DNA of 64,000 bases from an uncultured Oscillospiraceae bacterium (GTDB lineage: Bacteria; Bacillota; Clostridia; Oscillospirales; Oscillospiraceae): the NCBI GenBank assembly GCA_964615545.1, contig CAZTNP010000002.1, positions 1,064 to 65,063 of the forward strand, read 5' to 3'. The position numbers and the translations under genes were made by a program. Positions 1 through 64,000 of this stretch are shown piece after piece (within the stretch, counting starts at the first letter, position 1; every line of letters starts with the position of its first letter). The notes under the pieces are model-generated. The model searched no databases and had not been told where the DNA came from. It saw nothing but the letters and a program-made list of their open reading frames with translations.

Positions 1-817
1 GGGCAAAGCACAAGGTACCTGCGTGCAGGCACTGGCTGTCCTGCCCCAGCTCCGGCTTTTTATGGCCGTAGACCGTATCGCCCAGGATCGGGTGGCCGAT
101 ATATGCCATATGCACACGGATCTGGTGGGTTCGGCCGGTCTCCAATTGGCAACGGATATGGGTATACCCCGGATAACGGGCTACCACCTCCCAGTGAGTT
201 ACTGCGTTTTTGGAATTGCGCGCCGTAACACACATCTTTTTTCTGTCGGTGGGGTGCCGCCCGATGGGGGCATCCACAGTGCCGCTTTCCTCTTTCAGAT
301 TTCCGCAGACAACAGCCTCATAGGTGCGGGACATAGAATGATCCTTCAGCTGAGAGGCCAGCACCGTATGGGCAAGGTCATTCTTTGCCACCGCCAGCAG
401 GCCGGAGGTATCCTTATCGATCCGGTGGACAATACCGGGGCGCAGAACGCCATTGATCCCAGACAGGGAATCTGCTTTGGCGTACAGCAGACCATTGACC
501 AGCGTGTCATCCTGATGACCGGCAGCAGGATGAACCACAAGCCCCTTGGGCTTATTGATCACCATAACATCCTCGTCCTCATAGACGATATCCAGCGGGA
601 TATCCCGGGGCACAATTTCTGCCGGCTGTACCTGGGGCATTTCCACACAGATCCTGTCGCCCACAGTCAGCCGATCATTCTTTTTTGCACACTTTCCATT
701 GCGGGTCACACACCCATCGGCAAGCAGCTTTTGGGCGGCAGAGCGGGTCAGCCCCTCCCCTGCCCGTGCCAGGAACGCATCCAGCCGTTCTCCATCCATA
801 TCCGCACAGAGAATCAT
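1..817 (-). CDS. rluD: RluA/RluD family pseudouridine synthase (3' end beyond window)
   Basis: Not in the ORF track. Read manually from the ATG at 817 that overlaps the lspA stop: MILCADMDGERLDAFLA...NKPKGLVVHPAAGH...RPGIVHRIDKDTSGLL (S4-like N-terminus and HRxDxxTSG catalytic motif). Canonical lspA-rluD synteny. Confidence 0.93.
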   Translation of the reverse strand, partial: MILCADMDGERLDAFLARAGEGLTRSAAQKLLADGCVTRNGKCAKKNDRLTVGDRICVEMPQVQPAEIVPRDIPLDIVYEDEDVMVINKPKGLVVHPAAGHQDDTLVNGLLYAKADSLSGINGVLRPGIVHRIDKDTSGLLAVAKNDLAHTVLASQLKDHSMSRTYEAVVCGNLKEESGTVDAPIGRHPTDRKKMCVTARNSKNAVTHWEVVARYPGYTHIRCQLETGRTHQIRVHMAYIGHPILGDTVYGHKKPELGQDSQCLHAGTLCFA

Positions 818-1290
818 ACCTTTTCTTCCTTCCAAAACTTTTTATTGAAAAAGACCAGGTGAATCATCAGGTAAATGCAGCCACAGGTGATAAAGCAATC
901 CGCCACATTGAACACCGGAAAGGAAACAAATTCCGTAGCAATCATATCCACCACATAGCCCAGGCGGATCCGGTCGATCATATTGCCCAGTCCACCAGCA
1001 AAAACAGCAACGATTGCCCAACGCTCAGAATTGGTAAAGGGCAGTCGCTTACCGGAGAATTCCCAAATCAGAGCCGCAAGAAACAGCAGGAAAATCAGGG
1101 CAAAAAGCCACTGCTGTCCTTCCAGCATAGAAAAAGCCGCGCCATCGTTTTTCACATAGGTCAGTCCCACCAGTCCGGGGATCAGTTCTGTGTGTCCGTG
1201 CAGGGGTATCCACTGCACCACCAGCGCCTTCGTAATTTGATCTACGGCAACGATCAGTGCCGCAAAAAGGGTCATAAACAGGTAAATCAT
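814..1290 (-). CDS. lspA: Signal peptidase II (lipoprotein signal peptidase)
   Basis: DQITK, NDGAAFS, GNMIDR, VVD and FNVAD motifs. Confidence 0.97.
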   Translation of the reverse strand: MIYLFMTLFAALIVAVDQITKALVVQWIPLHGHTELIPGLVGLTYVKNDGAAFSMLEGQQWLFALIFLLFLAALIWEFSGKRLPFTNSERWAIVAVFAGGLGNMIDRIRLGYVVDMIATEFVSFPVFNVADCFITCGCIYLMIHLVFFNKKFWKEEKV

Positions 1291-1319
1291 ATCTAACTCC
1301 TAATATTTACAATGAATAA

Positions 1320-1348
1320 ATTCTATCATCATTGTACGGGAAAGTCAA
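1320..1348 (-). promoter_or_regulatory. sigma-A promoter of lspA-rluD
   Basis: TTGACT-N17-TAGAAT with extended TG. Confidence 0.6.
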
Positions 1349-1472
1349 TCGTAAGGGATACAAAAAACGACCCTAAGCACCGGCCGGAAATTGTTAACTT
1401 TTTGGGATGACCTTGACAGGGAAAACAGATGCGTTAAAATATAGGATAGAAATTCAACTTTAAGGAACGAAA

Positions 1473-2225
1473 ATGAAAAAGATAACACTCTCAAAGACCT
1501 CTGCTATGCACTATGGAAAGCTTATTGTTCGATCTGCGCTTTTCCTGGGTGCCACGGCAATGTATATTGTTGCCCGAATATGCCAGGTGCCCAGTCTGCT
1601 GGAAAACTATTGGAAGGTACCCTGGCTTTTGGCTTTGATATGGGCCTTCTATATGGTAGAAATGTGGCTGCGTTTCTTCCCATCCAAAATAGAGAGTCCC
1701 GGCTGTCAAAAGCAATTTGCCCGAAATTATATTTCCACAGGAGAAAACACACCTGCCCCTCGCTCCTGGAAGCGCGCCTTCTCTGTAGCAGCCGCCTGGC
1801 TGATCTTCAACGGTATGATCGGTGCACTGTACTTTACCCACATCATCGATGCGGAAATTTTGATCCTGATCAGCTTTGCCTATGGGGTATGCGATATGAT
1901 ATGCATTCTGTTCTTCTGCCCCTTTCAAACGTGGTTTATGAAAAACCGCTGCTGCACTGACTGTCGGATCTACAACTGGGATTTTGCTATGATGTTTACT
2001 CCTCTCATTTTTATCCCCCACTGGTATACGTGGAGCCTGTTGGGAATATCCCTGCTGCTCCTGTTGCGGTGGGAAATTACCCTGCGCCTTCATCCGGAAA
2101 GATTTTCTGATCGAACCAACGGATGCATTTCCTGCAAGAACTGCACAGAAAAGCTTTGCAAGCACAAAAAACAGCTGCAGCAGCTTCTGCGCAAAAGTCA
2201 ATCAAAGCATTCGTCCCACTTATAA
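1473..2225 (+). CDS. Hypothetical polytopic membrane protein with Cys-rich motifs
   Basis: About 5-6 hydrophobic segments; CPFQ...CCTDC and CISCKNCTEKLC; AAGGA RBS; upstream TTGACA-N16-TAAAAT. Confidence 0.8.
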   Translation: MKKITLSKTSAMHYGKLIVRSALFLGATAMYIVARICQVPSLLENYWKVPWLLALIWAFYMVEMWLRFFPSKIESPGCQKQFARNYISTGENTPAPRSWKRAFSVAAAWLIFNGMIGALYFTHIIDAEILILISFAYGVCDMICILFFCPFQTWFMKNRCCTDCRIYNWDFAMMFTPLIFIPHWYTWSLLGISLLLLLRWEITLRLHPERFSDRTNGCISCKNCTEKLCKHKKQLQQLLRKSQSKHSSHL

Positions 2226-2245
2226 TGCTTTCATACTACAGAAAA

Positions 2246-2295
2246 CACCCCCGTGGAATTTCCCGGCACATTTGCCAGGGCTTCCACGGGGGTAT
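2246..2295. terminator. Hairpin between convergent genes (probable bidirectional terminator)
   Basis: cccccgtggaa...ttccacggggg inverted repeat. Confidence 0.6.
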
Positions 2296-2322
2296 CTTAG
2301 TTTTTACAGACGGTTTTGTGCC

Positions 2323-3321
2323 TTACACCAGTGCAGCGGTGATGATGGCCATTTTATAGACCTCATCGGCATTACAGCCGCGGGACAGATCGTTGATAGG
2401 TGCAGCCAAGCCCTGCAGGATGGGGCCGTATGCCTCATAGCCGCCCAGGCGCTGTGCGATCTTATAACCAATGTTGCCGGCTTCGATGCAGGGGAAAATA
2501 AAGGTGTTGGCATATCCGGCCACAGGAGAACCGGGGAACTTGAGTTGGCCAACCTCGGGAGCCACTGCAGCATCGAACTGCATTTCGCCGTCGATAGCCA
2601 GGTCGGGAGCCATTTCCTTAGCAACAGCCGTTGCATCGTGGCTGAGCTTCACGGTGCCGCCTTTACCGGAGCCATTGGTGGAGAAGCTGAGCATAGCAAC
2701 CTTGGGATCAATACCGAAGACCTGAGCCGTCTTGGCAGTCTCCACAGCAACCTCTGCCAGCTTACGGGCAGCGGATACAGTCACATTCCCCTCCTTGTCC
2801 ACACTGTCTTCATAGCTGAGGTTAATAGCACAGTCACCCATAGCGATTTTTTCTTCGCCACGTACCAAAATGAAGCAGGAAGATACCAGATTGGCGCCCT
2901 TCTTGGTCTTAACGATCTGCAGTGCGGGACGAACGGTATCGGCGGTGGAGTAGGTTGCGCCGCCCAGCAAAGAGTCCGCATAGCCCATTTTCACCAGCAT
3001 AGTGCCGAAATAGTTACCCTTCGACAGTGCAGCACGGCAATCTTCAGCGGACATTTTGCCCTTACGAAGCTCCACCATCTTTTCTACCATAGCATCCATC
3101 TCGGGATAGGTTGCCGGATCCAGGATCTCTACACCCTCGATATTGAAGCCGCCCTTGGCAGCATTTGCCTTGACCTCGTCAGGGTTGCCAATGAGGATGG
3201 CGGTCAAAAAGCCGCCTTCCACCAGCCGTGCAGTGGCTTCCAAGATTCTTGCATCGTGACCCTCGGTAAAGACAATCTTCCGGGGGTTAGCTTTCAATGT
3301 TTCAATCATTGCATCAAACAT
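2323..3321 (-). CDS. pta: Phosphate acetyltransferase
   Basis: KIVFTEG, TADTVRPALQI, VAMLSFST, DGEMQFDAA, GNIGYKIAQR, DLSRGC motifs. Confidence 0.96.
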   Translation of the reverse strand: MFDAMIETLKANPRKIVFTEGHDARILEATARLVEGGFLTAILIGNPDEVKANAAKGGFNIEGVEILDPATYPEMDAMVEKMVELRKGKMSAEDCRAALSKGNYFGTMLVKMGYADSLLGGATYSTADTVRPALQIVKTKKGANLVSSCFILVRGEEKIAMGDCAINLSYEDSVDKEGNVTVSAARKLAEVAVETAKTAQVFGIDPKVAMLSFSTNGSGKGGTVKLSHDATAVAKEMAPDLAIDGEMQFDAAVAPEVGQLKFPGSPVAGYANTFIFPCIEAGNIGYKIAQRLGGYEAYGPILQGLAAPINDLSRGCNADEVYKMAIITAALV

Positions 3322-3491
3322 GACATATATCCTCCATACATTTGGGCTATGCCCATATTTTTACATATAAATTATACACCAAGAATTGTCTGTGCGCAAC
3401 TGTTTTCCAAAAATATTCTAAAAAGAGCACAGAAAATTATTGATATTTTTCTTCTGATTTGCTATGCTGTATACAGATAAGGAGGGATTGT

Positions 3492-3938
3492 ATGAACTGG
3501 TATCCACTTATGTGGCTTGGGCTGCTGGTGCTGTTTCTGTGGCTGGAAGCATCCACTGTTGCACTGGTATCCGTTTGGTTTGCTGCCGGAGCTGTAGCTG
3601 CAATGATCGTCAGCTTTTGCGGCGGGACACTGGGCCTGCAGGCAGTGTTTTTCATTGCCGTATCTGCCCTGCTTCTGCTTAGCCTGCGACCGTTCACTCG
3701 CAAATTCATCACCCCGAAAATGACTAAAACCAATGTGGACAGTGTTTCCGGCTCCGAGGGCATCGTGCTGGAAAGCATCGACAATGTAGAATCCACCGGG
3801 CGTGTCCGTTTGGGTGCACTGGAGTGGGCCGCACGAAGCAGCTCCGGTGTTTCCATCCCCGCAGGCACCCGCATCCGGGCAGACCGGGTGGAGGGCGTAA
3901 AAGTATTCGTCACCCCAATTGAAAGCAACAATACATAA
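3492..3938 (+). CDS. NfeD family membrane protein
   Basis: N-terminal TM helices plus a C-terminal OB-like GRV..W.A..RVEG motif; GGAGG RBS before ATG 3492; upstream of an SPFH gene. Confidence 0.9.
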   Translation: MNWYPLMWLGLLVLFLWLEASTVALVSVWFAAGAVAAMIVSFCGGTLGLQAVFFIAVSALLLLSLRPFTRKFITPKMTKTNVDSVSGSEGIVLESIDNVESTGRVRLGALEWAARSSSGVSIPAGTRIRADRVEGVKVFVTPIESNNT

Positions 3939-3953
3939 TCAGGAGGAATAATT

Positions 3954-4874
3954 ATGGAATATATCATCATCGTAGCACTGATCGTCATCGTATTTCTTAT
4001 CATTGTGTCCAATATTCAGGTCGTTCAGCAGTCACGTGCCTATGTTATTGAGCGGCTTGGTGCTTTCCAGGGCATTTGGGGTGTTGGTCTGCATTTCAAA
4101 ATCCCGTTTATTGACCGAATCGTTCGCAAGGTAACTCTGAAAGAGCAGGTATTGGATTATCCTCCTCAGCCTGTGATCACAAAGGATAATGTTACTATGC
4201 AGATCGACACCGTTGTCTATTTTCAGATTACAGATCCCAAGCTGTACTGCTACGGCGTTGAACATCCTATGACCGCTATGGAAACACTGACTGCAACCAC
4301 TCTGCGGAATATCATCGGTGATCTGGAGCTGGATCAGACTTTGACCTCCCGGGACCTGATCAACACCAAAATGCGTGCCATTCTGGATGAGGTGACTGAC
4401 CCCTGGGGGATCAAGGTCAATCGGGTGGAGCTGAAAAACATTCTCCCGCCCCAGGATATTCAAAATTCTATGGAAAAGCAGATGAAAGCAGAGCGTGACC
4501 GTCGTCAGGCAATTTTGCAGGCAGAGGGGCAGAAAAAATCTGCGATTCTGATTGCAGAGGGCGAAAAGGAGTCTGCAATTTTGCGGGCAGATGCAGAAAA
4601 GCAGGCTGCGATTTTGCGGGCAGAAGCCGAAAAGCAAGCAGCTATTTTAAAAGCTGACGGCGAGGCGCAGGCCATCCGCACAGTGCAGGAAGCGCTGGCC
4701 GACTCTATAAAAATGCTAAACGAGCAGGCACCTAATGATCAGGTCGTAAAGCTTAAATCCATCGAAGCAATGGAAAAAATTGCTGACGGCAAGGCAACAA
4801 AGATCATCATTCCCAGCCAAATGCAGGGGTTGGTTGGCTTGGCCAATGGCCTTGTAGAAGCCACAAAAGAATAA
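3954..4874 (+). CDS. SPFH/band 7 (stomatin/QmcA-like) protein
   Basis: ERLG, PQPVITKDNV, WGIKVNRVELKNI, MEKQMKAER and AEG repeats. Confidence 0.95.
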   Translation: MEYIIIVALIVIVFLIIVSNIQVVQQSRAYVIERLGAFQGIWGVGLHFKIPFIDRIVRKVTLKEQVLDYPPQPVITKDNVTMQIDTVVYFQITDPKLYCYGVEHPMTAMETLTATTLRNIIGDLELDQTLTSRDLINTKMRAILDEVTDPWGIKVNRVELKNILPPQDIQNSMEKQMKAERDRRQAILQAEGQKKSAILIAEGEKESAILRADAEKQAAILRAEAEKQAAILKADGEAQAIRTVQEALADSIKMLNEQAPNDQVVKLKSIEAMEKIADGKATKIIIPSQMQGLVGLANGLVEATKE

Positions 4875-4929
4875 CCACAAGTTAAGCTACTATCGTTTTT
4901 CTATACCGTACTCTTACTTCCCTGTCTAT

Positions 4930-4962
4930 GTCCTCTCGGTCAAGCAGCCGAGAGGACTTTTT
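4930..4962 (+). terminator. Intrinsic terminator
   Basis: gtcctctcgg...ccgagaggac followed by a T-run. Confidence 0.8.
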
Positions 4963-5109
4963 GTCAAATTTTCAGCCGGAGCGAATCTAAAAATTGTTAC
5001 ACAATAATCATCTTTGCTTCATTGAAAAATGAACTAAGATATGCTATACTATCGGCGTAAAGAAAACAGGCAAAAAAATACTGAATATACACTCTTTGAG
5101 GTTAATTAT

Positions 5110-6312
5110 ATGAAAAAGAATACCGTTATATCCGCTGCACTTGCAGCGCTTCTTTTGCTTTCCGGCTGTCAAAATCAGCCACAGGCCACCACATCTCCCT
5201 TAGTGGATACCACGCTTCCGCCTGTCACCACAGAGTTTTCTGAGCTGATTGTCCCTCCCTCCCCAAACCCGGAGACAGTCTATTCCATTTCTATGCCTAT
5301 CACAACAGAAGCTGACCTCGCTGAAGACGGAACGGAATACTTTCACTACTCCTATCAAACTATGAATTTAACTGTACCTGACCGGGAAGTGGCCGACAAG
5401 GTGATTATAGATTTTCTCAGCCGTGTAGAAAGCACCCGGGAGGATGCAGGGCGTATTCACGATCTTGCCCAAGCAGCCTACACTGCCCGTACTCCCCGCT
5501 TTCAGCCCTATTTTTATCAAATTCAGTACAATCCTGCCCGAATTGATCAAGGTGTTCTCAGCCTCTTCGGTCAAATTGTCACCGTCAGTGATGCCGGTCA
5601 CGCCAGCACAGAAAGCATATCTGCAAATTACAATATGGTCACTGGTGATGTTCTCACTCTTGGCAGCATTTTATATCAGGCAGACCGAAAAGAGGATATT
5701 GCACAGCTTGTGATCAAGGACTTGGAAAGCCGTGAGGAGCTTGCCCTTTATGATGACTTTCGGGACACGGTGCGTGACCGTTTTCGCCGGGACGAAAGCA
5801 CGGATGAGGACTTTTATTTCAGTAGTTATGGCCTGTGCTTTTATTTCTCCCCCTATGAAATTGCGCCCTATGTTTATGGTACAGTGGAGGTAGAAATACC
5901 ATACAACAAGTTGACAGGATTAATCGGTGATGAATTTTTTCCGGATGAACGCATCCTCAGCAGTGGTCATCTCAATGCTATGGATTTTGACAAAGCTGAT
6001 TTGCAAGACTATGACCAGTTTGCGGAAATCGTTGTCGATTCCGGTGCAGATATGGTGCTTTTAACTGCAGACAGCACCCTGCAGGATATTAAAATATTAC
6101 AGCTAATTTGGACAAAGGGCGACGCAACCTACACCCAGACAAAAACTATTTTTGCATCCAATGTACTAACAGCCCAAAATGCAATTTTGCTGGAAGCAGA
6201 TTTTAGTTCCAACCAACCGCCTTTCCTGATCACCTATCTGCAAAACGGTGAGCTATGCTCCCGTTTCCTGGCATTTGATGCCGCAACAAGAGAATACACC
6301 CTAACAAAATGA
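5110..6312 (+). CDS. Lipoprotein with RsiV/DUF3298-like domain
   Basis: Lipobox LLSGC; FYFSSYGLCFYFSPYEIAPYVYGTVEVEIPY motif typical of DUF3298. Confidence 0.75.
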   Translation: MKKNTVISAALAALLLLSGCQNQPQATTSPLVDTTLPPVTTEFSELIVPPSPNPETVYSISMPITTEADLAEDGTEYFHYSYQTMNLTVPDREVADKVIIDFLSRVESTREDAGRIHDLAQAAYTARTPRFQPYFYQIQYNPARIDQGVLSLFGQIVTVSDAGHASTESISANYNMVTGDVLTLGSILYQADRKEDIAQLVIKDLESREELALYDDFRDTVRDRFRRDESTDEDFYFSSYGLCFYFSPYEIAPYVYGTVEVEIPYNKLTGLIGDEFFPDERILSSGHLNAMDFDKADLQDYDQFAEIVVDSGADMVLLTADSTLQDIKILQLIWTKGDATYTQTKTIFASNVLTAQNAILLEADFSSNQPPFLITYLQNGELCSRFLAFDAATREYTLTK

Positions 6313-6317
6313 TTTAC

Positions 6318-6347
6318 AGCGGGAAAAGCACAGAGCTTCTCCCGCTG
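6318..6347 (+). terminator. Hairpin after the lipoprotein gene
   Basis: agcggga...tcccgct inverted repeat. Confidence 0.55.
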
Positions 6348-6374
6348 ATTCATTATAATTCTATTATTTTACAT

Positions 6375-6403
6375 AAAAAACGGCACACCTTCCGGAGTGC
6401 CGT
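6375..6403 (-). terminator. Intrinsic terminator of rpsF-ssb-rpsR
   Basis: acggcac...gtgccgt stem with a T-run on the minus strand. Confidence 0.75.
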
Positions 6404-6410
6404 AATTCTT

Positions 6411-6647
6411 TTAATCAGCAACATAAGGCAGCAGAGCGATCTGGCGAGCACGCTTAATAGCGGTGGTCAGGTCACGCTGGTGAGCTGCGCAGGTGCCGGT
6501 AGTACGGCGGGGCAGAATCTTGCCACGCTCAGACAGGTAGCGGCGAAGCTTTGCAGTATCCTTATAATCAATGCTGGTCATCTTGTCCACGCAGAAAGCA
6601 CAAACCTTCTTGCGCTTACGGGGACGAACACGCTGTTCAGTAGCCAT
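6411..6647 (-). CDS. rpsR: 30S ribosomal protein S18 (Zn-binding type)
   Basis: [34 protein letters not shown]. Confidence 0.98.
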
Positions 6648-6686
6648 AGGATAACCTCCTTCGTAAGAATGTAGAAAAGTTCATTT

Positions 6687-7151
6687 TTAGAACGGGAGTT
6701 GAGCGTCGTCATCCTCCAGCATCGCGAAATCGGATGCAGCAGGAGTAGCCGGAGCAGCATAGCTGCCATAGCTTGGAGAAGCAGGAGCGGAATAGCTGTT
6801 AGCACTATAATTGCCGCTGTCACCACTACGCTTGCTTTCACCGAAGTAAACATTATCTGCTACCACTTCGGCAGTGCGGCGCTTATTACCATCCTTATCC
6901 GTCCAGGAACGGATCTGCAGGCGGCCGGAAACCACGATCATACTGCCCTTAGTAAAATACTTGGAGATAAACTCGCCAGTATTGCGCCAAGCAACACAAT
7001 CAATGAAATCCGTTTCCCGTTCGCCGCCGTCCCGACCGCCGAAATCACGGTCGACTGCTACAGAAAAGCTGGCAACGGCAATGCCAGAGCCTGTGCGGCG
7101 CAGTTCGGGGTCACGGGTCAAACGACCCATAATAACAATGTGGTTGAGCAT
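6687..7151 (-). CDS. ssb: Single-stranded DNA-binding protein
   Basis: MLN..GRLTRDPELR N-terminus; acidic DDDAQLPF C-terminus. Confidence 0.98.
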   Translation of the reverse strand: MLNHIVIMGRLTRDPELRRTGSGIAVASFSVAVDRDFGGRDGGERETDFIDCVAWRNTGEFISKYFTKGSMIVVSGRLQIRSWTDKDGNKRRTAEVVADNVYFGESKRSGDSGNYSANSYSAPASPSYGSYAAPATPAASDFAMLEDDDAQLPF

Positions 7152-7163
7152 GGTAATTCCTCC

Positions 7164-7460
7164 TTACTCTTCCACGACAGTGGTCAGGCAACGCAGGATG
7201 CCGTCGGTGATCTTCATAACACGCTCCAGCTCCGCAGGGAACTCGGGCTTGCTTTCGAAGTTCATCAGGACATAGTAGCCCTCGTTCAGATCGTTGATGG
7301 GATAGGCCAGACGGCGCTTGCCCCACTCATCGATATTGGAGAGGGTACCCTCCGCTTCCACCATTGCCTTGAACTTTTCCACAAGTGCGGCAGTGCCTTC
7401 CTCTCCCTGAGCAGGGTCAATGATGTAAAGCACCTCGTACTTACCGGTGATCTTAGCCAT
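7164..7460 (-). CDS. rpsF: 30S ribosomal protein S6
   Basis: YEVLYII, WGKRRLAYPI, ELER; start at ATG 7460 after AAGGAGGTG. Confidence 0.97.
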   Translation of the reverse strand: MAKITGKYEVLYIIDPAQGEEGTAALVEKFKAMVEAEGTLSNIDEWGKRRLAYPINDLNEGYYVLMNFESKPEFPAELERVMKITDGILRCLTTVVEE

Positions 7461-7516
7461 GTTGTTTGCACCTCCTTTTGGACTTTTGGCCTCCGGTCTC
7501 GCCGGAAGCAAGGATT
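7461..7516 (-). promoter_or_regulatory. Probable S6:S18 autoregulatory mRNA leader
   Basis: TCCTTGCT-hairpin(TCCGG CGAGA CCGGA)-GGCC..GTCC..AAGGAGG; the 5' TCCTT can pair with the Shine-Dalgarno, as in Firmicute rpsF leaders. Confidence 0.65.
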
Positions 7517-7539
7517 TGTCTGCACTGGCAGACCTGTGT

Positions 7540-7568
7540 ATTATATTCGCATTTTCGTGAAAAGTCAA
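7540..7568 (-). promoter_or_regulatory. sigma-A promoter of the rpsF operon
   Basis: TTGACT-N17-TATAAT. Confidence 0.75.
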
Positions 7569-7648
7569 GCACTTTTCCGCAGAAAACTCTAAAAAATATA
7601 AAAATATAAACTACCTAAAAACAAATTGACACATACCAAAAAGACACG

Positions 7649-7682
7649 CAAGTCCTCCACCTGTTCGGTTTTGGAGGACTTG
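7649..7682 (-). terminator. Hairpin downstream of udp
   Basis: caagtcctcca...tggaggacttg 11-bp stem. Confidence 0.55.
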
Positions 7683-7842
7683 TGCATCCTGATTATATTC
7701 AAAGAACTACACCGTCTTTAAAAATGGAAATCTCCCGAAATCCACTTTTTTCCGCTTTTGTCTGCTTAGCAGTCCAAAAAACATTTTCAGGAATCTGACT
7801 TTTTCAAGTTCCGCAGAAAAAATCCCAGTACCGTCGACGAAA

Positions 7843-8610
7843 TTATTTAGACTTATCCTGGCGGATGAGGTGCTTCATAGCTTCGATGCCGACCTTGATT
7901 GCGCCGGAGGTATCTTCTGTCATAGGCATTTCCATTCCGAGTTTTTCCCGCTCCTGATTCCAGACAGCGTGGAAGCAGCTACCGCAGCGTACGCCCAGTG
8001 CAGAGGCTACTACAAACAATGCCGCAGATTCCATCTCACTTGCTTTAACTCCAAGCTTTTTCCAGGAATCCCACTTTTGCAGAAGATCGTAATATACCGG
8101 TGACTTTTCCGGGGAATGCTGCCCGTAGAACGCATCCTTGCACTGCACAACGCCTGTATGTGTACGATAGCCAAGGGCTTCACTGGCTTCCTTCAGGGCT
8201 GCAGTTACCCCAAAATCGGGCACTGCCGGAAATTCAATGGGAGCATATTCCAAAGAAGTATGCTCATAGCGGATCGCACCGGTAGCGACGACTACATCGC
8301 CGGGGAGAACCTTCAGATCAATGCCACCGCAGGTGCCTACACGGATAAAAGTATCCGTGCCAATGGCAGCCAACTCCTCCATAGCAATAGATGCCGAGGG
8401 GCCGCCAATGCCTGTAGAACACACAGAGACCTTTTCGCCAAGAAGCGTGCCGGTATAGATGTTATATTCCCGATTCATACCGATATGCACCGGGTTATCA
8501 AAATATTGGGCAATGGCTTCACAACGGCCGGGGTCGCCGGGCAGGAAGCAATAGCGACCTACATCGCCCTCCTTACAATGAATGTGATATTGCATACCAA
8601 TATCCTGCAT
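7843..8610 (-). CDS. udp: Uridine phosphorylase
   Basis: [25 protein letters not shown] and EMES motifs. Confidence 0.95.
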
Positions 8611-8687
8611 AATAATTACCTCCTCAATAATTTGTTACAGTATAGCAGACAGTGGCTGAAAATGCAATGCTTTCCGATTGCCACTAA

Positions 8688-11600
8688 TCAGAACAGGCTC
8701 ACCTGACTGGTATCCGGAAGATCCCCAAACGCACCGGCATCCTTCAGCATTTGGATATGCGTTTTGGACACTTTAGGACAAGCCGCCGTCACTTCCTCAA
8801 TGGAAAGAAAGTTTTTTCCTTCCCTGCCCTCCATCAGATCCCAGGCTGCATTCTCACCCAAACCGGAAATCGATACAAAGGGCGGGCGAAGCTTTCCATC
8901 CTCTATCAGGAATTTCGTAGCGTGGCTCTTATACAGATCAATTGGCAGGAATGTAAAGCCCCGAATATAGTACTCATACGCCACCTCTAAGGTCGTCAGC
9001 AAATCTTCATCCTTATTGGTAGCATCGTCATTGTCGTCAATTGCCTTAATATTGGCTTGGACACTCTCTAATCCACCGGTCATCAGTGCTACATCAAAGC
9101 CGCCTTTTTGACTGCGGCGGTAAAAATATGCCGCATAAAACGCAAGCGGATGATACACCTTGAACCAGGCAATCCGAAATGCCATCATAACATACGCCAC
9201 AGCATGTGCCTTAGGGAACAGATACTTGATTTTTTTACAGGAATCAATATACCACTCCGGAACACCGGCATTCCGCATTTCCTGCTCTGCGCCGTCAGGC
9301 AGCCCCCTGCCCTTACGGACAGATTCCATAATCTTAAAGGAACGCTTTTCCGGCAGCCCACAGGAAATCAGATAAAGCATAATGTCATCACGGCAGCCAA
9401 TGGTTTGATCTACCCGGGCTTTTCCGGACACGATCAGCTCTTTGGCATTTCCCAGCCACACATCGGTGCCGTGGGTATAGCCGGAAATACGAACCAAAAA
9501 GTCAAATTTCTCCGGCTTTGTATCCAACAGAACACCACGGGTAAAACGGGTATTGAACTCCGGAACCGCAACTGCGCCGGTAGGCCCCAATATAGGATCA
9601 TCCTCATATCCCAGCACCTTGGAGGAGGTAAAGATGGACATTGTCCTCTTATCATCCAGCGGGATCGTCTTAGCATCCACACCGGTCATATCCTCCATCA
9701 TACGAATCATAGTTGGATCATCATGACCAAGCATATCCAGCTTTAGGAGGTTTTCCTCCATAGAGTGATATTCAAAATGGGTGGTAATCTGATCAGAATT
9801 GGGATCATCCGCAGGATGCTGTACCGGGCAGAAATCCCATATCTCGTTTTCCTGCGGAATGACAACCAGTCCGCCAGGATGCTGCCCGGTCGTACGGCGA
9901 ACGCCAACACAGCCGGCCGCCAAGCGGTTCATTTCTGCTGCTGAACGATGCTGCTGCCGCTCCTCAAGGTATTTTTTCACATACCCATAGGCCGTTTTTT
10001 CCGCAACGCCGCCAATGGTACCGGCACGGAAAACGTGGGTCTTCCCAAACATCTCTGTACAGTAGGTATGGGCTCTTGCCTGATATTCTCCGGAGAAGTT
10101 CAGGTCAATATCCGGCACCTTGTCACCGCCAAAGCCCAGGAAGGTTTCAAATGGAATATTGAAGCCTTCCTTTGCATAAGGCGTGCCGCATTTCGGACAC
10201 AGGGCATCCGGAAGGTCTGCACCGCAGCCATAGCCCTCCGGTACATCGAAAGTGGTGTACTTACAGTCCGGGTTTGGACACCGATAATGTGGCGGGAAGG
10301 AGTTAACCTCCGTGATACCGGACATATAGGCAACAATAGAAGAACCAACCGAACCACGGGAGCCCACCAGATAGCCATTTTCCAAGGAGTTCTGAACCAG
10401 CTTTTGCGCCGACATATATATCACATCATAGTGGCAGGAAATAATATCATGCAGCTCTGTTTCCACACGGCTGGTTATCAGCTCCGGGGGATTTTCTCCA
10501 TACAGACGATGCATTTTTCCATATACAAGACTTTTCAGATCCTCCACGGAGTTTTCAATTTTGGGAGCAAACAGGTTGTGCGGCACGGGACGAAGTGTCT
10601 CACACATATCTGCAATCTTATTGGGATTTGTCACGACAATCTCGTAGGCACGCTCTTCTCCCAAATAAGCAAACTCCCGAAGCATTTCATCGGTAGTACG
10701 GAAATAAAGGGGATTGTCCTTATCTGCATCGTCAAAGCCCTTCACGCCTAAAAGAATATGGCGGAATATTTCATCCTCCGGGTTCAGGAAGTGAACATCT
10801 CCGGTAGCAACGACCATTTTATTGAGCTCATCCCCAATATGCAGGATCGTTCGGTTGTAATCCCGAAGCACCTCCTGACTTGCTGCAATGGGCTGTTTGC
10901 CATTTTTACTGGGGCGAAGCATAAAAGCGTTGTTGGAAAGGGGCTGCACCTCCAAGTAATCGTAGAACGAGGCGATCCGCTTCAGCTCCCAATCACTTTT
11001 TCCCCGGATAACAGCCTGAAACAGCTCATTGTTTTCACAGGCTGAGCCGATGATCAGTCCTTCCCGATGCTCCATAATCTGCGATTTCAGAAAACGGGGA
11101 AACTTTTTAAAATACTTCAAATTGGCTTCAGACAGAAGCTGATAAAGATTGCGCAAGCCGATCTGATTTTTTGCAAGTACAACAATATGCTCCGATTTTC
11201 CGCTTTCTCTTCTGTGGGGCGCACGAAGCTTAGAAACATATCCGTTGATCTCCTGCAGCCGGGTTACTCCCTTTTGCGACAGGATCTCGGATAGTCTGTC
11301 CATAATCAGTCCGCACGTCACTGCATCGTCAGCCGCCCGATGGTGCTGAAACTCCGGCAAATTCAGAGAATCCGCAACCATATCCAGCTTAAATTTTTTC
11401 AATCCAGTCAGCAGCACCTGAGAAAGCGGAAGCGTATCTACGGAGGTCAGGTTATATACCAAGCCTGCTTTTTTACAGGCTGTCCGCAAAAAACCGGTGT
11501 CAAAATCCGCATTATGCGCAACCAAAACACTGTCTCCCACGAATTTCAGAAATTCAGGCAGGACCTCTTCTATTTTAGGTGCACCGACAAGCATTTTATC

Positions 11601-13007
11601 GGTTATTCCGGTCAACTCAGTAGTTACACTTTCCAGCTTTTTGCCGGGAGTCACAAAGGATTGGAACCGCGCCAGCTCCTTTCCATCCTTCATACGAACC
11701 GCACCAATCTCAACGATCTTATCCTGACGAGTATCCAGACCTGTGGTTTCCAAATCAAATGCCACGAATTCATCGGCCAGTGGCTGATCCTGATCGCCGG
11801 AAACAGCCACAAGATCATCCACATCGTTCACATAGTAGCCTTCACAGCCGTAAAGAATCTTAATCAGCTCATCGGTGCCGGCAACCTTGGGAGGCTTTTT
11901 CCCTTCAATTGTATGCAGTGCATCTGTAAAGGACTGTACACAGCCGTGATCCGTAATGGCAATGGCACGGTGTCCCCAGGCCGCAGCCTGCTGGATTGCG
12001 GCCGCAGTATTGGTCAGTGCATCCATATTGCTCATAACCGTATGCAGGTGCAGCTCGACCCGTTTTTCGCCCGGTGCGGTATCCACACGCTTTGGCAGAG
12101 AGCCGTACATCATAGCTGTTGGCTGTAAAACTGTTTCATTATCGAATTTATTTAAGGTCATCCGTCCCTGGACCTTCAGTACAGTACCGACCTTGACCTT
12201 TTCCAAAATGATTTTTGCTTCCTCGTTTTCCATAAAACGGTTCACGCGTACAGAACCGTAATTATCCGTCATATCAAAATTGATCACCCAGGCATTGCGC
12301 TTCTTCAGTTCCCGATGATCTACGCTGAACACACGCCCTTCAACGATCACGCCACCCATATCCAGGCTGATATCCTGCATAGGGATACTTTTCCCTTTAA
12401 TTGGACGGCCGTAGAAGGTTTCGCTATCCTGCTTCTGCTCTTTCTTCTCAGGTGCAGACACAACTGCGGGAATATCCTGCATTTTTGCCTGCCGCATCTG
12501 CTTCATAGCTTCATACAGTGCCTGACCGGAAAGTTCATTACCGCAGGTGATCTCGATCTGCACAGAAACGCCAAACTGTTCTTCCAGCCGTCTGGTAACC
12601 GCAGGCACAGATTTCAGCAGGCCATCCTTGCCATTGCCAAGAAGCTGGATTTTCAGAGTGCTATCCTGCCAGTTGTAGCCCGCACCGGAAAGAGAGGCTC
12701 TTGCCATAGAATCCTCTGCCATAAATAAGCTCATAATATCCTCCGGGGGGACGGAAGCAAGCTGATTGGGTTCAAAAACCGGCTGCAGCTTCATTGCAGC
12801 CAGGCCATAGCTTTGGCTTACCTGCTGGCAGATAAGCTCCCGATCTTTTTCCGGCACATAGCGATCAAACCGCACTGCAACATCCACCTGGCGGGATACA
12901 GGATCAATATCCGCAGCAGAGACAGCCGCCTGAGACAGCACCGGAAACAGGTGCTCAGGCGGCTGATACTGGGAAAACATATTCAGGAAGAATACATTCT
13001 GCTCCAT
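8688..13007 (-). CDS. polC: DNA polymerase III PolC-type
   Basis: PHP domain (ELHLHT, TDHG), DEDDh exonuclease (FDLETTG, HRAADDA), GSRGSVGSS, VPDIDLNFSGEYQ, YLFPKAHA. Confidence 0.98.
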   Translation of the reverse strand: MEQNVFFLNMFSQYQPPEHLFPVLSQAAVSAADIDPVSRQVDVAVRFDRYVPEKDRELICQQVSQSYGLAAMKLQPVFEPNQLASVPPEDIMSLFMAEDSMARASLSGAGYNWQDSTLKIQLLGNGKDGLLKSVPAVTRRLEEQFGVSVQIEITCGNELSGQALYEAMKQMRQAKMQDIPAVVSAPEKKEQKQDSETFYGRPIKGKSIPMQDISLDMGGVIVEGRVFSVDHRELKKRNAWVINFDMTDNYGSVRVNRFMENEEAKIILEKVKVGTVLKVQGRMTLNKFDNETVLQPTAMMYGSLPKRVDTAPGEKRVELHLHTVMSNMDALTNTAAAIQQAAAWGHRAIAITDHGCVQSFTDALHTIEGKKPPKVAGTDELIKILYGCEGYYVNDVDDLVAVSGDQDQPLADEFVAFDLETTGLDTRQDKIVEIGAVRMKDGKELARFQSFVTPGKKLESVTTELTGITDKMLVGAPKIEEVLPEFLKFVGDSVLVAHNADFDTGFLRTACKKAGLVYNLTSVDTLPLSQVLLTGLKKFKLDMVADSLNLPEFQHHRAADDAVTCGLIMDRLSEILSQKGVTRLQEINGYVSKLRAPHRRESGKSEHIVVLAKNQIGLRNLYQLLSEANLKYFKKFPRFLKSQIMEHREGLIIGSACENNELFQAVIRGKSDWELKRIASFYDYLEVQPLSNNAFMLRPSKNGKQPIAASQEVLRDYNRTILHIGDELNKMVVATGDVHFLNPEDEIFRHILLGVKGFDDADKDNPLYFRTTDEMLREFAYLGEERAYEIVVTNPNKIADMCETLRPVPHNLFAPKIENSVEDLKSLVYGKMHRLYGENPPELITSRVETELHDIISCHYDVIYMSAQKLVQNSLENGYLVGSRGSVGSSIVAYMSGITEVNSFPPHYRCPNPDCKYTTFDVPEGYGCGADLPDALCPKCGTPYAKEGFNIPFETFLGFGGDKVPDIDLNFSGEYQARAHTYCTEMFGKTHVFRAGTIGGVAEKTAYGYVKKYLEERQQHRSAAEMNRLAAGCVGVRRTTGQHPGGLVVIPQENEIWDFCPVQHPADDPNSDQITTHFEYHSMEENLLKLDMLGHDDPTMIRMMEDMTGVDAKTIPLDDKRTMSIFTSSKVLGYEDDPILGPTGAVAVPEFNTRFTRGVLLDTKPEKFDFLVRISGYTHGTDVWLGNAKELIVSGKARVDQTIGCRDDIMLYLISCGLPEKRSFKIMESVRKGRGLPDGAEQEMRNAGVPEWYIDSCKKIKYLFPKAHAVAYVMMAFRIAWFKVYHPLAFYAAYFYRRSQKGGFDVALMTGGLESVQANIKAIDDNDDATNKDEDLLTTLEVAYEYYIRGFTFLPIDLYKSHATKFLIEDGKLRPPFVSISGLGENAAWDLMEGREGKNFLSIEEVTAACPKVSKTHIQMLKDAGAFGDLPDTSQVSLF

Positions 13008-13013
13008 AAGTAA

Positions 13014-14060
13014 TTACAATTCCTCAATTCGTTTCAGTAACGCTGGCAGAAGCGCCTCATAAGGAAGCTTTTCCACCGGCTGACCTTTTTCAAACAGCAG
13101 ACCGCATCCGTCGCCGCCCGCAATACCAATATCGGCCTCCCGTGCTTCCCCAGGGCCATTGACTACACAGCCCATAACGGCAACCGTTATAGGCTTTTCA
13201 TAGTTTTTCAGTGCCCTGTCTACCTGCTCCACAAGGCCGATCAGATCAATCTTTGTTCTGCCACAGGTAGGGCAGGAAATGATGTTCACGCCTTCTTTGC
13301 GCAATCCGGCAACTTTCAAAATGTCTTTTGCAGCGTAAATCTCTTCCACCGGATCGTCCGTAAGGCTTACACGGATCGTATCTCCAATGCCATCAAGCAG
13401 CAGCGCACCAATGCCCATTGCGGATTTCATCAGTCCCATTTTTACAGGGCCGGTTTCCGTTACACCGATATGAAGTGGATAGTCGCTTTGTGACCGAAAC
13501 AGACGGGCGGCTTCTACCATGGTGGGAACCGTAGAGGATTTCATAGATACACAGGTATCATAGAACCCGAACTTTTCCAGAAGATGGATGTGCTGGAAAG
13601 CACTCTCCACCAGTGCCTGTGCTGTAGGATGACCATATTTTTCCAGCAGGCGCTTATCCAGGCTGCCGCCATTTACACCGATACGGATAGGAATGCCGTT
13701 TGCTCGGCAGGCATCTACAACCGCCTTAACCCGTTCCTCTCCGCCAATATTGCCGGGATTAATACGAATCTTGGAGGCACCGCCTTCCGCTGCCGCAATG
13801 GCCAGCCGGTAATCAAAATGGATATCCGCAACAAGAGGCATAGAAGTTTTTTGGCAGATTTGAAAGAAGCTTTTCGCTGCCTCCTGATCCGGCACAGCCA
13901 GCCGAACGATCTGGCAACCGGCATTGCGAAGCTTTTCTATCTGCTCCAGGCAGCCGGAAGTATCTGTGGTCTTTGTGTTGAGCATAGACTGAATGGCAAC
14001 GGGTGCACCGCCACCGATCAGAACATCGCCGACCCTTATCTGTTTTGTCATCTGTATCAC
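13014..14060 (-). CDS. ispG: 4-hydroxy-3-methylbut-2-en-1-yl diphosphate synthase
   Basis: QSM, ADIHF, RINPGN, RIGVNGGSL, SCPTCGR, MGCVVNGPGE (start may be ATG 14051). Confidence 0.97.
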   Translation of the reverse strand: MIQMTKQIRVGDVLIGGGAPVAIQSMLNTKTTDTSGCLEQIEKLRNAGCQIVRLAVPDQEAAKSFFQICQKTSMPLVADIHFDYRLAIAAAEGGASKIRINPGNIGGEERVKAVVDACRANGIPIRIGVNGGSLDKRLLEKYGHPTAQALVESAFQHIHLLEKFGFYDTCVSMKSSTVPTMVEAARLFRSQSDYPLHIGVTETGPVKMGLMKSAMGIGALLLDGIGDTIRVSLTDDPVEEIYAAKDILKVAGLRKEGVNIISCPTCGRTKIDLIGLVEQVDRALKNYEKPITVAVMGCVVNGPGEAREADIGIAGGDGCGLLFEKGQPVEKLPYEALLPALLKRIEEL

Positions 14061-15127
14061 CCTTTAAAAATGGTAAATATATCCTTAAACATAATTACCG
14101 CCATCAAAATAAGCAGCAAAACCATACCGGCGGCGTGGACATATCCTTCATATTTGGAATTCAGTTTTTTGCGGGTCACCGCTTCCACACCGGTAGTCAG
14201 CAGCAAACCTACACAGCGGCCGCCATCCAGTGCGGGAATCGGCAATAAGTTCATAACTGCCAAATTGATAGCAATAAATCCCCCAAAATAAAGCATATTC
14301 AAAATTGCAAGACCAACGGTTTTCGAGGCTGTAGCTGTCGAGGACATAAGGGAAACAATACCAACAGGCCCCGTCATATCCTGCAGTCCTGCCTGACCGG
14401 TCAGCAGCATTTTCAAACTGAGCCAAACGGTCTGCACCACACTGCGTGTACTCGCCCAGGTGTAGGAAAGGAGATTGCCTGCATTTGCTTTTTCAATGCC
14501 AAAGCTGAATCCGAAGCGCTCAGATTGCTCCCCGGTTTCCGGATCGGTAAACAGGTGCTTTTCCATAGCATAATCGTCAAAGTACAGCTTCTTTCCGTTG
14601 CGTTCTACAACGATATCCATTTTTTCGCCGCCCAAACTCAAGAGCATATTGGCATCCGATGCAGTATATACACGGTAACCGTCAATCTTTATAAAACGGT
14701 CCCCCACATGGAGTCCGTCCTCTAAAATGATCGTGCAGCCATCTTCGGTTTGGGCAATTACCGGTGTCACACGAGCCTTGTCAAAGGAGAAAACCAGCAT
14801 GAGCAGTAAAAACCCTGCAATAAAATTCATAAAAGTTCCGGCGACCAGGATAATCAGCCTTTTCCACCACGCTGCCTTTTGGAAGGAATGGGGATCTTCT
14901 GTATCCTCATCCTCCCCTTCCATAGCACAATACCCACCAATAGGAATACAGCGCAAGGAATACAGCGTTTCTCCTTTCTGCTTTTTGATAATTGCAGGTC
15001 CCATAAACAAAGAGAATTCATTGACACGGACACCGGAAGCCTTTGCCGCCAAAAAGTGCCCCAGCTCGTGGACGAAAATCAGCAGGCTGAAAAGCAATAT
15101 TGCAAAAATGATACTCAATACCGTCAT
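14057..15127 (-). CDS. rseP: RIP metalloprotease RseP/RasP (M50 + PDZ)
   Basis: HELGH and NLLPIPALDGG; located between dxr and ispG. Confidence 0.93.
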   Translation of the reverse strand: MTVLSIIFAILLFSLLIFVHELGHFLAAKASGVRVNEFSLFMGPAIIKKQKGETLYSLRCIPIGGYCAMEGEDEDTEDPHSFQKAAWWKRLIILVAGTFMNFIAGFLLLMLVFSFDKARVTPVIAQTEDGCTIILEDGLHVGDRFIKIDGYRVYTASDANMLLSLGGEKMDIVVERNGKKLYFDDYAMEKHLFTDPETGEQSERFGFSFGIEKANAGNLLSYTWASTRSVVQTVWLSLKMLLTGQAGLQDMTGPVGIVSLMSSTATASKTVGLAILNMLYFGGFIAINLAVMNLLPIPALDGGRCVGLLLTTGVEAVTRKKLNSKYEGYVHAAGMVLLLILMAVIMFKDIFTIFKG

Positions 15128-15141
15128 AGAAATATTCCGCC

Positions 15142-16287
15142 TTATAAAAAGTTTCGAACTGCCTCTCTGGCAGAACAGTCTGTCTCCAAAATTTGACACA
15201 GATCCGGCATTTCCATAAAAGGTACTGCCTCTACAGCCCGGGAAACCAGCCGATATATATCATAAAAACCGATCTTATCCTGAAGAAATAAAGAAACTGC
15301 CTCTTCGTTAGCACCATTCATAGCCGGGCAGGCTGTACCACCTGCCTGTGCGCAGTTTCGTGCCAAATCCAGGCACGGGAACGCCTCCGTATCCGGCTGG
15401 GCAAAGGTAAGCGGTGGGCAATCTGTCAGGCGAAGCCGTTCAACAGGACTATTGCACCGCTCCGGATAGGTCAACGCCAGTTGAATAGGCAAACGCATAT
15501 CCGGTGAACCAAGCTGTGCCATCACAGCACCATCAGAAAATTCCACAAGGCTATGAACAATGCTCTGCCGGTGTATCACCACATCCACCTTGCTCAGCGG
15601 CAAATCATAAAGCCGCATTGCCTCAATTACTTCCAGTCCTTTGTTCATCAGTGTCGCACAATCCACTGTGATCTTAGCACCCATTTTCCAGGTGGGATGG
15701 CGCAGTGCATCCGCCTTTGTGACCGTTTGAAGCTGCTGCTTTGTCATACCGAAAAAGGGTCCGCCGGAACAGGTAAGAATGATTTTTTCCACCCGGCTTG
15801 TGTCCAGAGACGGCATCAAACACTGAAAAATCGCAGAATGCTCTGAATCCACCGGTACGATCTGTGCATTATACTTCTTTGCTTCCGCCATAACCAGCTC
15901 GCCGGCACACACCAAAGTCTCCTTATTGGCAAGGCCGATCCGCTTCCCGGCCCGGATTGCTGCTAAGGTGGGCTTTAATCCAAGCATACCCACAACTGCT
16001 GTGATTACACAATCCGCTTCTGCCATAGATGCAGCTCTATTTAGTCCTTCCTCTCCCCAAGCAACCTCCGTTGGAAATGCTCCCAGGACAGATTGCAGCT
16101 TTTCTGCCGCCTCCTGTGTGCCCATAACCGCCAGTAATGGGCTATATTGGCGGCACTGCTGTGCCATACGCTCCACATTGCTGCCAGCCGTCAACGCAGC
16201 CACAGGAATACCCAAATGCTCTATAACATCCAATGTTTGCCGGCCTACAGAGCCGGTAGACCCTAACACACTAACGCAAGAAACCAT
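15142..16287 (-). CDS. dxr: 1-deoxy-D-xylulose-5-phosphate reductoisomerase
   Basis: LGSTGSVG, LANKE, PVDSEH, WKMGAKIT, NKGLE, PDMRLPI. Confidence 0.98.
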   Translation of the reverse strand: MVSCVSVLGSTGSVGRQTLDVIEHLGIPVAALTAGSNVERMAQQCRQYSPLLAVMGTQEAAEKLQSVLGAFPTEVAWGEEGLNRAASMAEADCVITAVVGMLGLKPTLAAIRAGKRIGLANKETLVCAGELVMAEAKKYNAQIVPVDSEHSAIFQCLMPSLDTSRVEKIILTCSGGPFFGMTKQQLQTVTKADALRHPTWKMGAKITVDCATLMNKGLEVIEAMRLYDLPLSKVDVVIHRQSIVHSLVEFSDGAVMAQLGSPDMRLPIQLALTYPERCNSPVERLRLTDCPPLTFAQPDTEAFPCLDLARNCAQAGGTACPAMNGANEEAVSLFLQDKIGFYDIYRLVSRAVEAVPFMEMPDLCQILETDCSAREAVRNFL

Positions 16288-16288
16288 A

Positions 16289-17101
16289 TTATTTCACCGC
16301 CAAAGGCATAATCAGCAGAAGCAGCTCCGCCACGGGAGCCACAACGGTCATAGAGTCAAAACGATCCAAAATACCGCCATGTCCCGGTATCAGATTTCCA
16401 TAATCCTTAATTCCAACCTGACGCTTGATCACGGAGAAGGTCAGATCCCCCAGCACGGAGGCAAGGGAACCCGCAACACCATAAATAACGCCATACAGGA
16501 AATTAACCCTGCAGCCCATCCAGGTAAGTACCAGTCCATAAAGTATAACGCCGATCACTGCCCCAAGGATACCGCCGAAAAAGCCTTCGACTGTTTTTTT
16601 CGGGCTGATATTGGGACAGAGCTTATGCTTGCCAAAAAACACACCAGCAAAATATGCACCCGTATCGGACAAAAAGGCCAGCACAAACGGCAGCAGGACA
16701 AGGGATGCACCCAACTCCATATTCCGAATGCGAACAATAGCACTGAGTAAATACGGAATTAGTACTCCTCCGGCAAGACAAACCAGCACTTTTTCAAAGG
16801 GAAGCTTTGTTTTGGAAATCAGGAGCTCCCCAAACAGGAGATAAGTCAGCGCAAGCATTCCGGCAAGTCCCCACACATATGGTCTGTCAAAGAAGCACCA
16901 AATACTTACACCGGCAGCAAATAAGGCGGTTATTGCCACAAGCCGCAGGTGCTTTACAAGACCTGTACCCCATAAAAGCTCATATGCAGCAACGGCAGAC
17001 ATCGCAGCCAGCAACACGGCAGTATATACCGGCGGCAGGGCAATCAGAATCACCAGCAATACAGGCAGCAGCACCGCTGCTGCAATTATTCTTGTTTTCA
17101 C
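16289..17101 (-). CDS. cdsA: Phosphatidate cytidylyltransferase
   Basis: SDTGAYF, ISPKKTVEG, KDYGNLIPGHGGILDRFDS; GTG start at 17101. Confidence 0.95.
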   Translation of the reverse strand: MKTRIIAAAVLLPVLLVILIALPPVYTAVLLAAMSAVAAYELLWGTGLVKHLRLVAITALFAAGVSIWCFFDRPYVWGLAGMLALTYLLFGELLISKTKLPFEKVLVCLAGGVLIPYLLSAIVRIRNMELGASLVLLPFVLAFLSDTGAYFAGVFFGKHKLCPNISPKKTVEGFFGGILGAVIGVILYGLVLTWMGCRVNFLYGVIYGVAGSLASVLGDLTFSVIKRQVGIKDYGNLIPGHGGILDRFDSMTVVAPVAELLLLIMPLAVK

Positions 17102-17103
17102 GG

Positions 17104-17820
17104 TTAAACACCTCCAAAGCGGCGATTTCGTCTCTGATACTCTGCAATCGCCTGATCCAAGTGCTCCGGAGTAAAATCCGGCCAAAGCACATCCATAAAC
17201 ACATACTCGGAATATGCAGACTGCCACAGCAGGAAATTGCTGGTTCGCATTTCGCCGGAGGGCCGAATGATCAATTCCGGATCAGGCACATCCTTTGAGT
17301 ACAAATAACCCGAAAAACAATCCTCCGTCAGTTCCTCCGGAGAAAGGATCCCATTTGCCACATCCTGTGCCGCTGCTCTTGCCGCCTTTACGATCTCATC
17401 CCGGCCGCCGTAGTTCAGGCAAAAATTTACCTGCACATCGTGAAAAGCTGCGGACGTTTCCTCTGCCTTGTGGCAAAGTGCATGCAGATCCGGAGAAAGC
17501 CTGGAAAGGTCTCCAAAGAAGCGGAATCGCACATGGTTTTTTTCCATATCTGCCAGTGCTTCCTGTAAATACTTTCCCAAAAGCTTCATAATACCGGAGA
17601 CCTCATCTGCCGAGCGTTTCCAGTTTTCTGTGGAAAACGCGTAGACTGTCAGATATTGCACACCAAGCGTACGGCAATAGTTGGCCGTGCGGCGAAACGC
17701 CTCTGCACCGGCTGCATGACCGGCTGTTCGTGGCAGACCTCTTTTTTTAGCCCAACGGCCATTGCCATCCATAATAATAGCAATATGGCACGGGACAGGC
17801 TGATTATGCGTTTTGAGCAT
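17104..17820 (-). CDS. uppS: Undecaprenyl diphosphate synthase
   Basis: HIAIIMDGNGRW, YAFSTENWKR, NYGGR, RPSGEMRTSNFLLWQ. Confidence 0.97.
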   Translation of the reverse strand: MLKTHNQPVPCHIAIIMDGNGRWAKKRGLPRTAGHAAGAEAFRRTANYCRTLGVQYLTVYAFSTENWKRSADEVSGIMKLLGKYLQEALADMEKNHVRFRFFGDLSRLSPDLHALCHKAEETSAAFHDVQVNFCLNYGGRDEIVKAARAAAQDVANGILSPEELTEDCFSGYLYSKDVPDPELIIRPSGEMRTSNFLLWQSAYSEYVFMDVLWPDFTPEHLDQAIAEYQRRNRRFGGV

Positions 17821-18151
17821 AAGGGGAATTTCCTTTCTGTGAGATAATGCATAAAAGCAGAATGCCCTATGCAGTTTTTTGTGCGCTTATCAAGCACACA
17901 GATACAGCAATACAGATCGATAGACAAGCAACTTTCGACCTTGAGGCCATAATCATACGGCAGGTCGAAAGTTGTGCAACGGGAAAGCAATTTCCTAAAA
18001 CTATATTGCCGCAGATGGCTTTTCAAATTCATCGAGCTGAAGCCATCCAAAAATCCGTTTCCGGAATTTCAGGCAAAGCTGTATATGGGGTCACCCCCAT
18101 ATACAAGCCGGACAAACCCAAAAGCGCTATCCTCACTCCTGGAATTCTGCC

Positions 18152-18706
18152 TTAAATTGCCATCAGTTCCTTTTCCTTTGCGGCCAGTGCCTCATCGACC
18201 CGCTTGATGAACTTATCCAAAATATCCTGCAGATCCTTCTCTGCCTTCTTCTGATCATCTTCCGTGATCTCGGACTTCTTCTTCAGATTCTTTACATAAT
18301 CCATACCGTCGCGGCGAATATTCCGCATAGCAACCTTGGCATCCTCAGCATACTTCTTGACCTGCTTCGTCAATTCCTTACGGCGCTCCTCGGTAAGTTG
18401 TGGGAACACCAGACGAATCACACGGCCATCATTTTGCGGGTTGATGCCCAAATCGGAAATTTGAATTGCCTTCTGAATTTCCTTAAGCAAGCTGCCATCC
18501 CAGGGCTGAATCACCAATGTGCGGGCATCCGGCGAGGAAATGGTAGCCACACCGTTAAGAGGTGTTTCCTGGCCATAATATTCCACAGTGATCCGATCCA
18601 GCACCTTGGCATTGGCACGGCCGGCACGGACGGCGCCAAAGTTCTCCGCCAGTACATCCAGGGTCTTTTCCATTTTTCTGGTAAATTCGGTAAACTCTAC
18701 ATTCAT
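18152..18706 (-). CDS. frr: Ribosome recycling factor
   Basis: RAGRAN, NPQNDG, LTEERRKEL, RNIRRD. Confidence 0.98.
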   Translation of the reverse strand: MNVEFTEFTRKMEKTLDVLAENFGAVRAGRANAKVLDRITVEYYGQETPLNGVATISSPDARTLVIQPWDGSLLKEIQKAIQISDLGINPQNDGRVIRLVFPQLTEERRKELTKQVKKYAEDAKVAMRNIRRDGMDYVKNLKKKSEITEDDQKKAEKDLQDILDKFIKRVDEALAAKEKELMAI

Positions 18707-18718
18707 AAGAAATCCTCC

Positions 18719-19438
18719 TTAAAATTTTGTTTTCACGGTCGTTCCGATCTCTTCTCCCCGGACGACACGGACGATACTGTTTTCTTCTGCAAGGCCAAAG
18801 CACACCATAGTCATATCATTGTCCATTGCCAGCGTGATGGCAGTGGAATCGGTGGCCTTCAGATGCTGTGAAAGCACCTCGTCATAGGTAAGGCGGCTAT
18901 AGCGAACCGCATTGGGATCCACATTGGGATCTGCTGAATAAATCGCATCAATATTCTTTGCCATCAAAATAGCATCTGCTTCGATCTCCACACCGCGAAG
19001 CACAACACCGGTATCCGTTGAAAAATAGGGATTGCCGGTGCCGCCTGCCATAATAACGACCTTGCCCTCATTCAGGTAACGGTCTGCACGGTCACGGGTG
19101 AAGTACTCACAGAATTTATTCATTTCCACTGCACAAAGTACTCTTGCTTCAATTCCGTGCTTTTCCAGCGCATCGGCAACAGCAATAGAATTCATCACCG
19201 TGCCCAGCATACCCATTGCATCGGCATGAGAACGCTGCATCTTATCCGCACCGTCTTTCACGCCGCGCCAGAAATTACCGGCACCGATCATAAGACCAAC
19301 CTGAACGCCCAACCGGGTGCATTCCCCAATGGCCTGGCACACGCCGTTGATCACATTGAAATCCAGGCCACGGTGTGCAGGGCCAGCAAGCGCTTCACCA
19401 CTGACCTTCAGCATAATTCTTTTATATTTGAGTTCCAA
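18719..19438 (-). CDS. pyrH: UMP kinase
   Basis: KRIMLKVSGEAL, GAGNFWRG, GTGNPYFSTD; likely TTG start at 19438 after GAGGGGAG. Confidence 0.96.
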   Translation of the reverse strand: MELKYKRIMLKVSGEALAGPAHRGLDFNVINGVCQAIGECTRLGVQVGLMIGAGNFWRGVKDGADKMQRSHADAMGMLGTVMNSIAVADALEKHGIEARVLCAVEMNKFCEYFTRDRADRYLNEGKVVIMAGGTGNPYFSTDTGVVLRGVEIEADAILMAKNIDAIYSADPNVDPNAVRYSRLTYDEVLSQHLKATDSTAITLAMDNDMTMVCFGLAEENSIVRVVRGEEIGTTVKTKF

Positions 19439-19558
19439 TTTGGTACACTCCCCTCGTATTGCTTCTCTTATTTTAATATAAGTCCGCCGAATTGACAACT
19501 ATAATTTATGAAATTTTCAAAAATGTTTTTCTAAATTTCATAATCTGACTTTTCCTTG

Positions 19559-19587
19559 TTGAAAAAAAACTTACAATCGGTTATAAT
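19559..19587 (+). promoter_or_regulatory. sigma-A promoter of glnS
   Basis: TTGAAA-N17-TATAAT. Confidence 0.6.
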
Positions 19588-19622
19588 ACATAAAAATCTG
19601 CATAATAGAGAGGATGTTACCG

Positions 19623-21302
19623 ATGGCTGAAATCACAGAAAGTAAAAATTTCATCCACGCGTTTATTGAGGAGGACATTGCAGAGGGCGGTCAGTTTGCC
19701 GGTCAGACTGTGCATACCCGGTTTCCGCCGGAGCCAAACGGCTATTTGCACATTGGGCACTGCAAGGCACTGATCATTGACTTCGGCACCGCAGAGAAAT
19801 TCGGCGGTATGTGCAATCTGCGTATGGATGACACCAATCCTACTAAAGAGGATGTGGAGTTTGTGGAAGCCATTCAGGAGGATATCCGCTGGCTTGGCTT
19901 TGACTGGGATGACCGTTTCTACTATGGCTCCGACTACTTTGAGAAAGACTATGAATACGCTGTGGAGCTGATTCAGAAGGGTCTTGCCTATGTATGCGAG
20001 CTGACACCGGAGCAATTTAAGGAGAACCGTGGTGATTTAAATACCCCTGCCACTTCTCCGTACCGGGATCGTCCTGTTGAAGAAAGCCTGGATCTTTTCC
20101 GCCGTATGCGTGAGGGCGAATTTGAGGATAACCGCTACACGCTTCGTGCAAAAATTGACCTGGCTTCTGGAAACTTCAATATGCGTGACCCGGTCATTTA
20201 CCGGATCCGCCATATGCATCATCACCGTCAGGGGGATAAATGGTGCATCTATCCGATGTATGACTTTGCTCATCCCATCCAGGATGCATTGGAAGGCATT
20301 ACCCACAGCCTTTGCTCCCTGGAGTTTGAAAACCACCGTCCTCTATATAACTGGGTAGTGGAGCACGTGTCCGTTCCCCATCATCCCCGTCAGATTGAAT
20401 TTGCGCGGCTGGGTATTGACCATACCGTGCTGAGTAAGCGCAAGCTGCGGCAGCTTGTGGAGGAAGGCCGGGTTTCCGGCTGGGATGACCCCCGTATGCC
20501 CACACTGTGCGGTCTGCGCCGCCGTGGTTATACGCCTGCTTCTATCCGTAATTTCTGTGATCGGGTCGGTGTTGCCAAATCCCCCAATACCATCGAATAT
20601 GGCTTTCTGGAGCATTGCCTCCGGGAGGATCTGAACGAAACAGCACAGCGTGTTATGGCAGTACTCAAGCCGATTAAGCTGACTATAACCAATTACCCCG
20701 AGGGAAAAACAGAATGCTTCGAGGTTGAGAATAATCCGAACGATCCCGCAGCAGGCACACGGCAGATTACCTTCTCCCGTAATCTTTGGATCGAAGCAGA
20801 CGATTTTCTGGCTGAGCCCATTCCCAAGTACAAGCGGCTGTTTCCCAACGGACCTGAATGCCGCCTGAAGGGTGCCTACCTGATCACCTGCACCGGTTGC
20901 GTTACCGATGATAACGGAAATGTAACTGAGGTATTGGCAACCTATGATCCTATGTCCAGCGGCGGAGATCCCGCAGATGGCCGCAAGGTCAAGGGTGCAA
21001 CCATCCATTGGGTAGATGCCGGTAATTGCCGGGATGCCGAGGTTCGCCAGTACAGCAACCTCTTTGACGATCCCGACCCGGATGCCTCCGGCAAGGATTT
21101 CATCTCCTGTCTGAACCCAAATTCTCTGGAGATCCTCACCGGCTGCAAGGTGGAGGCCAGCCTATCCAACGCCAAAGCCCCCGCCTCTTACCAGTTCATG
21201 CGCCTGGGCTACTTCTGCCCGGACAGCAAAGACTGTACCCCCGATCATCTGGTCTTCAACCGCTCCGTCAGCCTAAAAGACAGCTTCAAACCCGCCAAAT
21301 AA
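19623..21302 (+). CDS. glnS: Glutamine--tRNA ligase
   Basis: TRFPPEPNGYLHIGH, LSKRKL, GWDDPRMPT, QFMRLGYF (alternative start 19614). Confidence 0.97.
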   Translation: MAEITESKNFIHAFIEEDIAEGGQFAGQTVHTRFPPEPNGYLHIGHCKALIIDFGTAEKFGGMCNLRMDDTNPTKEDVEFVEAIQEDIRWLGFDWDDRFYYGSDYFEKDYEYAVELIQKGLAYVCELTPEQFKENRGDLNTPATSPYRDRPVEESLDLFRRMREGEFEDNRYTLRAKIDLASGNFNMRDPVIYRIRHMHHHRQGDKWCIYPMYDFAHPIQDALEGITHSLCSLEFENHRPLYNWVVEHVSVPHHPRQIEFARLGIDHTVLSKRKLRQLVEEGRVSGWDDPRMPTLCGLRRRGYTPASIRNFCDRVGVAKSPNTIEYGFLEHCLREDLNETAQRVMAVLKPIKLTITNYPEGKTECFEVENNPNDPAAGTRQITFSRNLWIEADDFLAEPIPKYKRLFPNGPECRLKGAYLITCTGCVTDDNGNVTEVLATYDPMSSGGDPADGRKVKGATIHWVDAGNCRDAEVRQYSNLFDDPDPDASGKDFISCLNPNSLEILTGCKVEASLSNAKAPASYQFMRLGYFCPDSKDCTPDHLVFNRSVSLKDSFKPAK

Positions 21303-21303
21303 T

Positions 21304-21884
21304 ATCGAGTAGGAGGGAATTCCCCCTCCTCTCACACCACCGTGCGTGCCGTTCGGCACACGGCGGTTCAGTTCGCAATCCCATATTGGTTCAACGCTTT
21401 TGCTTATTCTAATCTAAGACTTCCTGTATTTCGCATCATATACGTTTCAGCTACTCTACATATCAATTCCAAGCAGAACATCTTTTATATGTGATATTAA
21501 ACTGTTCAGTCCTTCCCGTTTTCTCGGTACTATGACCTCTGCTAACTTCTCATAGTTCGTTGTTACTACAAAAAAACTTTCGTCTGCAAGACCTTCTCGG
21601 GTAAACGTTACCACCTTCACCTCGTGTATCTGCTACATTTACACCTTGAAATTCGGGCAATATTGGACTTCGTTTTGTGTAGGAAACTCGTCCGTTTCAA
21701 AATGCCTTATATGTAGTTTCTGTTCGTCAGACCGTGGCCTTGCCCATCGGGAACTTCTTATCCCTCAATCCGGCTTTCTTCAGACTCCACCTCACGATGG
21801 ACGCCCTTGCCTTTGGCTAACAGTTCCTACTGCCAAGTCTGTAGTGGACTTTCACCGCCAAGTGATAATGCGTGCCGAGCACAC
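21304..21884 (-). mobile_element. ORF-less group IIC intron ribozyme (581 nt)
   Basis: Minus strand starts GTGTGCTCGGC and contains the class C domain I-III motifs (GGCAG..AACTGTTAGCC, GCAAGGG.GTCC, GGTCTGA.GAACA, TTACCCG.GA.GGTC, AGAAGT.AGCAGA.GTCATAGTACC, GGGAAGGACTGAAC). Domain V is GAACCGCCGTGTGCCGAACGGCACGCACGGTGGTG and domain VI ends CCTACTCGAT. Inserted just after a terminator stem; no RT ORF. Confidence 0.93.
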
Positions 21885-21888
21885 TATC

Positions 21889-21929
21889 AAATTTCCCGTG
21901 TAGTTTTAGTAACTACACGGGAAATTTTT
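21889..21929. terminator. Bidirectional intrinsic terminator; target hairpin of the group IIC intron
   Basis: aaatttcccgtgtagtt...aactacacgggaaattt perfect inverted repeat. Confidence 0.85.
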
Positions 21930-21945
21930 ATTATTCAAGGATAGT

Positions 21946-23892
21946 TTAAATGCAAATCGTTTCTTCCAGCAAAACACTATGTGCATTCTTGCAAATTTGA
22001 ATATAATACCTGCCATTTGGAATGATCCAGCGATGCTCTGCCACGCTATACTGGGCAAAGCTCTCAAGTGGCAGATGAAAATGCACTTTCTTTTCCTCTC
22101 CAATTTCCAGCATTTCCTTACAGAATGCTCTCAATTCCCGCAGAGGTCTATCCTCTGTTCGTTCTGCCGTACCAACATATAGCTGCACAACCTCTTTGCC
22201 TGCATAGCAGCCGGTATTTTTAATTCCTACAGTGATTTCAAAGCCATTGTCCACAGCGGTGCACTTCAAATCATAATATGCAAATGAGGTGTAGCTCAGC
22301 CCATATCCAAAAGGGTATAATACAGGAACCTGCGCACCGGCAAAATAGCGATACCCCACTGAAAGCCGTTCCTCATAGAATATATATGCTTCATCCCGTT
22401 GTGTATTTTCTGCCGGAATATCCTTTATATTCTTGGCATATGTCTCGGTCAATCTTCCAGACGGAATGGTCGCACCGGTAAGAATGGCAGCAACCGCCTG
22501 TGACACATTTTGCCCGCCAAATCCGGCAAGTACCACTGCATCCGCAAGCTGATCAACCTCTGTCAAATCCACAGCAGAGCCAGCATATACTACAACCACA
22601 AGTTTTTTTGAGCACTTGCGTAAGTACCGCAGTGCATCCATTTCTTCCGGGGTAAGCGTAATATTCTGACGATCGGTCTCTTCTACCTCAGCACCTGCGC
22701 CTGTCCCTACCGTTAGCACTGTTACATCGCTTTGGGCGCCGTCACAGCATGCTTTTGTAATATTTCCCATAGAAACGCAGCTTCCATATACCTTGCCAAT
22801 ACTTTCAGAATAAAAAGCATCCATTCCGTCGTACTTTTTCAGTGCATCCACCAAGCTAACAAACGGTCTGTTTGGAATAACCGCACTGCTTCCACCACCG
22901 TAATAATACATATATGCAGGTGCGCCGGTCACCATTATTCTTCCGGCTTTCAATGGCAGAATACCGTTATTCTTCAATAAAACGATGCCATCTTCTTCAA
23001 TTTTCTGAGAAATAGTTATTCTATCTTCCTCGCTCCAGTGTACGCTCTGAAGCATTCTTTCCTTTTCCACCTTTTGGGAAAGGCTTATAATTCTTCCGGA
23101 AGACGCAGCCAAACACTTTTCGTCCACTTCCCCTGCCTGTAAATGACAATACATTTGCTCAGCGTGTACTGGATTGTAAGGAAATTCCAAGTCTAAACCT
23201 GCATGAAGAGATTTCAAAGGATCCTGAACCGCCTCCCAGTCGGAAACGATTACCCCATCAAAACCCATTTCTTCACGCAGGACCTGATTGAGTTCCCGAT
23301 TGGCACTCATTCTCACACCGTTGACCAAATTATAGGAAGTCATAACCATCCAGGGCCTAGCCTGAGTAGCTATGAAAAATGGCTTTAAATAAATCTCATA
23401 GAGTGTCTGCTCGTCAACCTCTGAAGATAGCCAATACCGTGCATACTCCCGGTTGTTGCAGCAATAATGCTTTAAACTGGTACCCACATGGCCGGACTGA
23501 ACCCCCTCGATAAAGGCCTTTCCAAACACACCTGCTACATAAGGATCTTCACTGAAATACTCAAAATTTCTTCCGCACAACGGTGTGCGTTTGATATTTA
23601 CTCCAGGACCAAGCAATACATCCACATTATGCACAATACAATCGTCCGCAATTGCTCTTCCCATTTGCCAGGCAAAAGACAAATCCCAGGTCTGAGCTAA
23701 CATTTGATAGCAGGGATAGGCTACAGCAGGATAAATACTATCATTTTGCCAGCTATCAGTCACCGCAAGGCAACGCAGGCCTAATGGTCCATCGCTTACT
23801 TTGATTCGGTTAAGCTTTCCATTCAGATCTTCTGTTTCCCACCAGTCTTTCGCCATAACCAACTTGATTTGTTCTTCCTTTGTTATATCCAT
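21946..23892 (-). CDS. Glycoside hydrolase family 3 (beta-glucosidase-like), cytoplasmic
   Basis: DGPLG, RTPLCGRNFEYFSEDP, KHY, nucleophile VSDW, YPFGYGLSYT, EVVQLY FnIII domain. Confidence 0.92.
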   Translation of the reverse strand: MDITKEEQIKLVMAKDWWETEDLNGKLNRIKVSDGPLGLRCLAVTDSWQNDSIYPAVAYPCYQMLAQTWDLSFAWQMGRAIADDCIVHNVDVLLGPGVNIKRTPLCGRNFEYFSEDPYVAGVFGKAFIEGVQSGHVGTSLKHYCCNNREYARYWLSSEVDEQTLYEIYLKPFFIATQARPWMVMTSYNLVNGVRMSANRELNQVLREEMGFDGVIVSDWEAVQDPLKSLHAGLDLEFPYNPVHAEQMYCHLQAGEVDEKCLAASSGRIISLSQKVEKERMLQSVHWSEEDRITISQKIEEDGIVLLKNNGILPLKAGRIMVTGAPAYMYYYGGGSSAVIPNRPFVSLVDALKKYDGMDAFYSESIGKVYGSCVSMGNITKACCDGAQSDVTVLTVGTGAGAEVEETDRQNITLTPEEMDALRYLRKCSKKLVVVVYAGSAVDLTEVDQLADAVVLAGFGGQNVSQAVAAILTGATIPSGRLTETYAKNIKDIPAENTQRDEAYIFYEERLSVGYRYFAGAQVPVLYPFGYGLSYTSFAYYDLKCTAVDNGFEITVGIKNTGCYAGKEVVQLYVGTAERTEDRPLRELRAFCKEMLEIGEEKKVHFHLPLESFAQYSVAEHRWIIPNGRYYIQICKNAHSVLLEETICI

Positions 23893-23897
23893 TGTCT

Positions 23898-25940
23898 TTA
23901 TTCCTTTACTTCCGGAATTTTCATTTGGAACATACAGTCAGCCAAATCTTTACAATGTGCCAATACAGAAAGTGCAGTTTGGCCAGGTGCCGGTCTGACA
24001 GCAACACTGATTTTTCCCATATACATTTTGCGAACAGGTAAGCTTACACGGGTATGGTCGCAATTATCTGATCCTGTACCAACAAGCTGCGCCGGCGAAT
24101 TCACAGAGAATGTTACAGTTTCCTCCGCATCCGGAACAATTCGTCCCTGTGCATCCTCACACTGACAGGTAAATAGTGCAAGATCATTTCCATTTGCCTC
24201 AAAAGTATTATCCAAAGTCAATGTCAGCTTTACCGGCTTGCCTGTAGTGATACGGCTGTCACTGCAAACTATCTCCCCATTTTGGTAGCCATACACTTTT
24301 ATTTCACCCGGCTCATATATCACATACCAGTTTCCTCGTCCGTAAGGCTCTATCTGCTTTCTGCCCAAGGATTTGCCATTACAAAACAGCTCCAATTCCT
24401 GACAGTTCGTATAAATAGGCACTAAAATTCCCTTGCCCTCTAAGCCAGTAAAATTCCAATGCGGTACAATATGTGCCATAGGCTTTTGCGTCCAATGGGA
24501 AAGATTCTGATAAAAACCACTTTTTTTCTGAAGAAACAGGTCTATTGATCCGGAGCTCGAGCAAATACGCGGCCATGAGGCCTCGCCACGGTGCTCTACG
24601 GCATCCCACTGATAGGCACCAATTACATACGGCCGTTCCATCAGGAATTTCCATGTCCGTTCATGACCCCAGAACCAGTCATTTCCATCTTGATCCAATT
24701 CCTGAAGACGGTAAGCTGTGTCACTGGGGAAGCACCAATCACGGGAGGTTCCTGCTGCTGCGCATTCTGATGCCAGGACAGCTTTCTCCGGATAGCACTG
24801 GTGCACACGATCATAAAGTGGAAGATTGTAATTAATGCCGATCACATCACAATCATCGTATATAGTAGACTGATCCGGATCCTTGTCCTGAGCCGCCAGA
24901 ATAATCCTCGTATCATCAAGCTTTCGGATAAAAGATGCAACGGATCGATGGATTCGCCTTCCGATATCTTGGATATGAAGTGGTTCCTCATTACTGGTAG
25001 ACCAAAAAATCACACTGGGACGGTTTCTGTCACGCTTTACAAGTGAAGAAAGCTGTTCAAACGCCTCCTTGGTGCTTTCAAACCATCGTGCCTCATCCAT
25101 AACCAGGAAGCCCATCTCATCAAAAGCATCCATATAAGCTTCCGTTTGTTGATAATGGCTGGTACGATAGCCGTTGGCTCCCATCTGCTTCATAAGTAAA
25201 ACTTTATAGCGTGCTACATTATCCGGCACAGCAAGTCCGGTGATTCCGTAATCCTGATGTGCGCAAACTCCCCGGATGAATGTTCTTTTTCCATTGAGCA
25301 GAAGGCCCTTTTCCCCAGAAACTTCTACTGTGCGGAAACCGATACGGGTGTAGTTCTCATCTACAGGCTGTCCATCCATATATAGCACCGTGTGAACAGT
25401 ATATAGATTGGGCGTATCACAGTCCCAAAGCAAGGGGGCTTCCAGTACCATATCAGAGAAAACCGTTCCCTTATCTCTATCTGAAATCATCCCGGAAGCT
25501 TCCGTCTGTGCTACACACTTTCCATTTTTATCCAGCAAACGAGATGCTGCTGTCACATAGCTTTCCGCAAAGGAAGCATTAACAACAGTCGTTTGAATTT
25601 GTACATACCAGCTTTTTTGTCCAGTCTTTTTGTAGGGTACATATACACCCCAAAGATCAATAGCCACCGGTTCCGTAATAATCAGGTGGACATCCCGGTA
25701 TATCCCACCGCCCTGATACCACCAGCCTTCGAACTGCTGCCTGTCAATATATACTGCCAAAACATTTTCCGAATCATAATAGACATAATCGCTGATATCA
25801 ATTTCAAATGTATTAAAGCCAAGCCAAGCATTGTGAATACTGATAGCACCCGCTGTAAAATCGCTGTATCTTCTGTCTAGTCTCTCATACTTTTGGGCGG
25901 GGGTCATCTTCTTTTTAGAGGTCAGTTTCTGTCTTGCCAT
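23898..25940 (-). CDS. Glycoside hydrolase family 2 (beta-galactosidase-like), N-terminally truncated or chimeric
   Basis: WYQGGGIYRDV, GFR, RTSHY, RDRNRPSVIFWS.SNE, ASE nucleophile; the first ~28 aa do not resemble GH2. Confidence 0.85.
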   Translation of the reverse strand: MARQKLTSKKKMTPAQKYERLDRRYSDFTAGAISIHNAWLGFNTFEIDISDYVYYDSENVLAVYIDRQQFEGWWYQGGGIYRDVHLIITEPVAIDLWGVYVPYKKTGQKSWYVQIQTTVVNASFAESYVTAASRLLDKNGKCVAQTEASGMISDRDKGTVFSDMVLEAPLLWDCDTPNLYTVHTVLYMDGQPVDENYTRIGFRTVEVSGEKGLLLNGKRTFIRGVCAHQDYGITGLAVPDNVARYKVLLMKQMGANGYRTSHYQQTEAYMDAFDEMGFLVMDEARWFESTKEAFEQLSSLVKRDRNRPSVIFWSTSNEEPLHIQDIGRRIHRSVASFIRKLDDTRIILAAQDKDPDQSTIYDDCDVIGINYNLPLYDRVHQCYPEKAVLASECAAAGTSRDWCFPSDTAYRLQELDQDGNDWFWGHERTWKFLMERPYVIGAYQWDAVEHRGEASWPRICSSSGSIDLFLQKKSGFYQNLSHWTQKPMAHIVPHWNFTGLEGKGILVPIYTNCQELELFCNGKSLGRKQIEPYGRGNWYVIYEPGEIKVYGYQNGEIVCSDSRITTGKPVKLTLTLDNTFEANGNDLALFTCQCEDAQGRIVPDAEETVTFSVNSPAQLVGTGSDNCDHTRVSLPVRKMYMGKISVAVRPAPGQTALSVLAHCKDLADCMFQMKIPEVKE

Positions 25941-25961
25941 AGTATCAGCTCCTTATGTTGT

Positions 25962-25991
25962 ATTCTATCACACAACACACACGATTAGCAA
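25962..25991 (-). promoter_or_regulatory. Putative sigma-A promoter of the GH2-GH3 islet
   Basis: TTGCTA-N18-TAGAAT with extended TG, followed by a TAAGGAG RBS. Confidence 0.5.
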
Positions 25992-26077
25992 GAGACGATT
26001 GCCAAAAACTGAATACACGATTTGGCTCTTTCTCTTGGGTTTGGAGCGGGCTTCTAAACTGCCCCAAAAGGGCAAAG

Positions 26078-26119
26078 AAAAAACCCAAAACCCTTAGAGT
26101 ATCTAAGAGTTTTGGGTTC
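26078..26119 (-). terminator. Terminator after tRNA-Ser
   Basis: aacccaaaac.cttaga...tctaag.gttttgggtt stem with a T-run. Confidence 0.7.
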
Positions 26120-26211
26120 TGGCGGAGAAGGAGGGATTTGAACCCTCGATACCCTTTTGGGGTATACACGATTTCCAATCGTGCGCGCTCGGCCAGCTAC
26201 GCGACTTCTCC
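26120..26211 (-). tRNA. tRNA-Ser(GGA)
   Basis: GGAGAAG acceptor, anticodon arm CACGA TTGGAAA TCGTG, long variable arm, GGTTCAAATC T-loop, encoded CCA. Confidence 0.96.
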
Positions 26212-26238
26212 ATACATCGCAGTTTTAACCGCTTGAGT

Positions 26239-26267
26239 ATTCTACTTCATTTTCTTATATTTGTCAA
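26239..26267 (-). promoter_or_regulatory. sigma-A promoter of tRNA-Ser
   Basis: TTGACA-N17-TAGAAT. Confidence 0.75.
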
Positions 26268-26344
26268 GCATTTTTTTGTTTTTCTCAAAAAACTGTTTCT
26301 CAAAAAACTTTTTAAACTTGACACCGTCCTTTGAAAAAAATCAG

Positions 26345-26373
26345 TTGACATTTTTCAGGAAAGAATATATAAT
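26345..26373 (+). promoter_or_regulatory. sigma-A promoter of tRNA-Thr
   Basis: Perfect TTGACA-N17-TATAAT. Confidence 0.85.
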
Positions 26374-26382
26374 TAATGGGAT

Positions 26383-26458
26383 GCTACTGTGGCTCAGTCG
26401 GTAGAGCAGCTGATTCGTAATCAGCAGGCCGCCGGTTCAAGTCCGGCCAGTAGCTCCA
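26383..26458 (+). tRNA. tRNA-Thr(CGT)
   Basis: GCTACTG acceptor, CTGAT TCGTA ATCAG anticodon arm, GGTTCAAGTCC, CCA end. Confidence 0.96.
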
Positions 26459-26459
26459 T

Positions 26460-26497
26460 AAAAGTCACCTTTGTCGATTGGCAAGGGTGACTTTTTC
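26460..26497 (+). terminator. Terminator after tRNA-Thr
   Basis: aaaagtcacc...ggtgactttt. Confidence 0.8.
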
Positions 26498-26630
26498 GTT
26501 GCGAATTTTACTTCCTTGCCACCGACTGTTCCTGTTTCCAGCTATAGCCAACGGTTTTTATTCGGTCATACTGTTTTCTCTGGCCTGCGGCCTTGCAAAA
26601 GCTGCTGTATTTCTTTTATAATTGGTACGC

Positions 26631-26668
26631 AAAAGTGAGGTCAGGCTGTTGGTCCTGACCTCACTTTC
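26631..26668 (-). terminator. Terminator of the topoisomerase-yitT operon
   Basis: aaagtgaggtcagg...cctgacctcacttt. Confidence 0.75.
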
Positions 26669-26709
26669 GTAAATAGAGAGTATATAATCTCCACAAACGG
26701 CTTATAGAA

Positions 26710-27573
26710 TTATAAATTGAATTTGGAATAGCGGGCAAAGCCGTCACCTAAAACCTGATGTGCTTCCTGCACAATGATGAAGGCATCCGGATCTACTTCC
26801 ACAACAATGCGCTTCAAATCGGAGATCTGCTGTTTTTTCACAGCAGTAAGCACCACCTTTGTATCCTGACCACTGTAGACACCCTGTCCATTCAGGAATG
26901 TAGCACCACGGTGGAGCTGGGAACCGATTTCTTCCGCAATCCGGGCATATTGCTTGCTGATCACAATAGCAACCTTGGAATAATCGAAGCGATAGACCAC
27001 CGCATCGATCACCCAGCCGGTGATAAAGATACAGACTCCGCTATACAGTGCTGTATTCACATCCTTGAAAACCAAGCCAGTCATCACTGCCACAGACATA
27101 TCGAAGCAAGTGGTGATATTTCCAATAGGGATATACTGATACTTCAGCTTCAGCAGCCTGACAATAATATCTGAGCCGCCGGTGGAGCCTCCAACACTGA
27201 AAACCAGTCCCAAGCCAAAGCCGCAGATCACGCCGCCATAGATTGCACCAATCAGCGGCTCGGTTGTGGGGATTGGCAAAAAGGCAAACAGGTCGATACA
27301 AAGTGACAGCAGTGCCATACCGATCAAAGATTTGACAAAAAACTCCTTGCCGATTTTCAATCCCGCAATGGCAAACAGAGGGAGATTGATTAAAACAGAG
27401 ACAAGTCCGATGGAGCCCATACCAATAAACTCCACAATAACCATAGAAAGTCCGGATACACCGCCGGCGTTTAATCCATGCGGCTCCAAAAACAGGTTAA
27501 AGCCCACACCAAACAGCGCACAGCCAAGTATAATTTTCAAATAGGTAAAAGACTGTTTTAATACGCGATCCAT
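26710..27573 (-). CDS. YitT family membrane protein (DUF161/DUF2179)
   Basis: GGVSGL, NLPLF, GGSTGGSD, RGAT..G.G.YS, DPDAF; ATG 27573 after GGAGG. Confidence 0.92.
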   Translation of the reverse strand: MDRVLKQSFTYLKIILGCALFGVGFNLFLEPHGLNAGGVSGLSMVIVEFIGMGSIGLVSVLINLPLFAIAGLKIGKEFFVKSLIGMALLSLCIDLFAFLPIPTTEPLIGAIYGGVICGFGLGLVFSVGGSTGGSDIIVRLLKLKYQYIPIGNITTCFDMSVAVMTGLVFKDVNTALYSGVCIFITGWVIDAVVYRFDYSKVAIVISKQYARIAEEIGSQLHRGATFLNGQGVYSGQDTKVVLTAVKKQQISDLKRIVVEVDPDAFIIVQEAHQVLGDGFARYSKFNL

Positions 27574-27592
27574 AAAAAACCTCCGCCACCAC

Positions 27593-29845
27593 TTAAAGCT
27601 CATCAAAGCTTATCTGCTTTTCCGGAACATCCTCCTCCCGCAGGAGTGCACCGGCTGTTGGGATATTTCTGCTACGGTAGCGGGAGACATTGACAATACC
27701 GCTTTCCTCCAGCAAGGCCACACAAGTCAGCACGGCCTTTTTCTTAACGGACATTGCACAAACACCCTGTGTGTTCCGAGTTGTCTTCGGGAGAAGCTGT
27801 GCTGTGGAAATGATTGCCACACGACCATCGCTGGAATACATAGCAATCTGCTGATCCTCCGTGAGTGCCAATGCACCCTTGAGCGGGCTTTTATCGGAAT
27901 AGGCACCTGTCAGCTTCTTACGGTTTGTTTTTGTCTCATAGGCAGAAAGTGGCACCTTTGCAGCCTTGCCGTTTTCGAAGAAGAACACAATGAAGCCCTT
28001 ATAGTCCCCGGGGAGAATGACATAGCGGACATTCTCACCTGCCTCCATAGAAAGCTTTTGGGGCAGATAATCCCCGAGCAGAGAGGCCTTACTGTCCTCA
28101 AAATCCGAAAGCCGGGTTTTATAGCACTGGAACCGGTCTGTGAACACCAAAAGCTCTGCTTTATTGGTGGTTTCCTGACTGAATGCCAGCTTATCCCCTT
28201 CCTTAAACTTCTGCTCGCCGGACATACGCAAGGACTGCTGGGTGATTTTTTTGAGATAGCCTTCCTGAGATACAAACAATCTAACAGGATAGTCCGGCGC
28301 ATCGTCTATTTCTTCCTCCGGCTCCGAAATCGGTGCATCATAGACGATCTCCGTTTTTCTCGGCTGACCGTACTTCTCCGCAACCTCCTTCAACTCGGAA
28401 ATAATGACATTTTTCAGTCTTCGCTTGCTGGAAAGAATATCCTTCAGATCTGCAATTTCCTTTTCCAGCTCGTCCACTGCTTTTAACTGCTTTAAAATGT
28501 ATTCCTTATTGATATTCCGCAGCTTGATCTCTGCCACATAATTTGCCTGGATTTCGTCGATACCAAAGCCGATCATCAGGTTGGGGATGACCTCGTTTTC
28601 CATCTCCGTTTCCCGAATAATATGGATAGCCTTGTCAATATCCAGCAGGATACGCTCCAGGCCCTTCAGCAGATGCAGACGATCTTCCTTTCTGCTGATT
28701 TGGAAATGAATACGGCGCATTACACATTCCGTGCGCCAGGCTGTCCACTCCTCCAGTATTTCCGCAATTCCCATAACGCGGGGCATTCCGGCAATCAGAA
28801 TATTGAAGTTGCAGGCAAAGCTATCCTGCAAGGGAGTCAGGCGGAACAGCTTCTGCATCAGCTTGTCCGGATCCACGCCGCGCTTCAGATCAATGGCAAG
28901 CTTCAGGCCGCTTAAATCTGTTTCGTCACGCATATCGTTGATTTCTTTGATCTTTCCTGCCTTGATCAGCTCTGCGACCTTATCAATAATCACTTCACTG
29001 GCTGTGGAATACGGGATCTCATAGATCTCAATGATATTTTCTTTTTTGAGATAATGCCATTTGGCTCTGAGCTTAAAGCTTCCCCGGCCGGTTGCATAAA
29101 TCTCTCTTGTGGTGGCTTCATCAAACAGCAACTCACCACCGGTGGAAAAATCGGGTCCGGGAAGTGTCTCCAAAATATCGTGCTCCGGGTTATTCATCAG
29201 TGCGATCGTGGTATTGCAGATCTCAGAGAGATTGAAGGAACAGATATTGGAGGCCATACCGACTGCAATGCCCTGATTGGCCGAAACCAGCACATTGGGG
29301 AATGTGGTCGGCAAAAGAGTCGGCTCTTTTCTTGTGGCATCATAGTTATCCACCATGTCCACGGTATCCAAATCAATATCCCGGAAAAGCTCCTCACACA
29401 GCGGTTCCAGCTTTGCCTCTGTATAACGGGAGGCTGCATAGGCCATATCCCGGGAATAAACCTTACCAAAGTTTCCCTTGGAAGCAACAAAGGGGTGCAG
29501 AAGTGTTTCATTACCCCGTGCAAGGCGCACCATAGTCTCATAAATAGCAGCATCGCCGTGGGGATTGAGCTGCATAGTCTGGCCAACAATATTGGCAGAC
29601 TTGGTCATCTTTCCTTTCAGCAAGCCCATTTTATACATAGTATACAGCAGCTTTCTGTGGGAAGGCTTGAAGCCGTCAATCTCCGGGATGGCCCGGGACA
29701 CGATGACAGACATAGCATAGGGCATATAATTGACTTCCAGCGTTTCCGAAATAGCCTGCTCCGTGGTCGATCCCACAAGACCTACCACGTGGCTGGTGTC
29801 AATCTTGCTCATATTGGACTTTGTTTCGTTTTTTTTCCGTGCCAT
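27593..29845 (-). CDS. Type IIA topoisomerase subunit A, ParC-like (no GyrA box)
   Basis: RAIPEIDGFKP, PHGD, catalytic AASRYTE, PGPDF; short CTD lacking QxRGGKG. Confidence 0.88.
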   Translation of the reverse strand: MARKKNETKSNMSKIDTSHVVGLVGSTTEQAISETLEVNYMPYAMSVIVSRAIPEIDGFKPSHRKLLYTMYKMGLLKGKMTKSANIVGQTMQLNPHGDAAIYETMVRLARGNETLLHPFVASKGNFGKVYSRDMAYAASRYTEAKLEPLCEELFRDIDLDTVDMVDNYDATRKEPTLLPTTFPNVLVSANQGIAVGMASNICSFNLSEICNTTIALMNNPEHDILETLPGPDFSTGGELLFDEATTREIYATGRGSFKLRAKWHYLKKENIIEIYEIPYSTASEVIIDKVAELIKAGKIKEINDMRDETDLSGLKLAIDLKRGVDPDKLMQKLFRLTPLQDSFACNFNILIAGMPRVMGIAEILEEWTAWRTECVMRRIHFQISRKEDRLHLLKGLERILLDIDKAIHIIRETEMENEVIPNLMIGFGIDEIQANYVAEIKLRNINKEYILKQLKAVDELEKEIADLKDILSSKRRLKNVIISELKEVAEKYGQPRKTEIVYDAPISEPEEEIDDAPDYPVRLFVSQEGYLKKITQQSLRMSGEQKFKEGDKLAFSQETTNKAELLVFTDRFQCYKTRLSDFEDSKASLLGDYLPQKLSMEAGENVRYVILPGDYKGFIVFFFENGKAAKVPLSAYETKTNRKKLTGAYSDKSPLKGALALTEDQQIAMYSSDGRVAIISTAQLLPKTTRNTQGVCAMSVKKKAVLTCVALLEESGIVNVSRYRSRNIPTAGALLREEDVPEKQISFDEL

Positions 29846-29857
29846 ATTGAACCTCTC

Positions 29858-31846
29858 TTAGGAAATATCGGCCAGCTCCAAATATCTGGCACCGTTTTCC
29901 GCAATAAAATTCTTTCTGTCGTTCAACGCATCGCCCAGCAGTACATCAAAATAGTGGGAGGTACGCTCCGCATCCTCCGGCATAACCTTGATCAGCCGCC
30001 GTGTCTCCGGGTTCATAGTCGTCATCGCCATCATTTCCGGATCATTCTCGCCAAGGCCCTTGGATCGTTGGATGCCGGAGGGCTTATTCCCCTGCAGATC
30101 CTCCCGCAGGATCTTTGCTTTTTCCGCCTCATTATAGGCAAACCACGTTTTATCCTTATATGTGATCTCAAACAGCGGCGATTCCGCAATATAAACATAT
30201 CCGTCCCGAATCAGGGTTGGGCAAAGACGGTACAGCATCGTCAGAATCAGTGTACGGATCTGGAAGCCGTCCACATCCGCATCGGTACAGATAATAACCT
30301 TGCTCCAGCGCAGATTGTCGATATCAAATGAGCTGAGCTCTTTTGATTTTTTCCCCTGAATCTCTACGCCACAACCCAGCACCTTCATCAGATCTGTAAT
30401 AATGGGGGAAGCGAAAATTTTATTATAGTCCGCTTTCAGACAGTTCAGGATCTTGCCGCGAACGGGCATAATACCCTGAAATTCTGCATTTCTGGACTGC
30501 TTGACCGAGCCCAATGCGGAGTCACCCTCCACAATATACAGCTCACGCACTGTATTATCCTTACTGCGGCAATCCACAAATTTCTGCACCCGGTTGGCAA
30601 TATCCACCTTGGCAACAAGGTTTTTCTTAATGTTGCTTTTGGTCTTCTCCGCACTCTCTCTTGCCCGCTTATTGATCAAGATCTGCTCTGCCGCACGGTC
30701 GGCCTCCTGCTTATTTTCCAGGAACCAAACCTGAAGCTTATCCTTAAAAAACGCTGTCATAGCATCCTGCGTAAACTTGGAATTTACGGATTTTTTTGTC
30801 TGGTTTTCAAAGCAACCGATGGTAGAAAAGCAATTTGTGATCAGGACAAGACTATCCTGCACATCCTGATAAATGATTTTGGATTCGTTCTTATTGTATT
30901 TTCCGTTATCCCGCAAATATTTATCAAAGGCAGCCACAAAGCCGCTGCGCACTGCCCGATCCGGGCTGCCGCCGTATTCCAGCCAGGAGGAGTTATGATA
31001 ATACTCTGTATGGCTTACCTGCTTGCTGAAGCAGAAGGAGCAGGTGATCTTGAGCTTCATTTCCGGGCGGTTTTCCGCATCCCGTCCACGGCGCTCTGCC
31101 TCCCAGTAGACCGGCATAGTAAAGGCATTATCCCCGGTCAGCTCCTCCAAATACTGGCGGATACCATCGGCATAACAGAATTCTTCTGTTTCAAATTTAC
31201 CGCCCACCTGATTGCGGAACCGGAAGGTTACACCCTTATTTACAACAGCCTGCCGGCGCAGGACATCCCGATAGTATTCCACAGGAATATTGATATCCGT
31301 AAAAACCTCTTTATCCGGCTTCCAGTGAAACAGGGATCCGGTTTTTTTACGATCGGCAGGCTCTTTTTTCAGCCCCCCCTTGTTTCTTCCCTTTTCGAAA
31401 TGCAGGTCATACCGAAAACCGTCACGGCGAATGGTGGCATCAAAGAACTCGGAGGCATACTGGGTCGCACAGGAGCCCAGTCCATTCAGGCCAAGGGAAT
31501 ATTCATAGTTTTCTCCGTTTTCACCATACTTGCCTCCGGCATACATCTCACAGAAAACCAGCTCCCAGTTATACCGCTTTTCCTTTTCGTTATAGTCCAC
31601 CGGACAGCCGCGGCCAAAGTCCTCCACTTCAATGGAAAGATCTTCATAGCGGGTCACAATGATCGTATCGCCGTGCCCCTCTCTGGCTTCGTCGATGGCA
31701 TTGGAAAGGATCTCAAACACCGCGTGCTTACATCCCTCCAGGTCATCGGAGCCAAAAATAACGGCCGGGCGTTTTCGAACCCGATCCTCTCCCTTCAGCA
31801 TAGAGATGCTGGAATTGCCGTATTGTTCCTGTCTTGTCTTAGCCAT
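29858..31846 (-). CDS. Type IIA topoisomerase subunit B, ParE-like
   Basis: VRKRP, NAIDE, GRG, EGDSA, RGKILN, TDADVDG, KGLGE. Confidence 0.9.
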   Translation of the reverse strand: MAKTRQEQYGNSSISMLKGEDRVRKRPAVIFGSDDLEGCKHAVFEILSNAIDEAREGHGDTIIVTRYEDLSIEVEDFGRGCPVDYNEKEKRYNWELVFCEMYAGGKYGENGENYEYSLGLNGLGSCATQYASEFFDATIRRDGFRYDLHFEKGRNKGGLKKEPADRKKTGSLFHWKPDKEVFTDINIPVEYYRDVLRRQAVVNKGVTFRFRNQVGGKFETEEFCYADGIRQYLEELTGDNAFTMPVYWEAERRGRDAENRPEMKLKITCSFCFSKQVSHTEYYHNSSWLEYGGSPDRAVRSGFVAAFDKYLRDNGKYNKNESKIIYQDVQDSLVLITNCFSTIGCFENQTKKSVNSKFTQDAMTAFFKDKLQVWFLENKQEADRAAEQILINKRARESAEKTKSNIKKNLVAKVDIANRVQKFVDCRSKDNTVRELYIVEGDSALGSVKQSRNAEFQGIMPVRGKILNCLKADYNKIFASPIITDLMKVLGCGVEIQGKKSKELSSFDIDNLRWSKVIICTDADVDGFQIRTLILTMLYRLCPTLIRDGYVYIAESPLFEITYKDKTWFAYNEAEKAKILREDLQGNKPSGIQRSKGLGENDPEMMAMTTMNPETRRLIKVMPEDAERTSHYFDVLLGDALNDRKNFIAENGARYLELADIS

Positions 31847-31884
31847 AGTATCAACCTGCCAAACTCACATAATAAATCGATTAT

Positions 31885-31913
31885 ATTATACCCATTTTAT
31901 GGCAAGAAGTCAA
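31885..31913 (-). promoter_or_regulatory. sigma-A promoter of the topoisomerase operon
   Basis: TTGACT-N17-TATAAT. Confidence 0.7.
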
Positions 31914-31949
31914 TCAAAACCACTCTGTTTCTTCCTTCTTCCAAACATT

Positions 31950-33011
31950 TTACCTGCTGGACAGCCTTTGCGGATCCTCCCAAAATTGGCGAAAGGCGGT
32001 AGGTAAAGCGATGCTCTGCCGAATCGTCTTCTCTGTGTGCCAAAGGAACTTTCCACCGGGCTCACGGACACGGATAAAAAATCCACGCATATTCCACTGT
32101 ATATGGGTAAAAATGTGTTTTCTCTCCACTTGTCGTTCAATTTCCATAATTTGGATATTCTGTTCCTCCAAAAAAGAAATTGCCTGCTGCAAGGAAAGAA
32201 AGCCCTCTGTATGAGGAAATTCCCAGAGACCGGCAAGCAGACCGGAAGTCGGGCGTTTTTGCAGGGCATAGCTGTCATCACATTTCAGCAAAAAAACTGT
32301 CATATTCTCCTGCCGCCGTTGCTTCTTTTCTGCTTTGACAGGGTAGCTTTCCTGTGTCCCATCCCTGCGTGACAGGCAAAAATCGCAGCACGGACAAGCC
32401 TGGCATTCCGGCTTCCGGTTGGGACCGCAGACGGTGGCTCCCAGCTCCATCAGTGCCTGTGTGAAATCTCCGGCCTGTTCCGGATAGATTCGTTGCAGAT
32501 CCTGTGCCACCCGGGTGCGGAAGGCATTATCATCTATAGGGGTACTGTCTGCCAAAAGTCGGCTGTAGATCCGCAGAACGTTCCCATCCACCGCAGGGCT
32601 CTTCTGATCATAAGCAATGGAACAGATGGCGCCGGCTGTGTAAGGGCCAATGCCCGGAAGGGAAAGCACCTGCGCATATTCCCCGGGAAATATCCCCCCA
32701 TATTTTTCCAGGACAACGATTGCCGCTTTTTTCAGATTGCGAACACGGCTGTAATAGCCCAGTCCCTCCCAAAGCTTTGTCAGTTCCTCATCCTTAGCGG
32801 CGGCAAGCGCCTCCACTGTGGGAAGCTGCTGCAGAAAACGGGTAAAATAGCCTTTGACCGCCTCCACGCGGGTCTGCTGGAGCATTATTTCAGAAATCCA
32901 AATGCGATACGGATCCCGATCCTTTCGCCACGGCAAATCCCGCTTATGAAGGGCAAACCATTCGGGCAGTACTTGGGGAAGTTTAGTTAAAACAGAATCC
33001 TTTTCGGTCAT
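31950..33011 (-). CDS. mutY: A/G-specific adenine glycosylase
   Basis: RDLPWR, SEIMLQQT, WEGLGYYSR, HhH LPGIGPYT, VDGNV, FeS cluster C-x6-C-x2-C-x5-C, NUDIX-like GLWEFP. Confidence 0.95.
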   Translation of the reverse strand: MTEKDSVLTKLPQVLPEWFALHKRDLPWRKDRDPYRIWISEIMLQQTRVEAVKGYFTRFLQQLPTVEALAAAKDEELTKLWEGLGYYSRVRNLKKAAIVVLEKYGGIFPGEYAQVLSLPGIGPYTAGAICSIAYDQKSPAVDGNVLRIYSRLLADSTPIDDNAFRTRVAQDLQRIYPEQAGDFTQALMELGATVCGPNRKPECQACPCCDFCLSRRDGTQESYPVKAEKKQRRQENMTVFLLKCDDSYALQKRPTSGLLAGLWEFPHTEGFLSLQQAISFLEEQNIQIMEIERQVERKHIFTHIQWNMRGFFIRVREPGGKFLWHTEKTIRQSIALPTAFRQFWEDPQRLSSR

Positions 33012-33068
33012 ACGATCCTCCGTCAGTAAATACAGCAAGCCCCATCCCGCAACGGGATGGGGAGCATT

Positions 33069-33488
33069 TTACGGAAATACAGTGACAAAATAGAAGAAAA
33101 GCGGCAGCACCAGCGTAAATACACTGATAAGCCAGGGATAGGTCACCCGGCGGGAGCAAAGCACCGCTACAATGGAAAGGGCTGTGATCAGCAGCGGAAC
33201 AATAATTGCAAGGGAGCGGCTGAATTCCAGTACTCGCAGCGCCATATCGTCAGAAGAAAAAGACGGAAAATAAAGGAAAACCGTTTCCGGCAGACGAATT
33301 GCATTGGTCAATGCCATAATCACTGCCGCAAATGCCACAGGTATGCTTAATATTACGCTGCGCAGCTTATAGACCCACGTGCAGATCACAAAAAACAAAT
33401 TGCCATCGCTTTGTGCTTTCTTCTTATCCTTTGCAAACGCCTGACGGATCGCACTGACCCGCTCTTTCAGGGTGTTTAAAAATTTCAT
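33069..33488 (-). CDS. Hypothetical membrane protein
   Basis: About 3 hydrophobic segments; GGAGGTGG RBS. Confidence 0.7.
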   Translation of the reverse strand: MKFLNTLKERVSAIRQAFAKDKKKAQSDGNLFFVICTWVYKLRSVILSIPVAFAAVIMALTNAIRLPETVFLYFPSFSSDDMALRVLEFSRSLAIIVPLLITALSIVAVLCSRRVTYPWLISVFTLVLPLFFYFVTVFP

Positions 33489-33586
33489 AAAGCCACCTCC
33501 GGCCACACTATGCTATTATATTATCACAAAAAACGGCAATATGCAAGTCAGGAATCAAGAATTCAATCTTTCCTACTCCCTTTTTG

Positions 33587-34234
33587 CTATTTTCTATATT
33601 CATACCACTCAGACAGTACTCTCACAGGCAGAAAACCCATTTTTTCGTAAAAAAGCATAGCTTTTTCATTTTGGCTGGCGGCCTCCACTTGAACAACAGC
33701 TTCTGACAATGCATTGCAAAGGGCGGAAAGAACAGCTTGCCCCGCGCCACGCTGTACGGAAGCAAGAAATTCTATCCGGCCGCCGGAAGCCTTTCCTATG
33801 CCCAAAAGCGTATGGTCACGGTGGACAAAATAGCAATCTCCAGCCCCAAGCTGCTGTGCTCTGTCGTAAACAGACATCCACGCAGCATTGGGAATCTGCA
33901 GAGATTTTTGATTGTAAATATCCCGCCACTGGTTCCATGTTTTCTCTGTCACAGGAAAAAGTGCAGCATCCGTCTCCGGAATTTGATTTTTTTCCGCCTG
34001 CAAAAGTATCAGTTGATTGCTGTATGGGTATTTTTCACACGCAGAATGTCCCGAAATATATATTTTTTCCGCACCGGCTGCATAACAGAAATCTGCACAG
34101 TGCTTTAATAATTCCTCCGGAGCTTTCGTTTCCCGAAGAAGAATATATGCTTTTTTCGTGTAGGGGATCTGGGAAAGAGTAATGCCTGCAATTCCGGACT
34201 GTGCTGTAAAAAACGGAAAATCCCGCAATATCAA
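33587..34234 (-). CDS. Putative GNAT-family acetyltransferase
   Basis: C-terminal QRGAG and N.KA..FYEKMGF motifs. Confidence 0.7.
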   Translation of the reverse strand: MILRDFPFFTAQSGIAGITLSQIPYTKKAYILLRETKAPEELLKHCADFCYAAGAEKIYISGHSACEKYPYSNQLILLQAEKNQIPETDAALFPVTEKTWNQWRDIYNQKSLQIPNAAWMSVYDRAQQLGAGDCYFVHRDHTLLGIGKASGGRIEFLASVQRGAGQAVLSALCNALSEAVVQVEAASQNEKAMLFYEKMGFLPVRVLSEWYEYRK

Positions 34235-34390
34235 TTCCCTCCCCTATCCAGCTTTCTATCACACAAGCAAAACTTTTGTGCTTAAAAAGTTGGAGTATTT
34301 CAACAAAAATACGCTAACAATTAAATTTTTACTTGAAGTTTGAAAAAACTGTTATATAATATACACGAATTTACCAAAGGAGGCACTTTT

Positions 34391-34621
34391 ATGAAGAAGA
34401 TCATATGCAAAAAAGAGTACGATACAGAAAATGCAACTTTGATCAAGAAGTACACATACGGCTTTTTCGGTGATCCTGCCGGATATGAGGAGATTTTATT
34501 CCAAACACCTGCCGGACTGTATTTCCTCTATGTCCAGGGCGGCGAGGCTTCTCCCTACCCCACTGCTGATATTCTCCGCCTGGCCAAAAACAAGGTCAAC
34601 GACTGGATGGAGCAGCACTGA
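34391..34621 (+). CDS. Small conserved hypothetical protein
   Basis: AAGGAGG RBS, own promoter and terminator; MKKII.KK.YDTE..YEE.L..T..G.YFLY..GG motif. Confidence 0.8.
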   Translation: MKKIICKKEYDTENATLIKKYTYGFFGDPAGYEEILFQTPAGLYFLYVQGGEASPYPTADILRLAKNKVNDWMEQH

Positions 34622-34634
34622 TTTTTCATCATAC

Positions 34635-34674
34635 ACCCCCATTTGTTCAAGCCGAACAAATGGGGTATTTTTTA
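34635..34674 (+). terminator. Intrinsic terminator
   Basis: ccccatttgttc...gaacaaatgggg followed by a T-run. Confidence 0.8.
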
Positions 34675-34716
34675 TTGCTTCGTAAAAGTCCTGGATAGGC
34701 AGCAACCAATATAACA

Positions 34717-35448
34717 TTAAAATTCTCCGGATGCATACATAACGGCGGAAAGCGCGCAAAGCGGTGCCGTCTCACAGCGCAGAATTCTGCTGCCAAGGGT
34801 GCAGATATGAAAGCCTGCCCGCTTTGCCTGCTCCACTTCCTGAGGCTCCAAGCCTCCCTCCGGACCCGTCAGCAGGGCTAAAGAGGTATATGGTGCATTG
34901 CTTAATGCCATACGCAAGGTAGTAGCGTGCTCATTTTCGTAAAACAATATCGGCAAATCTGTGCTTTTCCCCCGCTCCAAAGCCTCCCGGTAGCTTTTCA
35001 AAACTGTGACCCTTGGGATCACGCCACGGCCGGATTGCTTTGCGGCAGACTCTGCAATTTTCTGCCAGCGTTCCAGCTTCTTTTTCAGGCTTTTATCATC
35101 CGGACGGGAAATACAGCGTTCTGTGGGAAATGCAACGATTTCCCAGGCTCCCAGCTCAGTGGCCTTTTGGATCACGTGCTCCAGCTTATCCGCCTTGGGG
35201 AAAGCCATATAAATACTCACCCGAACCCTGGCTTCTGAGGAAGAGCGCTGCCGCCCCTCAACAGCAAGGCAGAACTGCCCGCCACCGGTTGCACAGACAG
35301 TGCAAACTGCCTCCACCCCCCGTCCATCGCAAAGCAAAACCTGCTCCCCTTCCTTCAGCCGCAGAACCTTAGCATGCTCTGCGTTCTCACCGGTAAGAAC
35401 AAGCTGCTCCTGCTGAAGATCCTCAGATGTAACAAAAAAACGAACCAT
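34717..35448 (-). CDS. rsmE: 16S rRNA m3U1498 methyltransferase
   Basis: H..VLR, KATELG, KQSGR, GPEGG, LGSRILRCETA. Confidence 0.96.
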   Translation of the reverse strand: MVRFFVTSEDLQQEQLVLTGENAEHAKVLRLKEGEQVLLCDGRGVEAVCTVCATGGGQFCLAVEGRQRSSSEARVRVSIYMAFPKADKLEHVIQKATELGAWEIVAFPTERCISRPDDKSLKKKLERWQKIAESAAKQSGRGVIPRVTVLKSYREALERGKSTDLPILFYENEHATTLRMALSNAPYTSLALLTGPEGGLEPQEVEQAKRAGFHICTLGSRILRCETAPLCALSAVMYASGEF

Positions 35449-35517
35449 ATTCTCCCCGCCATTTCCAAAATGCCACTGTGTATTTTACGATATTACGCAT
35501 TTATAATCAGATAAAAT

Positions 35518-35551
35518 AAAAGCACTGAATCCATAGAATTCAGTGCTTTTT
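35518..35551 (-). terminator. Hairpin/terminator after tRNA-Pro
   Basis: aaaagcactgaat...attcagtgctttt. Confidence 0.7.
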
Positions 35552-35628
35552 TGGTCCGAGTGTCGAGATTCGAACTCGAGGCCTCTTGAACCCCATTCAA
35601 GCGCGATACCAAACTTCGCCACACCCGG
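35552..35628 (-). tRNA. tRNA-Pro(GGG)
   Basis: CCGGGTG/CACTCGG acceptor, CTTGA ATGGGGT TCAAG anticodon arm, GTTCGAAT, ACCA end. Confidence 0.95.
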
Positions 35629-35714
35629 ATATAAACTTGCAGTCTTGCAACCGCCTGAGTATAATACCACACAAGTCCCAAAAATGCAAGTCTTTTTTTC
35701 AATATTTTTAAAAA

Positions 35715-35939
35715 TTATTCCCCTGCTTCCGATTTGATTACCTTACCAAGGTTCCAGAGGGAAACTACCTGCTTTTCTGCAGCTACTTTTTCCGTCTCAT
35801 TGCAGTATTCCACATACACTGTGTGTGCACTGCAATCTGTACATTCCACCTGCACATTCCAGCCGCCCTCGTGGACAACCATACCACTGCCCCGGCAAAC
35901 GGGACAGTCCTCTAAAATAAAATTGGGATTGATCTCCAT
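35715..35939 (-). CDS. Small zinc-ribbon protein, Lar (restriction alleviation)-like
   Basis: L..CPVC.G...V.C..C.A and C-terminal WN motif; GGAG RBS. Confidence 0.65.
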   Translation of the reverse strand: MEINPNFILEDCPVCRGSGMVVHEGGWNVQVECTDCSAHTVYVEYCNETEKVAAEKQVVSLWNLGKVIKSEAGE

Positions 35940-35948
35940 ACAAATCTC

Positions 35949-36608
35949 CTATCTGAATATTTCATTATTATGATCATATATTTCCAGCCGGGAACAGCTT
36001 GCAAAGCTTGGCGCCTGATCAGGGCAATGATACCGGATGGCCGCAACAAGCTGCACAGGATTGAGACTGGGATTTTGGCAGCAGATCCGAGCATTTACAG
36101 TAACTGTATGTGCATCCGTCAACGAAAACTGAATGCTTCGGATCATAGAAATAATATCCTGCTCTGCAATCCCGTTTTTGGATTTTTTGGAAACGATCAA
36201 AGAATCCTTTTCAAAGAGAGAACGCAGAATGCTGACATCCTTTTCGGAAACACCGCCGTCATACTCCATAAGGATTCTGGTATCCAAATAGGCCAGCTCC
36301 TTCAGCTTCTTTCCGGCAGGATATACACGCAAAACACGAATACCTGACACCAGTGCATTATTCAGTCTATCGGCTATTTCTTCCAAAGGGTAGCTTTCTC
36401 CCTCAAGCTGGAAATCCAGCAGCTCACAGCAGCTTTCAACACCCACAGAAAGGGGCATAGCAATGGATACCGACGGTCTTGGATTAAAGCCCTGGGTATG
36501 GGTCAGTACCAGCCCTGCGCGCTGAAATGCCCGCTGGAAAAGCCGCATAAGATCCAAATGCGAAATCCAAACTGCATTTCCTTTCTTTTCAAAAAGCAAT
36601 CTAAGCAT
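35949..36608 (-). CDS. TIGR03936 family radical SAM-associated protein
   Basis: F.K.G...ISHLDLMR.FQRA..RAG...TQGFNP.P....PLSVG; follows the TIGR03960 gene. Confidence 0.92.
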   Translation of the reverse strand: MLRLLFEKKGNAVWISHLDLMRLFQRAFQRAGLVLTHTQGFNPRPSVSIAMPLSVGVESCCELLDFQLEGESYPLEEIADRLNNALVSGIRVLRVYPAGKKLKELAYLDTRILMEYDGGVSEKDVSILRSLFEKDSLIVSKKSKNGIAEQDIISMIRSIQFSLTDAHTVTVNARICCQNPSLNPVQLVAAIRYHCPDQAPSFASCSRLEIYDHNNEIFR

Positions 36609-38436
36609 CGCATTCCACCTCCTGCAGCAATGCATTTGCTCCACAGCCGCTGCACCCATGGCGGCAGTCCGGCGTTATCTTTGCCTCATAAGCGCGATGG
36701 CGCTCACGAAGCAAAAAGCTTTTTGAGACACCCACATCAATGGTATCCCAAGGCAGTATCTCGTCCTCTTCATAGCCACGGGTCGTATAAAATGTTGGAT
36801 CGATACCGCAGGTCTCAAACGCTGCTTTCCAAATATCATAGGAAAAATACTCGTCCCATCCATCCAGGTGCGCGCCGTTTTTTGCAGCCTCTTCGATAAC
36901 AGCACCCAGGCGGCGATCTCCCCGGGCCGTCACAGATTCCAGACGGCTGATATCGGAGGTATGATAGTTATACACGATGGATTTGGAATAAAAATGATCC
37001 TGCAACAGTCTGCAACGGCGAAGGTATTCTTCCGGCTTGATCTGCTTTTCCCATTGAAACGGCGTATGCGGCTTGGGAACAAAATACGCTGTGGCCACAT
37101 GGACGCGCAGACCGCGCTTTTTATTCACAGCGTTTTCCTTCCAGGCCTGAATCACTTTATAAACAAGCTCTGCAATTCCCAGCACATCCTCATCCGTTTC
37201 CGTGGGCAGCCCAAGCATAAAATACAGCTTTACGCTATTCCAGCCGCCGGAAAAGGCATTGGCGCAGGTAGTCAGGATCTCTTCCTCTGTCAGATTTTTA
37301 TTGATCACATTCCGCAAGCGCTGTGTACCGGCCTCCGGTGCAAAGGTCAGGCTGCTTTTCCTGCGTGCCTGCAGCCGCTGCATCAGATCCCGGGAAAAAT
37401 TATCCGCACGGAGCGATGGGACTGAAATATTGATTCGATTCTTCTGACAATAAGGAATCAGCTTGTCCGTCAAATCCTTCAAGCCCTTATAATCTGAAGT
37501 GGAAAGGCTGGATAATGTGATCTCATTGTTTCCCGTATCCCGCATTGTTTCAACAGCCTGTTGGTACAGTACCTCCGGGCTTTTTTTACGAACAGGCCGG
37601 CACGAAAAGCCTGCCTGACAGAAGCGGCAGCCCCGAATACAGCCACGGAACACCTCCAAATTTGCCCTGTCATGGACAATTTCTGTAGAGGGAACAATGA
37701 TTTTTGTTGGAAAATAGGCATGATCTAAATCTTCCACAATGCGTTTACGGACAACCTCCGGGGCATCAGGTGTCGGAATGATGGCCGCAATGGTACCATC
37801 CTCCCGGTAAGTATGCTCATAGAAGGACGGGACATACACGCCATCAATTTTAGAAACCGCAAGCAAAAACCGGTCTTTTGTCCAGCCCTGGCTTTTGGCA
37901 GTATCATAAAGTGTTACAATTTCTTTTGTTATCTCTTCTCCCTCACCCAACGAAAAAAAATCAATAAAATCTGCAAGCGGTTCCGGATTAAAGGCACACA
38001 CGCCACCGGCGAAAACTACATTTTTCAGATCGTGCCGATCTCTGCTGTGGAGCGGAACACCTGCCAAAGAAAGCATATTCAATATATTGGTATAGCACAT
38101 CTCATAGCCGATGGTAAAAGCAATCATATCAAAATCACAGACAGGGTCCTGACTTTCCAGCGCCCAAAGCGGGATATGATTTGCCTTCATTGCCTCTTCC
38201 ATATCTCCCCAGGGAGCAAATACACGCTCGCACCAAACCCCATCCATCTCATTCATAACACCATACAAAATCCGCATACCCAAATTGGACATGCCGATCT
38301 CATAGGTATCCGGAAAACAATAGGCAATCCGAACGCGGATATCCTTTTTGTCCTTTTGGATCTCATTATATTCTCCGCCGGTGTATCGGGCAGGCTTTTG
38401 CACCGTCGGTAAAATTCGGTTAAGATTATTTATCAT
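36601..38436 (-). CDS. TIGR03960 family B12-binding radical SAM protein
   Basis: KPARYTGGE, FPDTYEIGMSNLG, RGCIRGCRFC (CxxxCxxC), FAPEAGTQRLR, PKPHTPFQW. Confidence 0.93.
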   Translation of the reverse strand: MINNLNRILPTVQKPARYTGGEYNEIQKDKKDIRVRIAYCFPDTYEIGMSNLGMRILYGVMNEMDGVWCERVFAPWGDMEEAMKANHIPLWALESQDPVCDFDMIAFTIGYEMCYTNILNMLSLAGVPLHSRDRHDLKNVVFAGGVCAFNPEPLADFIDFFSLGEGEEITKEIVTLYDTAKSQGWTKDRFLLAVSKIDGVYVPSFYEHTYREDGTIAAIIPTPDAPEVVRKRIVEDLDHAYFPTKIIVPSTEIVHDRANLEVFRGCIRGCRFCQAGFSCRPVRKKSPEVLYQQAVETMRDTGNNEITLSSLSTSDYKGLKDLTDKLIPYCQKNRINISVPSLRADNFSRDLMQRLQARRKSSLTFAPEAGTQRLRNVINKNLTEEEILTTCANAFSGGWNSVKLYFMLGLPTETDEDVLGIAELVYKVIQAWKENAVNKKRGLRVHVATAYFVPKPHTPFQWEKQIKPEEYLRRCRLLQDHFYSKSIVYNYHTSDISRLESVTARGDRRLGAVIEEAAKNGAHLDGWDEYFSYDIWKAAFETCGIDPTFYTTRGYEEDEILPWDTIDVGVSKSFLLRERHRAYEAKITPDCRHGCSGCGANALLQEVECDA

Positions 38437-38464
38437 ATGTTCTCCTTATTTCTGTTAGATAAAG

Positions 38465-39031
38465 CTATTGTACTTCCAAGCGATGGCATTTGCAAGGAAT
38501 TATTTTCAGAAAAAATGCTGCAACAACGATGAGTGAAAATCTTCCGAAACGGAAAACGCAAACAATGCCGGCAATCAGCAAAAGCAGCAGCGTAACTATG
38601 CGAATCCATTTCATCACACACATTGCAGCTTCATCCGAAAAGAGCCTGCAAAGCACACCGCGAACAATTTTCTCCCCATCCAGCGGCACAATCGGAAGAA
38701 GGTTATAAAGTGACTGTATCCCTCCACAGAGCGTAGCAGCAGGCCACAGCGGTAAAAGAAATGCAAGCAAAAAACCGCCCACCGGACCCGCCAATGCACA
38801 CAGGGACAGCCGTAGTCCGGACAGATGCTCTGTTTCCATGCGTATCCCGCCAAAGTCCGCCACAATGGCATACACCTTTAAACGAAAAATCCGAAGCATC
38901 ATATAATGGCACGCTTCATGCCACACAGTGGCTGCAATCCATCCCCCAAGCAGTGGAAAAGGAACTAAAAGCAGGCTAATTGCAAGGGAGTAAAAAAATC
39001 CAGGCATAATTCGAAGGGACAGCTTTCTCAT
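38465..39031 (-). CDS. M50 site-2 protease, SpoIVFB-like (short)
   Basis: HEACH, AGP, NLLPIVPLDG; located upstream of TIGR03960 as spoIVFB is in Clostridia. Confidence 0.8.
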   Translation of the reverse strand: MRKLSLRIMPGFFYSLAISLLLVPFPLLGGWIAATVWHEACHYMMLRIFRLKVYAIVADFGGIRMETEHLSGLRLSLCALAGPVGGFLLAFLLPLWPAATLCGGIQSLYNLLPIVPLDGEKIVRGVLCRLFSDEAAMCVMKWIRIVTLLLLLIAGIVCVFRFGRFSLIVVAAFFLKIIPCKCHRLEVQ

Positions 39032-39282
39032 TGGCCATTGATTAAGTGCGGAGACCGGAAAGAGCTATCTACTACCTGCATATATCCTGACAGCGTTTTT
39101 TCGCGGAAGAAGTGATATCCTTGCCCATGCAAATAATATCCAAGTGTAAGACCAATTAACGAAAACACCACAGCGGATGCAAATAAAATCGCAGTTAATC
39201 GAATAAAACCAATATTGGAGGCGATTTCCCGAAATTCTGTACGCCTTATTCTGGTATGATCATATTCTATCCTGTATCCCAC
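39028..39282 (-). CDS. Small single-TM hypothetical protein
   Basis: GGAGG RBS before GTG 39282; one hydrophobic helix; ATGA overlap with the downstream gene. Confidence 0.55.
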   Translation of the reverse strand: MGYRIEYDHTRIRRTEFREIASNIGFIRLTAILFASAVVFSLIGLTLGYYLHGQGYHFFREKTLSGYMQVVDSSFRSPHLINGQ

Positions 39283-39332
39283 GGCAGACACCTCCGGAAA
39301 AACCTTATGCAGCCGGTGTACCGGTTATTCTG

Positions 39333-40157
39333 TCAATTCGCCATTTGAAGAGCTTTCAGGATCTCACCGGCATCTTGCAAAACAAAATGCGGCTTATCTT
39401 TACTTTCTGCAAGGATCTCAGGCGTTGTTTCCCCGGACATAACCAAAATGCTGGTAATGTCCGCGTTTAAACCGCTTTTAATATCGGTATAAATCCGGTC
39501 ACCCACCACACAGGTTTCACTCTTGCCGATACCCAGTCGTTCCATAGCCAGCTCCGGCATAAGCGGAGATGGCTTTCCAATGACTACAGGCCGACATCCT
39601 GTTGCGTGATCGATCATTTGGCACACACTGCCGCAATCCGGAACGCTGCCAAATTCCGTTGGGCATACCAGATCCGGATTGGTCGCAATATAAGGAATTT
39701 CCGGTCGCGTAGAAAGCAAATAGGAGACATTATACAGCTTCTGAAAAGTCAGCTCTGTATCAAATCCCATCACAATGCATTCCGCCTGAGAAATATCCTC
39801 ACACACTGCAAAGCCTTCATTTTGAAGTTCCTTTTGAAGGGACTGTGTCCCACATACATACAAAGACTTTCCCGGATGAGTCTTTTTCAGATAATAGGCA
39901 GTTGCCTGCGATGAAGTAATAAAATCATCCCGATTTGCACATATTCCCATTTTACCCAGCTTAGTGATATAATCATCCACACTTTTGGAGGAATTGTTGG
40001 TCATAAAAAGGTATCGCTTTCCGGCTTTACGAATTGCCGCAAGCAGCTGTGCTGTAAAGCTGTATAGCCGATCACCTATATAAAGTGTCCCATCCATATC
40101 AAACAGGAAAAGCTTGATCGCCCCAATTTGTCTGTATTGCTCCATATCCATAAGCAT
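39333..40157 (-). CDS. HAD-IIA hydrolase (NagD-like)
   Basis: FDMDGT, TNNS, ATNPD, GKP, VGDR..TDI..G, V.SG. Confidence 0.92.
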   Translation of the reverse strand: MLMDMEQYRQIGAIKLFLFDMDGTLYIGDRLYSFTAQLLAAIRKAGKRYLFMTNNSSKSVDDYITKLGKMGICANRDDFITSSQATAYYLKKTHPGKSLYVCGTQSLQKELQNEGFAVCEDISQAECIVMGFDTELTFQKLYNVSYLLSTRPEIPYIATNPDLVCPTEFGSVPDCGSVCQMIDHATGCRPVVIGKPSPLMPELAMERLGIGKSETCVVGDRIYTDIKSGLNADITSILVMSGETTPEILAESKDKPHFVLQDAGEILKALQMAN

Positions 40158-40167
40158 TTTTCCTCTT

Positions 40168-42132
40168 TCAGTTTTCTCCACGCAGTTCGATGATTTGATC
40201 CCGAAGAATTGCCGCATATTCATATTCCATCATTCTGGCGGCTTCCTTCATTTGCTTCTCCAAACGGGCAATCTCCTTTTCTTTTTCAACCTTGGTCATC
40301 TTTACACCGGTTCTTCCCTTTCTCTCTGCTGTGGGAGAGGATATCTCTATCAAATCACGAATGGATTTTTGAATTGTTTTTGGAACAATGCCCTGGGCTT
40401 CATTGTAGGCGGACTGTATTTCTCTGCGTCTGGCCGTCTCGTCAATTGCTGCCCGCATAGAATTTGTTATCTGATCGGCATACATAATCACACAGCCATC
40501 CGCATTTCTTGCTGCTCTGCCTATTGTCTGTATCAGACTGGTTTCCGAACGAAGAAAGCCCTCTTTATCCGCATCCAAAATCGCAACGAGGCTGACTTCA
40601 GGGAGATCCAACCCCTCTCTAAGCAGGTTGATGCCCACCAATACATCAAATTTTGCCATACGAAAATCCCGAATGATCTCCATACGCTCCATAGCACCAA
40701 TATCGGAATGCATATATCTTACACGAATATCCACATTTTGCAGATAAACCGTCAGATCCTCAGCCATTTTCTTGGTCAGCGTTGTAACCAGCACTCTTTC
40801 CTGCCGTGCGGAACGCATTTTGATCTCGCTGATCAAATCATCAATTTGCCCCTCAATTGGTTTGACAACCACCAGCGGATCCAGCAAGCCTGTGGGACGG
40901 ATCACCTGTTCCACCGTCTGTTGCGATCTTTCCTTTTCGTGGTCTGCAGGTGTTGCGGAGACATAGATAACCTGATTAAGCTTTTTTTCAAATTCAGAAA
41001 AAGTCAATGGCCGGTTATCATAAGCAGACGGCAAGCGGAAGCCATAATTTACAAGTGCATCCTTTCGGCTCCGGTCACCTGCGTACATAGCACGACACTG
41101 AGGGATGGTAACGTGGCTTTCGTCAATAAAGAGCAGAAAGTCATCAGGAAAATAATCCAAAAGTGTTGTGGGAGGGGTTCCGGGAGCACGCCCCTGAATC
41201 ACACGGGAATAGTTTTCTATCCCTGTGCAGAAACCGATCTCCGTCAACATTTCCAAATCATAATTGATACGCTGCGCAATACGCTGGGCTTCAATCAGTT
41301 TATCCTGTGAACGAAAAAATGTGACCTGCTCATCGCATTCCCTGCGTATTTCCTGCATTGCTTTTTCCATTTTCTCTTTGGAAGCTACATAATGGCTGGC
41401 AGGATAAATAGCGACGTGCTCCAAATATCGCTCCACCATGCCGGAAACCGCGTTTATTTCAGCAATTCTGTCTACTTCATCACCAAAGAACTCCACACGA
41501 ATTGCCTTTCCAGACCAATATGCCGGATAAACCTCCACTGTATCTCCACGAACACGGAATTTGTTTCTCGAAAAATCTATATCATTGCGTTCGTAACGGA
41601 TTTCAGTCAGCTTGCAAAGCACATCGTCCATCGGGTATTCCTGCCCAACTCGAAGTGAGATCACCATGCTGCGATAATCAATCGGATCCCCCAAACCATA
41701 AAGACAGCTTACAGAAGAAACAACGATCACATCTCTCCGCTCAAAAAGTGCAGAGGTTGCAGAATGGCGAAGACGGTCAATTTCTTCATTCACAGCGGAA
41801 TCCTTTTCAATATAGGTATCCGTGTGCGCAATATACGCCTCCGGCTGATAATAGTCGTAATAGGATACAAAATATTCCACAGCATTATTCGGAAAAAACT
41901 CGCGGAATTCAGAGCAAAGCTGGGCAGCCAAAGTTTTATTGTGGGCAAGCACAAGGGTCGGACGATTGACATTGGCAATGATATTTGCCATAGTGAATGT
42001 CTTACCGGAGCCGGTTACGCCAAGCAGAACCTGCTCCTTCAGCCCTTTTTCCACGCCACCTGTCAGCTTTCTAATTGCCTCCGGCTGATCCCCGGTTGGA
42101 ACATACGGAGAAACCAATTCAAATCTGTCCAC
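40168..42132 (-). CDS. uvrB: Excinuclease ABC subunit B
   Basis: [48 protein letters not shown]-terminal UVR domain. Confidence 0.98.
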
Positions 42133-42189
42133 AGTACCCCTCCTTCAAACGACCTTGGTTTATTATATCACATTTTTAGAATAAAGAAA

Positions 42190-42220
42190 GAGGAAGACAG
42201 CATTTTTACTGCCTTCCTCT
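42190..42220 (-). terminator. Terminator closing the glycan utilisation locus
   Basis: gaggaag.cag...ctg.cttcctc with a downstream TTTCTTT on the minus strand. Confidence 0.6.
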
Positions 42221-42230
42221 TCATATTTCC

Positions 42231-43397
42231 TTATGAAAGCTTCATAAGCTTCATTTCGCCGGGTGCAAGCCAAAAGGTTTCCTTGTTTCCATTTTGGAAG
42301 GTCAGCTTGATCTGATTGGCAAGGCGCTGATGGGCATTCACCACGGACATCCAGCGTTGCTCCCCTTCCGTCTCCCGATAATAGGAAATAATGGTGGGAT
42401 AGGAGAACTTACCGTTCACATCCAGCAAAACATCATCTGCGCAGAACCGTTTGCGGGGATCGTAGATGTGACCTATATGGTAAACGGCCGTCAACTCCAA
42501 ACGATCAAAAACATCCCGATAGAAGCAGTCGAAAATATACTGCTGACGAGAGATCATGTCAAATACCGGTGTTCTGACCCGGTCAGGGCCGCAAAGGGGC
42601 ATATTGACAAAGCTACTGCCTGCGCCGTACTGATACAGATGGAACCAGAGAATGCCCCGGGCACCGTGTGCCAAAGCCGTATAGATCTGCCAGCGGATAT
42701 CATCCTCCGTAGGGGTGCGAAATGCCCAATGGCCGCAGGCGAGCAATGTGGGGTAGAAGGGAATGCCGTGCTTTTGGGAAAGCTCCCAATATTTATCCAA
42801 CACAAGGAAATAGCTGTTGATGCCCACCTGCTGATTATGTGCTTCATTTAAGCACTGGGTATACTGGTCATAGCCCAGCAGAGGCACCTGAGACTGCTGT
42901 AAGTATTCGTCCACCAGTCTGGTATGCTCCTCCTCCGGTGCGCCGACAAGCATATCATAGTCTGAGCCGCCGCCCCAATAAGGCACCAAATTCCCAAAGG
43001 GTATCAGGCCGGGCGCATTTTCCATAATAAGCTGAACGGTGCGGATATAAAGGTCATTTTGATCCGGCCGGGGTTCGTCACCGACAAAAAAGCCAAAGGT
43101 CGCCGGATGGGTGCCAAAGTCCTCATAGGCCTTGCGAACGCCCTGCGCAAAAGCCGCCTCCCCTACCCGATCCAGTGTGCGGAAACGGGTCCGTTTGTCA
43201 CGAATGATCAGCTTCATATTTCGCTTTTCACATTCGTCCAAAATATCCAGCATTTGGCACTTATCATGGCGCGTGTGGTCAAAATCAAAGCTCATAGGCA
43301 GATTGCAATGCAGATCCTGCCAATCCTGCACGGCCTCCTTGCCAAAAACGCCGCTTTCGATATAGTTCCAAAAACCGAATTTTATCTGTCTTGTCAT
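42231..43397 (-). CDS. Cytoplasmic unclassified glycoside hydrolase-like TIM-barrel protein
   Basis: HPATFGFFVGDEP, GNL, YDQY, DIRWQIYTALAHGARGILWF; homologous to the 56576-58045 product; no signal peptide. Confidence 0.7.
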   Translation of the reverse strand: MTRQIKFGFWNYIESGVFGKEAVQDWQDLHCNLPMSFDFDHTRHDKCQMLDILDECEKRNMKLIIRDKRTRFRTLDRVGEAAFAQGVRKAYEDFGTHPATFGFFVGDEPRPDQNDLYIRTVQLIMENAPGLIPFGNLVPYWGGGSDYDMLVGAPEEEHTRLVDEYLQQSQVPLLGYDQYTQCLNEAHNQQVGINSYFLVLDKYWELSQKHGIPFYPTLLACGHWAFRTPTEDDIRWQIYTALAHGARGILWFHLYQYGAGSSFVNMPLCGPDRVRTPVFDMISRQQYIFDCFYRDVFDRLELTAVYHIGHIYDPRKRFCADDVLLDVNGKFSYPTIISYYRETEGEQRWMSVVNAHQRLANQIKLTFQNGNKETFWLAPGEMKLMKLS

Positions 43398-45613
43398 AAG
43401 ATCTCCCCCTCAGTAAGCGTGGTAATGCCCACAGGCAGGTCCAGGGTGAAATAGCCGTCCTGTGCCTGCACCTTCTCTGTTATATCTGCATAATGAGTCA
43501 AAATGGAGGCAGCTTCAAATGTGTTTTTCAGCACAAGGATGGTCGGCTTTTGCACTTGCAGTGTGACCTGCCGCAGAAAGCCCTTTTCTGCCACTGCGCT
43601 CACCAGTACACCGCTGTAACTGCGAAGCTTTTCAATGGAAATTTTCCGGCTGTTCCACGCCTTTGGAATGGCAGGGAAAAGATGTAGATAGCCCTGATGC
43701 TCCTGAAGGAGCATTTCCTGCAAAGCATCGCAGAAGCCGAACAGGCTTTCCAGCGTGAACGGGCGGTAGTGGAAGGTGGAATAACCCTTCTTTTGAAAGT
43801 CGCCGTTGAGATGAAATCCGTTGTCCGCCACAAAGCCGTCGGCAAACTGGCGGAGCTTTTCATATGCGGCATTGCCCTGGTAGGCCATGGCATAGATCTG
43901 CGCACACATGGCATAGGAAAAACCGACCCACATGCCCATGCCAAGCATTTCGATCTCCTCAAGTGCATTGTGATAAAGCGCCCGATCTTCTGCTGTATCA
44001 TAATGGATCAGGTGCAACGGATACAGGCACATCAAATGGGAAAAATGCCGATGGGACTGGGGTAACCGCATTTGCCTGTTAAGCCCGATATAGCCGTCCA
44101 CAATGCCAATGGAGTCCAGCTTAGACAGCACCTTTTCGTAAGGCGCAGGATCTTTGTGCAGTGTCTCACAGTAGGCGATCAGGCGGCTGTATAAATACCG
44201 CATAAGGGCCAGATCAAAATTGGAATTGGGCTCCAGGTAGGCTTCCTGCGTAGCATCGAATATCTCCGGCGATGTGGAAAGGGGCAAATAGAGCTTGCCG
44301 TCTTTTTCCTGCAAAAGGCCAGTGATCGCCGTGGCGATACCGTCTAAAAACGGAAAGGCACGATGCTCCAAAAATTCCCGATTGCCGGTGTAGAGATAGT
44401 ATTCGTCGAAGCTTTGGGCTGTCCAAATGCTCATGGTCGGAGAAAGGGCGTATTGTGACCAGCCGCCCATCGGCTTACCGTCGATCGTCGACACGCCGGG
44501 GATCAGCAATCCATCTACGCCAAAGAAATCCCTGGCGACCTTTTCATAGGCCGGCTTTTGCTCCCACAGATAATCCAGGAAGCACTCCCCTTCCTCCAGA
44601 CGGTTGGCCTTGAGATAGGCCTGATAGGAAAGCTGGGTATTGGTATCATGGTGATAGTCACCGCGCCACGGCGGCAGACAATCGTTATCTGCGGTCCACA
44701 CCCCCTGCAATGGCATAGGATAGGAGCCCTTACGGCTACAGGAGGCAAACAGATACCAGGAACGGTAGTAAGTTTTTTCCAATAGCTCATCACCAATGGA
44801 TATTTGGGATTTTTGCCAGTATGTCTCCCACCATGCAGTATGTTCCTGCTTCAGCTCTCGGTAACCGATCGTGGCCGCCTCCGAAAGCAGTGCTTTGGCA
44901 TGCGCCACGAAATCGGCGTGATCCCGGTTTGTCTGTACGGTGAAGTAAAGCTCCGTGCAGGTGGGCTTTTTTACGGTGTAAACAAAAACGCCATAGGAAA
45001 GATCCGTATGTGTCTTTTGGACATAATAGATAAAACCGTCCTCGGAAATGAAATCGGCCGCAGGATATCCCATGGACATCTGCACCGTCAGATCACTTTC
45101 CCTGCTTTGCTTTGGTACGGAAGAAATATAGTCTGGAATGTGCAGAGCGAATGCAAACTCTCCCTTTACCCTTGCCACTCCCAAAAACCGCGTGGCGTGG
45201 ACAAAGGCCTCTATGCTTTCTTCACCGGCGGAAACCGTTCCGATAGCCTTCTGAATGTCCACTTTTGCACTGTAGTCTTTCATTTCTTTTGCAAAGGAGA
45301 GCTCTATTCTGCCTGCGGTGATTTTGGACGGATAGGGGTATTCTCCGTAAATACGCTCAAAGAGCCTGTCCCTTTCCTGCCAATCCTCCTGCTTGCCGCT
45401 TTGAGATAGCTTGACAAGATTTTTATAGCAGAAGCCATCCTCCTGAGTAGCCGGATGGGGCCTGGTATCCCAAAGATCCACACGATCTACGGATAAACGG
45501 ATGGGACTGTCTCCATAAAGGAGACAGCCCATCCTTCCATTCCCCAACGGCAGTCCCTCATCCCAAGATGTAATGGGGTGGGAATACTGAATGTTATACC
45601 GTTGTAGGTTCAT
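43394..45613 (-). CDS. GH95-like (alpha-L-fucosidase/alpha-L-galactosidase family) glycosidase
   Basis: W.EGLPLGNG.MG, PLQGVW, PPW.GDYH, STSPE, HRHFSHL, QEMLLQ, LFPAIP.AW. Confidence 0.88.
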   Translation of the reverse strand: MNLQRYNIQYSHPITSWDEGLPLGNGRMGCLLYGDSPIRLSVDRVDLWDTRPHPATQEDGFCYKNLVKLSQSGKQEDWQERDRLFERIYGEYPYPSKITAGRIELSFAKEMKDYSAKVDIQKAIGTVSAGEESIEAFVHATRFLGVARVKGEFAFALHIPDYISSVPKQSRESDLTVQMSMGYPAADFISEDGFIYYVQKTHTDLSYGVFVYTVKKPTCTELYFTVQTNRDHADFVAHAKALLSEAATIGYRELKQEHTAWWETYWQKSQISIGDELLEKTYYRSWYLFASCSRKGSYPMPLQGVWTADNDCLPPWRGDYHHDTNTQLSYQAYLKANRLEEGECFLDYLWEQKPAYEKVARDFFGVDGLLIPGVSTIDGKPMGGWSQYALSPTMSIWTAQSFDEYYLYTGNREFLEHRAFPFLDGIATAITGLLQEKDGKLYLPLSTSPEIFDATQEAYLEPNSNFDLALMRYLYSRLIAYCETLHKDPAPYEKVLSKLDSIGIVDGYIGLNRQMRLPQSHRHFSHLMCLYPLHLIHYDTAEDRALYHNALEEIEMLGMGMWVGFSYAMCAQIYAMAYQGNAAYEKLRQFADGFVADNGFHLNGDFQKKGYSTFHYRPFTLESLFGFCDALQEMLLQEHQGYLHLFPAIPKAWNSRKISIEKLRSYSGVLVSAVAEKGFLRQVTLQVQKPTILVLKNTFEAASILTHYADITEKVQAQDGYFTLDLPVGITTLTEGEIL

Positions 45614-45631
45614 AATGATAGTCCTATATGA

Positions 45632-48600
45632 TTATTTAATGGGAATGATGAAGATACCTTCGCCGGGTTCGATGCCAGAGATCGTGCACTGGGTGTCGTC
45701 GAGCCTTGTGATGGTCGGCTCACCATTGCGATAAATTGCAACAGCGGATGCGCCGCTCATGGTCAGAACGACAGTACGGCTTTGGGCATTCGGATCCGAC
45801 TCAGCATTTACCAGCATAAAAGCATTATTTCTGCTATCGCTGACACTTTCGTTGCCTTCAAAGATACCGACCAGGAAAGCGCCACCTCCCTCGACCTTGA
45901 ATGCATCGTGCGTTGTCACAGCACCGGTCAGGTTTTTCAGCATCACATTGGAGTTACCCTCATCCACCTTCATAACGCCGCTCCAGATATACTGATCGTA
46001 GATCTCTTCGAATGTATGGACATTGGTGTTGATCTCCTTTGCCCAGCTATACAGATCGTCGGAATAGGTCTGGTCGTTATAGTTATGAATGTACTTGTAA
46101 CCGCTCTCGCCATTACCGCTGTACTGGTAGTAGATAAATTCCTTAACGCCGAATGCCAGGCCGGAGTTGATCTGGAAATTCAGCTCAGACTTGCCGTTCA
46201 GGTCGCGAACGCCTACCGAGTCACCGGAGGTCTGCACGATCACGCGCAGTTCCCGATCGTTCTCCTTAGCCTTATTGGCCATCAGCTCATAGCTGTAAAG
46301 ATACTTCTGTGTGCGCAGTGTCTGCTCATCTGTAAGACCGGATTTATCCTGCAGGAAGGGGTAATAGTCCCAGCAAATGTAATCCAGGTATCCGTTTGTC
46401 TGATTCAAATACTCGTTCAGATATTTCTCATAGGTAAAATCTCCGAACCATTGGTTCCATTTGTTTTCTGCGCCAAGCTGAGGCGAATTTTTGTTGATAT
46501 AAGGCGGCAGAAGATTGACAAACAGTTCCTGTGTCAGGCCGGACTCGCTGTAAGCCTTGGCCATCAGGCCGACCTTCTCCAGATCCGAATAGTAAGGCTC
46601 ATCAAAGCCAAAGTGTCCGGCATAACCGGCGTTATCACCGTAGCCGTATTCACTGTTCAGAATGGTATCCTTAATAATGCTCTGGAAAAGTGTGTTATCA
46701 ATGCCCGCATTCTTGGCCGCCGTTGCGCTGAAGCCGTATTTATCGGTCTGAGAGCCGCCCATGCCGTACAGTGTCCAATCCTTCACATAGTAGGTAATAC
46801 CGTACCGCTGTGCGATCCGCATAACGGTCTTTGCGATCTCGGCCGTCTTTGCGCTATATTCTGCGATCAAAGTCTTTGCCGACTCCGCATCCGTTGCGCC
46901 GGCCGCACTTCCGGCGTAGCCCTCATAAAGGGCGATCGCCTTGTTAAAGCCGGCCTCTGCGAGCTTGCTGTAAGCAACGATCAAATCGCTGTCATTGGTA
47001 ATTTTCAGGTCCGTCGTAGGTGCCGCATAGGCGGTAAACCGGATCTTCGCCGCATCGTCGATGCGATAGCCGGAGATCTGCTTTACAGACACCAAATTGC
47101 TGCAGGAGAAGATGGTATCGGTAAGCGGACGATTGAAGTTTTCCTCTGCCAAAACCTTACCATCAGCATCGGTGACCCTGAAGTTATCCACCTGCAACAC
47201 ATTTTCGCCCCATTCGCCGGCGCCCACAATATAAACATGGTACGGGCCACCGTCTGTGGGGAGGGACAGGGTGTAATTGCTCCAAATGCCGTCAATATAT
47301 TTGATGTCAACACCGTTACCGCTTGAATGGGCATAGCGTGAATCCTCAGTGTTCACCAGATCCGCGCTTGTGGTCCAGTCAACAGCCCACCAATTGGCAT
47401 CCTCGGGAACATACGCATCGAAAGACACCGTGCTACCGGCGGGATAGGCAGATTTTGTGATAAAGCCCAATCCGTTGGGGATCTTTCCCAGGGAAAGCTG
47501 AGCGGCATAATTGTAGGTTCTCAGTTTGATCGCCGTATTGCCACTCTTATCTGTTTCCTTGAGTGCAAAAATAGTATTGTCCAAGCCCTGTTCAAAATCT
47601 TCTTTAACCTCTGTACCATTCTTCTGCTTAATCATCACATTATCAATTTGAACGGCAAGCGTTTCTTCATTTTTAATTCCCCATTCGCCCTTTGCTCCAA
47701 CAAAGTAGACATAATAGTTTTGTCCGTCGTCGGGGAGTGTTACAGAATATTTTGCCCACTCGTTAACCTTGGATTGCATCTGTGCGCCTGAAGGATTAGT
47801 ACCAGTCCACTTATAAAGATCAACATCATTCAAATCCGTTGTCCAACACACAGCCCACCAAGGAGCGCTTTCACCTTCTGCCACAGTGACCTCAGGTACA
47901 TAAGCATCGAATTCGATCGTACTACCGCCGGGATATGCTTCTGCTGTGATCAGGTTCATGCCGTCACCGGCGTTGTCATTGATATAATCAATGTACAGCT
48001 CGATCACATTGCCCATCCGATCCGTAGTACCGCCGATCGTGTGATCCGATACGGCTGTACCGGCACTGAACAGGCCGGCAGATACGCCTTTTTCAAAATC
48101 ATCGGTATACTGGGTGCCGTCCGGTGCGGTAATGACCACATCATCCAGGAGCAATTCATTGCCATTCCACTCACCCTTTGCACCGACAAAGTACACATAG
48201 TAGGAATTGCTGTCACTGGGAAGTGTAACAGAATAGTTTGCCCACTCGTCAACCTTGGATTGCATCTGTGCGCCCGAAGGATTGGCACCAGTCCACTTAT
48301 ATAGATCAACATCCTTCAAATCCGTTGTCCAGCACACAGCCCACCAAGCGGTGTCTGAGGGTACAAACGCCTTGAAGCTCACCGTACTGCCGCCGGGATA
48401 AGCAGCCTTTGTGATAAAGCTCATAGGACTGTTTTCATTTAGTATGTCGATCTTGATAGCGGCCACATTGCCGGAAATGGGCTTCACGGTGCCGAGCCAG
48501 CTATAGGAGGCCGATTCATCGTCAGCGCTCACTGTAGCCGTCAGAACATAACTGGCGCTTTCACTGCCAGAAGTCAAAATCAGCTTGCCGTCGACGATCT

Positions 48601-50626
48601 TTGCGCAGTCGCCACCATTCGATACGCTCCACGCAACAGTAAATTCGTTTCCTTTGACTGTCCATGTGCTTGGAAGCGCAGTCCCGTTGGCGATCTCCGT
48701 ACCGTAGGATGCCTTCAGATCCTGCAAAGCTTCCTGAACGGTCACATGGCTCTCTCCCAGCAGATGTGCATTTACCACATCGTTCCCGTTCACATCGAAC
48801 AATCCGGCAGATACGCCTTTTTCAAAATCATCGGTATACCGGGTGCCGTCCGGTGCGGTAATGAGAACATCGTCAATCAGCAACGGCTTATCTGCCCATG
48901 TCTCATTCTTTGCACCACCAAAATAAATGTAATAGGGTCCGCCACTGACCGGTAAGGTTACCGTGTATGCATTCCATTTTCCTACTTTTTCTGCATCATA
49001 CAGATTATTTTGGGCACAAGTATAAATATCATTTCCATCCAAACCAGTGGTATAACCTACGCCCCACCAATGGTTGTTTTCATCGGTAATATCCGGTTGA
49101 TAAGCCTTAAAGCTGATTACAGAACCGGCAGGATAAGTATCCTTTGTAACGAAACTCATAGTTCCGCTCTCATTGATCTTATCAATTGCAATTGCTACGG
49201 CATAGCTACTTGTGGGGGTGATGTCACCGATCAGTTGCCAGGTGACTGCATTGGCACCGGTGTTGAACAAACCGGCATTCAGGCCGTATTCAAAGCTGTC
49301 CGTTACCGCATTTTGGCCGGGCTCGGTGATCGATACATCGGTGACCAGCAAGGGCTTATCTGCCCATGCACTATTCTTGGCACCGCCAATATAGATGTAG
49401 TAGGGGCCGCCGTCGGAGGGCAAGGTCACGGTATACTCGCTCCAATAGCCCACATTGGCTACCTGATATAGACTATTCTTGGCACAAGTGCTGTAAATAT
49501 CGTTTCCGTCCGAACCGGTGGTATAGCCCACGCCCCACCAATGGTTGTCATTATCCGTAATATCCGGCTGGTATGCCTTAAAGGTGATGGTAGAGCCGGC
49601 GGCATAAGCGCGCTTGGTAATGAAACTGCTGCCGTTTTCTTGCATCAGCTCCATATGAAGCTCGGCCACACCACCGGATGTGGGTGTAAATGCCTTATGA
49701 TAGTCATACTTTGCGTATTCTATCGCCGCAAGGTGATAGGTATACAGCATTTGTACAAGGGCTTTCTGATCATCGGAAGTACCGGCCTTATGGTACTGCC
49801 GGACGATATAGTTCATCGGGCCATAGCTCACGCTAAGGCTCTCATCGCCCTTGGAGACGGTCAGTGTGTACTGCTTGTCCAAATTCGGGGGGTAAATGTT
49901 CCCGATCTCCACATAGTACAGTCCACTCTTTTGTACGGGCGTGTAGGTACTCTCCCCTACCTGAAAACGGTAATCTGTGATATCACCGGCATTCAGCGCA
50001 AAATAGTAGCGAACTGCCACACGGGAGGCAAACACAAGGGATGCACCGTAATAGCGAATGCCGCTGACAGAGCCGGTACATGCCATTTCTTCCACATCGC
50101 CGGATGCGGGGATATTGGCTTTTTCCAATTCTGCACAGCCTGCATTGGCAAGGCTTTCCGTACGATAGCCCAGTGCCTTCTGTGCGGCCGCACCGTAGTG
50201 CAGCATGGTCAGTACCATGGTCTTTTCTTCATCATCGTACTCGCCTTTGAGGATCTCCTCGGCGTAGGCTTTCACGGTATAATCCTTAGAAAACACGGAT
50301 ACGCCGCCGCTCACCACCTCAAGGGTGATCGGATCCGTCATTTGTGCGGCCGCCAAATTCACGGAGAATACATAGCGGCCATCTTTTTTGGTCGCATCTG
50401 AGGCAGAAACGGTGGTCGTTTTACCGCCTACGGTAAACTTGACCGTTGTGCTTTCAGGTGCATCCAGCGTCAGATAGAAATTGGTACAGATCTGATCGCT
50501 CAGTGTCACATTCCAGTCCTGCACCGGGTTGGTTTCTTCCGCCGCAACAGCTCCGGCAGGCAGTAAAGAAACTACCAGCAACAGAGCCATAAGCATGCTG
50601 AAAAACCGTTTTGTGTGTTTACGCAT
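45632..50626 (-). CDS. Giant secreted modular protein: N-terminal domain, 5 repeated Trp-rich modules, Ig-like spacer, C-terminal GH-like catalytic domain
   Basis: Sec signal peptide; repeats of FITK.AY..GS..SF.A..P...WW.V.WTT; C-terminus (FTAYAAPT..FDEP..CWDYYPF) paralogous to 56576-58045. Confidence 0.85.
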   Translation of the reverse strand: MRKHTKRFFSMLMALLLVVSLLPAGAVAAEETNPVQDWNVTLSDQICTNFYLTLDAPESTTVKFTVGGKTTTVSASDATKKDGRYVFSVNLAAAQMTDPITLEVVSGGVSVFSKDYTVKAYAEEILKGEYDDEEKTMVLTMLHYGAAAQKALGYRTESLANAGCAELEKANIPASGDVEEMACTGSVSGIRYYGASLVFASRVAVRYYFALNAGDITDYRFQVGESTYTPVQKSGLYYVEIGNIYPPNLDKQYTLTVSKGDESLSVSYGPMNYIVRQYHKAGTSDDQKALVQMLYTYHLAAIEYAKYDYHKAFTPTSGGVAELHMELMQENGSSFITKRAYAAGSTITFKAYQPDITDNDNHWWGVGYTTGSDGNDIYSTCAKNSLYQVANVGYWSEYTVTLPSDGGPYYIYIGGAKNSAWADKPLLVTDVSITEPGQNAVTDSFEYGLNAGLFNTGANAVTWQLIGDITPTSSYAVAIAIDKINESGTMSFVTKDTYPAGSVISFKAYQPDITDENNHWWGVGYTTGLDGNDIYTCAQNNLYDAEKVGKWNAYTVTLPVSGGPYYIYFGGAKNETWADKPLLIDDVLITAPDGTRYTDDFEKGVSAGLFDVNGNDVVNAHLLGESHVTVQEALQDLKASYGTEIANGTALPSTWTVKGNEFTVAWSVSNGGDCAKIVDGKLILTSGSESASYVLTATVSADDESASYSWLGTVKPISGNVAAIKIDILNENSPMSFITKAAYPGGSTVSFKAFVPSDTAWWAVCWTTDLKDVDLYKWTGANPSGAQMQSKVDEWANYSVTLPSDSNSYYVYFVGAKGEWNGNELLLDDVVITAPDGTQYTDDFEKGVSAGLFSAGTAVSDHTIGGTTDRMGNVIELYIDYINDNAGDGMNLITAEAYPGGSTIEFDAYVPEVTVAEGESAPWWAVCWTTDLNDVDLYKWTGTNPSGAQMQSKVNEWAKYSVTLPDDGQNYYVYFVGAKGEWGIKNEETLAVQIDNVMIKQKNGTEVKEDFEQGLDNTIFALKETDKSGNTAIKLRTYNYAAQLSLGKIPNGLGFITKSAYPAGSTVSFDAYVPEDANWWAVDWTTSADLVNTEDSRYAHSSGNGVDIKYIDGIWSNYTLSLPTDGGPYHVYIVGAGEWGENVLQVDNFRVTDADGKVLAEENFNRPLTDTIFSCSNLVSVKQISGYRIDDAAKIRFTAYAAPTTDLKITNDSDLIVAYSKLAEAGFNKAIALYEGYAGSAAGATDAESAKTLIAEYSAKTAEIAKTVMRIAQRYGITYYVKDWTLYGMGGSQTDKYGFSATAAKNAGIDNTLFQSIIKDTILNSEYGYGDNAGYAGHFGFDEPYYSDLEKVGLMAKAYSESGLTQELFVNLLPPYINKNSPQLGAENKWNQWFGDFTYEKYLNEYLNQTNGYLDYICWDYYPFLQDKSGLTDEQTLRTQKYLYSYELMANKAKENDRELRVIVQTSGDSVGVRDLNGKSELNFQINSGLAFGVKEFIYYQYSGNGESGYKYIHNYNDQTYSDDLYSWAKEINTNVHTFEEIYDQYIWSGVMKVDEGNSNVMLKNLTGAVTTHDAFKVEGGGAFLVGIFEGNESVSDSRNNAFMLVNAESDPNAQSRTVVLTMSGASAVAIYRNGEPTITRLDDTQCTISGIEPGEGIFIIPIK

Positions 50627-50744
50627 AATGAGTCGCTTCCTTTCCTGATTTTTTATTGAAACAAATTATGGAATTTCTGCAATTCCTGTTTGGAAAACGG
50701 GGTAATGCGCATAAAACAAACGATTGGGACGGGGAAGCCCTGCA

Positions 50745-50770
50745 TAACGGGGTCCTGAGTGACCCCGTTA
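50745..50770. other. Perfect intergenic stem-loop inside the operon
   Basis: taacggggtc-ctgagt-gaccccgtta, with no adjacent U-tract in the transcribed direction. Confidence 0.7.
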
Positions 50771-50782
50771 GGAGGCGCTTTT

Positions 50783-53700
50783 TTATTCTTCGTCCCGCTT
50801 TTCTTTGGAAATAACTGTATTTCCGTTTGAGGGATTGTTCGCTACAATGTTAAAGATCCACTGATCAAATTCATTGTCAAAGCTTTCTGTGACCTTGGTT
50901 CCGTCGGGTGCAGTGACCGTCAGGTTGTCGATCAGCAGGGTCTTTCCGTTCCATTCGCCCTTAGCGCCGACAATATAAACATAGTAACTGTTGCCGTCGT
51001 CCGGAAGTGTGACAGAATACTCTGCCCATTTTCCACTTTGAGAGGTCATAGACTGTCCCTTGCCCTCTGTCCATTTATACAGACTCACATCGGTCGGGTC
51101 GGTCGTCCAGCATACTGCCCACCAGGCAGCACCGCTGGGAACATAGGCTTCAAAGGTGGCCGTACTGCCACCGGAATAAGCAGCCTTTGTGATAAAGTTC
51201 ATAGAGTCGCTTTCATTCAACTGGTCGATCAGAATGGAAGCCGCAAAGCTTTCACTTTCTTCCCCGCTGCCGGTCTCTACTGCTTGCAGTTCCACCACTG
51301 TGTTGGAACCGGACTGGGCTGTCACGCTGAACAGGCAATTCTCAAAGCCATTTTCAAAGTTCTCCGTATAGGCTGTTCCGACCGGCGCAGTAATGGCCAC
51401 ATCGTCCAAAAGCAAGGCATTTCCCTTCCACTCGCCCTTGGCACCTACAAAATAGACATAGTAGGTATTGCCGTCATTGGGAAGGGTCACGGAATAATCT
51501 GCCCATTCGTTTTCCTTAGAGGTCATAGACTGTCCCTTGCCCTCTGTCCACTTATACAGACTCACATCAGCAGGATCAGTCGTCCAGCACACTGCCCACC
51601 AGTTAACTCCGGCCGGCACATATGCCTTAAAGCTCACCGTACTGCCGCCGGGGTATGCAGTCTTTGTGATCAGGTTTATAGGGCTGCCCTCATTGAGCAG
51701 ATCCACATACAAAGCCGCCACATGATTTTTTGCAGGCTCCGGTTCCCCGCTGCCGGTCTCTACTGCTTGCAGTTCCACCACTGTGTTGGAACCGGACTGG
51801 GCTGTCACGCTGAACAGGCAGTCCTCGAAGCCATTTTCAAAGTTCTCCGTGTAAGTCGTTCCGTCCGGTGCGGTAATAACCACATTGTCTAGAAGAAGAG
51901 CATTGCCGTTCCACTCGCCCTTGGCGCCTACATAGTAGACATAGTACGTATTGCCGTCATTGGGAAGGGTCACGGAATAATCTGCCCATTCATTCTCCTT
52001 GGAGGTCATAGGCTGTCCCTTGCCCTCTGTCCATTTATACAGACTCACATCGGCCGGATCGGTCGTCCAGCACACTGCCCACCAGGAGGCATCGGCCGGT
52101 ACGAATGCCTTAAAGCTCACCGTACTGCCGCCGGGGTATGCAGTCTTTGTGATCAGGTTTATAGGGCTGCCCTCATTGAGCAGATCCACATACAAAGCCG
52201 CCACATGATTTTTTGCAGGCTCCGGTTCCCCGCTGCCGGTCTCTACTGCTTGCAGTTCCACCACTGTGTTGGAACCGGACTGGGCTGTCACGCTGAACAG
52301 GCAGTCCTCGAAGCCATTTTCAAAGTTCTCCGTATAGGCTGTTCCGTCCGGTGCGGTAATGACCACATCGTCCAAAAGCAAGGCATTTCCCCTCCACTCG
52401 CCCTTGGCACCTACATAGTAGACATAGTATGTATTGCCGTCATTGGGAAGGGTCACGGAATAATCTGCCCATTCGTTTTCCTTGGAGGTCATAGGCTGTC
52501 CCTTGCCCTCTGTCCACTTATACAGACTCACATCGGCCGGATCGGTCGTCCAGCACACTGCCCACCAGTTAACTCCGGCCGGCACATATGCCTTAAAGCT
52601 CACCGTACTGCCGCCGGGATATGCAGTCCTTGTGATCAGGTTCATAGGGCTGCCCTCGTCAAGGACATCCACATAAAGTGCCAGCACATGGTTAACGGTT
52701 TCCTGAGGCTTATGGCAGACACTACATTCGCCGTGCTCCCACTGATGGTCAGCCAGCGGTAGGATCACTCTCTCCTGAATTGTCGTGCCGCAGTCATTGC
52801 AGACCGTAGCGCCGGTATATCCGGCCTCCGTACAGGTAGATGCCTTATCCGGTTCCTTTGTGGTATGAACATGGTCGCACTGAATAACCTCGACCTCTCG
52901 CACAATGCTCACATCATCTGTGATCTTGAAAATGCCGCTGTAAAGGCCATCGTCAAAGGTCTCTGTTGCGACTGCTTCACCAATTGCGTTGGTCACGGTT
53001 ACCTTGTCAATGATCAGTTCCTTGCCGCCCCACTCACCCTTGGCGCCAACAATGTAAAGATAATAAGTCTGTCCGTCGTCTGGCAATGTGACCGTATAGT
53101 CTTTCCACACGCCATAGGTGCTGTCGATAGATTTGCCGTTGCCTACTATCCAAGCGTACAGGTCAGTATTTGCGGGATCCGTCGTCCAGTTTACTGCCCA
53201 CCAGCCAACACCGGACGGTACAAGGGCACGAATGGTAAAGGAGCTGCCACCGCCATAGGGTATGCGGGTGATAAAGCTCATCTTGCCCGCATCCTCACTC
53301 AGTCTGTCAATATTGATAGCCGCGCCGCGGTTCATTTTTACAGCTCCGCATTGGCATTTGCCGCTCTCATCATAGGTATGGGGCTTTGCCGGGATCTCCT
53401 CCTGTGCCACGATCACATAGCCGCACACAGAGCAGTGCTTGCCCTCTGTCAGGCCGACCTTGGTACAGGTAGGCTCCACAGCCTTGTCGATCACGACCGT
53501 ATGGCCGTTCTTGCAGGGATCCTCCAAAGCCTTTGCGGACACAACGATGCTGTTATTGGTAGGATTATTGGTAATGACTGAGAAAATACTGTTCTTGACA
53601 CCATTGTCAAAATCTTCTTTAGCCAGTACTTTTCCGTCTGCGCCGGTGACCGTAAAGTCATTCAGCCGCAGTTCCTTTTCATTCCATTTGCCCTTTTCAC

Positions 53701-55120
53701 CGACAAAGTATACATAATAGCTGTTGCCGTCGTCCGGGAGCGTGACCGTATAGGTCGCCCACTGGCCACTGACAGAGGTCATTTGCTGACCCATGCCCTC
53801 AGACCATTTGTACAGGCTCGTGTCTGCCGGGTCGGTCGTCCAGCTTATCGCCCACCAATTCACGCCGTAGGGCACATATCCGGCAAATGTGACCGTACTG
53901 CCACCGGGATAGGCTTCCTTCGTAATGAAGTTCATGGGGGCATTCTCATTGAGCAGGTCGATTACAATTGCGGCGACCAGATTTTCCTTATCCTTGCCGC
54001 AAACAGAGCACTTGCCGTCGACCCATGTATGTCCGGTAGCCGGAATGACCTCCTGACTGAGCAGGATCTTACCGCAGTTGCCGCAATGACTGCCGTCGGT
54101 CAGGCCGTCCTGATCGCAGGTCGCCGCAACAGCATTGTCCTTTACCGTCCAGTGGCCGGTACAGACCTCTTCGCAGAACACGACCGCATCACCGCTGCTC
54201 GGATTGACCTTGACTGCACTGAACAGGCCACTGGACACATCGGTAGTAAAGGAATCCGTACCCAGGACTTCGCCGTTTGCATCGGTGATGACCACATCGT
54301 CGATCATCAGTCTGCGGCCGCCCCACTCACCCTTGGCGCCAACAAAGTACAGATAGTAGCTGTTGCCGTCGTCGGGAAGTGTCACTGTGCACTCCTGCCA
54401 CTTGCCTTGCGTAATGTCCATCCGAACGCCCAAGCCGTCCGCCCAGTTATACAGGCCGGTATCATTGGCATTTTGTGTCCAGGAAACTGCCCACCAGGAG
54501 CTACCGCTGGGCACAAAGGCCTGGAATGTCACTGTGGTGCCACCGGGATAGGCTTTCTTTGTGATGAAGTTTGCCTGACCGGATTCATTGAGCTGGTCGA
54601 TCACGATGGATGCGGCCATATCCGGCTGATTTTCGCCGCATTTTGTGCAAACACCGGCTACATAATTATGTCCTTCGTGGCGAATTTTCTTCTGCTTCAC
54701 CACGGTCTCACCGCACAGTGTGCAGTATGCGCCTTCCTCCTTACCGGCTCTTGTGCAGGTAGGTGCAATGCCGGGAATGGTTTCCAGCACATGGCTTGCA
54801 GGGATCTCCTCCTGTGGCCGAAGGACAAGCTTGCACCGGGAGCAATGACGGCCTTCCGTCAAGCCGGTCTTTGTACAGCTTGCCGCTCTTGCCTCGTCGA
54901 TAACTTCCTCGTGCCCCAGTGTGAGGATCACTTCCGTTTCCTTGCTTCCGCAGGTGCATACGCGCTCCTGCAGACCGTCCTCCGTGCAGGTCGCTTCTTT
55001 CACGACCTGCCACTGGCCGTAATTATGGCCACCGATATGGGAGCCGTTCCTACAGCCCGTAAGACTAAGAATCAGGATGAGCAGAAGCAAACATAATGAT
55101 TTTCTTCTCATCTTATCCAC
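50783..55120 (-). CDS. Giant lipoprotein with 7 Trp-rich modules separated by Cys/His repeats
   Basis: Lipobox LTGC; H..ATCT..G..C..C repeats; 7 homologous modules; no recognisable catalytic domain. Confidence 0.85.
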   Translation of the reverse strand: MDKMRRKSLCLLLLILILSLTGCRNGSHIGGHNYGQWQVVKEATCTEDGLQERVCTCGSKETEVILTLGHEEVIDEARAASCTKTGLTEGRHCSRCKLVLRPQEEIPASHVLETIPGIAPTCTRAGKEEGAYCTLCGETVVKQKKIRHEGHNYVAGVCTKCGENQPDMAASIVIDQLNESGQANFITKKAYPGGTTVTFQAFVPSGSSWWAVSWTQNANDTGLYNWADGLGVRMDITQGKWQECTVTLPDDGNSYYLYFVGAKGEWGGRRLMIDDVVITDANGEVLGTDSFTTDVSSGLFSAVKVNPSSGDAVVFCEEVCTGHWTVKDNAVAATCDQDGLTDGSHCGNCGKILLSQEVIPATGHTWVDGKCSVCGKDKENLVAAIVIDLLNENAPMNFITKEAYPGGSTVTFAGYVPYGVNWWAISWTTDPADTSLYKWSEGMGQQMTSVSGQWATYTVTLPDDGNSYYVYFVGEKGKWNEKELRLNDFTVTGADGKVLAKEDFDNGVKNSIFSVITNNPTNNSIVVSAKALEDPCKNGHTVVIDKAVEPTCTKVGLTEGKHCSVCGYVIVAQEEIPAKPHTYDESGKCQCGAVKMNRGAAINIDRLSEDAGKMSFITRIPYGGGSSFTIRALVPSGVGWWAVNWTTDPANTDLYAWIVGNGKSIDSTYGVWKDYTVTLPDDGQTYYLYIVGAKGEWGGKELIIDKVTVTNAIGEAVATETFDDGLYSGIFKITDDVSIVREVEVIQCDHVHTTKEPDKASTCTEAGYTGATVCNDCGTTIQERVILPLADHQWEHGECSVCHKPQETVNHVLALYVDVLDEGSPMNLITRTAYPGGSTVSFKAYVPAGVNWWAVCWTTDPADVSLYKWTEGKGQPMTSKENEWADYSVTLPNDGNTYYVYYVGAKGEWRGNALLLDDVVITAPDGTAYTENFENGFEDCLFSVTAQSGSNTVVELQAVETGSGEPEPAKNHVAALYVDLLNEGSPINLITKTAYPGGSTVSFKAFVPADASWWAVCWTTDPADVSLYKWTEGKGQPMTSKENEWADYSVTLPNDGNTYYVYYVGAKGEWNGNALLLDNVVITAPDGTTYTENFENGFEDCLFSVTAQSGSNTVVELQAVETGSGEPEPAKNHVAALYVDLLNEGSPINLITKTAYPGGSTVSFKAYVPAGVNWWAVCWTTDPADVSLYKWTEGKGQSMTSKENEWADYSVTLPNDGNTYYVYFVGAKGEWKGNALLLDDVAITAPVGTAYTENFENGFENCLFSVTAQSGSNTVVELQAVETGSGEESESFAASILIDQLNESDSMNFITKAAYSGGSTATFEAYVPSGAAWWAVCWTTDPTDVSLYKWTEGKGQSMTSQSGKWAEYSVTLPDDGNSYYVYIVGAKGEWNGKTLLIDNLTVTAPDGTKVTESFDNEFDQWIFNIVANNPSNGNTVISKEKRDEE
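51261..52690. repeat. Intragenic tandem repeat, 483-bp unit, ~3 near-identical copies
   Basis: Anchor tccccgctgccggtctctactgcttgcag occurs at 51261, 51744 and 52227. Confidence 0.93.
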
Positions 55121-55132
55121 CTGACTTTCCTG

Positions 55133-56563
55133 TTATTCAACCATGCTTAGCCAACTGTCCCAGTTGTTCCGTGCGTAATCGTAGTCATTTTGCAGAGCAT
55201 CATTAATGCTCTCAACACCGTCGCGAATATCAATATAAGGTGTCTTGCCGCGGGACCAGAAACCGGTCAGGCCCTTGATCGCGATCGGGTTTGTCACATT
55301 GGCCGCATACAGATAGTTTTTGCTGGAAAGCTCCAGAACGCTCTTGCCAAAGCTGCTCATATTGGCATAACTCTCCACATCGGGGGAAAGATCGTAGTCA
55401 AAGGGGCGGATCGCATTGGTGTAGCTGGTATACAGCGCATTGGTCTCCGGCTCGCTCAGGAACCGCAAAAATTCCTTTGCATCCTCCTTGTTTGCCGCAT
55501 TGGAGGGGATGAAATAGTAGGCACCATAACCGGACTGAATGACCTGCTGATCATTTTCCGTGGTGTAGTTGTCGGAATGGAGCACCTTACCGGAGGGATC
55601 GCTCATCTCCGGAATGGCAAACATGGCCATTTCCACATCCGGATTCTGTGCCAAAACCTCGGACATTTCGTTTTCAAACCAGGAGCCATTGAGCATCATA
55701 GCCGCCTGACCCTGGATCAGCTTGGACTGTGCCACGATGTGGGTCATACCCGAACTGCCGGTCATAGTGTAATTGCCCTCGTCGTAGAAGAACTTTTGCA
55801 GATTTTGCAGGGCATACATTTTGCCCTTGTACTGTGCAGGATTGAATACCTCTGCATCTTCATAGGCATAGAAGGTATCCAAATTGCTGATGCCCTCATA
55901 GGAGTAGACCCAGTTTTCTACCGCAAAGTAGAGGTAGCCGTCTGCGGCGCCGCCACAGTAGACAATGGGAGAAACTGCCCCATCCGTATCCTTAAGGATC
56001 TGCTTGCAGAGTTTTTCCAGTTCTGTGGTGGTGGTAGGCACCTCCCAGCCGTACTGGTCAAACAGGCTCTTATTGTACGCAAAGCCGTTGACGGAAATGT
56101 ACTCGGGAATGGCATAGGCCGTTCCGTTGTAGGTACAAACCTCCTGCGCATTGCCGGTCATGCTTTCCGAAACGGTAGCGCCGGTGGAGAGTTTTGCGCT
56201 ATAGACATCGTCCAGCGGTTCGACCCAGCCCTGTGCAACCCAGCGCTTAATGGACTCCATGCTCTTAAAGCTGTATACATCCGAAAGGTTGGTGTTGCTT
56301 TCCAGCCGGGAGCCGGTGGTATCTGTAATGCTGGGGTTAAAATTGATCTTTACGAGCACATCGGGATGGACTTCCATGAACGCATTGGCAACCGCCTCAT
56401 AGGGCGCTGTGCCGTAGCCGGCCTTCAGAACCTCCCACTTCAGGATTCGTCTGCCATCTGCACTGTCGTCATCGCCACTTCCGCCGCAGGCTGTCACGGA
56501 CAGCATGAGCAGAACTGCCATAGCCAGGCAGAGGATCTTCATAATGGACTTTTTCATTTGCAT
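55133..56563 (-). CDS. Sugar ABC transporter solute-binding lipoprotein (family 1)
   Basis: Lipobox VTAC; GFAYNKSLF..YGW.VP.T..EL, GQAAMMLNGSW, AKEFLRFL. Confidence 0.9.
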   Translation of the reverse strand: MQMKKSIMKILCLAMAVLLMLSVTACGGSGDDDSADGRRILKWEVLKAGYGTAPYEAVANAFMEVHPDVLVKINFNPSITDTTGSRLESNTNLSDVYSFKSMESIKRWVAQGWVEPLDDVYSAKLSTGATVSESMTGNAQEVCTYNGTAYAIPEYISVNGFAYNKSLFDQYGWEVPTTTTELEKLCKQILKDTDGAVSPIVYCGGAADGYLYFAVENWVYSYEGISNLDTFYAYEDAEVFNPAQYKGKMYALQNLQKFFYDEGNYTMTGSSGMTHIVAQSKLIQGQAAMMLNGSWFENEMSEVLAQNPDVEMAMFAIPEMSDPSGKVLHSDNYTTENDQQVIQSGYGAYYFIPSNAANKEDAKEFLRFLSEPETNALYTSYTNAIRPFDYDLSPDVESYANMSSFGKSVLELSSKNYLYAANVTNPIAIKGLTGFWSRGKTPYIDIRDGVESINDALQNDYDYARNNWDSWLSMVE

Positions 56564-56575
56564 TTACTCCTTTTC

Positions 56576-58045
56576 TTAGAACGGGATCACAAAACGGCCT
56601 TCGCCGGGCTCCAATTGGAAGGTATACACGCCATCCGACGGAAGCTCAACGACTATTTTCTCTCCGTAGCGGTACATCAGCAGATGGGTCGCATTGGAGA
56701 ATTTTACGGTGACCTGATTGCTAAGCTTTTCAATGGGGTCGGTCACATTGACGATCATGAAAGCATCCTGCGCGGTGCTGCTTTCGTCTTTTGCCGTAAA
56801 CACACCGGCCATCACATCCTGTGTGCAGGACACAAACTCCATACGCTCGTGGCTGTCCAAAGCGGACGTCAGGTTTGCAAAGAGCTGGTTGTCGACCATC
56901 TCACTGGCATTTTTGTAGAGCGTTCCGGCCCAGTCGTATGCCATATAGGCATCCTCCATGGCGTGGACTTCATTATTGACCTGCTTTGCCGCATCGTACA
57001 CCCATGTGTAGGTATCCGTCTTAAAATCATAGAGGGAATAGCCGTTATCGGAGGTAAAGTTGGTCTCATTGACCGAAGAACTGTAGGTATAGTAGATCAG
57101 CTCTCGCACACCGAATGCCATGTTGGAATACACCTGGAACCGAAGGTCACCAATGTTATCCAGGCTTCTTGTACCGGTAAAGTCGCCCTTAGCCTGTACG
57201 AATGCACGAACCTCGCAGTCATTTTCCTTTGCCTTGAGAGCCATCAGCTCCAAATTGTAATAGTAGCTGTCCCGAATGAAGTTCTCGCTACCGTTATTCT
57301 TAAAGGGATAATAGTCCCAGCAGACATAGCCAAGCAGTGGTGCCACATGCTTGAAATAGTAGTCCACATACTCCCGGTAGGTATAATTCAAATTGACAGA
57401 GAGCGTAGCGGAGTTATCTGCCACATAGCCGGGGTTCAGGTTGATAAAGATCTCGCCGCCCACATCGCTATTAAGTTCAATGTACTTATTGTACAGCTCC
57501 ACCTGCCAGGCGATGGTATCCAGCTCCTGCACATTGGGTTCATCGAAGCCAAAGCTACCGCCATAACCGGGATGGTCAATATAGGCATTGTTCTCATCGA
57601 ACATCTTGGAGATGACCTTTTCAAAGTCCTCGTAGGTGTCAACGGTGTCTTCAAAATTCCGGCCTAAGCCGTAGAACGACCAGTCACGGACATAGTATTT
57701 GATGCCATACTTTTCCGCAAGATCCAGCACGGTCAGTGCCTCCTGCTCGGCAACCTCACTGCGCAGTGCAATGGTGTCAAACACATCCTCGCCGGTCAGA
57801 GACGAACCGCCCTCATAAAGTGCGATCGCCTTGGTAAAGCCTGCCTCCGCAAGCTTTTTATAGGCCTCATCCAACTTGTCGCTTACCTTCTTATTGAGGG
57901 TAGGCGCGGCATATGCTGTAAACTGCATACCCTTTTCCGCTTTTTCAAATGTGGGCTCTGTTGCAGACTTTGTGGTTCCACACCCGATCAGCAAGCAGGA
58001 GAGAAGCATTCCCACCACAAGTATTTGCCATTTAAACTTCTTCAT
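56576..58045 (-). CDS. Lipoprotein, unclassified glycoside hydrolase-like TIM barrel plus beta domain
   Basis: Lipobox LIGC; HPGYGGSFGFDEP, FINL, CWDYYPF, LRFQVYSNMAFGV..LIYY, C-terminal LEPGEG. Confidence 0.75.
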   Translation of the reverse strand: MKKFKWQILVVGMLLSCLLIGCGTTKSATEPTFEKAEKGMQFTAYAAPTLNKKVSDKLDEAYKKLAEAGFTKAIALYEGGSSLTGEDVFDTIALRSEVAEQEALTVLDLAEKYGIKYYVRDWSFYGLGRNFEDTVDTYEDFEKVISKMFDENNAYIDHPGYGGSFGFDEPNVQELDTIAWQVELYNKYIELNSDVGGEIFINLNPGYVADNSATLSVNLNYTYREYVDYYFKHVAPLLGYVCWDYYPFKNNGSENFIRDSYYYNLELMALKAKENDCEVRAFVQAKGDFTGTRSLDNIGDLRFQVYSNMAFGVRELIYYTYSSSVNETNFTSDNGYSLYDFKTDTYTWVYDAAKQVNNEVHAMEDAYMAYDWAGTLYKNASEMVDNQLFANLTSALDSHERMEFVSCTQDVMAGVFTAKDESSTAQDAFMIVNVTDPIEKLSNQVTVKFSNATHLLMYRYGEKIVVELPSDGVYTFQLEPGEGRFVIPF

Positions 58046-60308
58046 TGGCTTTTCCTGCCTCCTTTTTCTTTCGTTGCGTGATCACGCATACAGTCACGAC
58101 GGCCGCGAGCACAATAACGGCAGCTACAACAGCCACAGGCAGTACCCACACAGGGGTGCCTTCATCCGCAACATAGGATGCATTCAGTGCGACCTCTTTT
58201 TCCCAGCCGGTGTCCACCGTATCCAGGCCGCGATCAGCATAGCTGACAAGCTCCGGTTCCTCGATCACGACCTCGGGTGCCTCATTATAGATCTCTGCCG
58301 TATTGGTCACGGAGAAATTGTCGATCGTCCAGTAGCTCCAGCCGGTACAGGTGATGCCAATGTAGCCCTCCGGCTTGGCACCCTTGAGTGTGCTGTAAAG
58401 TGTGTATTCCGTTTCATCCGCGCGCTTCATATAAAGGGAGATCAGATTCTTCTGCGCGACAAGCTTAAAGCACACGGCCGCATCCGGCGAGATATCCTCT
58501 CTTTGAACAGTCTTTTCGTCATAGGTGATATCCGTAAAATAGGATGCAGGGATCGGTCTTACCTGGGTATAGGTCTCCCCTTTCAAGGGGCTGATGCTCT
58601 CCACCTTGTAAAGTGCAGAGGCCGCAGTTTCCCAGGGCGTTTCCGTATCACCGGGGCGAACGCGGATCAGGAACATGCCATAGCTGCCGTAGGTCGTGGT
58701 ATTTACATTCTTCTTACCGAAGTCAATGCCGATCCAGCGATCTAAGTATGTAGCATTTTGAATTTCATTTTCATTATCCGTTGCCAAGATGCTGGTCAAC
58801 TCGAAAGTCAGCTCAAAGGTCTCATATTCATAGGCCGGTCCAAAGAAGGTGCCGTCCAGGCAACCGTTATAAGACAGCTCTCCATCGTTTACAGAAATGG
58901 AGCCGGAGACCTCATTGATCGCATAATCGGAATTTCCGTTGCTTCCCAAGCGGTTTTGCGAGAAATCGTCTGCGAAGGACTTTGTAGTGATCACCCGATA
59001 AATGCCGTTATCCACTGTCACATCATCCAGGTAGATCTTGCCGGTGATGTCAGTTGCCGCCGCAAAACCGGTGTAGCCGGCATATTCCGTGATCCCATTG
59101 CCGGAAAGAAGCTTTCTTCCGTTTTCCGAAACGGTGAAGCTACCGTTTTTCAGCACGGTCAAGCTAAGGGTACTTCCCTTCATAGCAGTGCGGAAGCTAC
59201 CTTGTGCCAGTACGGTTTCCGTTCCCTCTGCATCATAGCGCACCATTTGACAACCGTTTTTATCAAATACCAGTGCATAGGATCGCAGGAATGGATCCTC
59301 ATAGGTATCAGAAATACCGAATACATATGCAAGCTTCTCTTCCCCAGTGGAATTGGAAAGATCCACAGTAAATGCGGTGCTCAGCACCTGCTCGGCGTCA
59401 TTCAGGTAGGTGTCCTCCTGCTTGATCGCATCATTGGTAAGCAGGCGATCACCTTTTTCTGCACCGGAGATACAGAGCTTACGAACGGCACCGTCCTCCA
59501 CCACCTGGGTAGAAAACTCGGAGGGGTTGGAGATGAGGGTGATCAGTTCAAACAGATCATCGGACTCATCGTTAAAATCCTCTGTATAGGTGCCGGTATC
59601 CGTCTCGATCACAATGTTATCGAGCATATAGCCACTAAAGGCATAATCTGTGAATACGATATTGCAGTTATGGAAGGAACGGCCGTCAGACAATGTGACC
59701 TCCTTGCTCTTGGAGGTATCAAAACTGTACCCTCTCGGTGCCATATAGATGGTAGCGGTCTTTTCGTTTTTGGGCACAATCTTGATACTGACCCACTTTC
59801 CGGCAATATTGTCGCTTCCAAAGCCCCAGTCGCTCCAGTTGGTATCCGCAAAGCCGAAGTCATCCGTTTCGCTTGCCATCATGGAGCCGTAGCACATAGG
59901 GTCACCCTTGTCCTTAAAATCGCCCAGGTAGTCCTCCGGTTCGATAATATCGGGAAAATCCAAACCGAACCAGCTTCCGGTAGACGGGAATTTCAAATCG
60001 AAGCTCAGGCTGTAAAGCTCCCAGTACCAGTCTTTGGAAATCAAAACGGTATTTTCACCGTTGGCATTTTTGCCCTTGAATTGCAGAGCCATTTCCGGGT
60101 CGGTGATCTGCTCCACGGCAAATGCACCATCGGAGGCATAGGCGCTCCATAATTCCAGGTCATATCCGCCGATCACGCTTGCATTGTCGAAATCATCGGC
60201 AATGGTGACGTTCTCCCGTTCTGCCGATGCCGGAAACACCGACAGCAGACAGCAGGCGATCAACGCAAGCGTGAAAATTCTTGCAAGTGATTTTCTTTGC
60301 ATGATCAT
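58032..60308 (-). CDS. Membrane-anchored extracellular protein with lectin/ConA-like beta domains
   Basis: Signal peptide; three segments each bounded by DDF..LD[ND]; GY.G[FI] motifs; C-terminal TM helix and basic tail; ATG 60308 after AAGGAG. Confidence 0.75.
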   Translation of the reverse strand: MIMQRKSLARIFTLALIACCLLSVFPASAERENVTIADDFDNASVIGGYDLELWSAYASDGAFAVEQITDPEMALQFKGKNANGENTVLISKDWYWELYSLSFDLKFPSTGSWFGLDFPDIIEPEDYLGDFKDKGDPMCYGSMMASETDDFGFADTNWSDWGFGSDNIAGKWVSIKIVPKNEKTATIYMAPRGYSFDTSKSKEVTLSDGRSFHNCNIVFTDYAFSGYMLDNIVIETDTGTYTEDFNDESDDLFELITLISNPSEFSTQVVEDGAVRKLCISGAEKGDRLLTNDAIKQEDTYLNDAEQVLSTAFTVDLSNSTGEEKLAYVFGISDTYEDPFLRSYALVFDKNGCQMVRYDAEGTETVLAQGSFRTAMKGSTLSLTVLKNGSFTVSENGRKLLSGNGITEYAGYTGFAAATDITGKIYLDDVTVDNGIYRVITTKSFADDFSQNRLGSNGNSDYAINEVSGSISVNDGELSYNGCLDGTFFGPAYEYETFELTFELTSILATDNENEIQNATYLDRWIGIDFGKKNVNTTTYGSYGMFLIRVRPGDTETPWETAASALYKVESISPLKGETYTQVRPIPASYFTDITYDEKTVQREDISPDAAVCFKLVAQKNLISLYMKRADETEYTLYSTLKGAKPEGYIGITCTGWSYWTIDNFSVTNTAEIYNEAPEVVIEEPELVSYADRGLDTVDTGWEKEVALNASYVADEGTPVWVLPVAVVAAVIVLAAVVTVCVITQRKKKEAGKANEEV

Positions 60309-60325
60309 TCTCCTTTTTTTCATAC

Positions 60326-61285
60326 TTAACATCCGAAATGCTTGCCCACTCTATCCAGCAATTTCTTTACGATCACGACAATAGGAGCAGCCACGACCGT
60401 AAAGCAAAGACCCATTGCGGCACCCCATTCCAAATCGGAATTGGCGCCCTTGATCAGTCCGTTGACCAGGTAGGCGATTGTCTGGGAGGACTGTCCCGGG
60501 CCGCCCTCCGTCAAAAGTTCAACCTGAATAAATATGGTAAATACGGTCGTAATGCTTCCCAAAATGGCCACGGAAATGGTCGGCCAAATCATGGGGATGA
60601 CGATTTGGAACAACTCACGGAACCGACCTACGCCCTCCATATGGGAGTATTCCATTACATCCTTTGGCAGATTTTCCATTGCGGCGCCGATGATCAGAAT
60701 GTTATAGCCTGTACCTACCCAAAGGCAGTAGATCAGGACGAGCCAAAAGGCCAGCTTGGTATCACCGAACCAGCTTGGCAGATCCTTTGCCGCAACGCCC
60801 AGCTTTTCCAGCAGAATGTTGATGGGACCCACACTGGTATCAAACATGAATTTGAACACCATGGTATAGATGACAATGGAAATGATGGACGGCAGGAAGT
60901 ATACAATGCGGAAGAAGCTTCTGCCGGGCATTTTCTTATAAAAGAAATAAGAAAGAATGATTGAGAGCAGCAGCAATACCAAATTGTTTGCGCCGGCCAA
61001 AAGAGAGTTCTTCACTGCGTTTTTGATCTGCGGCAGTGCATTCCACTCCTGAATAAAGCGCTTGTAGTTATTCAGCGACCATTCCATGGTGCCGGTCTTA
61101 TAGTTCATCGTCTGGAACGACATAACCACGGAGTCGATATTCACATACACAAAGAATATCAGCCACTGCAACAGCGGCAAGGCCAGCATGCCGCAGATAA
61201 AAAGCGTTCGCCTTGTCTTACGGGAAAGCCCCTTCTTTTCCGAGGCCAGCCTTGCGGAACCGGTTTTCATTTTTAAGCCTTTCAT
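60326..61285 (-). CDS. Carbohydrate ABC transporter permease (MalF-like)
   Basis: FFRIVYFLP, EAA-like loop (MEYSHMEG..F.IVIPM.WP), GGP. Confidence 0.92.
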   Translation of the reverse strand: MKGLKMKTGSARLASEKKGLSRKTRRTLFICGMLALPLLQWLIFFVYVNIDSVVMSFQTMNYKTGTMEWSLNNYKRFIQEWNALPQIKNAVKNSLLAGANNLVLLLLSIILSYFFYKKMPGRSFFRIVYFLPSIISIVIYTMVFKFMFDTSVGPINILLEKLGVAAKDLPSWFGDTKLAFWLVLIYCLWVGTGYNILIIGAAMENLPKDVMEYSHMEGVGRFRELFQIVIPMIWPTISVAILGSITTVFTIFIQVELLTEGGPGQSSQTIAYLVNGLIKGANSDLEWGAAMGLCFTVVAAPIVVIVKKLLDRVGKHFGC

Positions 61286-62151
61286 TATTCCTTAATGCCT
61301 CCTCCCGTGAGATTGCCAAGCATTTGTTTTTGGAATATGGCAAAGAGCACGATCACCGGAACGATCGTCACCAGCATAGCCGCAAACAAAAGCGGATAAT
61401 TTCCCGTGCCGGTGGCAACAGCGGAAATATGGGTAAGACCCACCGCCAATGTGGGGTGCTGATCGTAAAACAGAGAGGGATACCAGTAATCGTTCCAAAA
61501 GCCTAAAAAGCACAGGATCGAATAAGTGGTAAGTGCTTTCTTTGCCAGAGGCATCATAATACGGAAATAGATCTGCAGGTCACTGGCACCGTCGATCATA
61601 GCGCTCTCCGCAAACGACCAGGAAATGGATTTATAGTAGGCATGCAGATACAGGAAGCTACCGCCAAATGCGCCGCCCTGCAAGATCAACATGCCAAAGT
61701 AGTTATTGGAAAGCCCCGTGTTGTTCATCAGCTTGAAAACTGCCGGAAGTGCGCCGACCGTAGGGATCATGGAAGAAACGATAATCACCATATAGATCAC
61801 CTGATTGCCCCGGAAATCGTACTTAGCCAGTGTGTAAGCCGCCGCAGACTGCATCATCATAGAAACCACTGTCAGACCCAGTGCAAGGGAGACCGAGTTG
61901 AGGAACATACTCACCAGGGATAGAGACTCAGATCCAGTCACCTCCCCCATATTAAGAAACACATCCTTAAAGTTGTCAAAGGTGATATGCTCCGGAATGC
62001 CCAAGGGATCCTGGATAAATCCCCACGCATCGTTCAGGGAGCCTAAGATCAGATAGAGAAACGGATAAAGCAGTGTAGCCGCATATATCAGCAGAAGGAC
62101 AAACACGACCATCGTCACGGCATCCCATTTTCTCTTCTTATGAAGCTTCAT
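61285..62151 (-). CDS. Carbohydrate ABC transporter permease (MalG-like)
   Basis: AAYTLAKY.F.G, ESAMIDGAS..IYFRIMMP, WNDY, FQK. Confidence 0.93.
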   Translation of the reverse strand: MKLHKKRKWDAVTMVVFVLLLIYAATLLYPFLYLILGSLNDAWGFIQDPLGIPEHITFDNFKDVFLNMGEVTGSESLSLVSMFLNSVSLALGLTVVSMMMQSAAAYTLAKYDFRGNQVIYMVIIVSSMIPTVGALPAVFKLMNNTGLSNNYFGMLILQGGAFGGSFLYLHAYYKSISWSFAESAMIDGASDLQIYFRIMMPLAKKALTTYSILCFLGFWNDYWYPSLFYDQHPTLAVGLTHISAVATGTGNYPLLFAAMLVTIVPVIVLFAIFQKQMLGNLTGGGIKE

Positions 62152-64000
62152 TCTTTTTTCCTCCTTTTGCTAATATTTTCGCCGAGTCGTAAATCAGCTT
62201 GCCGATCACAGAACCGAAGCCGTGATTACAGCTTGCCTGCTCGTCAAAAAATTCCCAAATCGTGCCGGTGCGTTCTGCCATTGGGAAGAAACGCTCCTCA
62301 CATTCGTGCAGTACCAAATCATATCTTTCCATTTTGTACAGACACATCAGCCGCAGAACACCGCCGATAAACAAAGCAGATGGGCAAACGGTGTAGCCGC
62401 AATGGGCAAATCCGCTGTAAAAGTTTTCTGCAAATGTCCTGCTGTCCGGCGCAAGGCCAAAATACTGGGCAAAGATCTGGCACAGCTCACTGCAATTATC
62501 CGTGGGCACGATCTTCCCATCTACGCGCAGGGCATTATCTATGAAAACCGTTCCATTGAAGGACATTTTGAAAACCGTTTCCCTGACCTGCTCGGATCTT
62601 TTCAGCAGTGAAGGATCCTGCAGGATCGTTCCAGCCGCCCGCAAAGCATCCGCATAAAGCATATTGGTCGGGAAATTGATCCCATCCACAAAGTCCGTTG
62701 CCCTGCTCCACTCAATAAAGACCCAGCCCTGAAGATTTTCCAGCAAGCCAAGCTCGTTTTCATAACCGCTGAAAAAGTCTAAAATATCCCGGATACGCTG
62801 TCTATGTTGCCGGATAAACTCCACATCACCGGTGCGCTTTTCGTAGTCCTCCAATTCCAGCACATACCACAGAATCCAGTTAGGGATATAACCATTCTCA
62901 TTTGAAACCTCTGCTGGATAACACATCGGCATTATGCCATTATGGGGGAATATTCTGTTTTGATAGAGAAGATAGTTTTCAAGAAAATTTCGTTCCACTT
63001 TATTTTTCCCGGTAAAAAAGCATTCTGCTTTTCCAAGAAAATAACTGTCACAAAGCCATCCAGCCCGTTCTCTGGAGGGGCAATCTGTAAAAATATCATA
63101 GGCGTTTTGTGCAAATGTATTTTGTGCCGCTTGAAAAATTTCCTGCAGTACCGGATTTGACCCCGGAAGCAATCTGCTCTGGATATCAGGATTCTCTATG
63201 GAGATCATCGAAACAAACCGAATCTCCGCTTTTCCTTTTATGACAAGCTGAATATACTTTGCAGAGTAAACCTCTTGAGAATAGAGTGTATATGTCCCCT
63301 TTTCCAGTGTCCACTTCAAACCGTGGATGATATGCTCCCGGTTAAACTTCACATACCCCTCTGACAGAACATCATCGTATGTCAGCCAAAGGTCTGTCTT
63401 TTCTGCCACCTGAACCTGTATACAGAATTTCCCACAGTATACCCTGGGCAGGGCATATATTAAGTAATGAAGATCATCCGATGTTTCCTCTGTTATCCGA
63501 AAGGACTGCAGTTCTTTGCTTAGCACGCATTGGCAATCTTGCCGCTTAAACGCATCCAATTTTCTTCCGTCATCCAGTAACCGGGTCAAATCATTTTCCC
63601 ATACAGAATGATTATCCATATACGCTTTGCCGTATTTTAAAAGCTGACCTGGTATCCGCTCATTCATCGAGCGGGATACATTACGCTCCAAAAGCTGTGG
63701 GCAGGAAATCGTGTGTGTCTTCAAGATTGGAAAATCCATCCCATTGGCTGCAAACCGATCCCTTTGCATACTGTAAATCTCTAAGAAGCCGCGCTGACTG
63801 GACATTCTCTCAACTTTGCTCAGTTTGTCTGTCATCCACTGGCAAATAAAATCTTCTGTATGCAATATTGCATTTTCATTTTGTAAAACCGTTGCAGCAA
63901 ATAGCGGTTCATCCTTTACCGTACAAAGGGTATTGGTATTATTAGACTGTACAAAAAACTGAACACAGTTTTTCTGCCGTGTCAAAAAACGAGAAATGTC
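62138..64000 (-). CDS. GH78 alpha-L-rhamnosidase-like protein (5' end beyond window)
   Basis: DCPSRERAGWLCD, FIEW, TGTIWE..SCNHG; the frame stays open to the window edge. Confidence 0.85.
   Translation of the reverse strand, partial: DISRFLTRQKNCVQFFVQSNNTNTLCTVKDEPLFAATVLQNENAILHTEDFICQWMTDKLSKVERMSSQRGFLEIYSMQRDRFAANGMDFPILKTHTISCPQLLERNVSRSMNERIPGQLLKYGKAYMDNHSVWENDLTRLLDDGRKLDAFKRQDCQCVLSKELQSFRITEETSDDLHYLIYALPRVYCGKFCIQVQVAEKTDLWLTYDDVLSEGYVKFNREHIIHGLKWTLEKGTYTLYSQEVYSAKYIQLVIKGKAEIRFVSMISIENPDIQSRLLPGSNPVLQEIFQAAQNTFAQNAYDIFTDCPSRERAGWLCDSYFLGKAECFFTGKNKVERNFLENYLLYQNRIFPHNGIMPMCYPAEVSNENGYIPNWILWYVLELEDYEKRTGDVEFIRQHRQRIRDILDFFSGYENELGLLENLQGWVFIEWSRATDFVDGINFPTNMLYADALRAAGTILQDPSLLKRSEQVRETVFKMSFNGTVFIDNALRVDGKIVPTDNCSELCQIFAQYFGLAPDSRTFAENFYSGFAHCGYTVCPSALFIGGVLRLMCLYKMERYDLVLHECEERFFPMAERTGTIWEFFDEQASCNHGFGSVIGKLIYDSAKILAKGGKKNEAS

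Follow-up and report, generated by a model that had tools for sequence, protein, structure and literature searches.

The minus strand from 42231 to ~64294, most of it inside the window (the whole stretch of DNA that was analysed, 64,000 nucleotides), probably carries an AraC-controlled operon of the gpPUL type from an uncultured gut Clostridia bacterium, in which a glycan is captured at the cell surface, cleaved and imported; the HexNAc chemistry proposed for it is its least certain part. The preliminary description had reported ten co-oriented, mostly abutting genes, and when the ORFs were checked all of them were present at their minus-strand coordinates. Neighbouring genes are spaced by -14 to +18 nt, with the exception of 156 nt between the pair of giant genes, P0003 and P0004. 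The features are as follows.

42187..42222, minus strand: intrinsic-terminator-like hairpin with a 16-bp stem and T-rich tail, 9 nt past the P0005 stop
42231..43397, minus strand: P0005, 388 aa, cytoplasmic, distant DEP family member (A1 profile, 1.8e-7)
43394..45613, minus strand: cytoplasmic GH95 glycosidase (alpha-L-fucosidase / alpha-L-galactosidase family; Glyco_hydro_95_cat, 1.3e-48)
45632..50626, minus strand: P0004, 1664-aa secreted enzyme with N-terminal domain, 5 modules and C-terminal DEP domain
50783..55120, minus strand: P0003, 1445-aa non-catalytic lipoprotein with Cys-rich units and 7 modules
50943..52675, minus strand: 483-bp tandem array (3.6 copies, 87% matches, Tandem Repeats Finder score 2522)
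55133..56563, minus strand: solute-binding lipoprotein (SBP) of the ABC importer (SBP_bac_1, 1.3e-24)
56576..58045, minus strand: P0002, 489-aa lipoprotein of the GH42-related DEP family, (beta/alpha)8 barrel and C-terminal beta-sandwich
58032..60332, minus strand: P0001, 766 aa, signal peptide, three ConA-like/L-type-lectin-like domains and C-terminal TM anchor
60326..61285, minus strand: ABC permease 2, CUT1 type (BPD_transp_1, 1.2e-15)
61285..62151, minus strand: ABC permease 1, CUT1 type (BPD_transp_1, 1.8e-11)
62138..64000, continuing to ~64294 past the window edge, minus strand: cytoplasmic GH78-like (alpha/alpha)6 glycosidase, first gene of the operon (Pfam)

The hairpin is a strong terminator that marks the end of the operon, and the ten genes form one unit terminating there. 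The flanks are housekeeping genes, Tex and UvrB, with uvrB as the next gene past the terminator. Directly upstream of the operon, just outside the window, we found a divergent AraC-family gene (HTH_18 1e-20, AraC_binding), which was kept in 8 of 16 fully testable related loci. Extending the contig rightwards had been expected to reveal both a regulator and an ATPase; the regulator was there, but the ATPase was not. The CUT1 set of the locus consists of the SBP and two permeases, with the ATPase encoded outside; MalK-type candidates occur elsewhere in the same genome (C20:12427-13521), and an ATPase gene is embedded in the related loci L026, L027 and L029. An antisense ORF of 825 aa on the plus strand (55190-57667) was rejected as a conserved gene, since it appears conserved only because it overlies conserved genes.

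To annotate the neighbours in related loci, we used ORF calls, tblastn, clustering and Pfam scans. Of 31 testable related loci, 28 have P0001 directly upstream of the P0002 ortholog; directly downstream of the latter comes the SBP (31 of 35 loci), and both permeases are found upstream (23 of 25). This five-gene core is syntenic in scattered gut and rumen Bacillota MAGs, which bears out the earlier view of the locus as one co-conserved glycan-utilisation unit. Across distant Bacillota the P0001 gene stays firmly linked to those of the transporter and of the lipoprotein enzyme P0002, and a P0001 relative sits between the permeases in Haloplasma (E 8.6e-31). The GH78-like gene was present in 13/21 related loci, the modules in 10/16 and GH95 in 8/16.

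Two of the cytoplasmic glycosidases matched Pfam domains. The GH78-like protein matched Bac_rhamnosid6H (PF17389; 2e-18, 67 bits against a cut-off of 24.5) and rhamnosidase B, RhaB (2okx; E 8e-11). PF17389 was its sole GH78 match, and the N- and C-terminal GH78 beta-domains were not detected; the frame is up to 718 aa long, with a likely start at M23 or M28. The GH95 protein contains the catalytic domain PF22124 (166 bits against a cut-off of 27) and the N-terminal domain Glyco_hyd_65N_2 (PF14498, 39.8 bits), and matched the alpha-L-fucosidase 8zbv in the PDB at 6e-41. Translations of the GH78-like, GH95 and P0005 genes lack a signal peptide, while those of the SBP, P0002 and P0003 carry the lipoboxes VTAC, LIGC and LTGC, respectively. 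The best NCBIfam matches of the SBP, both sub-threshold, were bind_CPR_0540 and the GlcNAc/chitobiose binder NgcE.

The extra surface proteins belong to families without a name, as had been supposed, and none of P0001-P0004 matched a cohesin, dockerin or SLH domain of Pfam at E <= 0.01, in agreement with the preliminary description. P0001 had no Pfam match over its 766 aa. Its AF2 model (pLDDT 84) consists of three beta-sandwich domains, 38-245, 248-445 and 448-684, and the protein has a cleavable signal peptide, a C-terminal TM helix and a basic tail. Foldseek matched the model to laminin LG / neurexin LNS arrays and to BT3469. Among the VIA matches were the lectin domain of galactocerebrosidase (Z 18.6) and the YesU-like 1oq1 (Z 16.8), followed by the Emp47p CRD, legume lectins, CBM66 and GH16. 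We rejected the idea that P0001 shares the module of P0003 and P0004 (best E 0.005); it has three other beta-sandwich domains instead.

That module, of ~155 aa, is common to P0003 (7 copies) and P0004 (5 copies). In P0003, which matched the A24_N_bact zinc-ribbon at 4.5e-9, Cys-rich zinc-ribbon-like units alternate with and then precede the Trp-rich modules; the 483-bp array encodes modules 4-7, and the DEP domain is absent. P0004 is composed of a signal peptide, which is its only sorting signal, a ~280-aa unclassified N-terminal domain, 5 modules with a 110-aa insert, and the DEP domain at ~1171-1664. A second giant of this genome (C7:45706-51483) has an N-terminal domain with 40% identity to the one in P0004. 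The 12 module copies in the two giants are unclassified and of beta-sandwich type. Against Pfam the module gave only sub-threshold matches, a partial MAM in both giants and CBM_3 on a relaxed scan, and its profile matched PDB entries only at chance level (topoisomerase II and a CBM-bearing endoglucanase, E 0.09-0.7). All four surface proteins had been thought to share a module and a catalytic domain. In fact two share the module (P0003 and P0004) and two the catalytic domain (P0002 and P0004), and not all four are related in this way. The proposed SusD-like surface layer fared similarly: the extra surface proteins are present, while a SusD/SGBP-like role for P0001 and P0003 is suggested by fold and synteny.

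The three proteins bearing the DEP domain were confirmed to be members of a single family, and these paralogs occupy three locations: the lipoprotein P0002, the C-terminus of the secreted P0004 and the cytoplasmic P0005. P0002 and the P0004 C-terminus share 36% identity (E 1e-81), while P0005 matched P0002 weakly (E 2e-5) and had 135 homologs, all unnamed. Neither P0002 nor P0005 matched Pfam, P0002 did not match NCBIfam, and NCBIfam scans of the five unnamed proteins returned only noise. Sequence searches against the PDB gave, for P0002 with phmmer, only two chance-level matches to a 34 kDa membrane antigen (E ~1), for the A1 (DEP) profile only a marginal match to GH42 (E 0.59), and for P0005 nothing significant. 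At E <= 1e-3 the family comprises 3919 representatives (clusters at 50% identity), and many members are giants of 1200-2200 aa with the domain at the C-terminus.

Considering fold and profile comparisons, the DEP family appears to be an unnamed TIM-barrel family derived from GH42. The AF2 model of P0002 (pLDDT 93.4) shows a barrel at ~40-370 and one beta-sandwich at 370-489, and its best VIA matches were GH42 (Z 22.4, 22.3 and 22.2) and GH164 (Z 21.3), with a continuum of clan GH-A barrels ranked below them. By fold, its nearest neighbours are beta-galactosidases of GH42 and an alpha-L-arabinopyranosidase. The hhalign comparison of the DEP family with GH42 (97.2%, E 4e-11, 254 columns) paired D168-E169 with the GH42 N-E, D-x-Y-P with W-D-x-Y-P, and V283 with the GH42 nucleophile Glu. 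Furthermore, 13 of 82 distant DEP members matched Pfam Glyco_hydro_42 (PF02449; best 2e-10), although P0002 itself does not. The two families thus share the W-D-x-Y-P motif and have homologous barrels, with an acid/base Glu conserved where beta4 ends. In contrast with GH42 enzymes of ~650-710 aa and three domains, P0002 has 489 aa and two domains and lacks the middle trimerisation-type alpha/beta domain, and in this locus DEP members occur as secreted or lipidated proteins or in fusion with module arrays.

The catalytic residues differ as well. Among 107 domains from 61 loci and 82 distant representatives, D168-E169-P170, N202 and D244-x-Y246 (P0002 numbering) are invariant. D-E-P was found in 105/105 aligned domains, whereas GH42 has Asn-Glu there, and the beta7 nucleophile Glu of GH42 is replaced by Val/Ile followed by Gln. 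The latter position, Q284 next to V283, varies (Q/L/W/E/H), and no conserved acid was present on beta7 or beta8 in the DEP alignments. P0005 retains D-E-P, N and D-x-Y, with Leu aligned to Q284. In the P0002 model, D168-E169 lie at the end of strand 161-168 and D244 at the end of strand beta6; secondary structure and alignment place D168, E169, D244 and Y246 in the putative active site.

As the acid/base Glu of GH42 is kept, the preceding Asn is Asp and the beta7 nucleophile is lost, we infer neighbouring-group catalysis. The DEP enzymes may cleave beta-linked N-acetylhexosamine by a substrate-assisted mechanism in the manner of GH20 and GH123, and this is the least certain of our assignments. 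In GH20, a catalytic D-E pair sits at the barrel's C-terminal end (PMC10570127). By motif, the DEP family would resemble GH20 and GH123 in its adjacent Asp-Glu at the C-terminal end of a strand, a later Tyr and Asp, and the lack of an enzymic nucleophile. However, the resemblance detected is one of motif pattern only: GH20 and GH123 were absent from the best 50 VIA matches of P0002, and PDB sequences gave no match to them either. GH185 (DUF4838) was set aside as the identity of the DEP family, these proteins having no match to it in Pfam. The beta-GalNAc-ases of PMC11087588 were set aside indirectly: structures of them have been solved, and no PDB chain matches the DEP family by sequence. A hint of HexNAc in the preliminary description gained indirect support from the D-E motif without a nucleophile and from GH112 galacto-/lacto-N-biose phosphorylase, which recurs in related loci, being present in 10 and missing from most of them. 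These GH112 proteins scored 944-966 bits against TIGR02336 (1,3-beta-galactosyl-N-acetylhexosamine phosphorylase; cut-off 560), and in the closest related locus, L003, the gene lies between AraC and the GH78-like gene. Further clues to HexNAc are the sub-threshold NgcE match of the SBP and the GH112 copy that the source genome itself carries.

In the working model for the operon, P0004, with modules and a catalytic domain, and the non-catalytic P0003 would retain a polymeric glycan on the cell surface, where P0004 and the lipoprotein P0002 would cleave it to oligosaccharides. P0001 and the SBP would capture these beside the permeases, import would be powered by a MalK/MsmX-type ATPase encoded elsewhere, and the cytoplasmic GH78-like, GH95 and P0005 proteins would then trim deoxyhexose and other residues. 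The substrate would likely contain Gal-beta1,3-HexNAc units that bear L-fucose or L-rhamnose, its source being host mucin or type-1 chains or else a bacterial surface polysaccharide, and the resulting disaccharide would pass to the GH112 phosphorylase. The rhamnosidase-like gene fits mammalian glycans poorly, which counts against a host substrate. A bolder version of the model is offered only tentatively: the DEP proteins may constitute a large new GH family that came from GH42 through loss of the nucleophile and an Asn-to-Asp change, which would have switched a clan GH-A barrel to substrate-assisted action on HexNAc, and P0001 may be a dedicated surface partner of the ABC importer, a Gram-positive functional counterpart of SusD/SGBPs that passes oligosaccharides from P0002 to the SBP.

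It is rather unlikely, though the operon logic would be the same, that the DEP proteins are two-carboxylate glycosidases of GH42-like specificity acting on the plant cell wall. D244 or D168 could serve beside E169 as the second carboxylate of a classical mechanism, and D244 is invariant at the end of beta6. Such enzymes, retaining or inverting, would act for example on a beta-galactoside or alpha-L-arabinopyranoside, as the closest folds would suggest. Their target would be a wall glycan with much Rha, Fuc or L-Gal, and Gal, such as pectic rhamnogalacturonan, arabinogalactan-protein or fucosylated xyloglucan. Removal of side chains from pectin and xyloglucan is a typical role of GH78-like and GH95 genes, which would suit this target. 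Many related loci come from rumen, omasum, or horse or sheep hindgut, and 6 carry a GH2 beta-mannosidase-like gene; many hosts being ruminants, plant or microbial glycans would fit. On the other hand, the change from Asn to Asp and the loss of the beta7 Glu are universal over thousands of clusters, which is the pattern of neighbouring-group catalysis, the GH112 equivalog that recurs in related loci is HexNAc-specific, and no pectin lyase, esterase, GH28 or GH43 was seen in any examined locus. It is very improbable that the surface proteins instead remodel the organism's own wall or capsular polysaccharide, or anchor it, or act as adhesins, with the ABC importer recycling fragments: the giant repeat proteins look like adhesins, the P0001 fold matches the staphylococcal lectin-type adhesin domains Aap and SraP (VIA) and the 483-bp tandem amplification suggests rapidly varying surface proteins, but no glycosyltransferase, flippase or polymerase genes occur in or beside any examined locus, the combination of AraC, SBP and cytoplasmic exo-glycosidases marks a locus as catabolic, and the locus was not found among 150 genomes of the source organism's own family, which counts against a housekeeping envelope role.

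The claim of an undescribed system was too strong because the architecture is that of a gpPUL, defined in Roseburia and Eubacterium rectale by a regulator, a transport system and at least one enzyme that degrades polysaccharide (Sheridan et al. 2016, PMC5320581). Here these are the divergent AraC gene, SBP_bac_1 with two BPD_transp_1 permeases, and GH95 and GH78-like enzymes above Pfam cut-offs together with three GH42-related domains, which are predicted enzymes. Glycan binding in gpPULs is thought to come from enzyme modules and the SBP (PMC5320581), whereas here there is a 1445-aa non-catalytic lipoprotein separate from the enzymes, and a lectin-fold protein with a TM anchor is encoded between the permeases and the enzyme. 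Also unlike a gpPUL, this locus has no Pfam family for three of five glycosidase-type genes, for the repeated module or for the lectin-like membrane protein. In gpPUL-type loci it is usual to find multi-module surface enzymes. Glycan use by gut Bacillota is poorly mapped, because many of the proteins have no family. A full-text literature search found no description of such a locus type or of a nucleophile-less GH42 offshoot. Since the key surface enzymes, the modules and the lectin-like protein fall in large unnamed families, the locus directs attention to carbohydrate enzymes that are new, not to a system of a new kind, and the general picture of gpPULs is unaltered by it. With this locus, a family of ~3,900 clusters that neither Pfam nor NCBIfam names, and that lacks a relative of solved structure, gains a defined syntenic setting. 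The catalytic motif, unlike that of the nearest family GH42, leads to a chemical prediction, neighbouring-group catalysis on HexNAc, and the new binding-type module and the lectin-like membrane protein closely tied to the ABC importer are candidate binding parts. If the model holds, one GH family and possibly a CBM family would be added, and the locus would be an example of how capture, cleavage and import are organised at a Gram-positive surface.

The arrangement may also be likened to the Sus systems of Bacteroidota, in which surface enzymes and surface lipoproteins without catalytic function supply a dedicated importer. Here, however, there is no outer membrane, the importer is of ABC type, and none of the ten genes matched SusC or SusD in Pfam. 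Another parallel is found in the HMO/mucin loci of Roseburia and Eubacterium, which combine an ABC transporter with GH136 lacto-N-biosidase, GH112 and, in some cases, GH29/GH95 (Pichler et al. 2020, PMC7335108). Both are Clostridia systems with an ABC importer and GH95, and in both an outer enzyme may free a (fucosylated) Gal-HexNAc unit for cytoplasmic trimming. By contrast, those loci contain nothing equivalent to the GH78-like gene, the giant module arrays or P0001. Our searches, which were not aimed at GH136, returned no match to a named lacto-N-biosidase family for any locus gene; by analogy, the DEP family would fill the place of the lacto-N-biosidase. GH112, the remaining shared element, occurs in the related loci counted above and elsewhere in the source genome, on contig C19, with its own transporter and outside this locus.

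All ten open reading frames proposed in the preliminary description were real and lay on the minus strand in the positions proposed. Neighbouring genes overlapped or abutted (spacing of -14 to +18 nt), and the sole larger spacer, of 156 nt, separated the two giant genes, which encode P0003, a 1445-aa repeat lipoprotein, and P0004, a 1664-aa secreted protein with a C-terminal DEP domain. Extending the contig to the right, where a regulator and an ATPase had been expected, revealed a divergent AraC-family gene, and no ATPase gene was present within the locus. The borders are marked by the following features.

Window 42222-42187, minus strand: T-tailed hairpin with a 16-bp stem, 3' of the last stop codon
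G000:C2:65503-66420 (L002:1004-1921), plus strand: AraC-family regulator (HTH_18, AraC_binding, Cupin_2), right of the window edge, divergent and directly upstream of the operon

Beyond the terminator-like hairpin, uvrB is the first gene, and the housekeeping gene tex comes next after the AraC-family gene. Since the divergent AraC gene is directly upstream of ten abutting genes, the unit is an AraC gene with a ten-gene operon. The frame of the first, GH78-like gene reached up to 718 aa on the extended contig, with M23 or M28 as the probable start. The source genome, G000, is a MAG of 1.5 Mb that is 78% complete. An 825-aa antisense ORF (window 55190-57667, plus strand) overlies the genes of the solute-binding protein (SBP) and P0002, a 489-aa lipoprotein enzyme; it was present in related loci L003 and L005 too, and is most likely a by-product of the conserved coding sequence on the opposite strand.

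In Pfam, the sole match of gene 1 was Bac_rhamnosid6H, both permeases matched BPD_transp_1, the binding protein matched SBP_bac_1, and gene 9 matched Glyco_hydro_95_cat and Glyco_hyd_65N_2. Searches against PDB sequences agreed, with RhaB 2okx (8e-11) for the GH78-like gene and GH95 fucosidases (down to 6e-41) for the GH95 gene. Signal peptides are missing from the products of these two genes and from P0005, a 388-aa cytoplasmic DEP-family protein. Lipoboxes occur in P0002, the SBP and P0003 and a signal peptide in P0004, and P0001, a 766-aa lectin-fold protein, combines a signal peptide with a TM anchor at its C-terminus. By the three-criterion definition of a gpPUL (PMC5320581), the locus is one on all three counts, and among characterised systems it comes closest to the Roseburia/Eubacterium GH136/GH112 loci, which hold an ABC transporter, GH136, GH112 and GH29/GH95 (PMC7335108). 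Based on the Pfam scan, it belongs to neither the Sus-like nor the cellulosomal systems. As such, the system type, first put forward as a candidate undescribed one, is known. What is new are parts of it, namely a nucleophile-less GH42 offshoot, a repeated module and a transporter-linked lectin-fold protein, for none of which was a description found in full-text literature searches.

The first of these parts is the DEP family, which shares a D-E-P motif among P0002, the P0004 C-terminus and P0005. P0002 had no Pfam or NCBIfam match and no significant match among PDB sequences, and the PDB sequence search with P0005 was empty. P0002 was 36% identical to the C-terminal 490 residues of P0004 (E 1e-81) and matched P0005 weakly (E 2e-5). 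It has at least 199 close homologs, and those with a name are all "hypothetical". A family profile retrieved 3919 proteins at E <= 1e-3, 2406 at <= 1e-10 and 534 at <= 1e-30 from 1.84 billion representatives, many of them 1200-2200-aa proteins with the DEP domain C-terminal. The AF2 model of P0002 (pLDDT 93.4) was a (β/α)8 barrel with a C-terminal β-sandwich, for which Foldseek returned only clan GH-A-type barrels at ~10% identity. A full PDB scan placed GH42 on top (5xb7, Z 22.4, rmsd 3.8, 356 aligned; 4ucf, Z 22.3; 1kwk, Z 22.2), followed by GH164 (Z 21.3) and a continuum at Z 16-19. On the sequence side, the sole match of the family profile among PDB sequences was a GH42 (E 0.59), 11% of the members of an ESM-Atlas neighbour cluster carried Glyco_hydro_42, 13 of 82 distant members matched PF02449 (best 2e-10), and hhalign against eight GH42 proteins from genomes of the same order as G000 gave 97.2%, E 4e-11 over 254 columns. 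Together, this sequence evidence turns the GH42 link into one of homology.

In the hhalign alignment (P0002 numbering), D168-E169 lay opposite the GH42 N-E acid/base motif, D244-x-Y246-P opposite W-D-x-Y-P, and V283 opposite the nucleophile Glu. A survey of 107 domains from fetched loci, repeated on 82 distant representatives, found G163, D168, E169, P170, N202, D244, Y246 and G312 invariant and Q304 at 95%. The β7 end varied (Q, L, W, E, H or K), with no conserved acid on β7 or β8. Combined with the GH42 homology, this residue pattern marks the DEP family as a GH42 offshoot failing two defining features of GH42. Neighbouring-group enzymes, GH20 among them, are characterised by an adjacent Asp-Glu pair and no enzymic nucleophile. 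Considering this likeness, we infer from the alignment and the secondary structure of the model that DEP enzymes may cleave HexNAc linkages by substrate assistance; the D-E pair of GH20 has been described (PMC10570127). Some related loci hold extra ~400-aa DEP-family paralogs between the two permease genes (L015:5486-6700, L044:3720-5156, L046:3755-6270).

The second part is the module, a Trp-rich unit of ~155 aa. In P0003, which has no catalytic domain, a lipobox precedes Cys-rich units that alternate with the first modules, of which there are seven in total; these units matched Pfam A24_N_bact (4.5e-9) and could be read as zinc-ribbon-like. In P0004, five modules and a 110-aa insert separate the ~280-aa N-terminal domain from the DEP domain. 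All twelve copies have 17 invariant positions in common, and the module had no match among PDB sequences and only a sub-threshold MAM match in Pfam. Modules 4-7 of P0003 are encoded by a repeat.

Window 50943-52675, in the P0003 gene: tandem array with a 483-bp period, 3.6 copies, 87% matches

This array indicates that whole modules were amplified recently. The module had been described as common to all four surface proteins; on sequence comparison, P0001 does not contain it. The P0001 model (pLDDT 84) showed three β-sandwich domains, which a disordered linker connects to a TM helix, and Foldseek matched it to laminin LG arrays, neurexin LNS arrays and BT3469. In a full PDB scan it matched the lectin domain of galactocerebrosidase (Z 18.6, rmsd 2.7, 180 aligned), YesU-like 1oq1 (Z 16.8), the Emp47p CRD, legume lectins, CBM66 and GH16 enzymes; the fold is thus the ConA-like lectin/glucanase one. 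Domain 3 was the most conserved in an alignment of 26 orthologs from fetched loci. In many P0001 orthologs (e.g. L015:7649-9940, L031:7657-9963, L021:7522-9837) a Gly-Cys-Gly/Lys-Ser motif, which recalls C-terminal sorting signals, stands just ahead of the TM helix and basic tail at the C-terminus; P0001 of the window does not have it.

Scanning 185,579 species genomes yielded 61 related loci, nearly all in MAGs of gut, faecal or rumen origin that belong to Oscillospiraceae, Faecousia, Acutalibacteraceae, Christensenellaceae, Erysipelotrichaceae, unclassified Bacilli and Ca. Scatosoma. Synteny, proposed earlier as a check, was borne out by tblastn: related gut and rumen MAGs keep the gene order and orientation of this locus, with a divergent AraC gene, then GH78-like, the two permeases, P0001, P0002 and SBP, and after these the giants, GH95 and P0005. 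Co-occurrence was counted only in loci whose contig permits the test.

Co-occurrence in testable loci
P0001 directly upstream of P0002: 28/31
SBP directly downstream of P0002: 31/35
Both permeases upstream: 23/25
GH78-like gene: 13/21
Modules: 10/16
Second DEP domain: 9/16
GH95: 8/16
AraC: 8/16
P0005: 6/16

Haloplasma and Izemoplasma have distant versions, and in Haloplasma a P0001 relative also lies between the permeases (E 8.6e-31). Further genes in related loci encode a GH2 β-mannosidase-like protein (6 loci), Flg_new repeat proteins (5) and a MalK-type ATPase (3). A strong match was absent from all of 150 further genomes in the family of the window (134 genera, one genome being 99% complete and of the window's genus), and the G+C of the locus (window 42000-62000) was slightly higher, at 0.49-0.53, than that of its flanks at 38-42 kb and 62-64 kb (~0.45). 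These two observations suggest horizontal spread, and the locus may have been acquired horizontally.

Neighbour clustering over all loci found one recurrent family missing from the window, a ~720-aa protein in 10 loci. It is a GH112 (Lact_bio_phlase, 6e-157), which scored 944 bits against the equivalog TIGR02336 (1,3-β-galactosyl-N-acetylhexosamine phosphorylase; cut-off 560) and 717 bits against B. longum LNBP. In the closest locus, L003 (P0002 identity 78%), it lies between the AraC and GH78-like genes. The nearest named relatives of the SBP, both sub-threshold, were bind_CPR_0540 and the GlcNAc/chitobiose binder NgcE. Taken with GH95 and the D-E motif, these clues point to Gal-β1,3-HexNAc units bearing deoxyhexose as a likely substrate. 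Plant or microbial glycans stand as open alternatives, kept plausible by the rhamnosidase-like gene and by the ruminant sources of related loci. The source genome also holds a GH112 locus.

G000:C19:1508-8400 (L064): AraC, SBP and two permeases ahead of GH112 (TIGR02336, 966 bits)

This is a classical set for galacto-/lacto-N-biose import and phosphorolysis, separate from the window locus.

Two distant DEP-family members are encoded elsewhere in G000, a 1925-aa giant (C7:45706-51483, plus strand), whose head is 40% identical to the P0004 N-terminal domain, and a 523-aa protein (C10:16524-18095, minus strand) flanked by ORFs of 1607, 976 and 804 aa. They may mark further loci of the same type.
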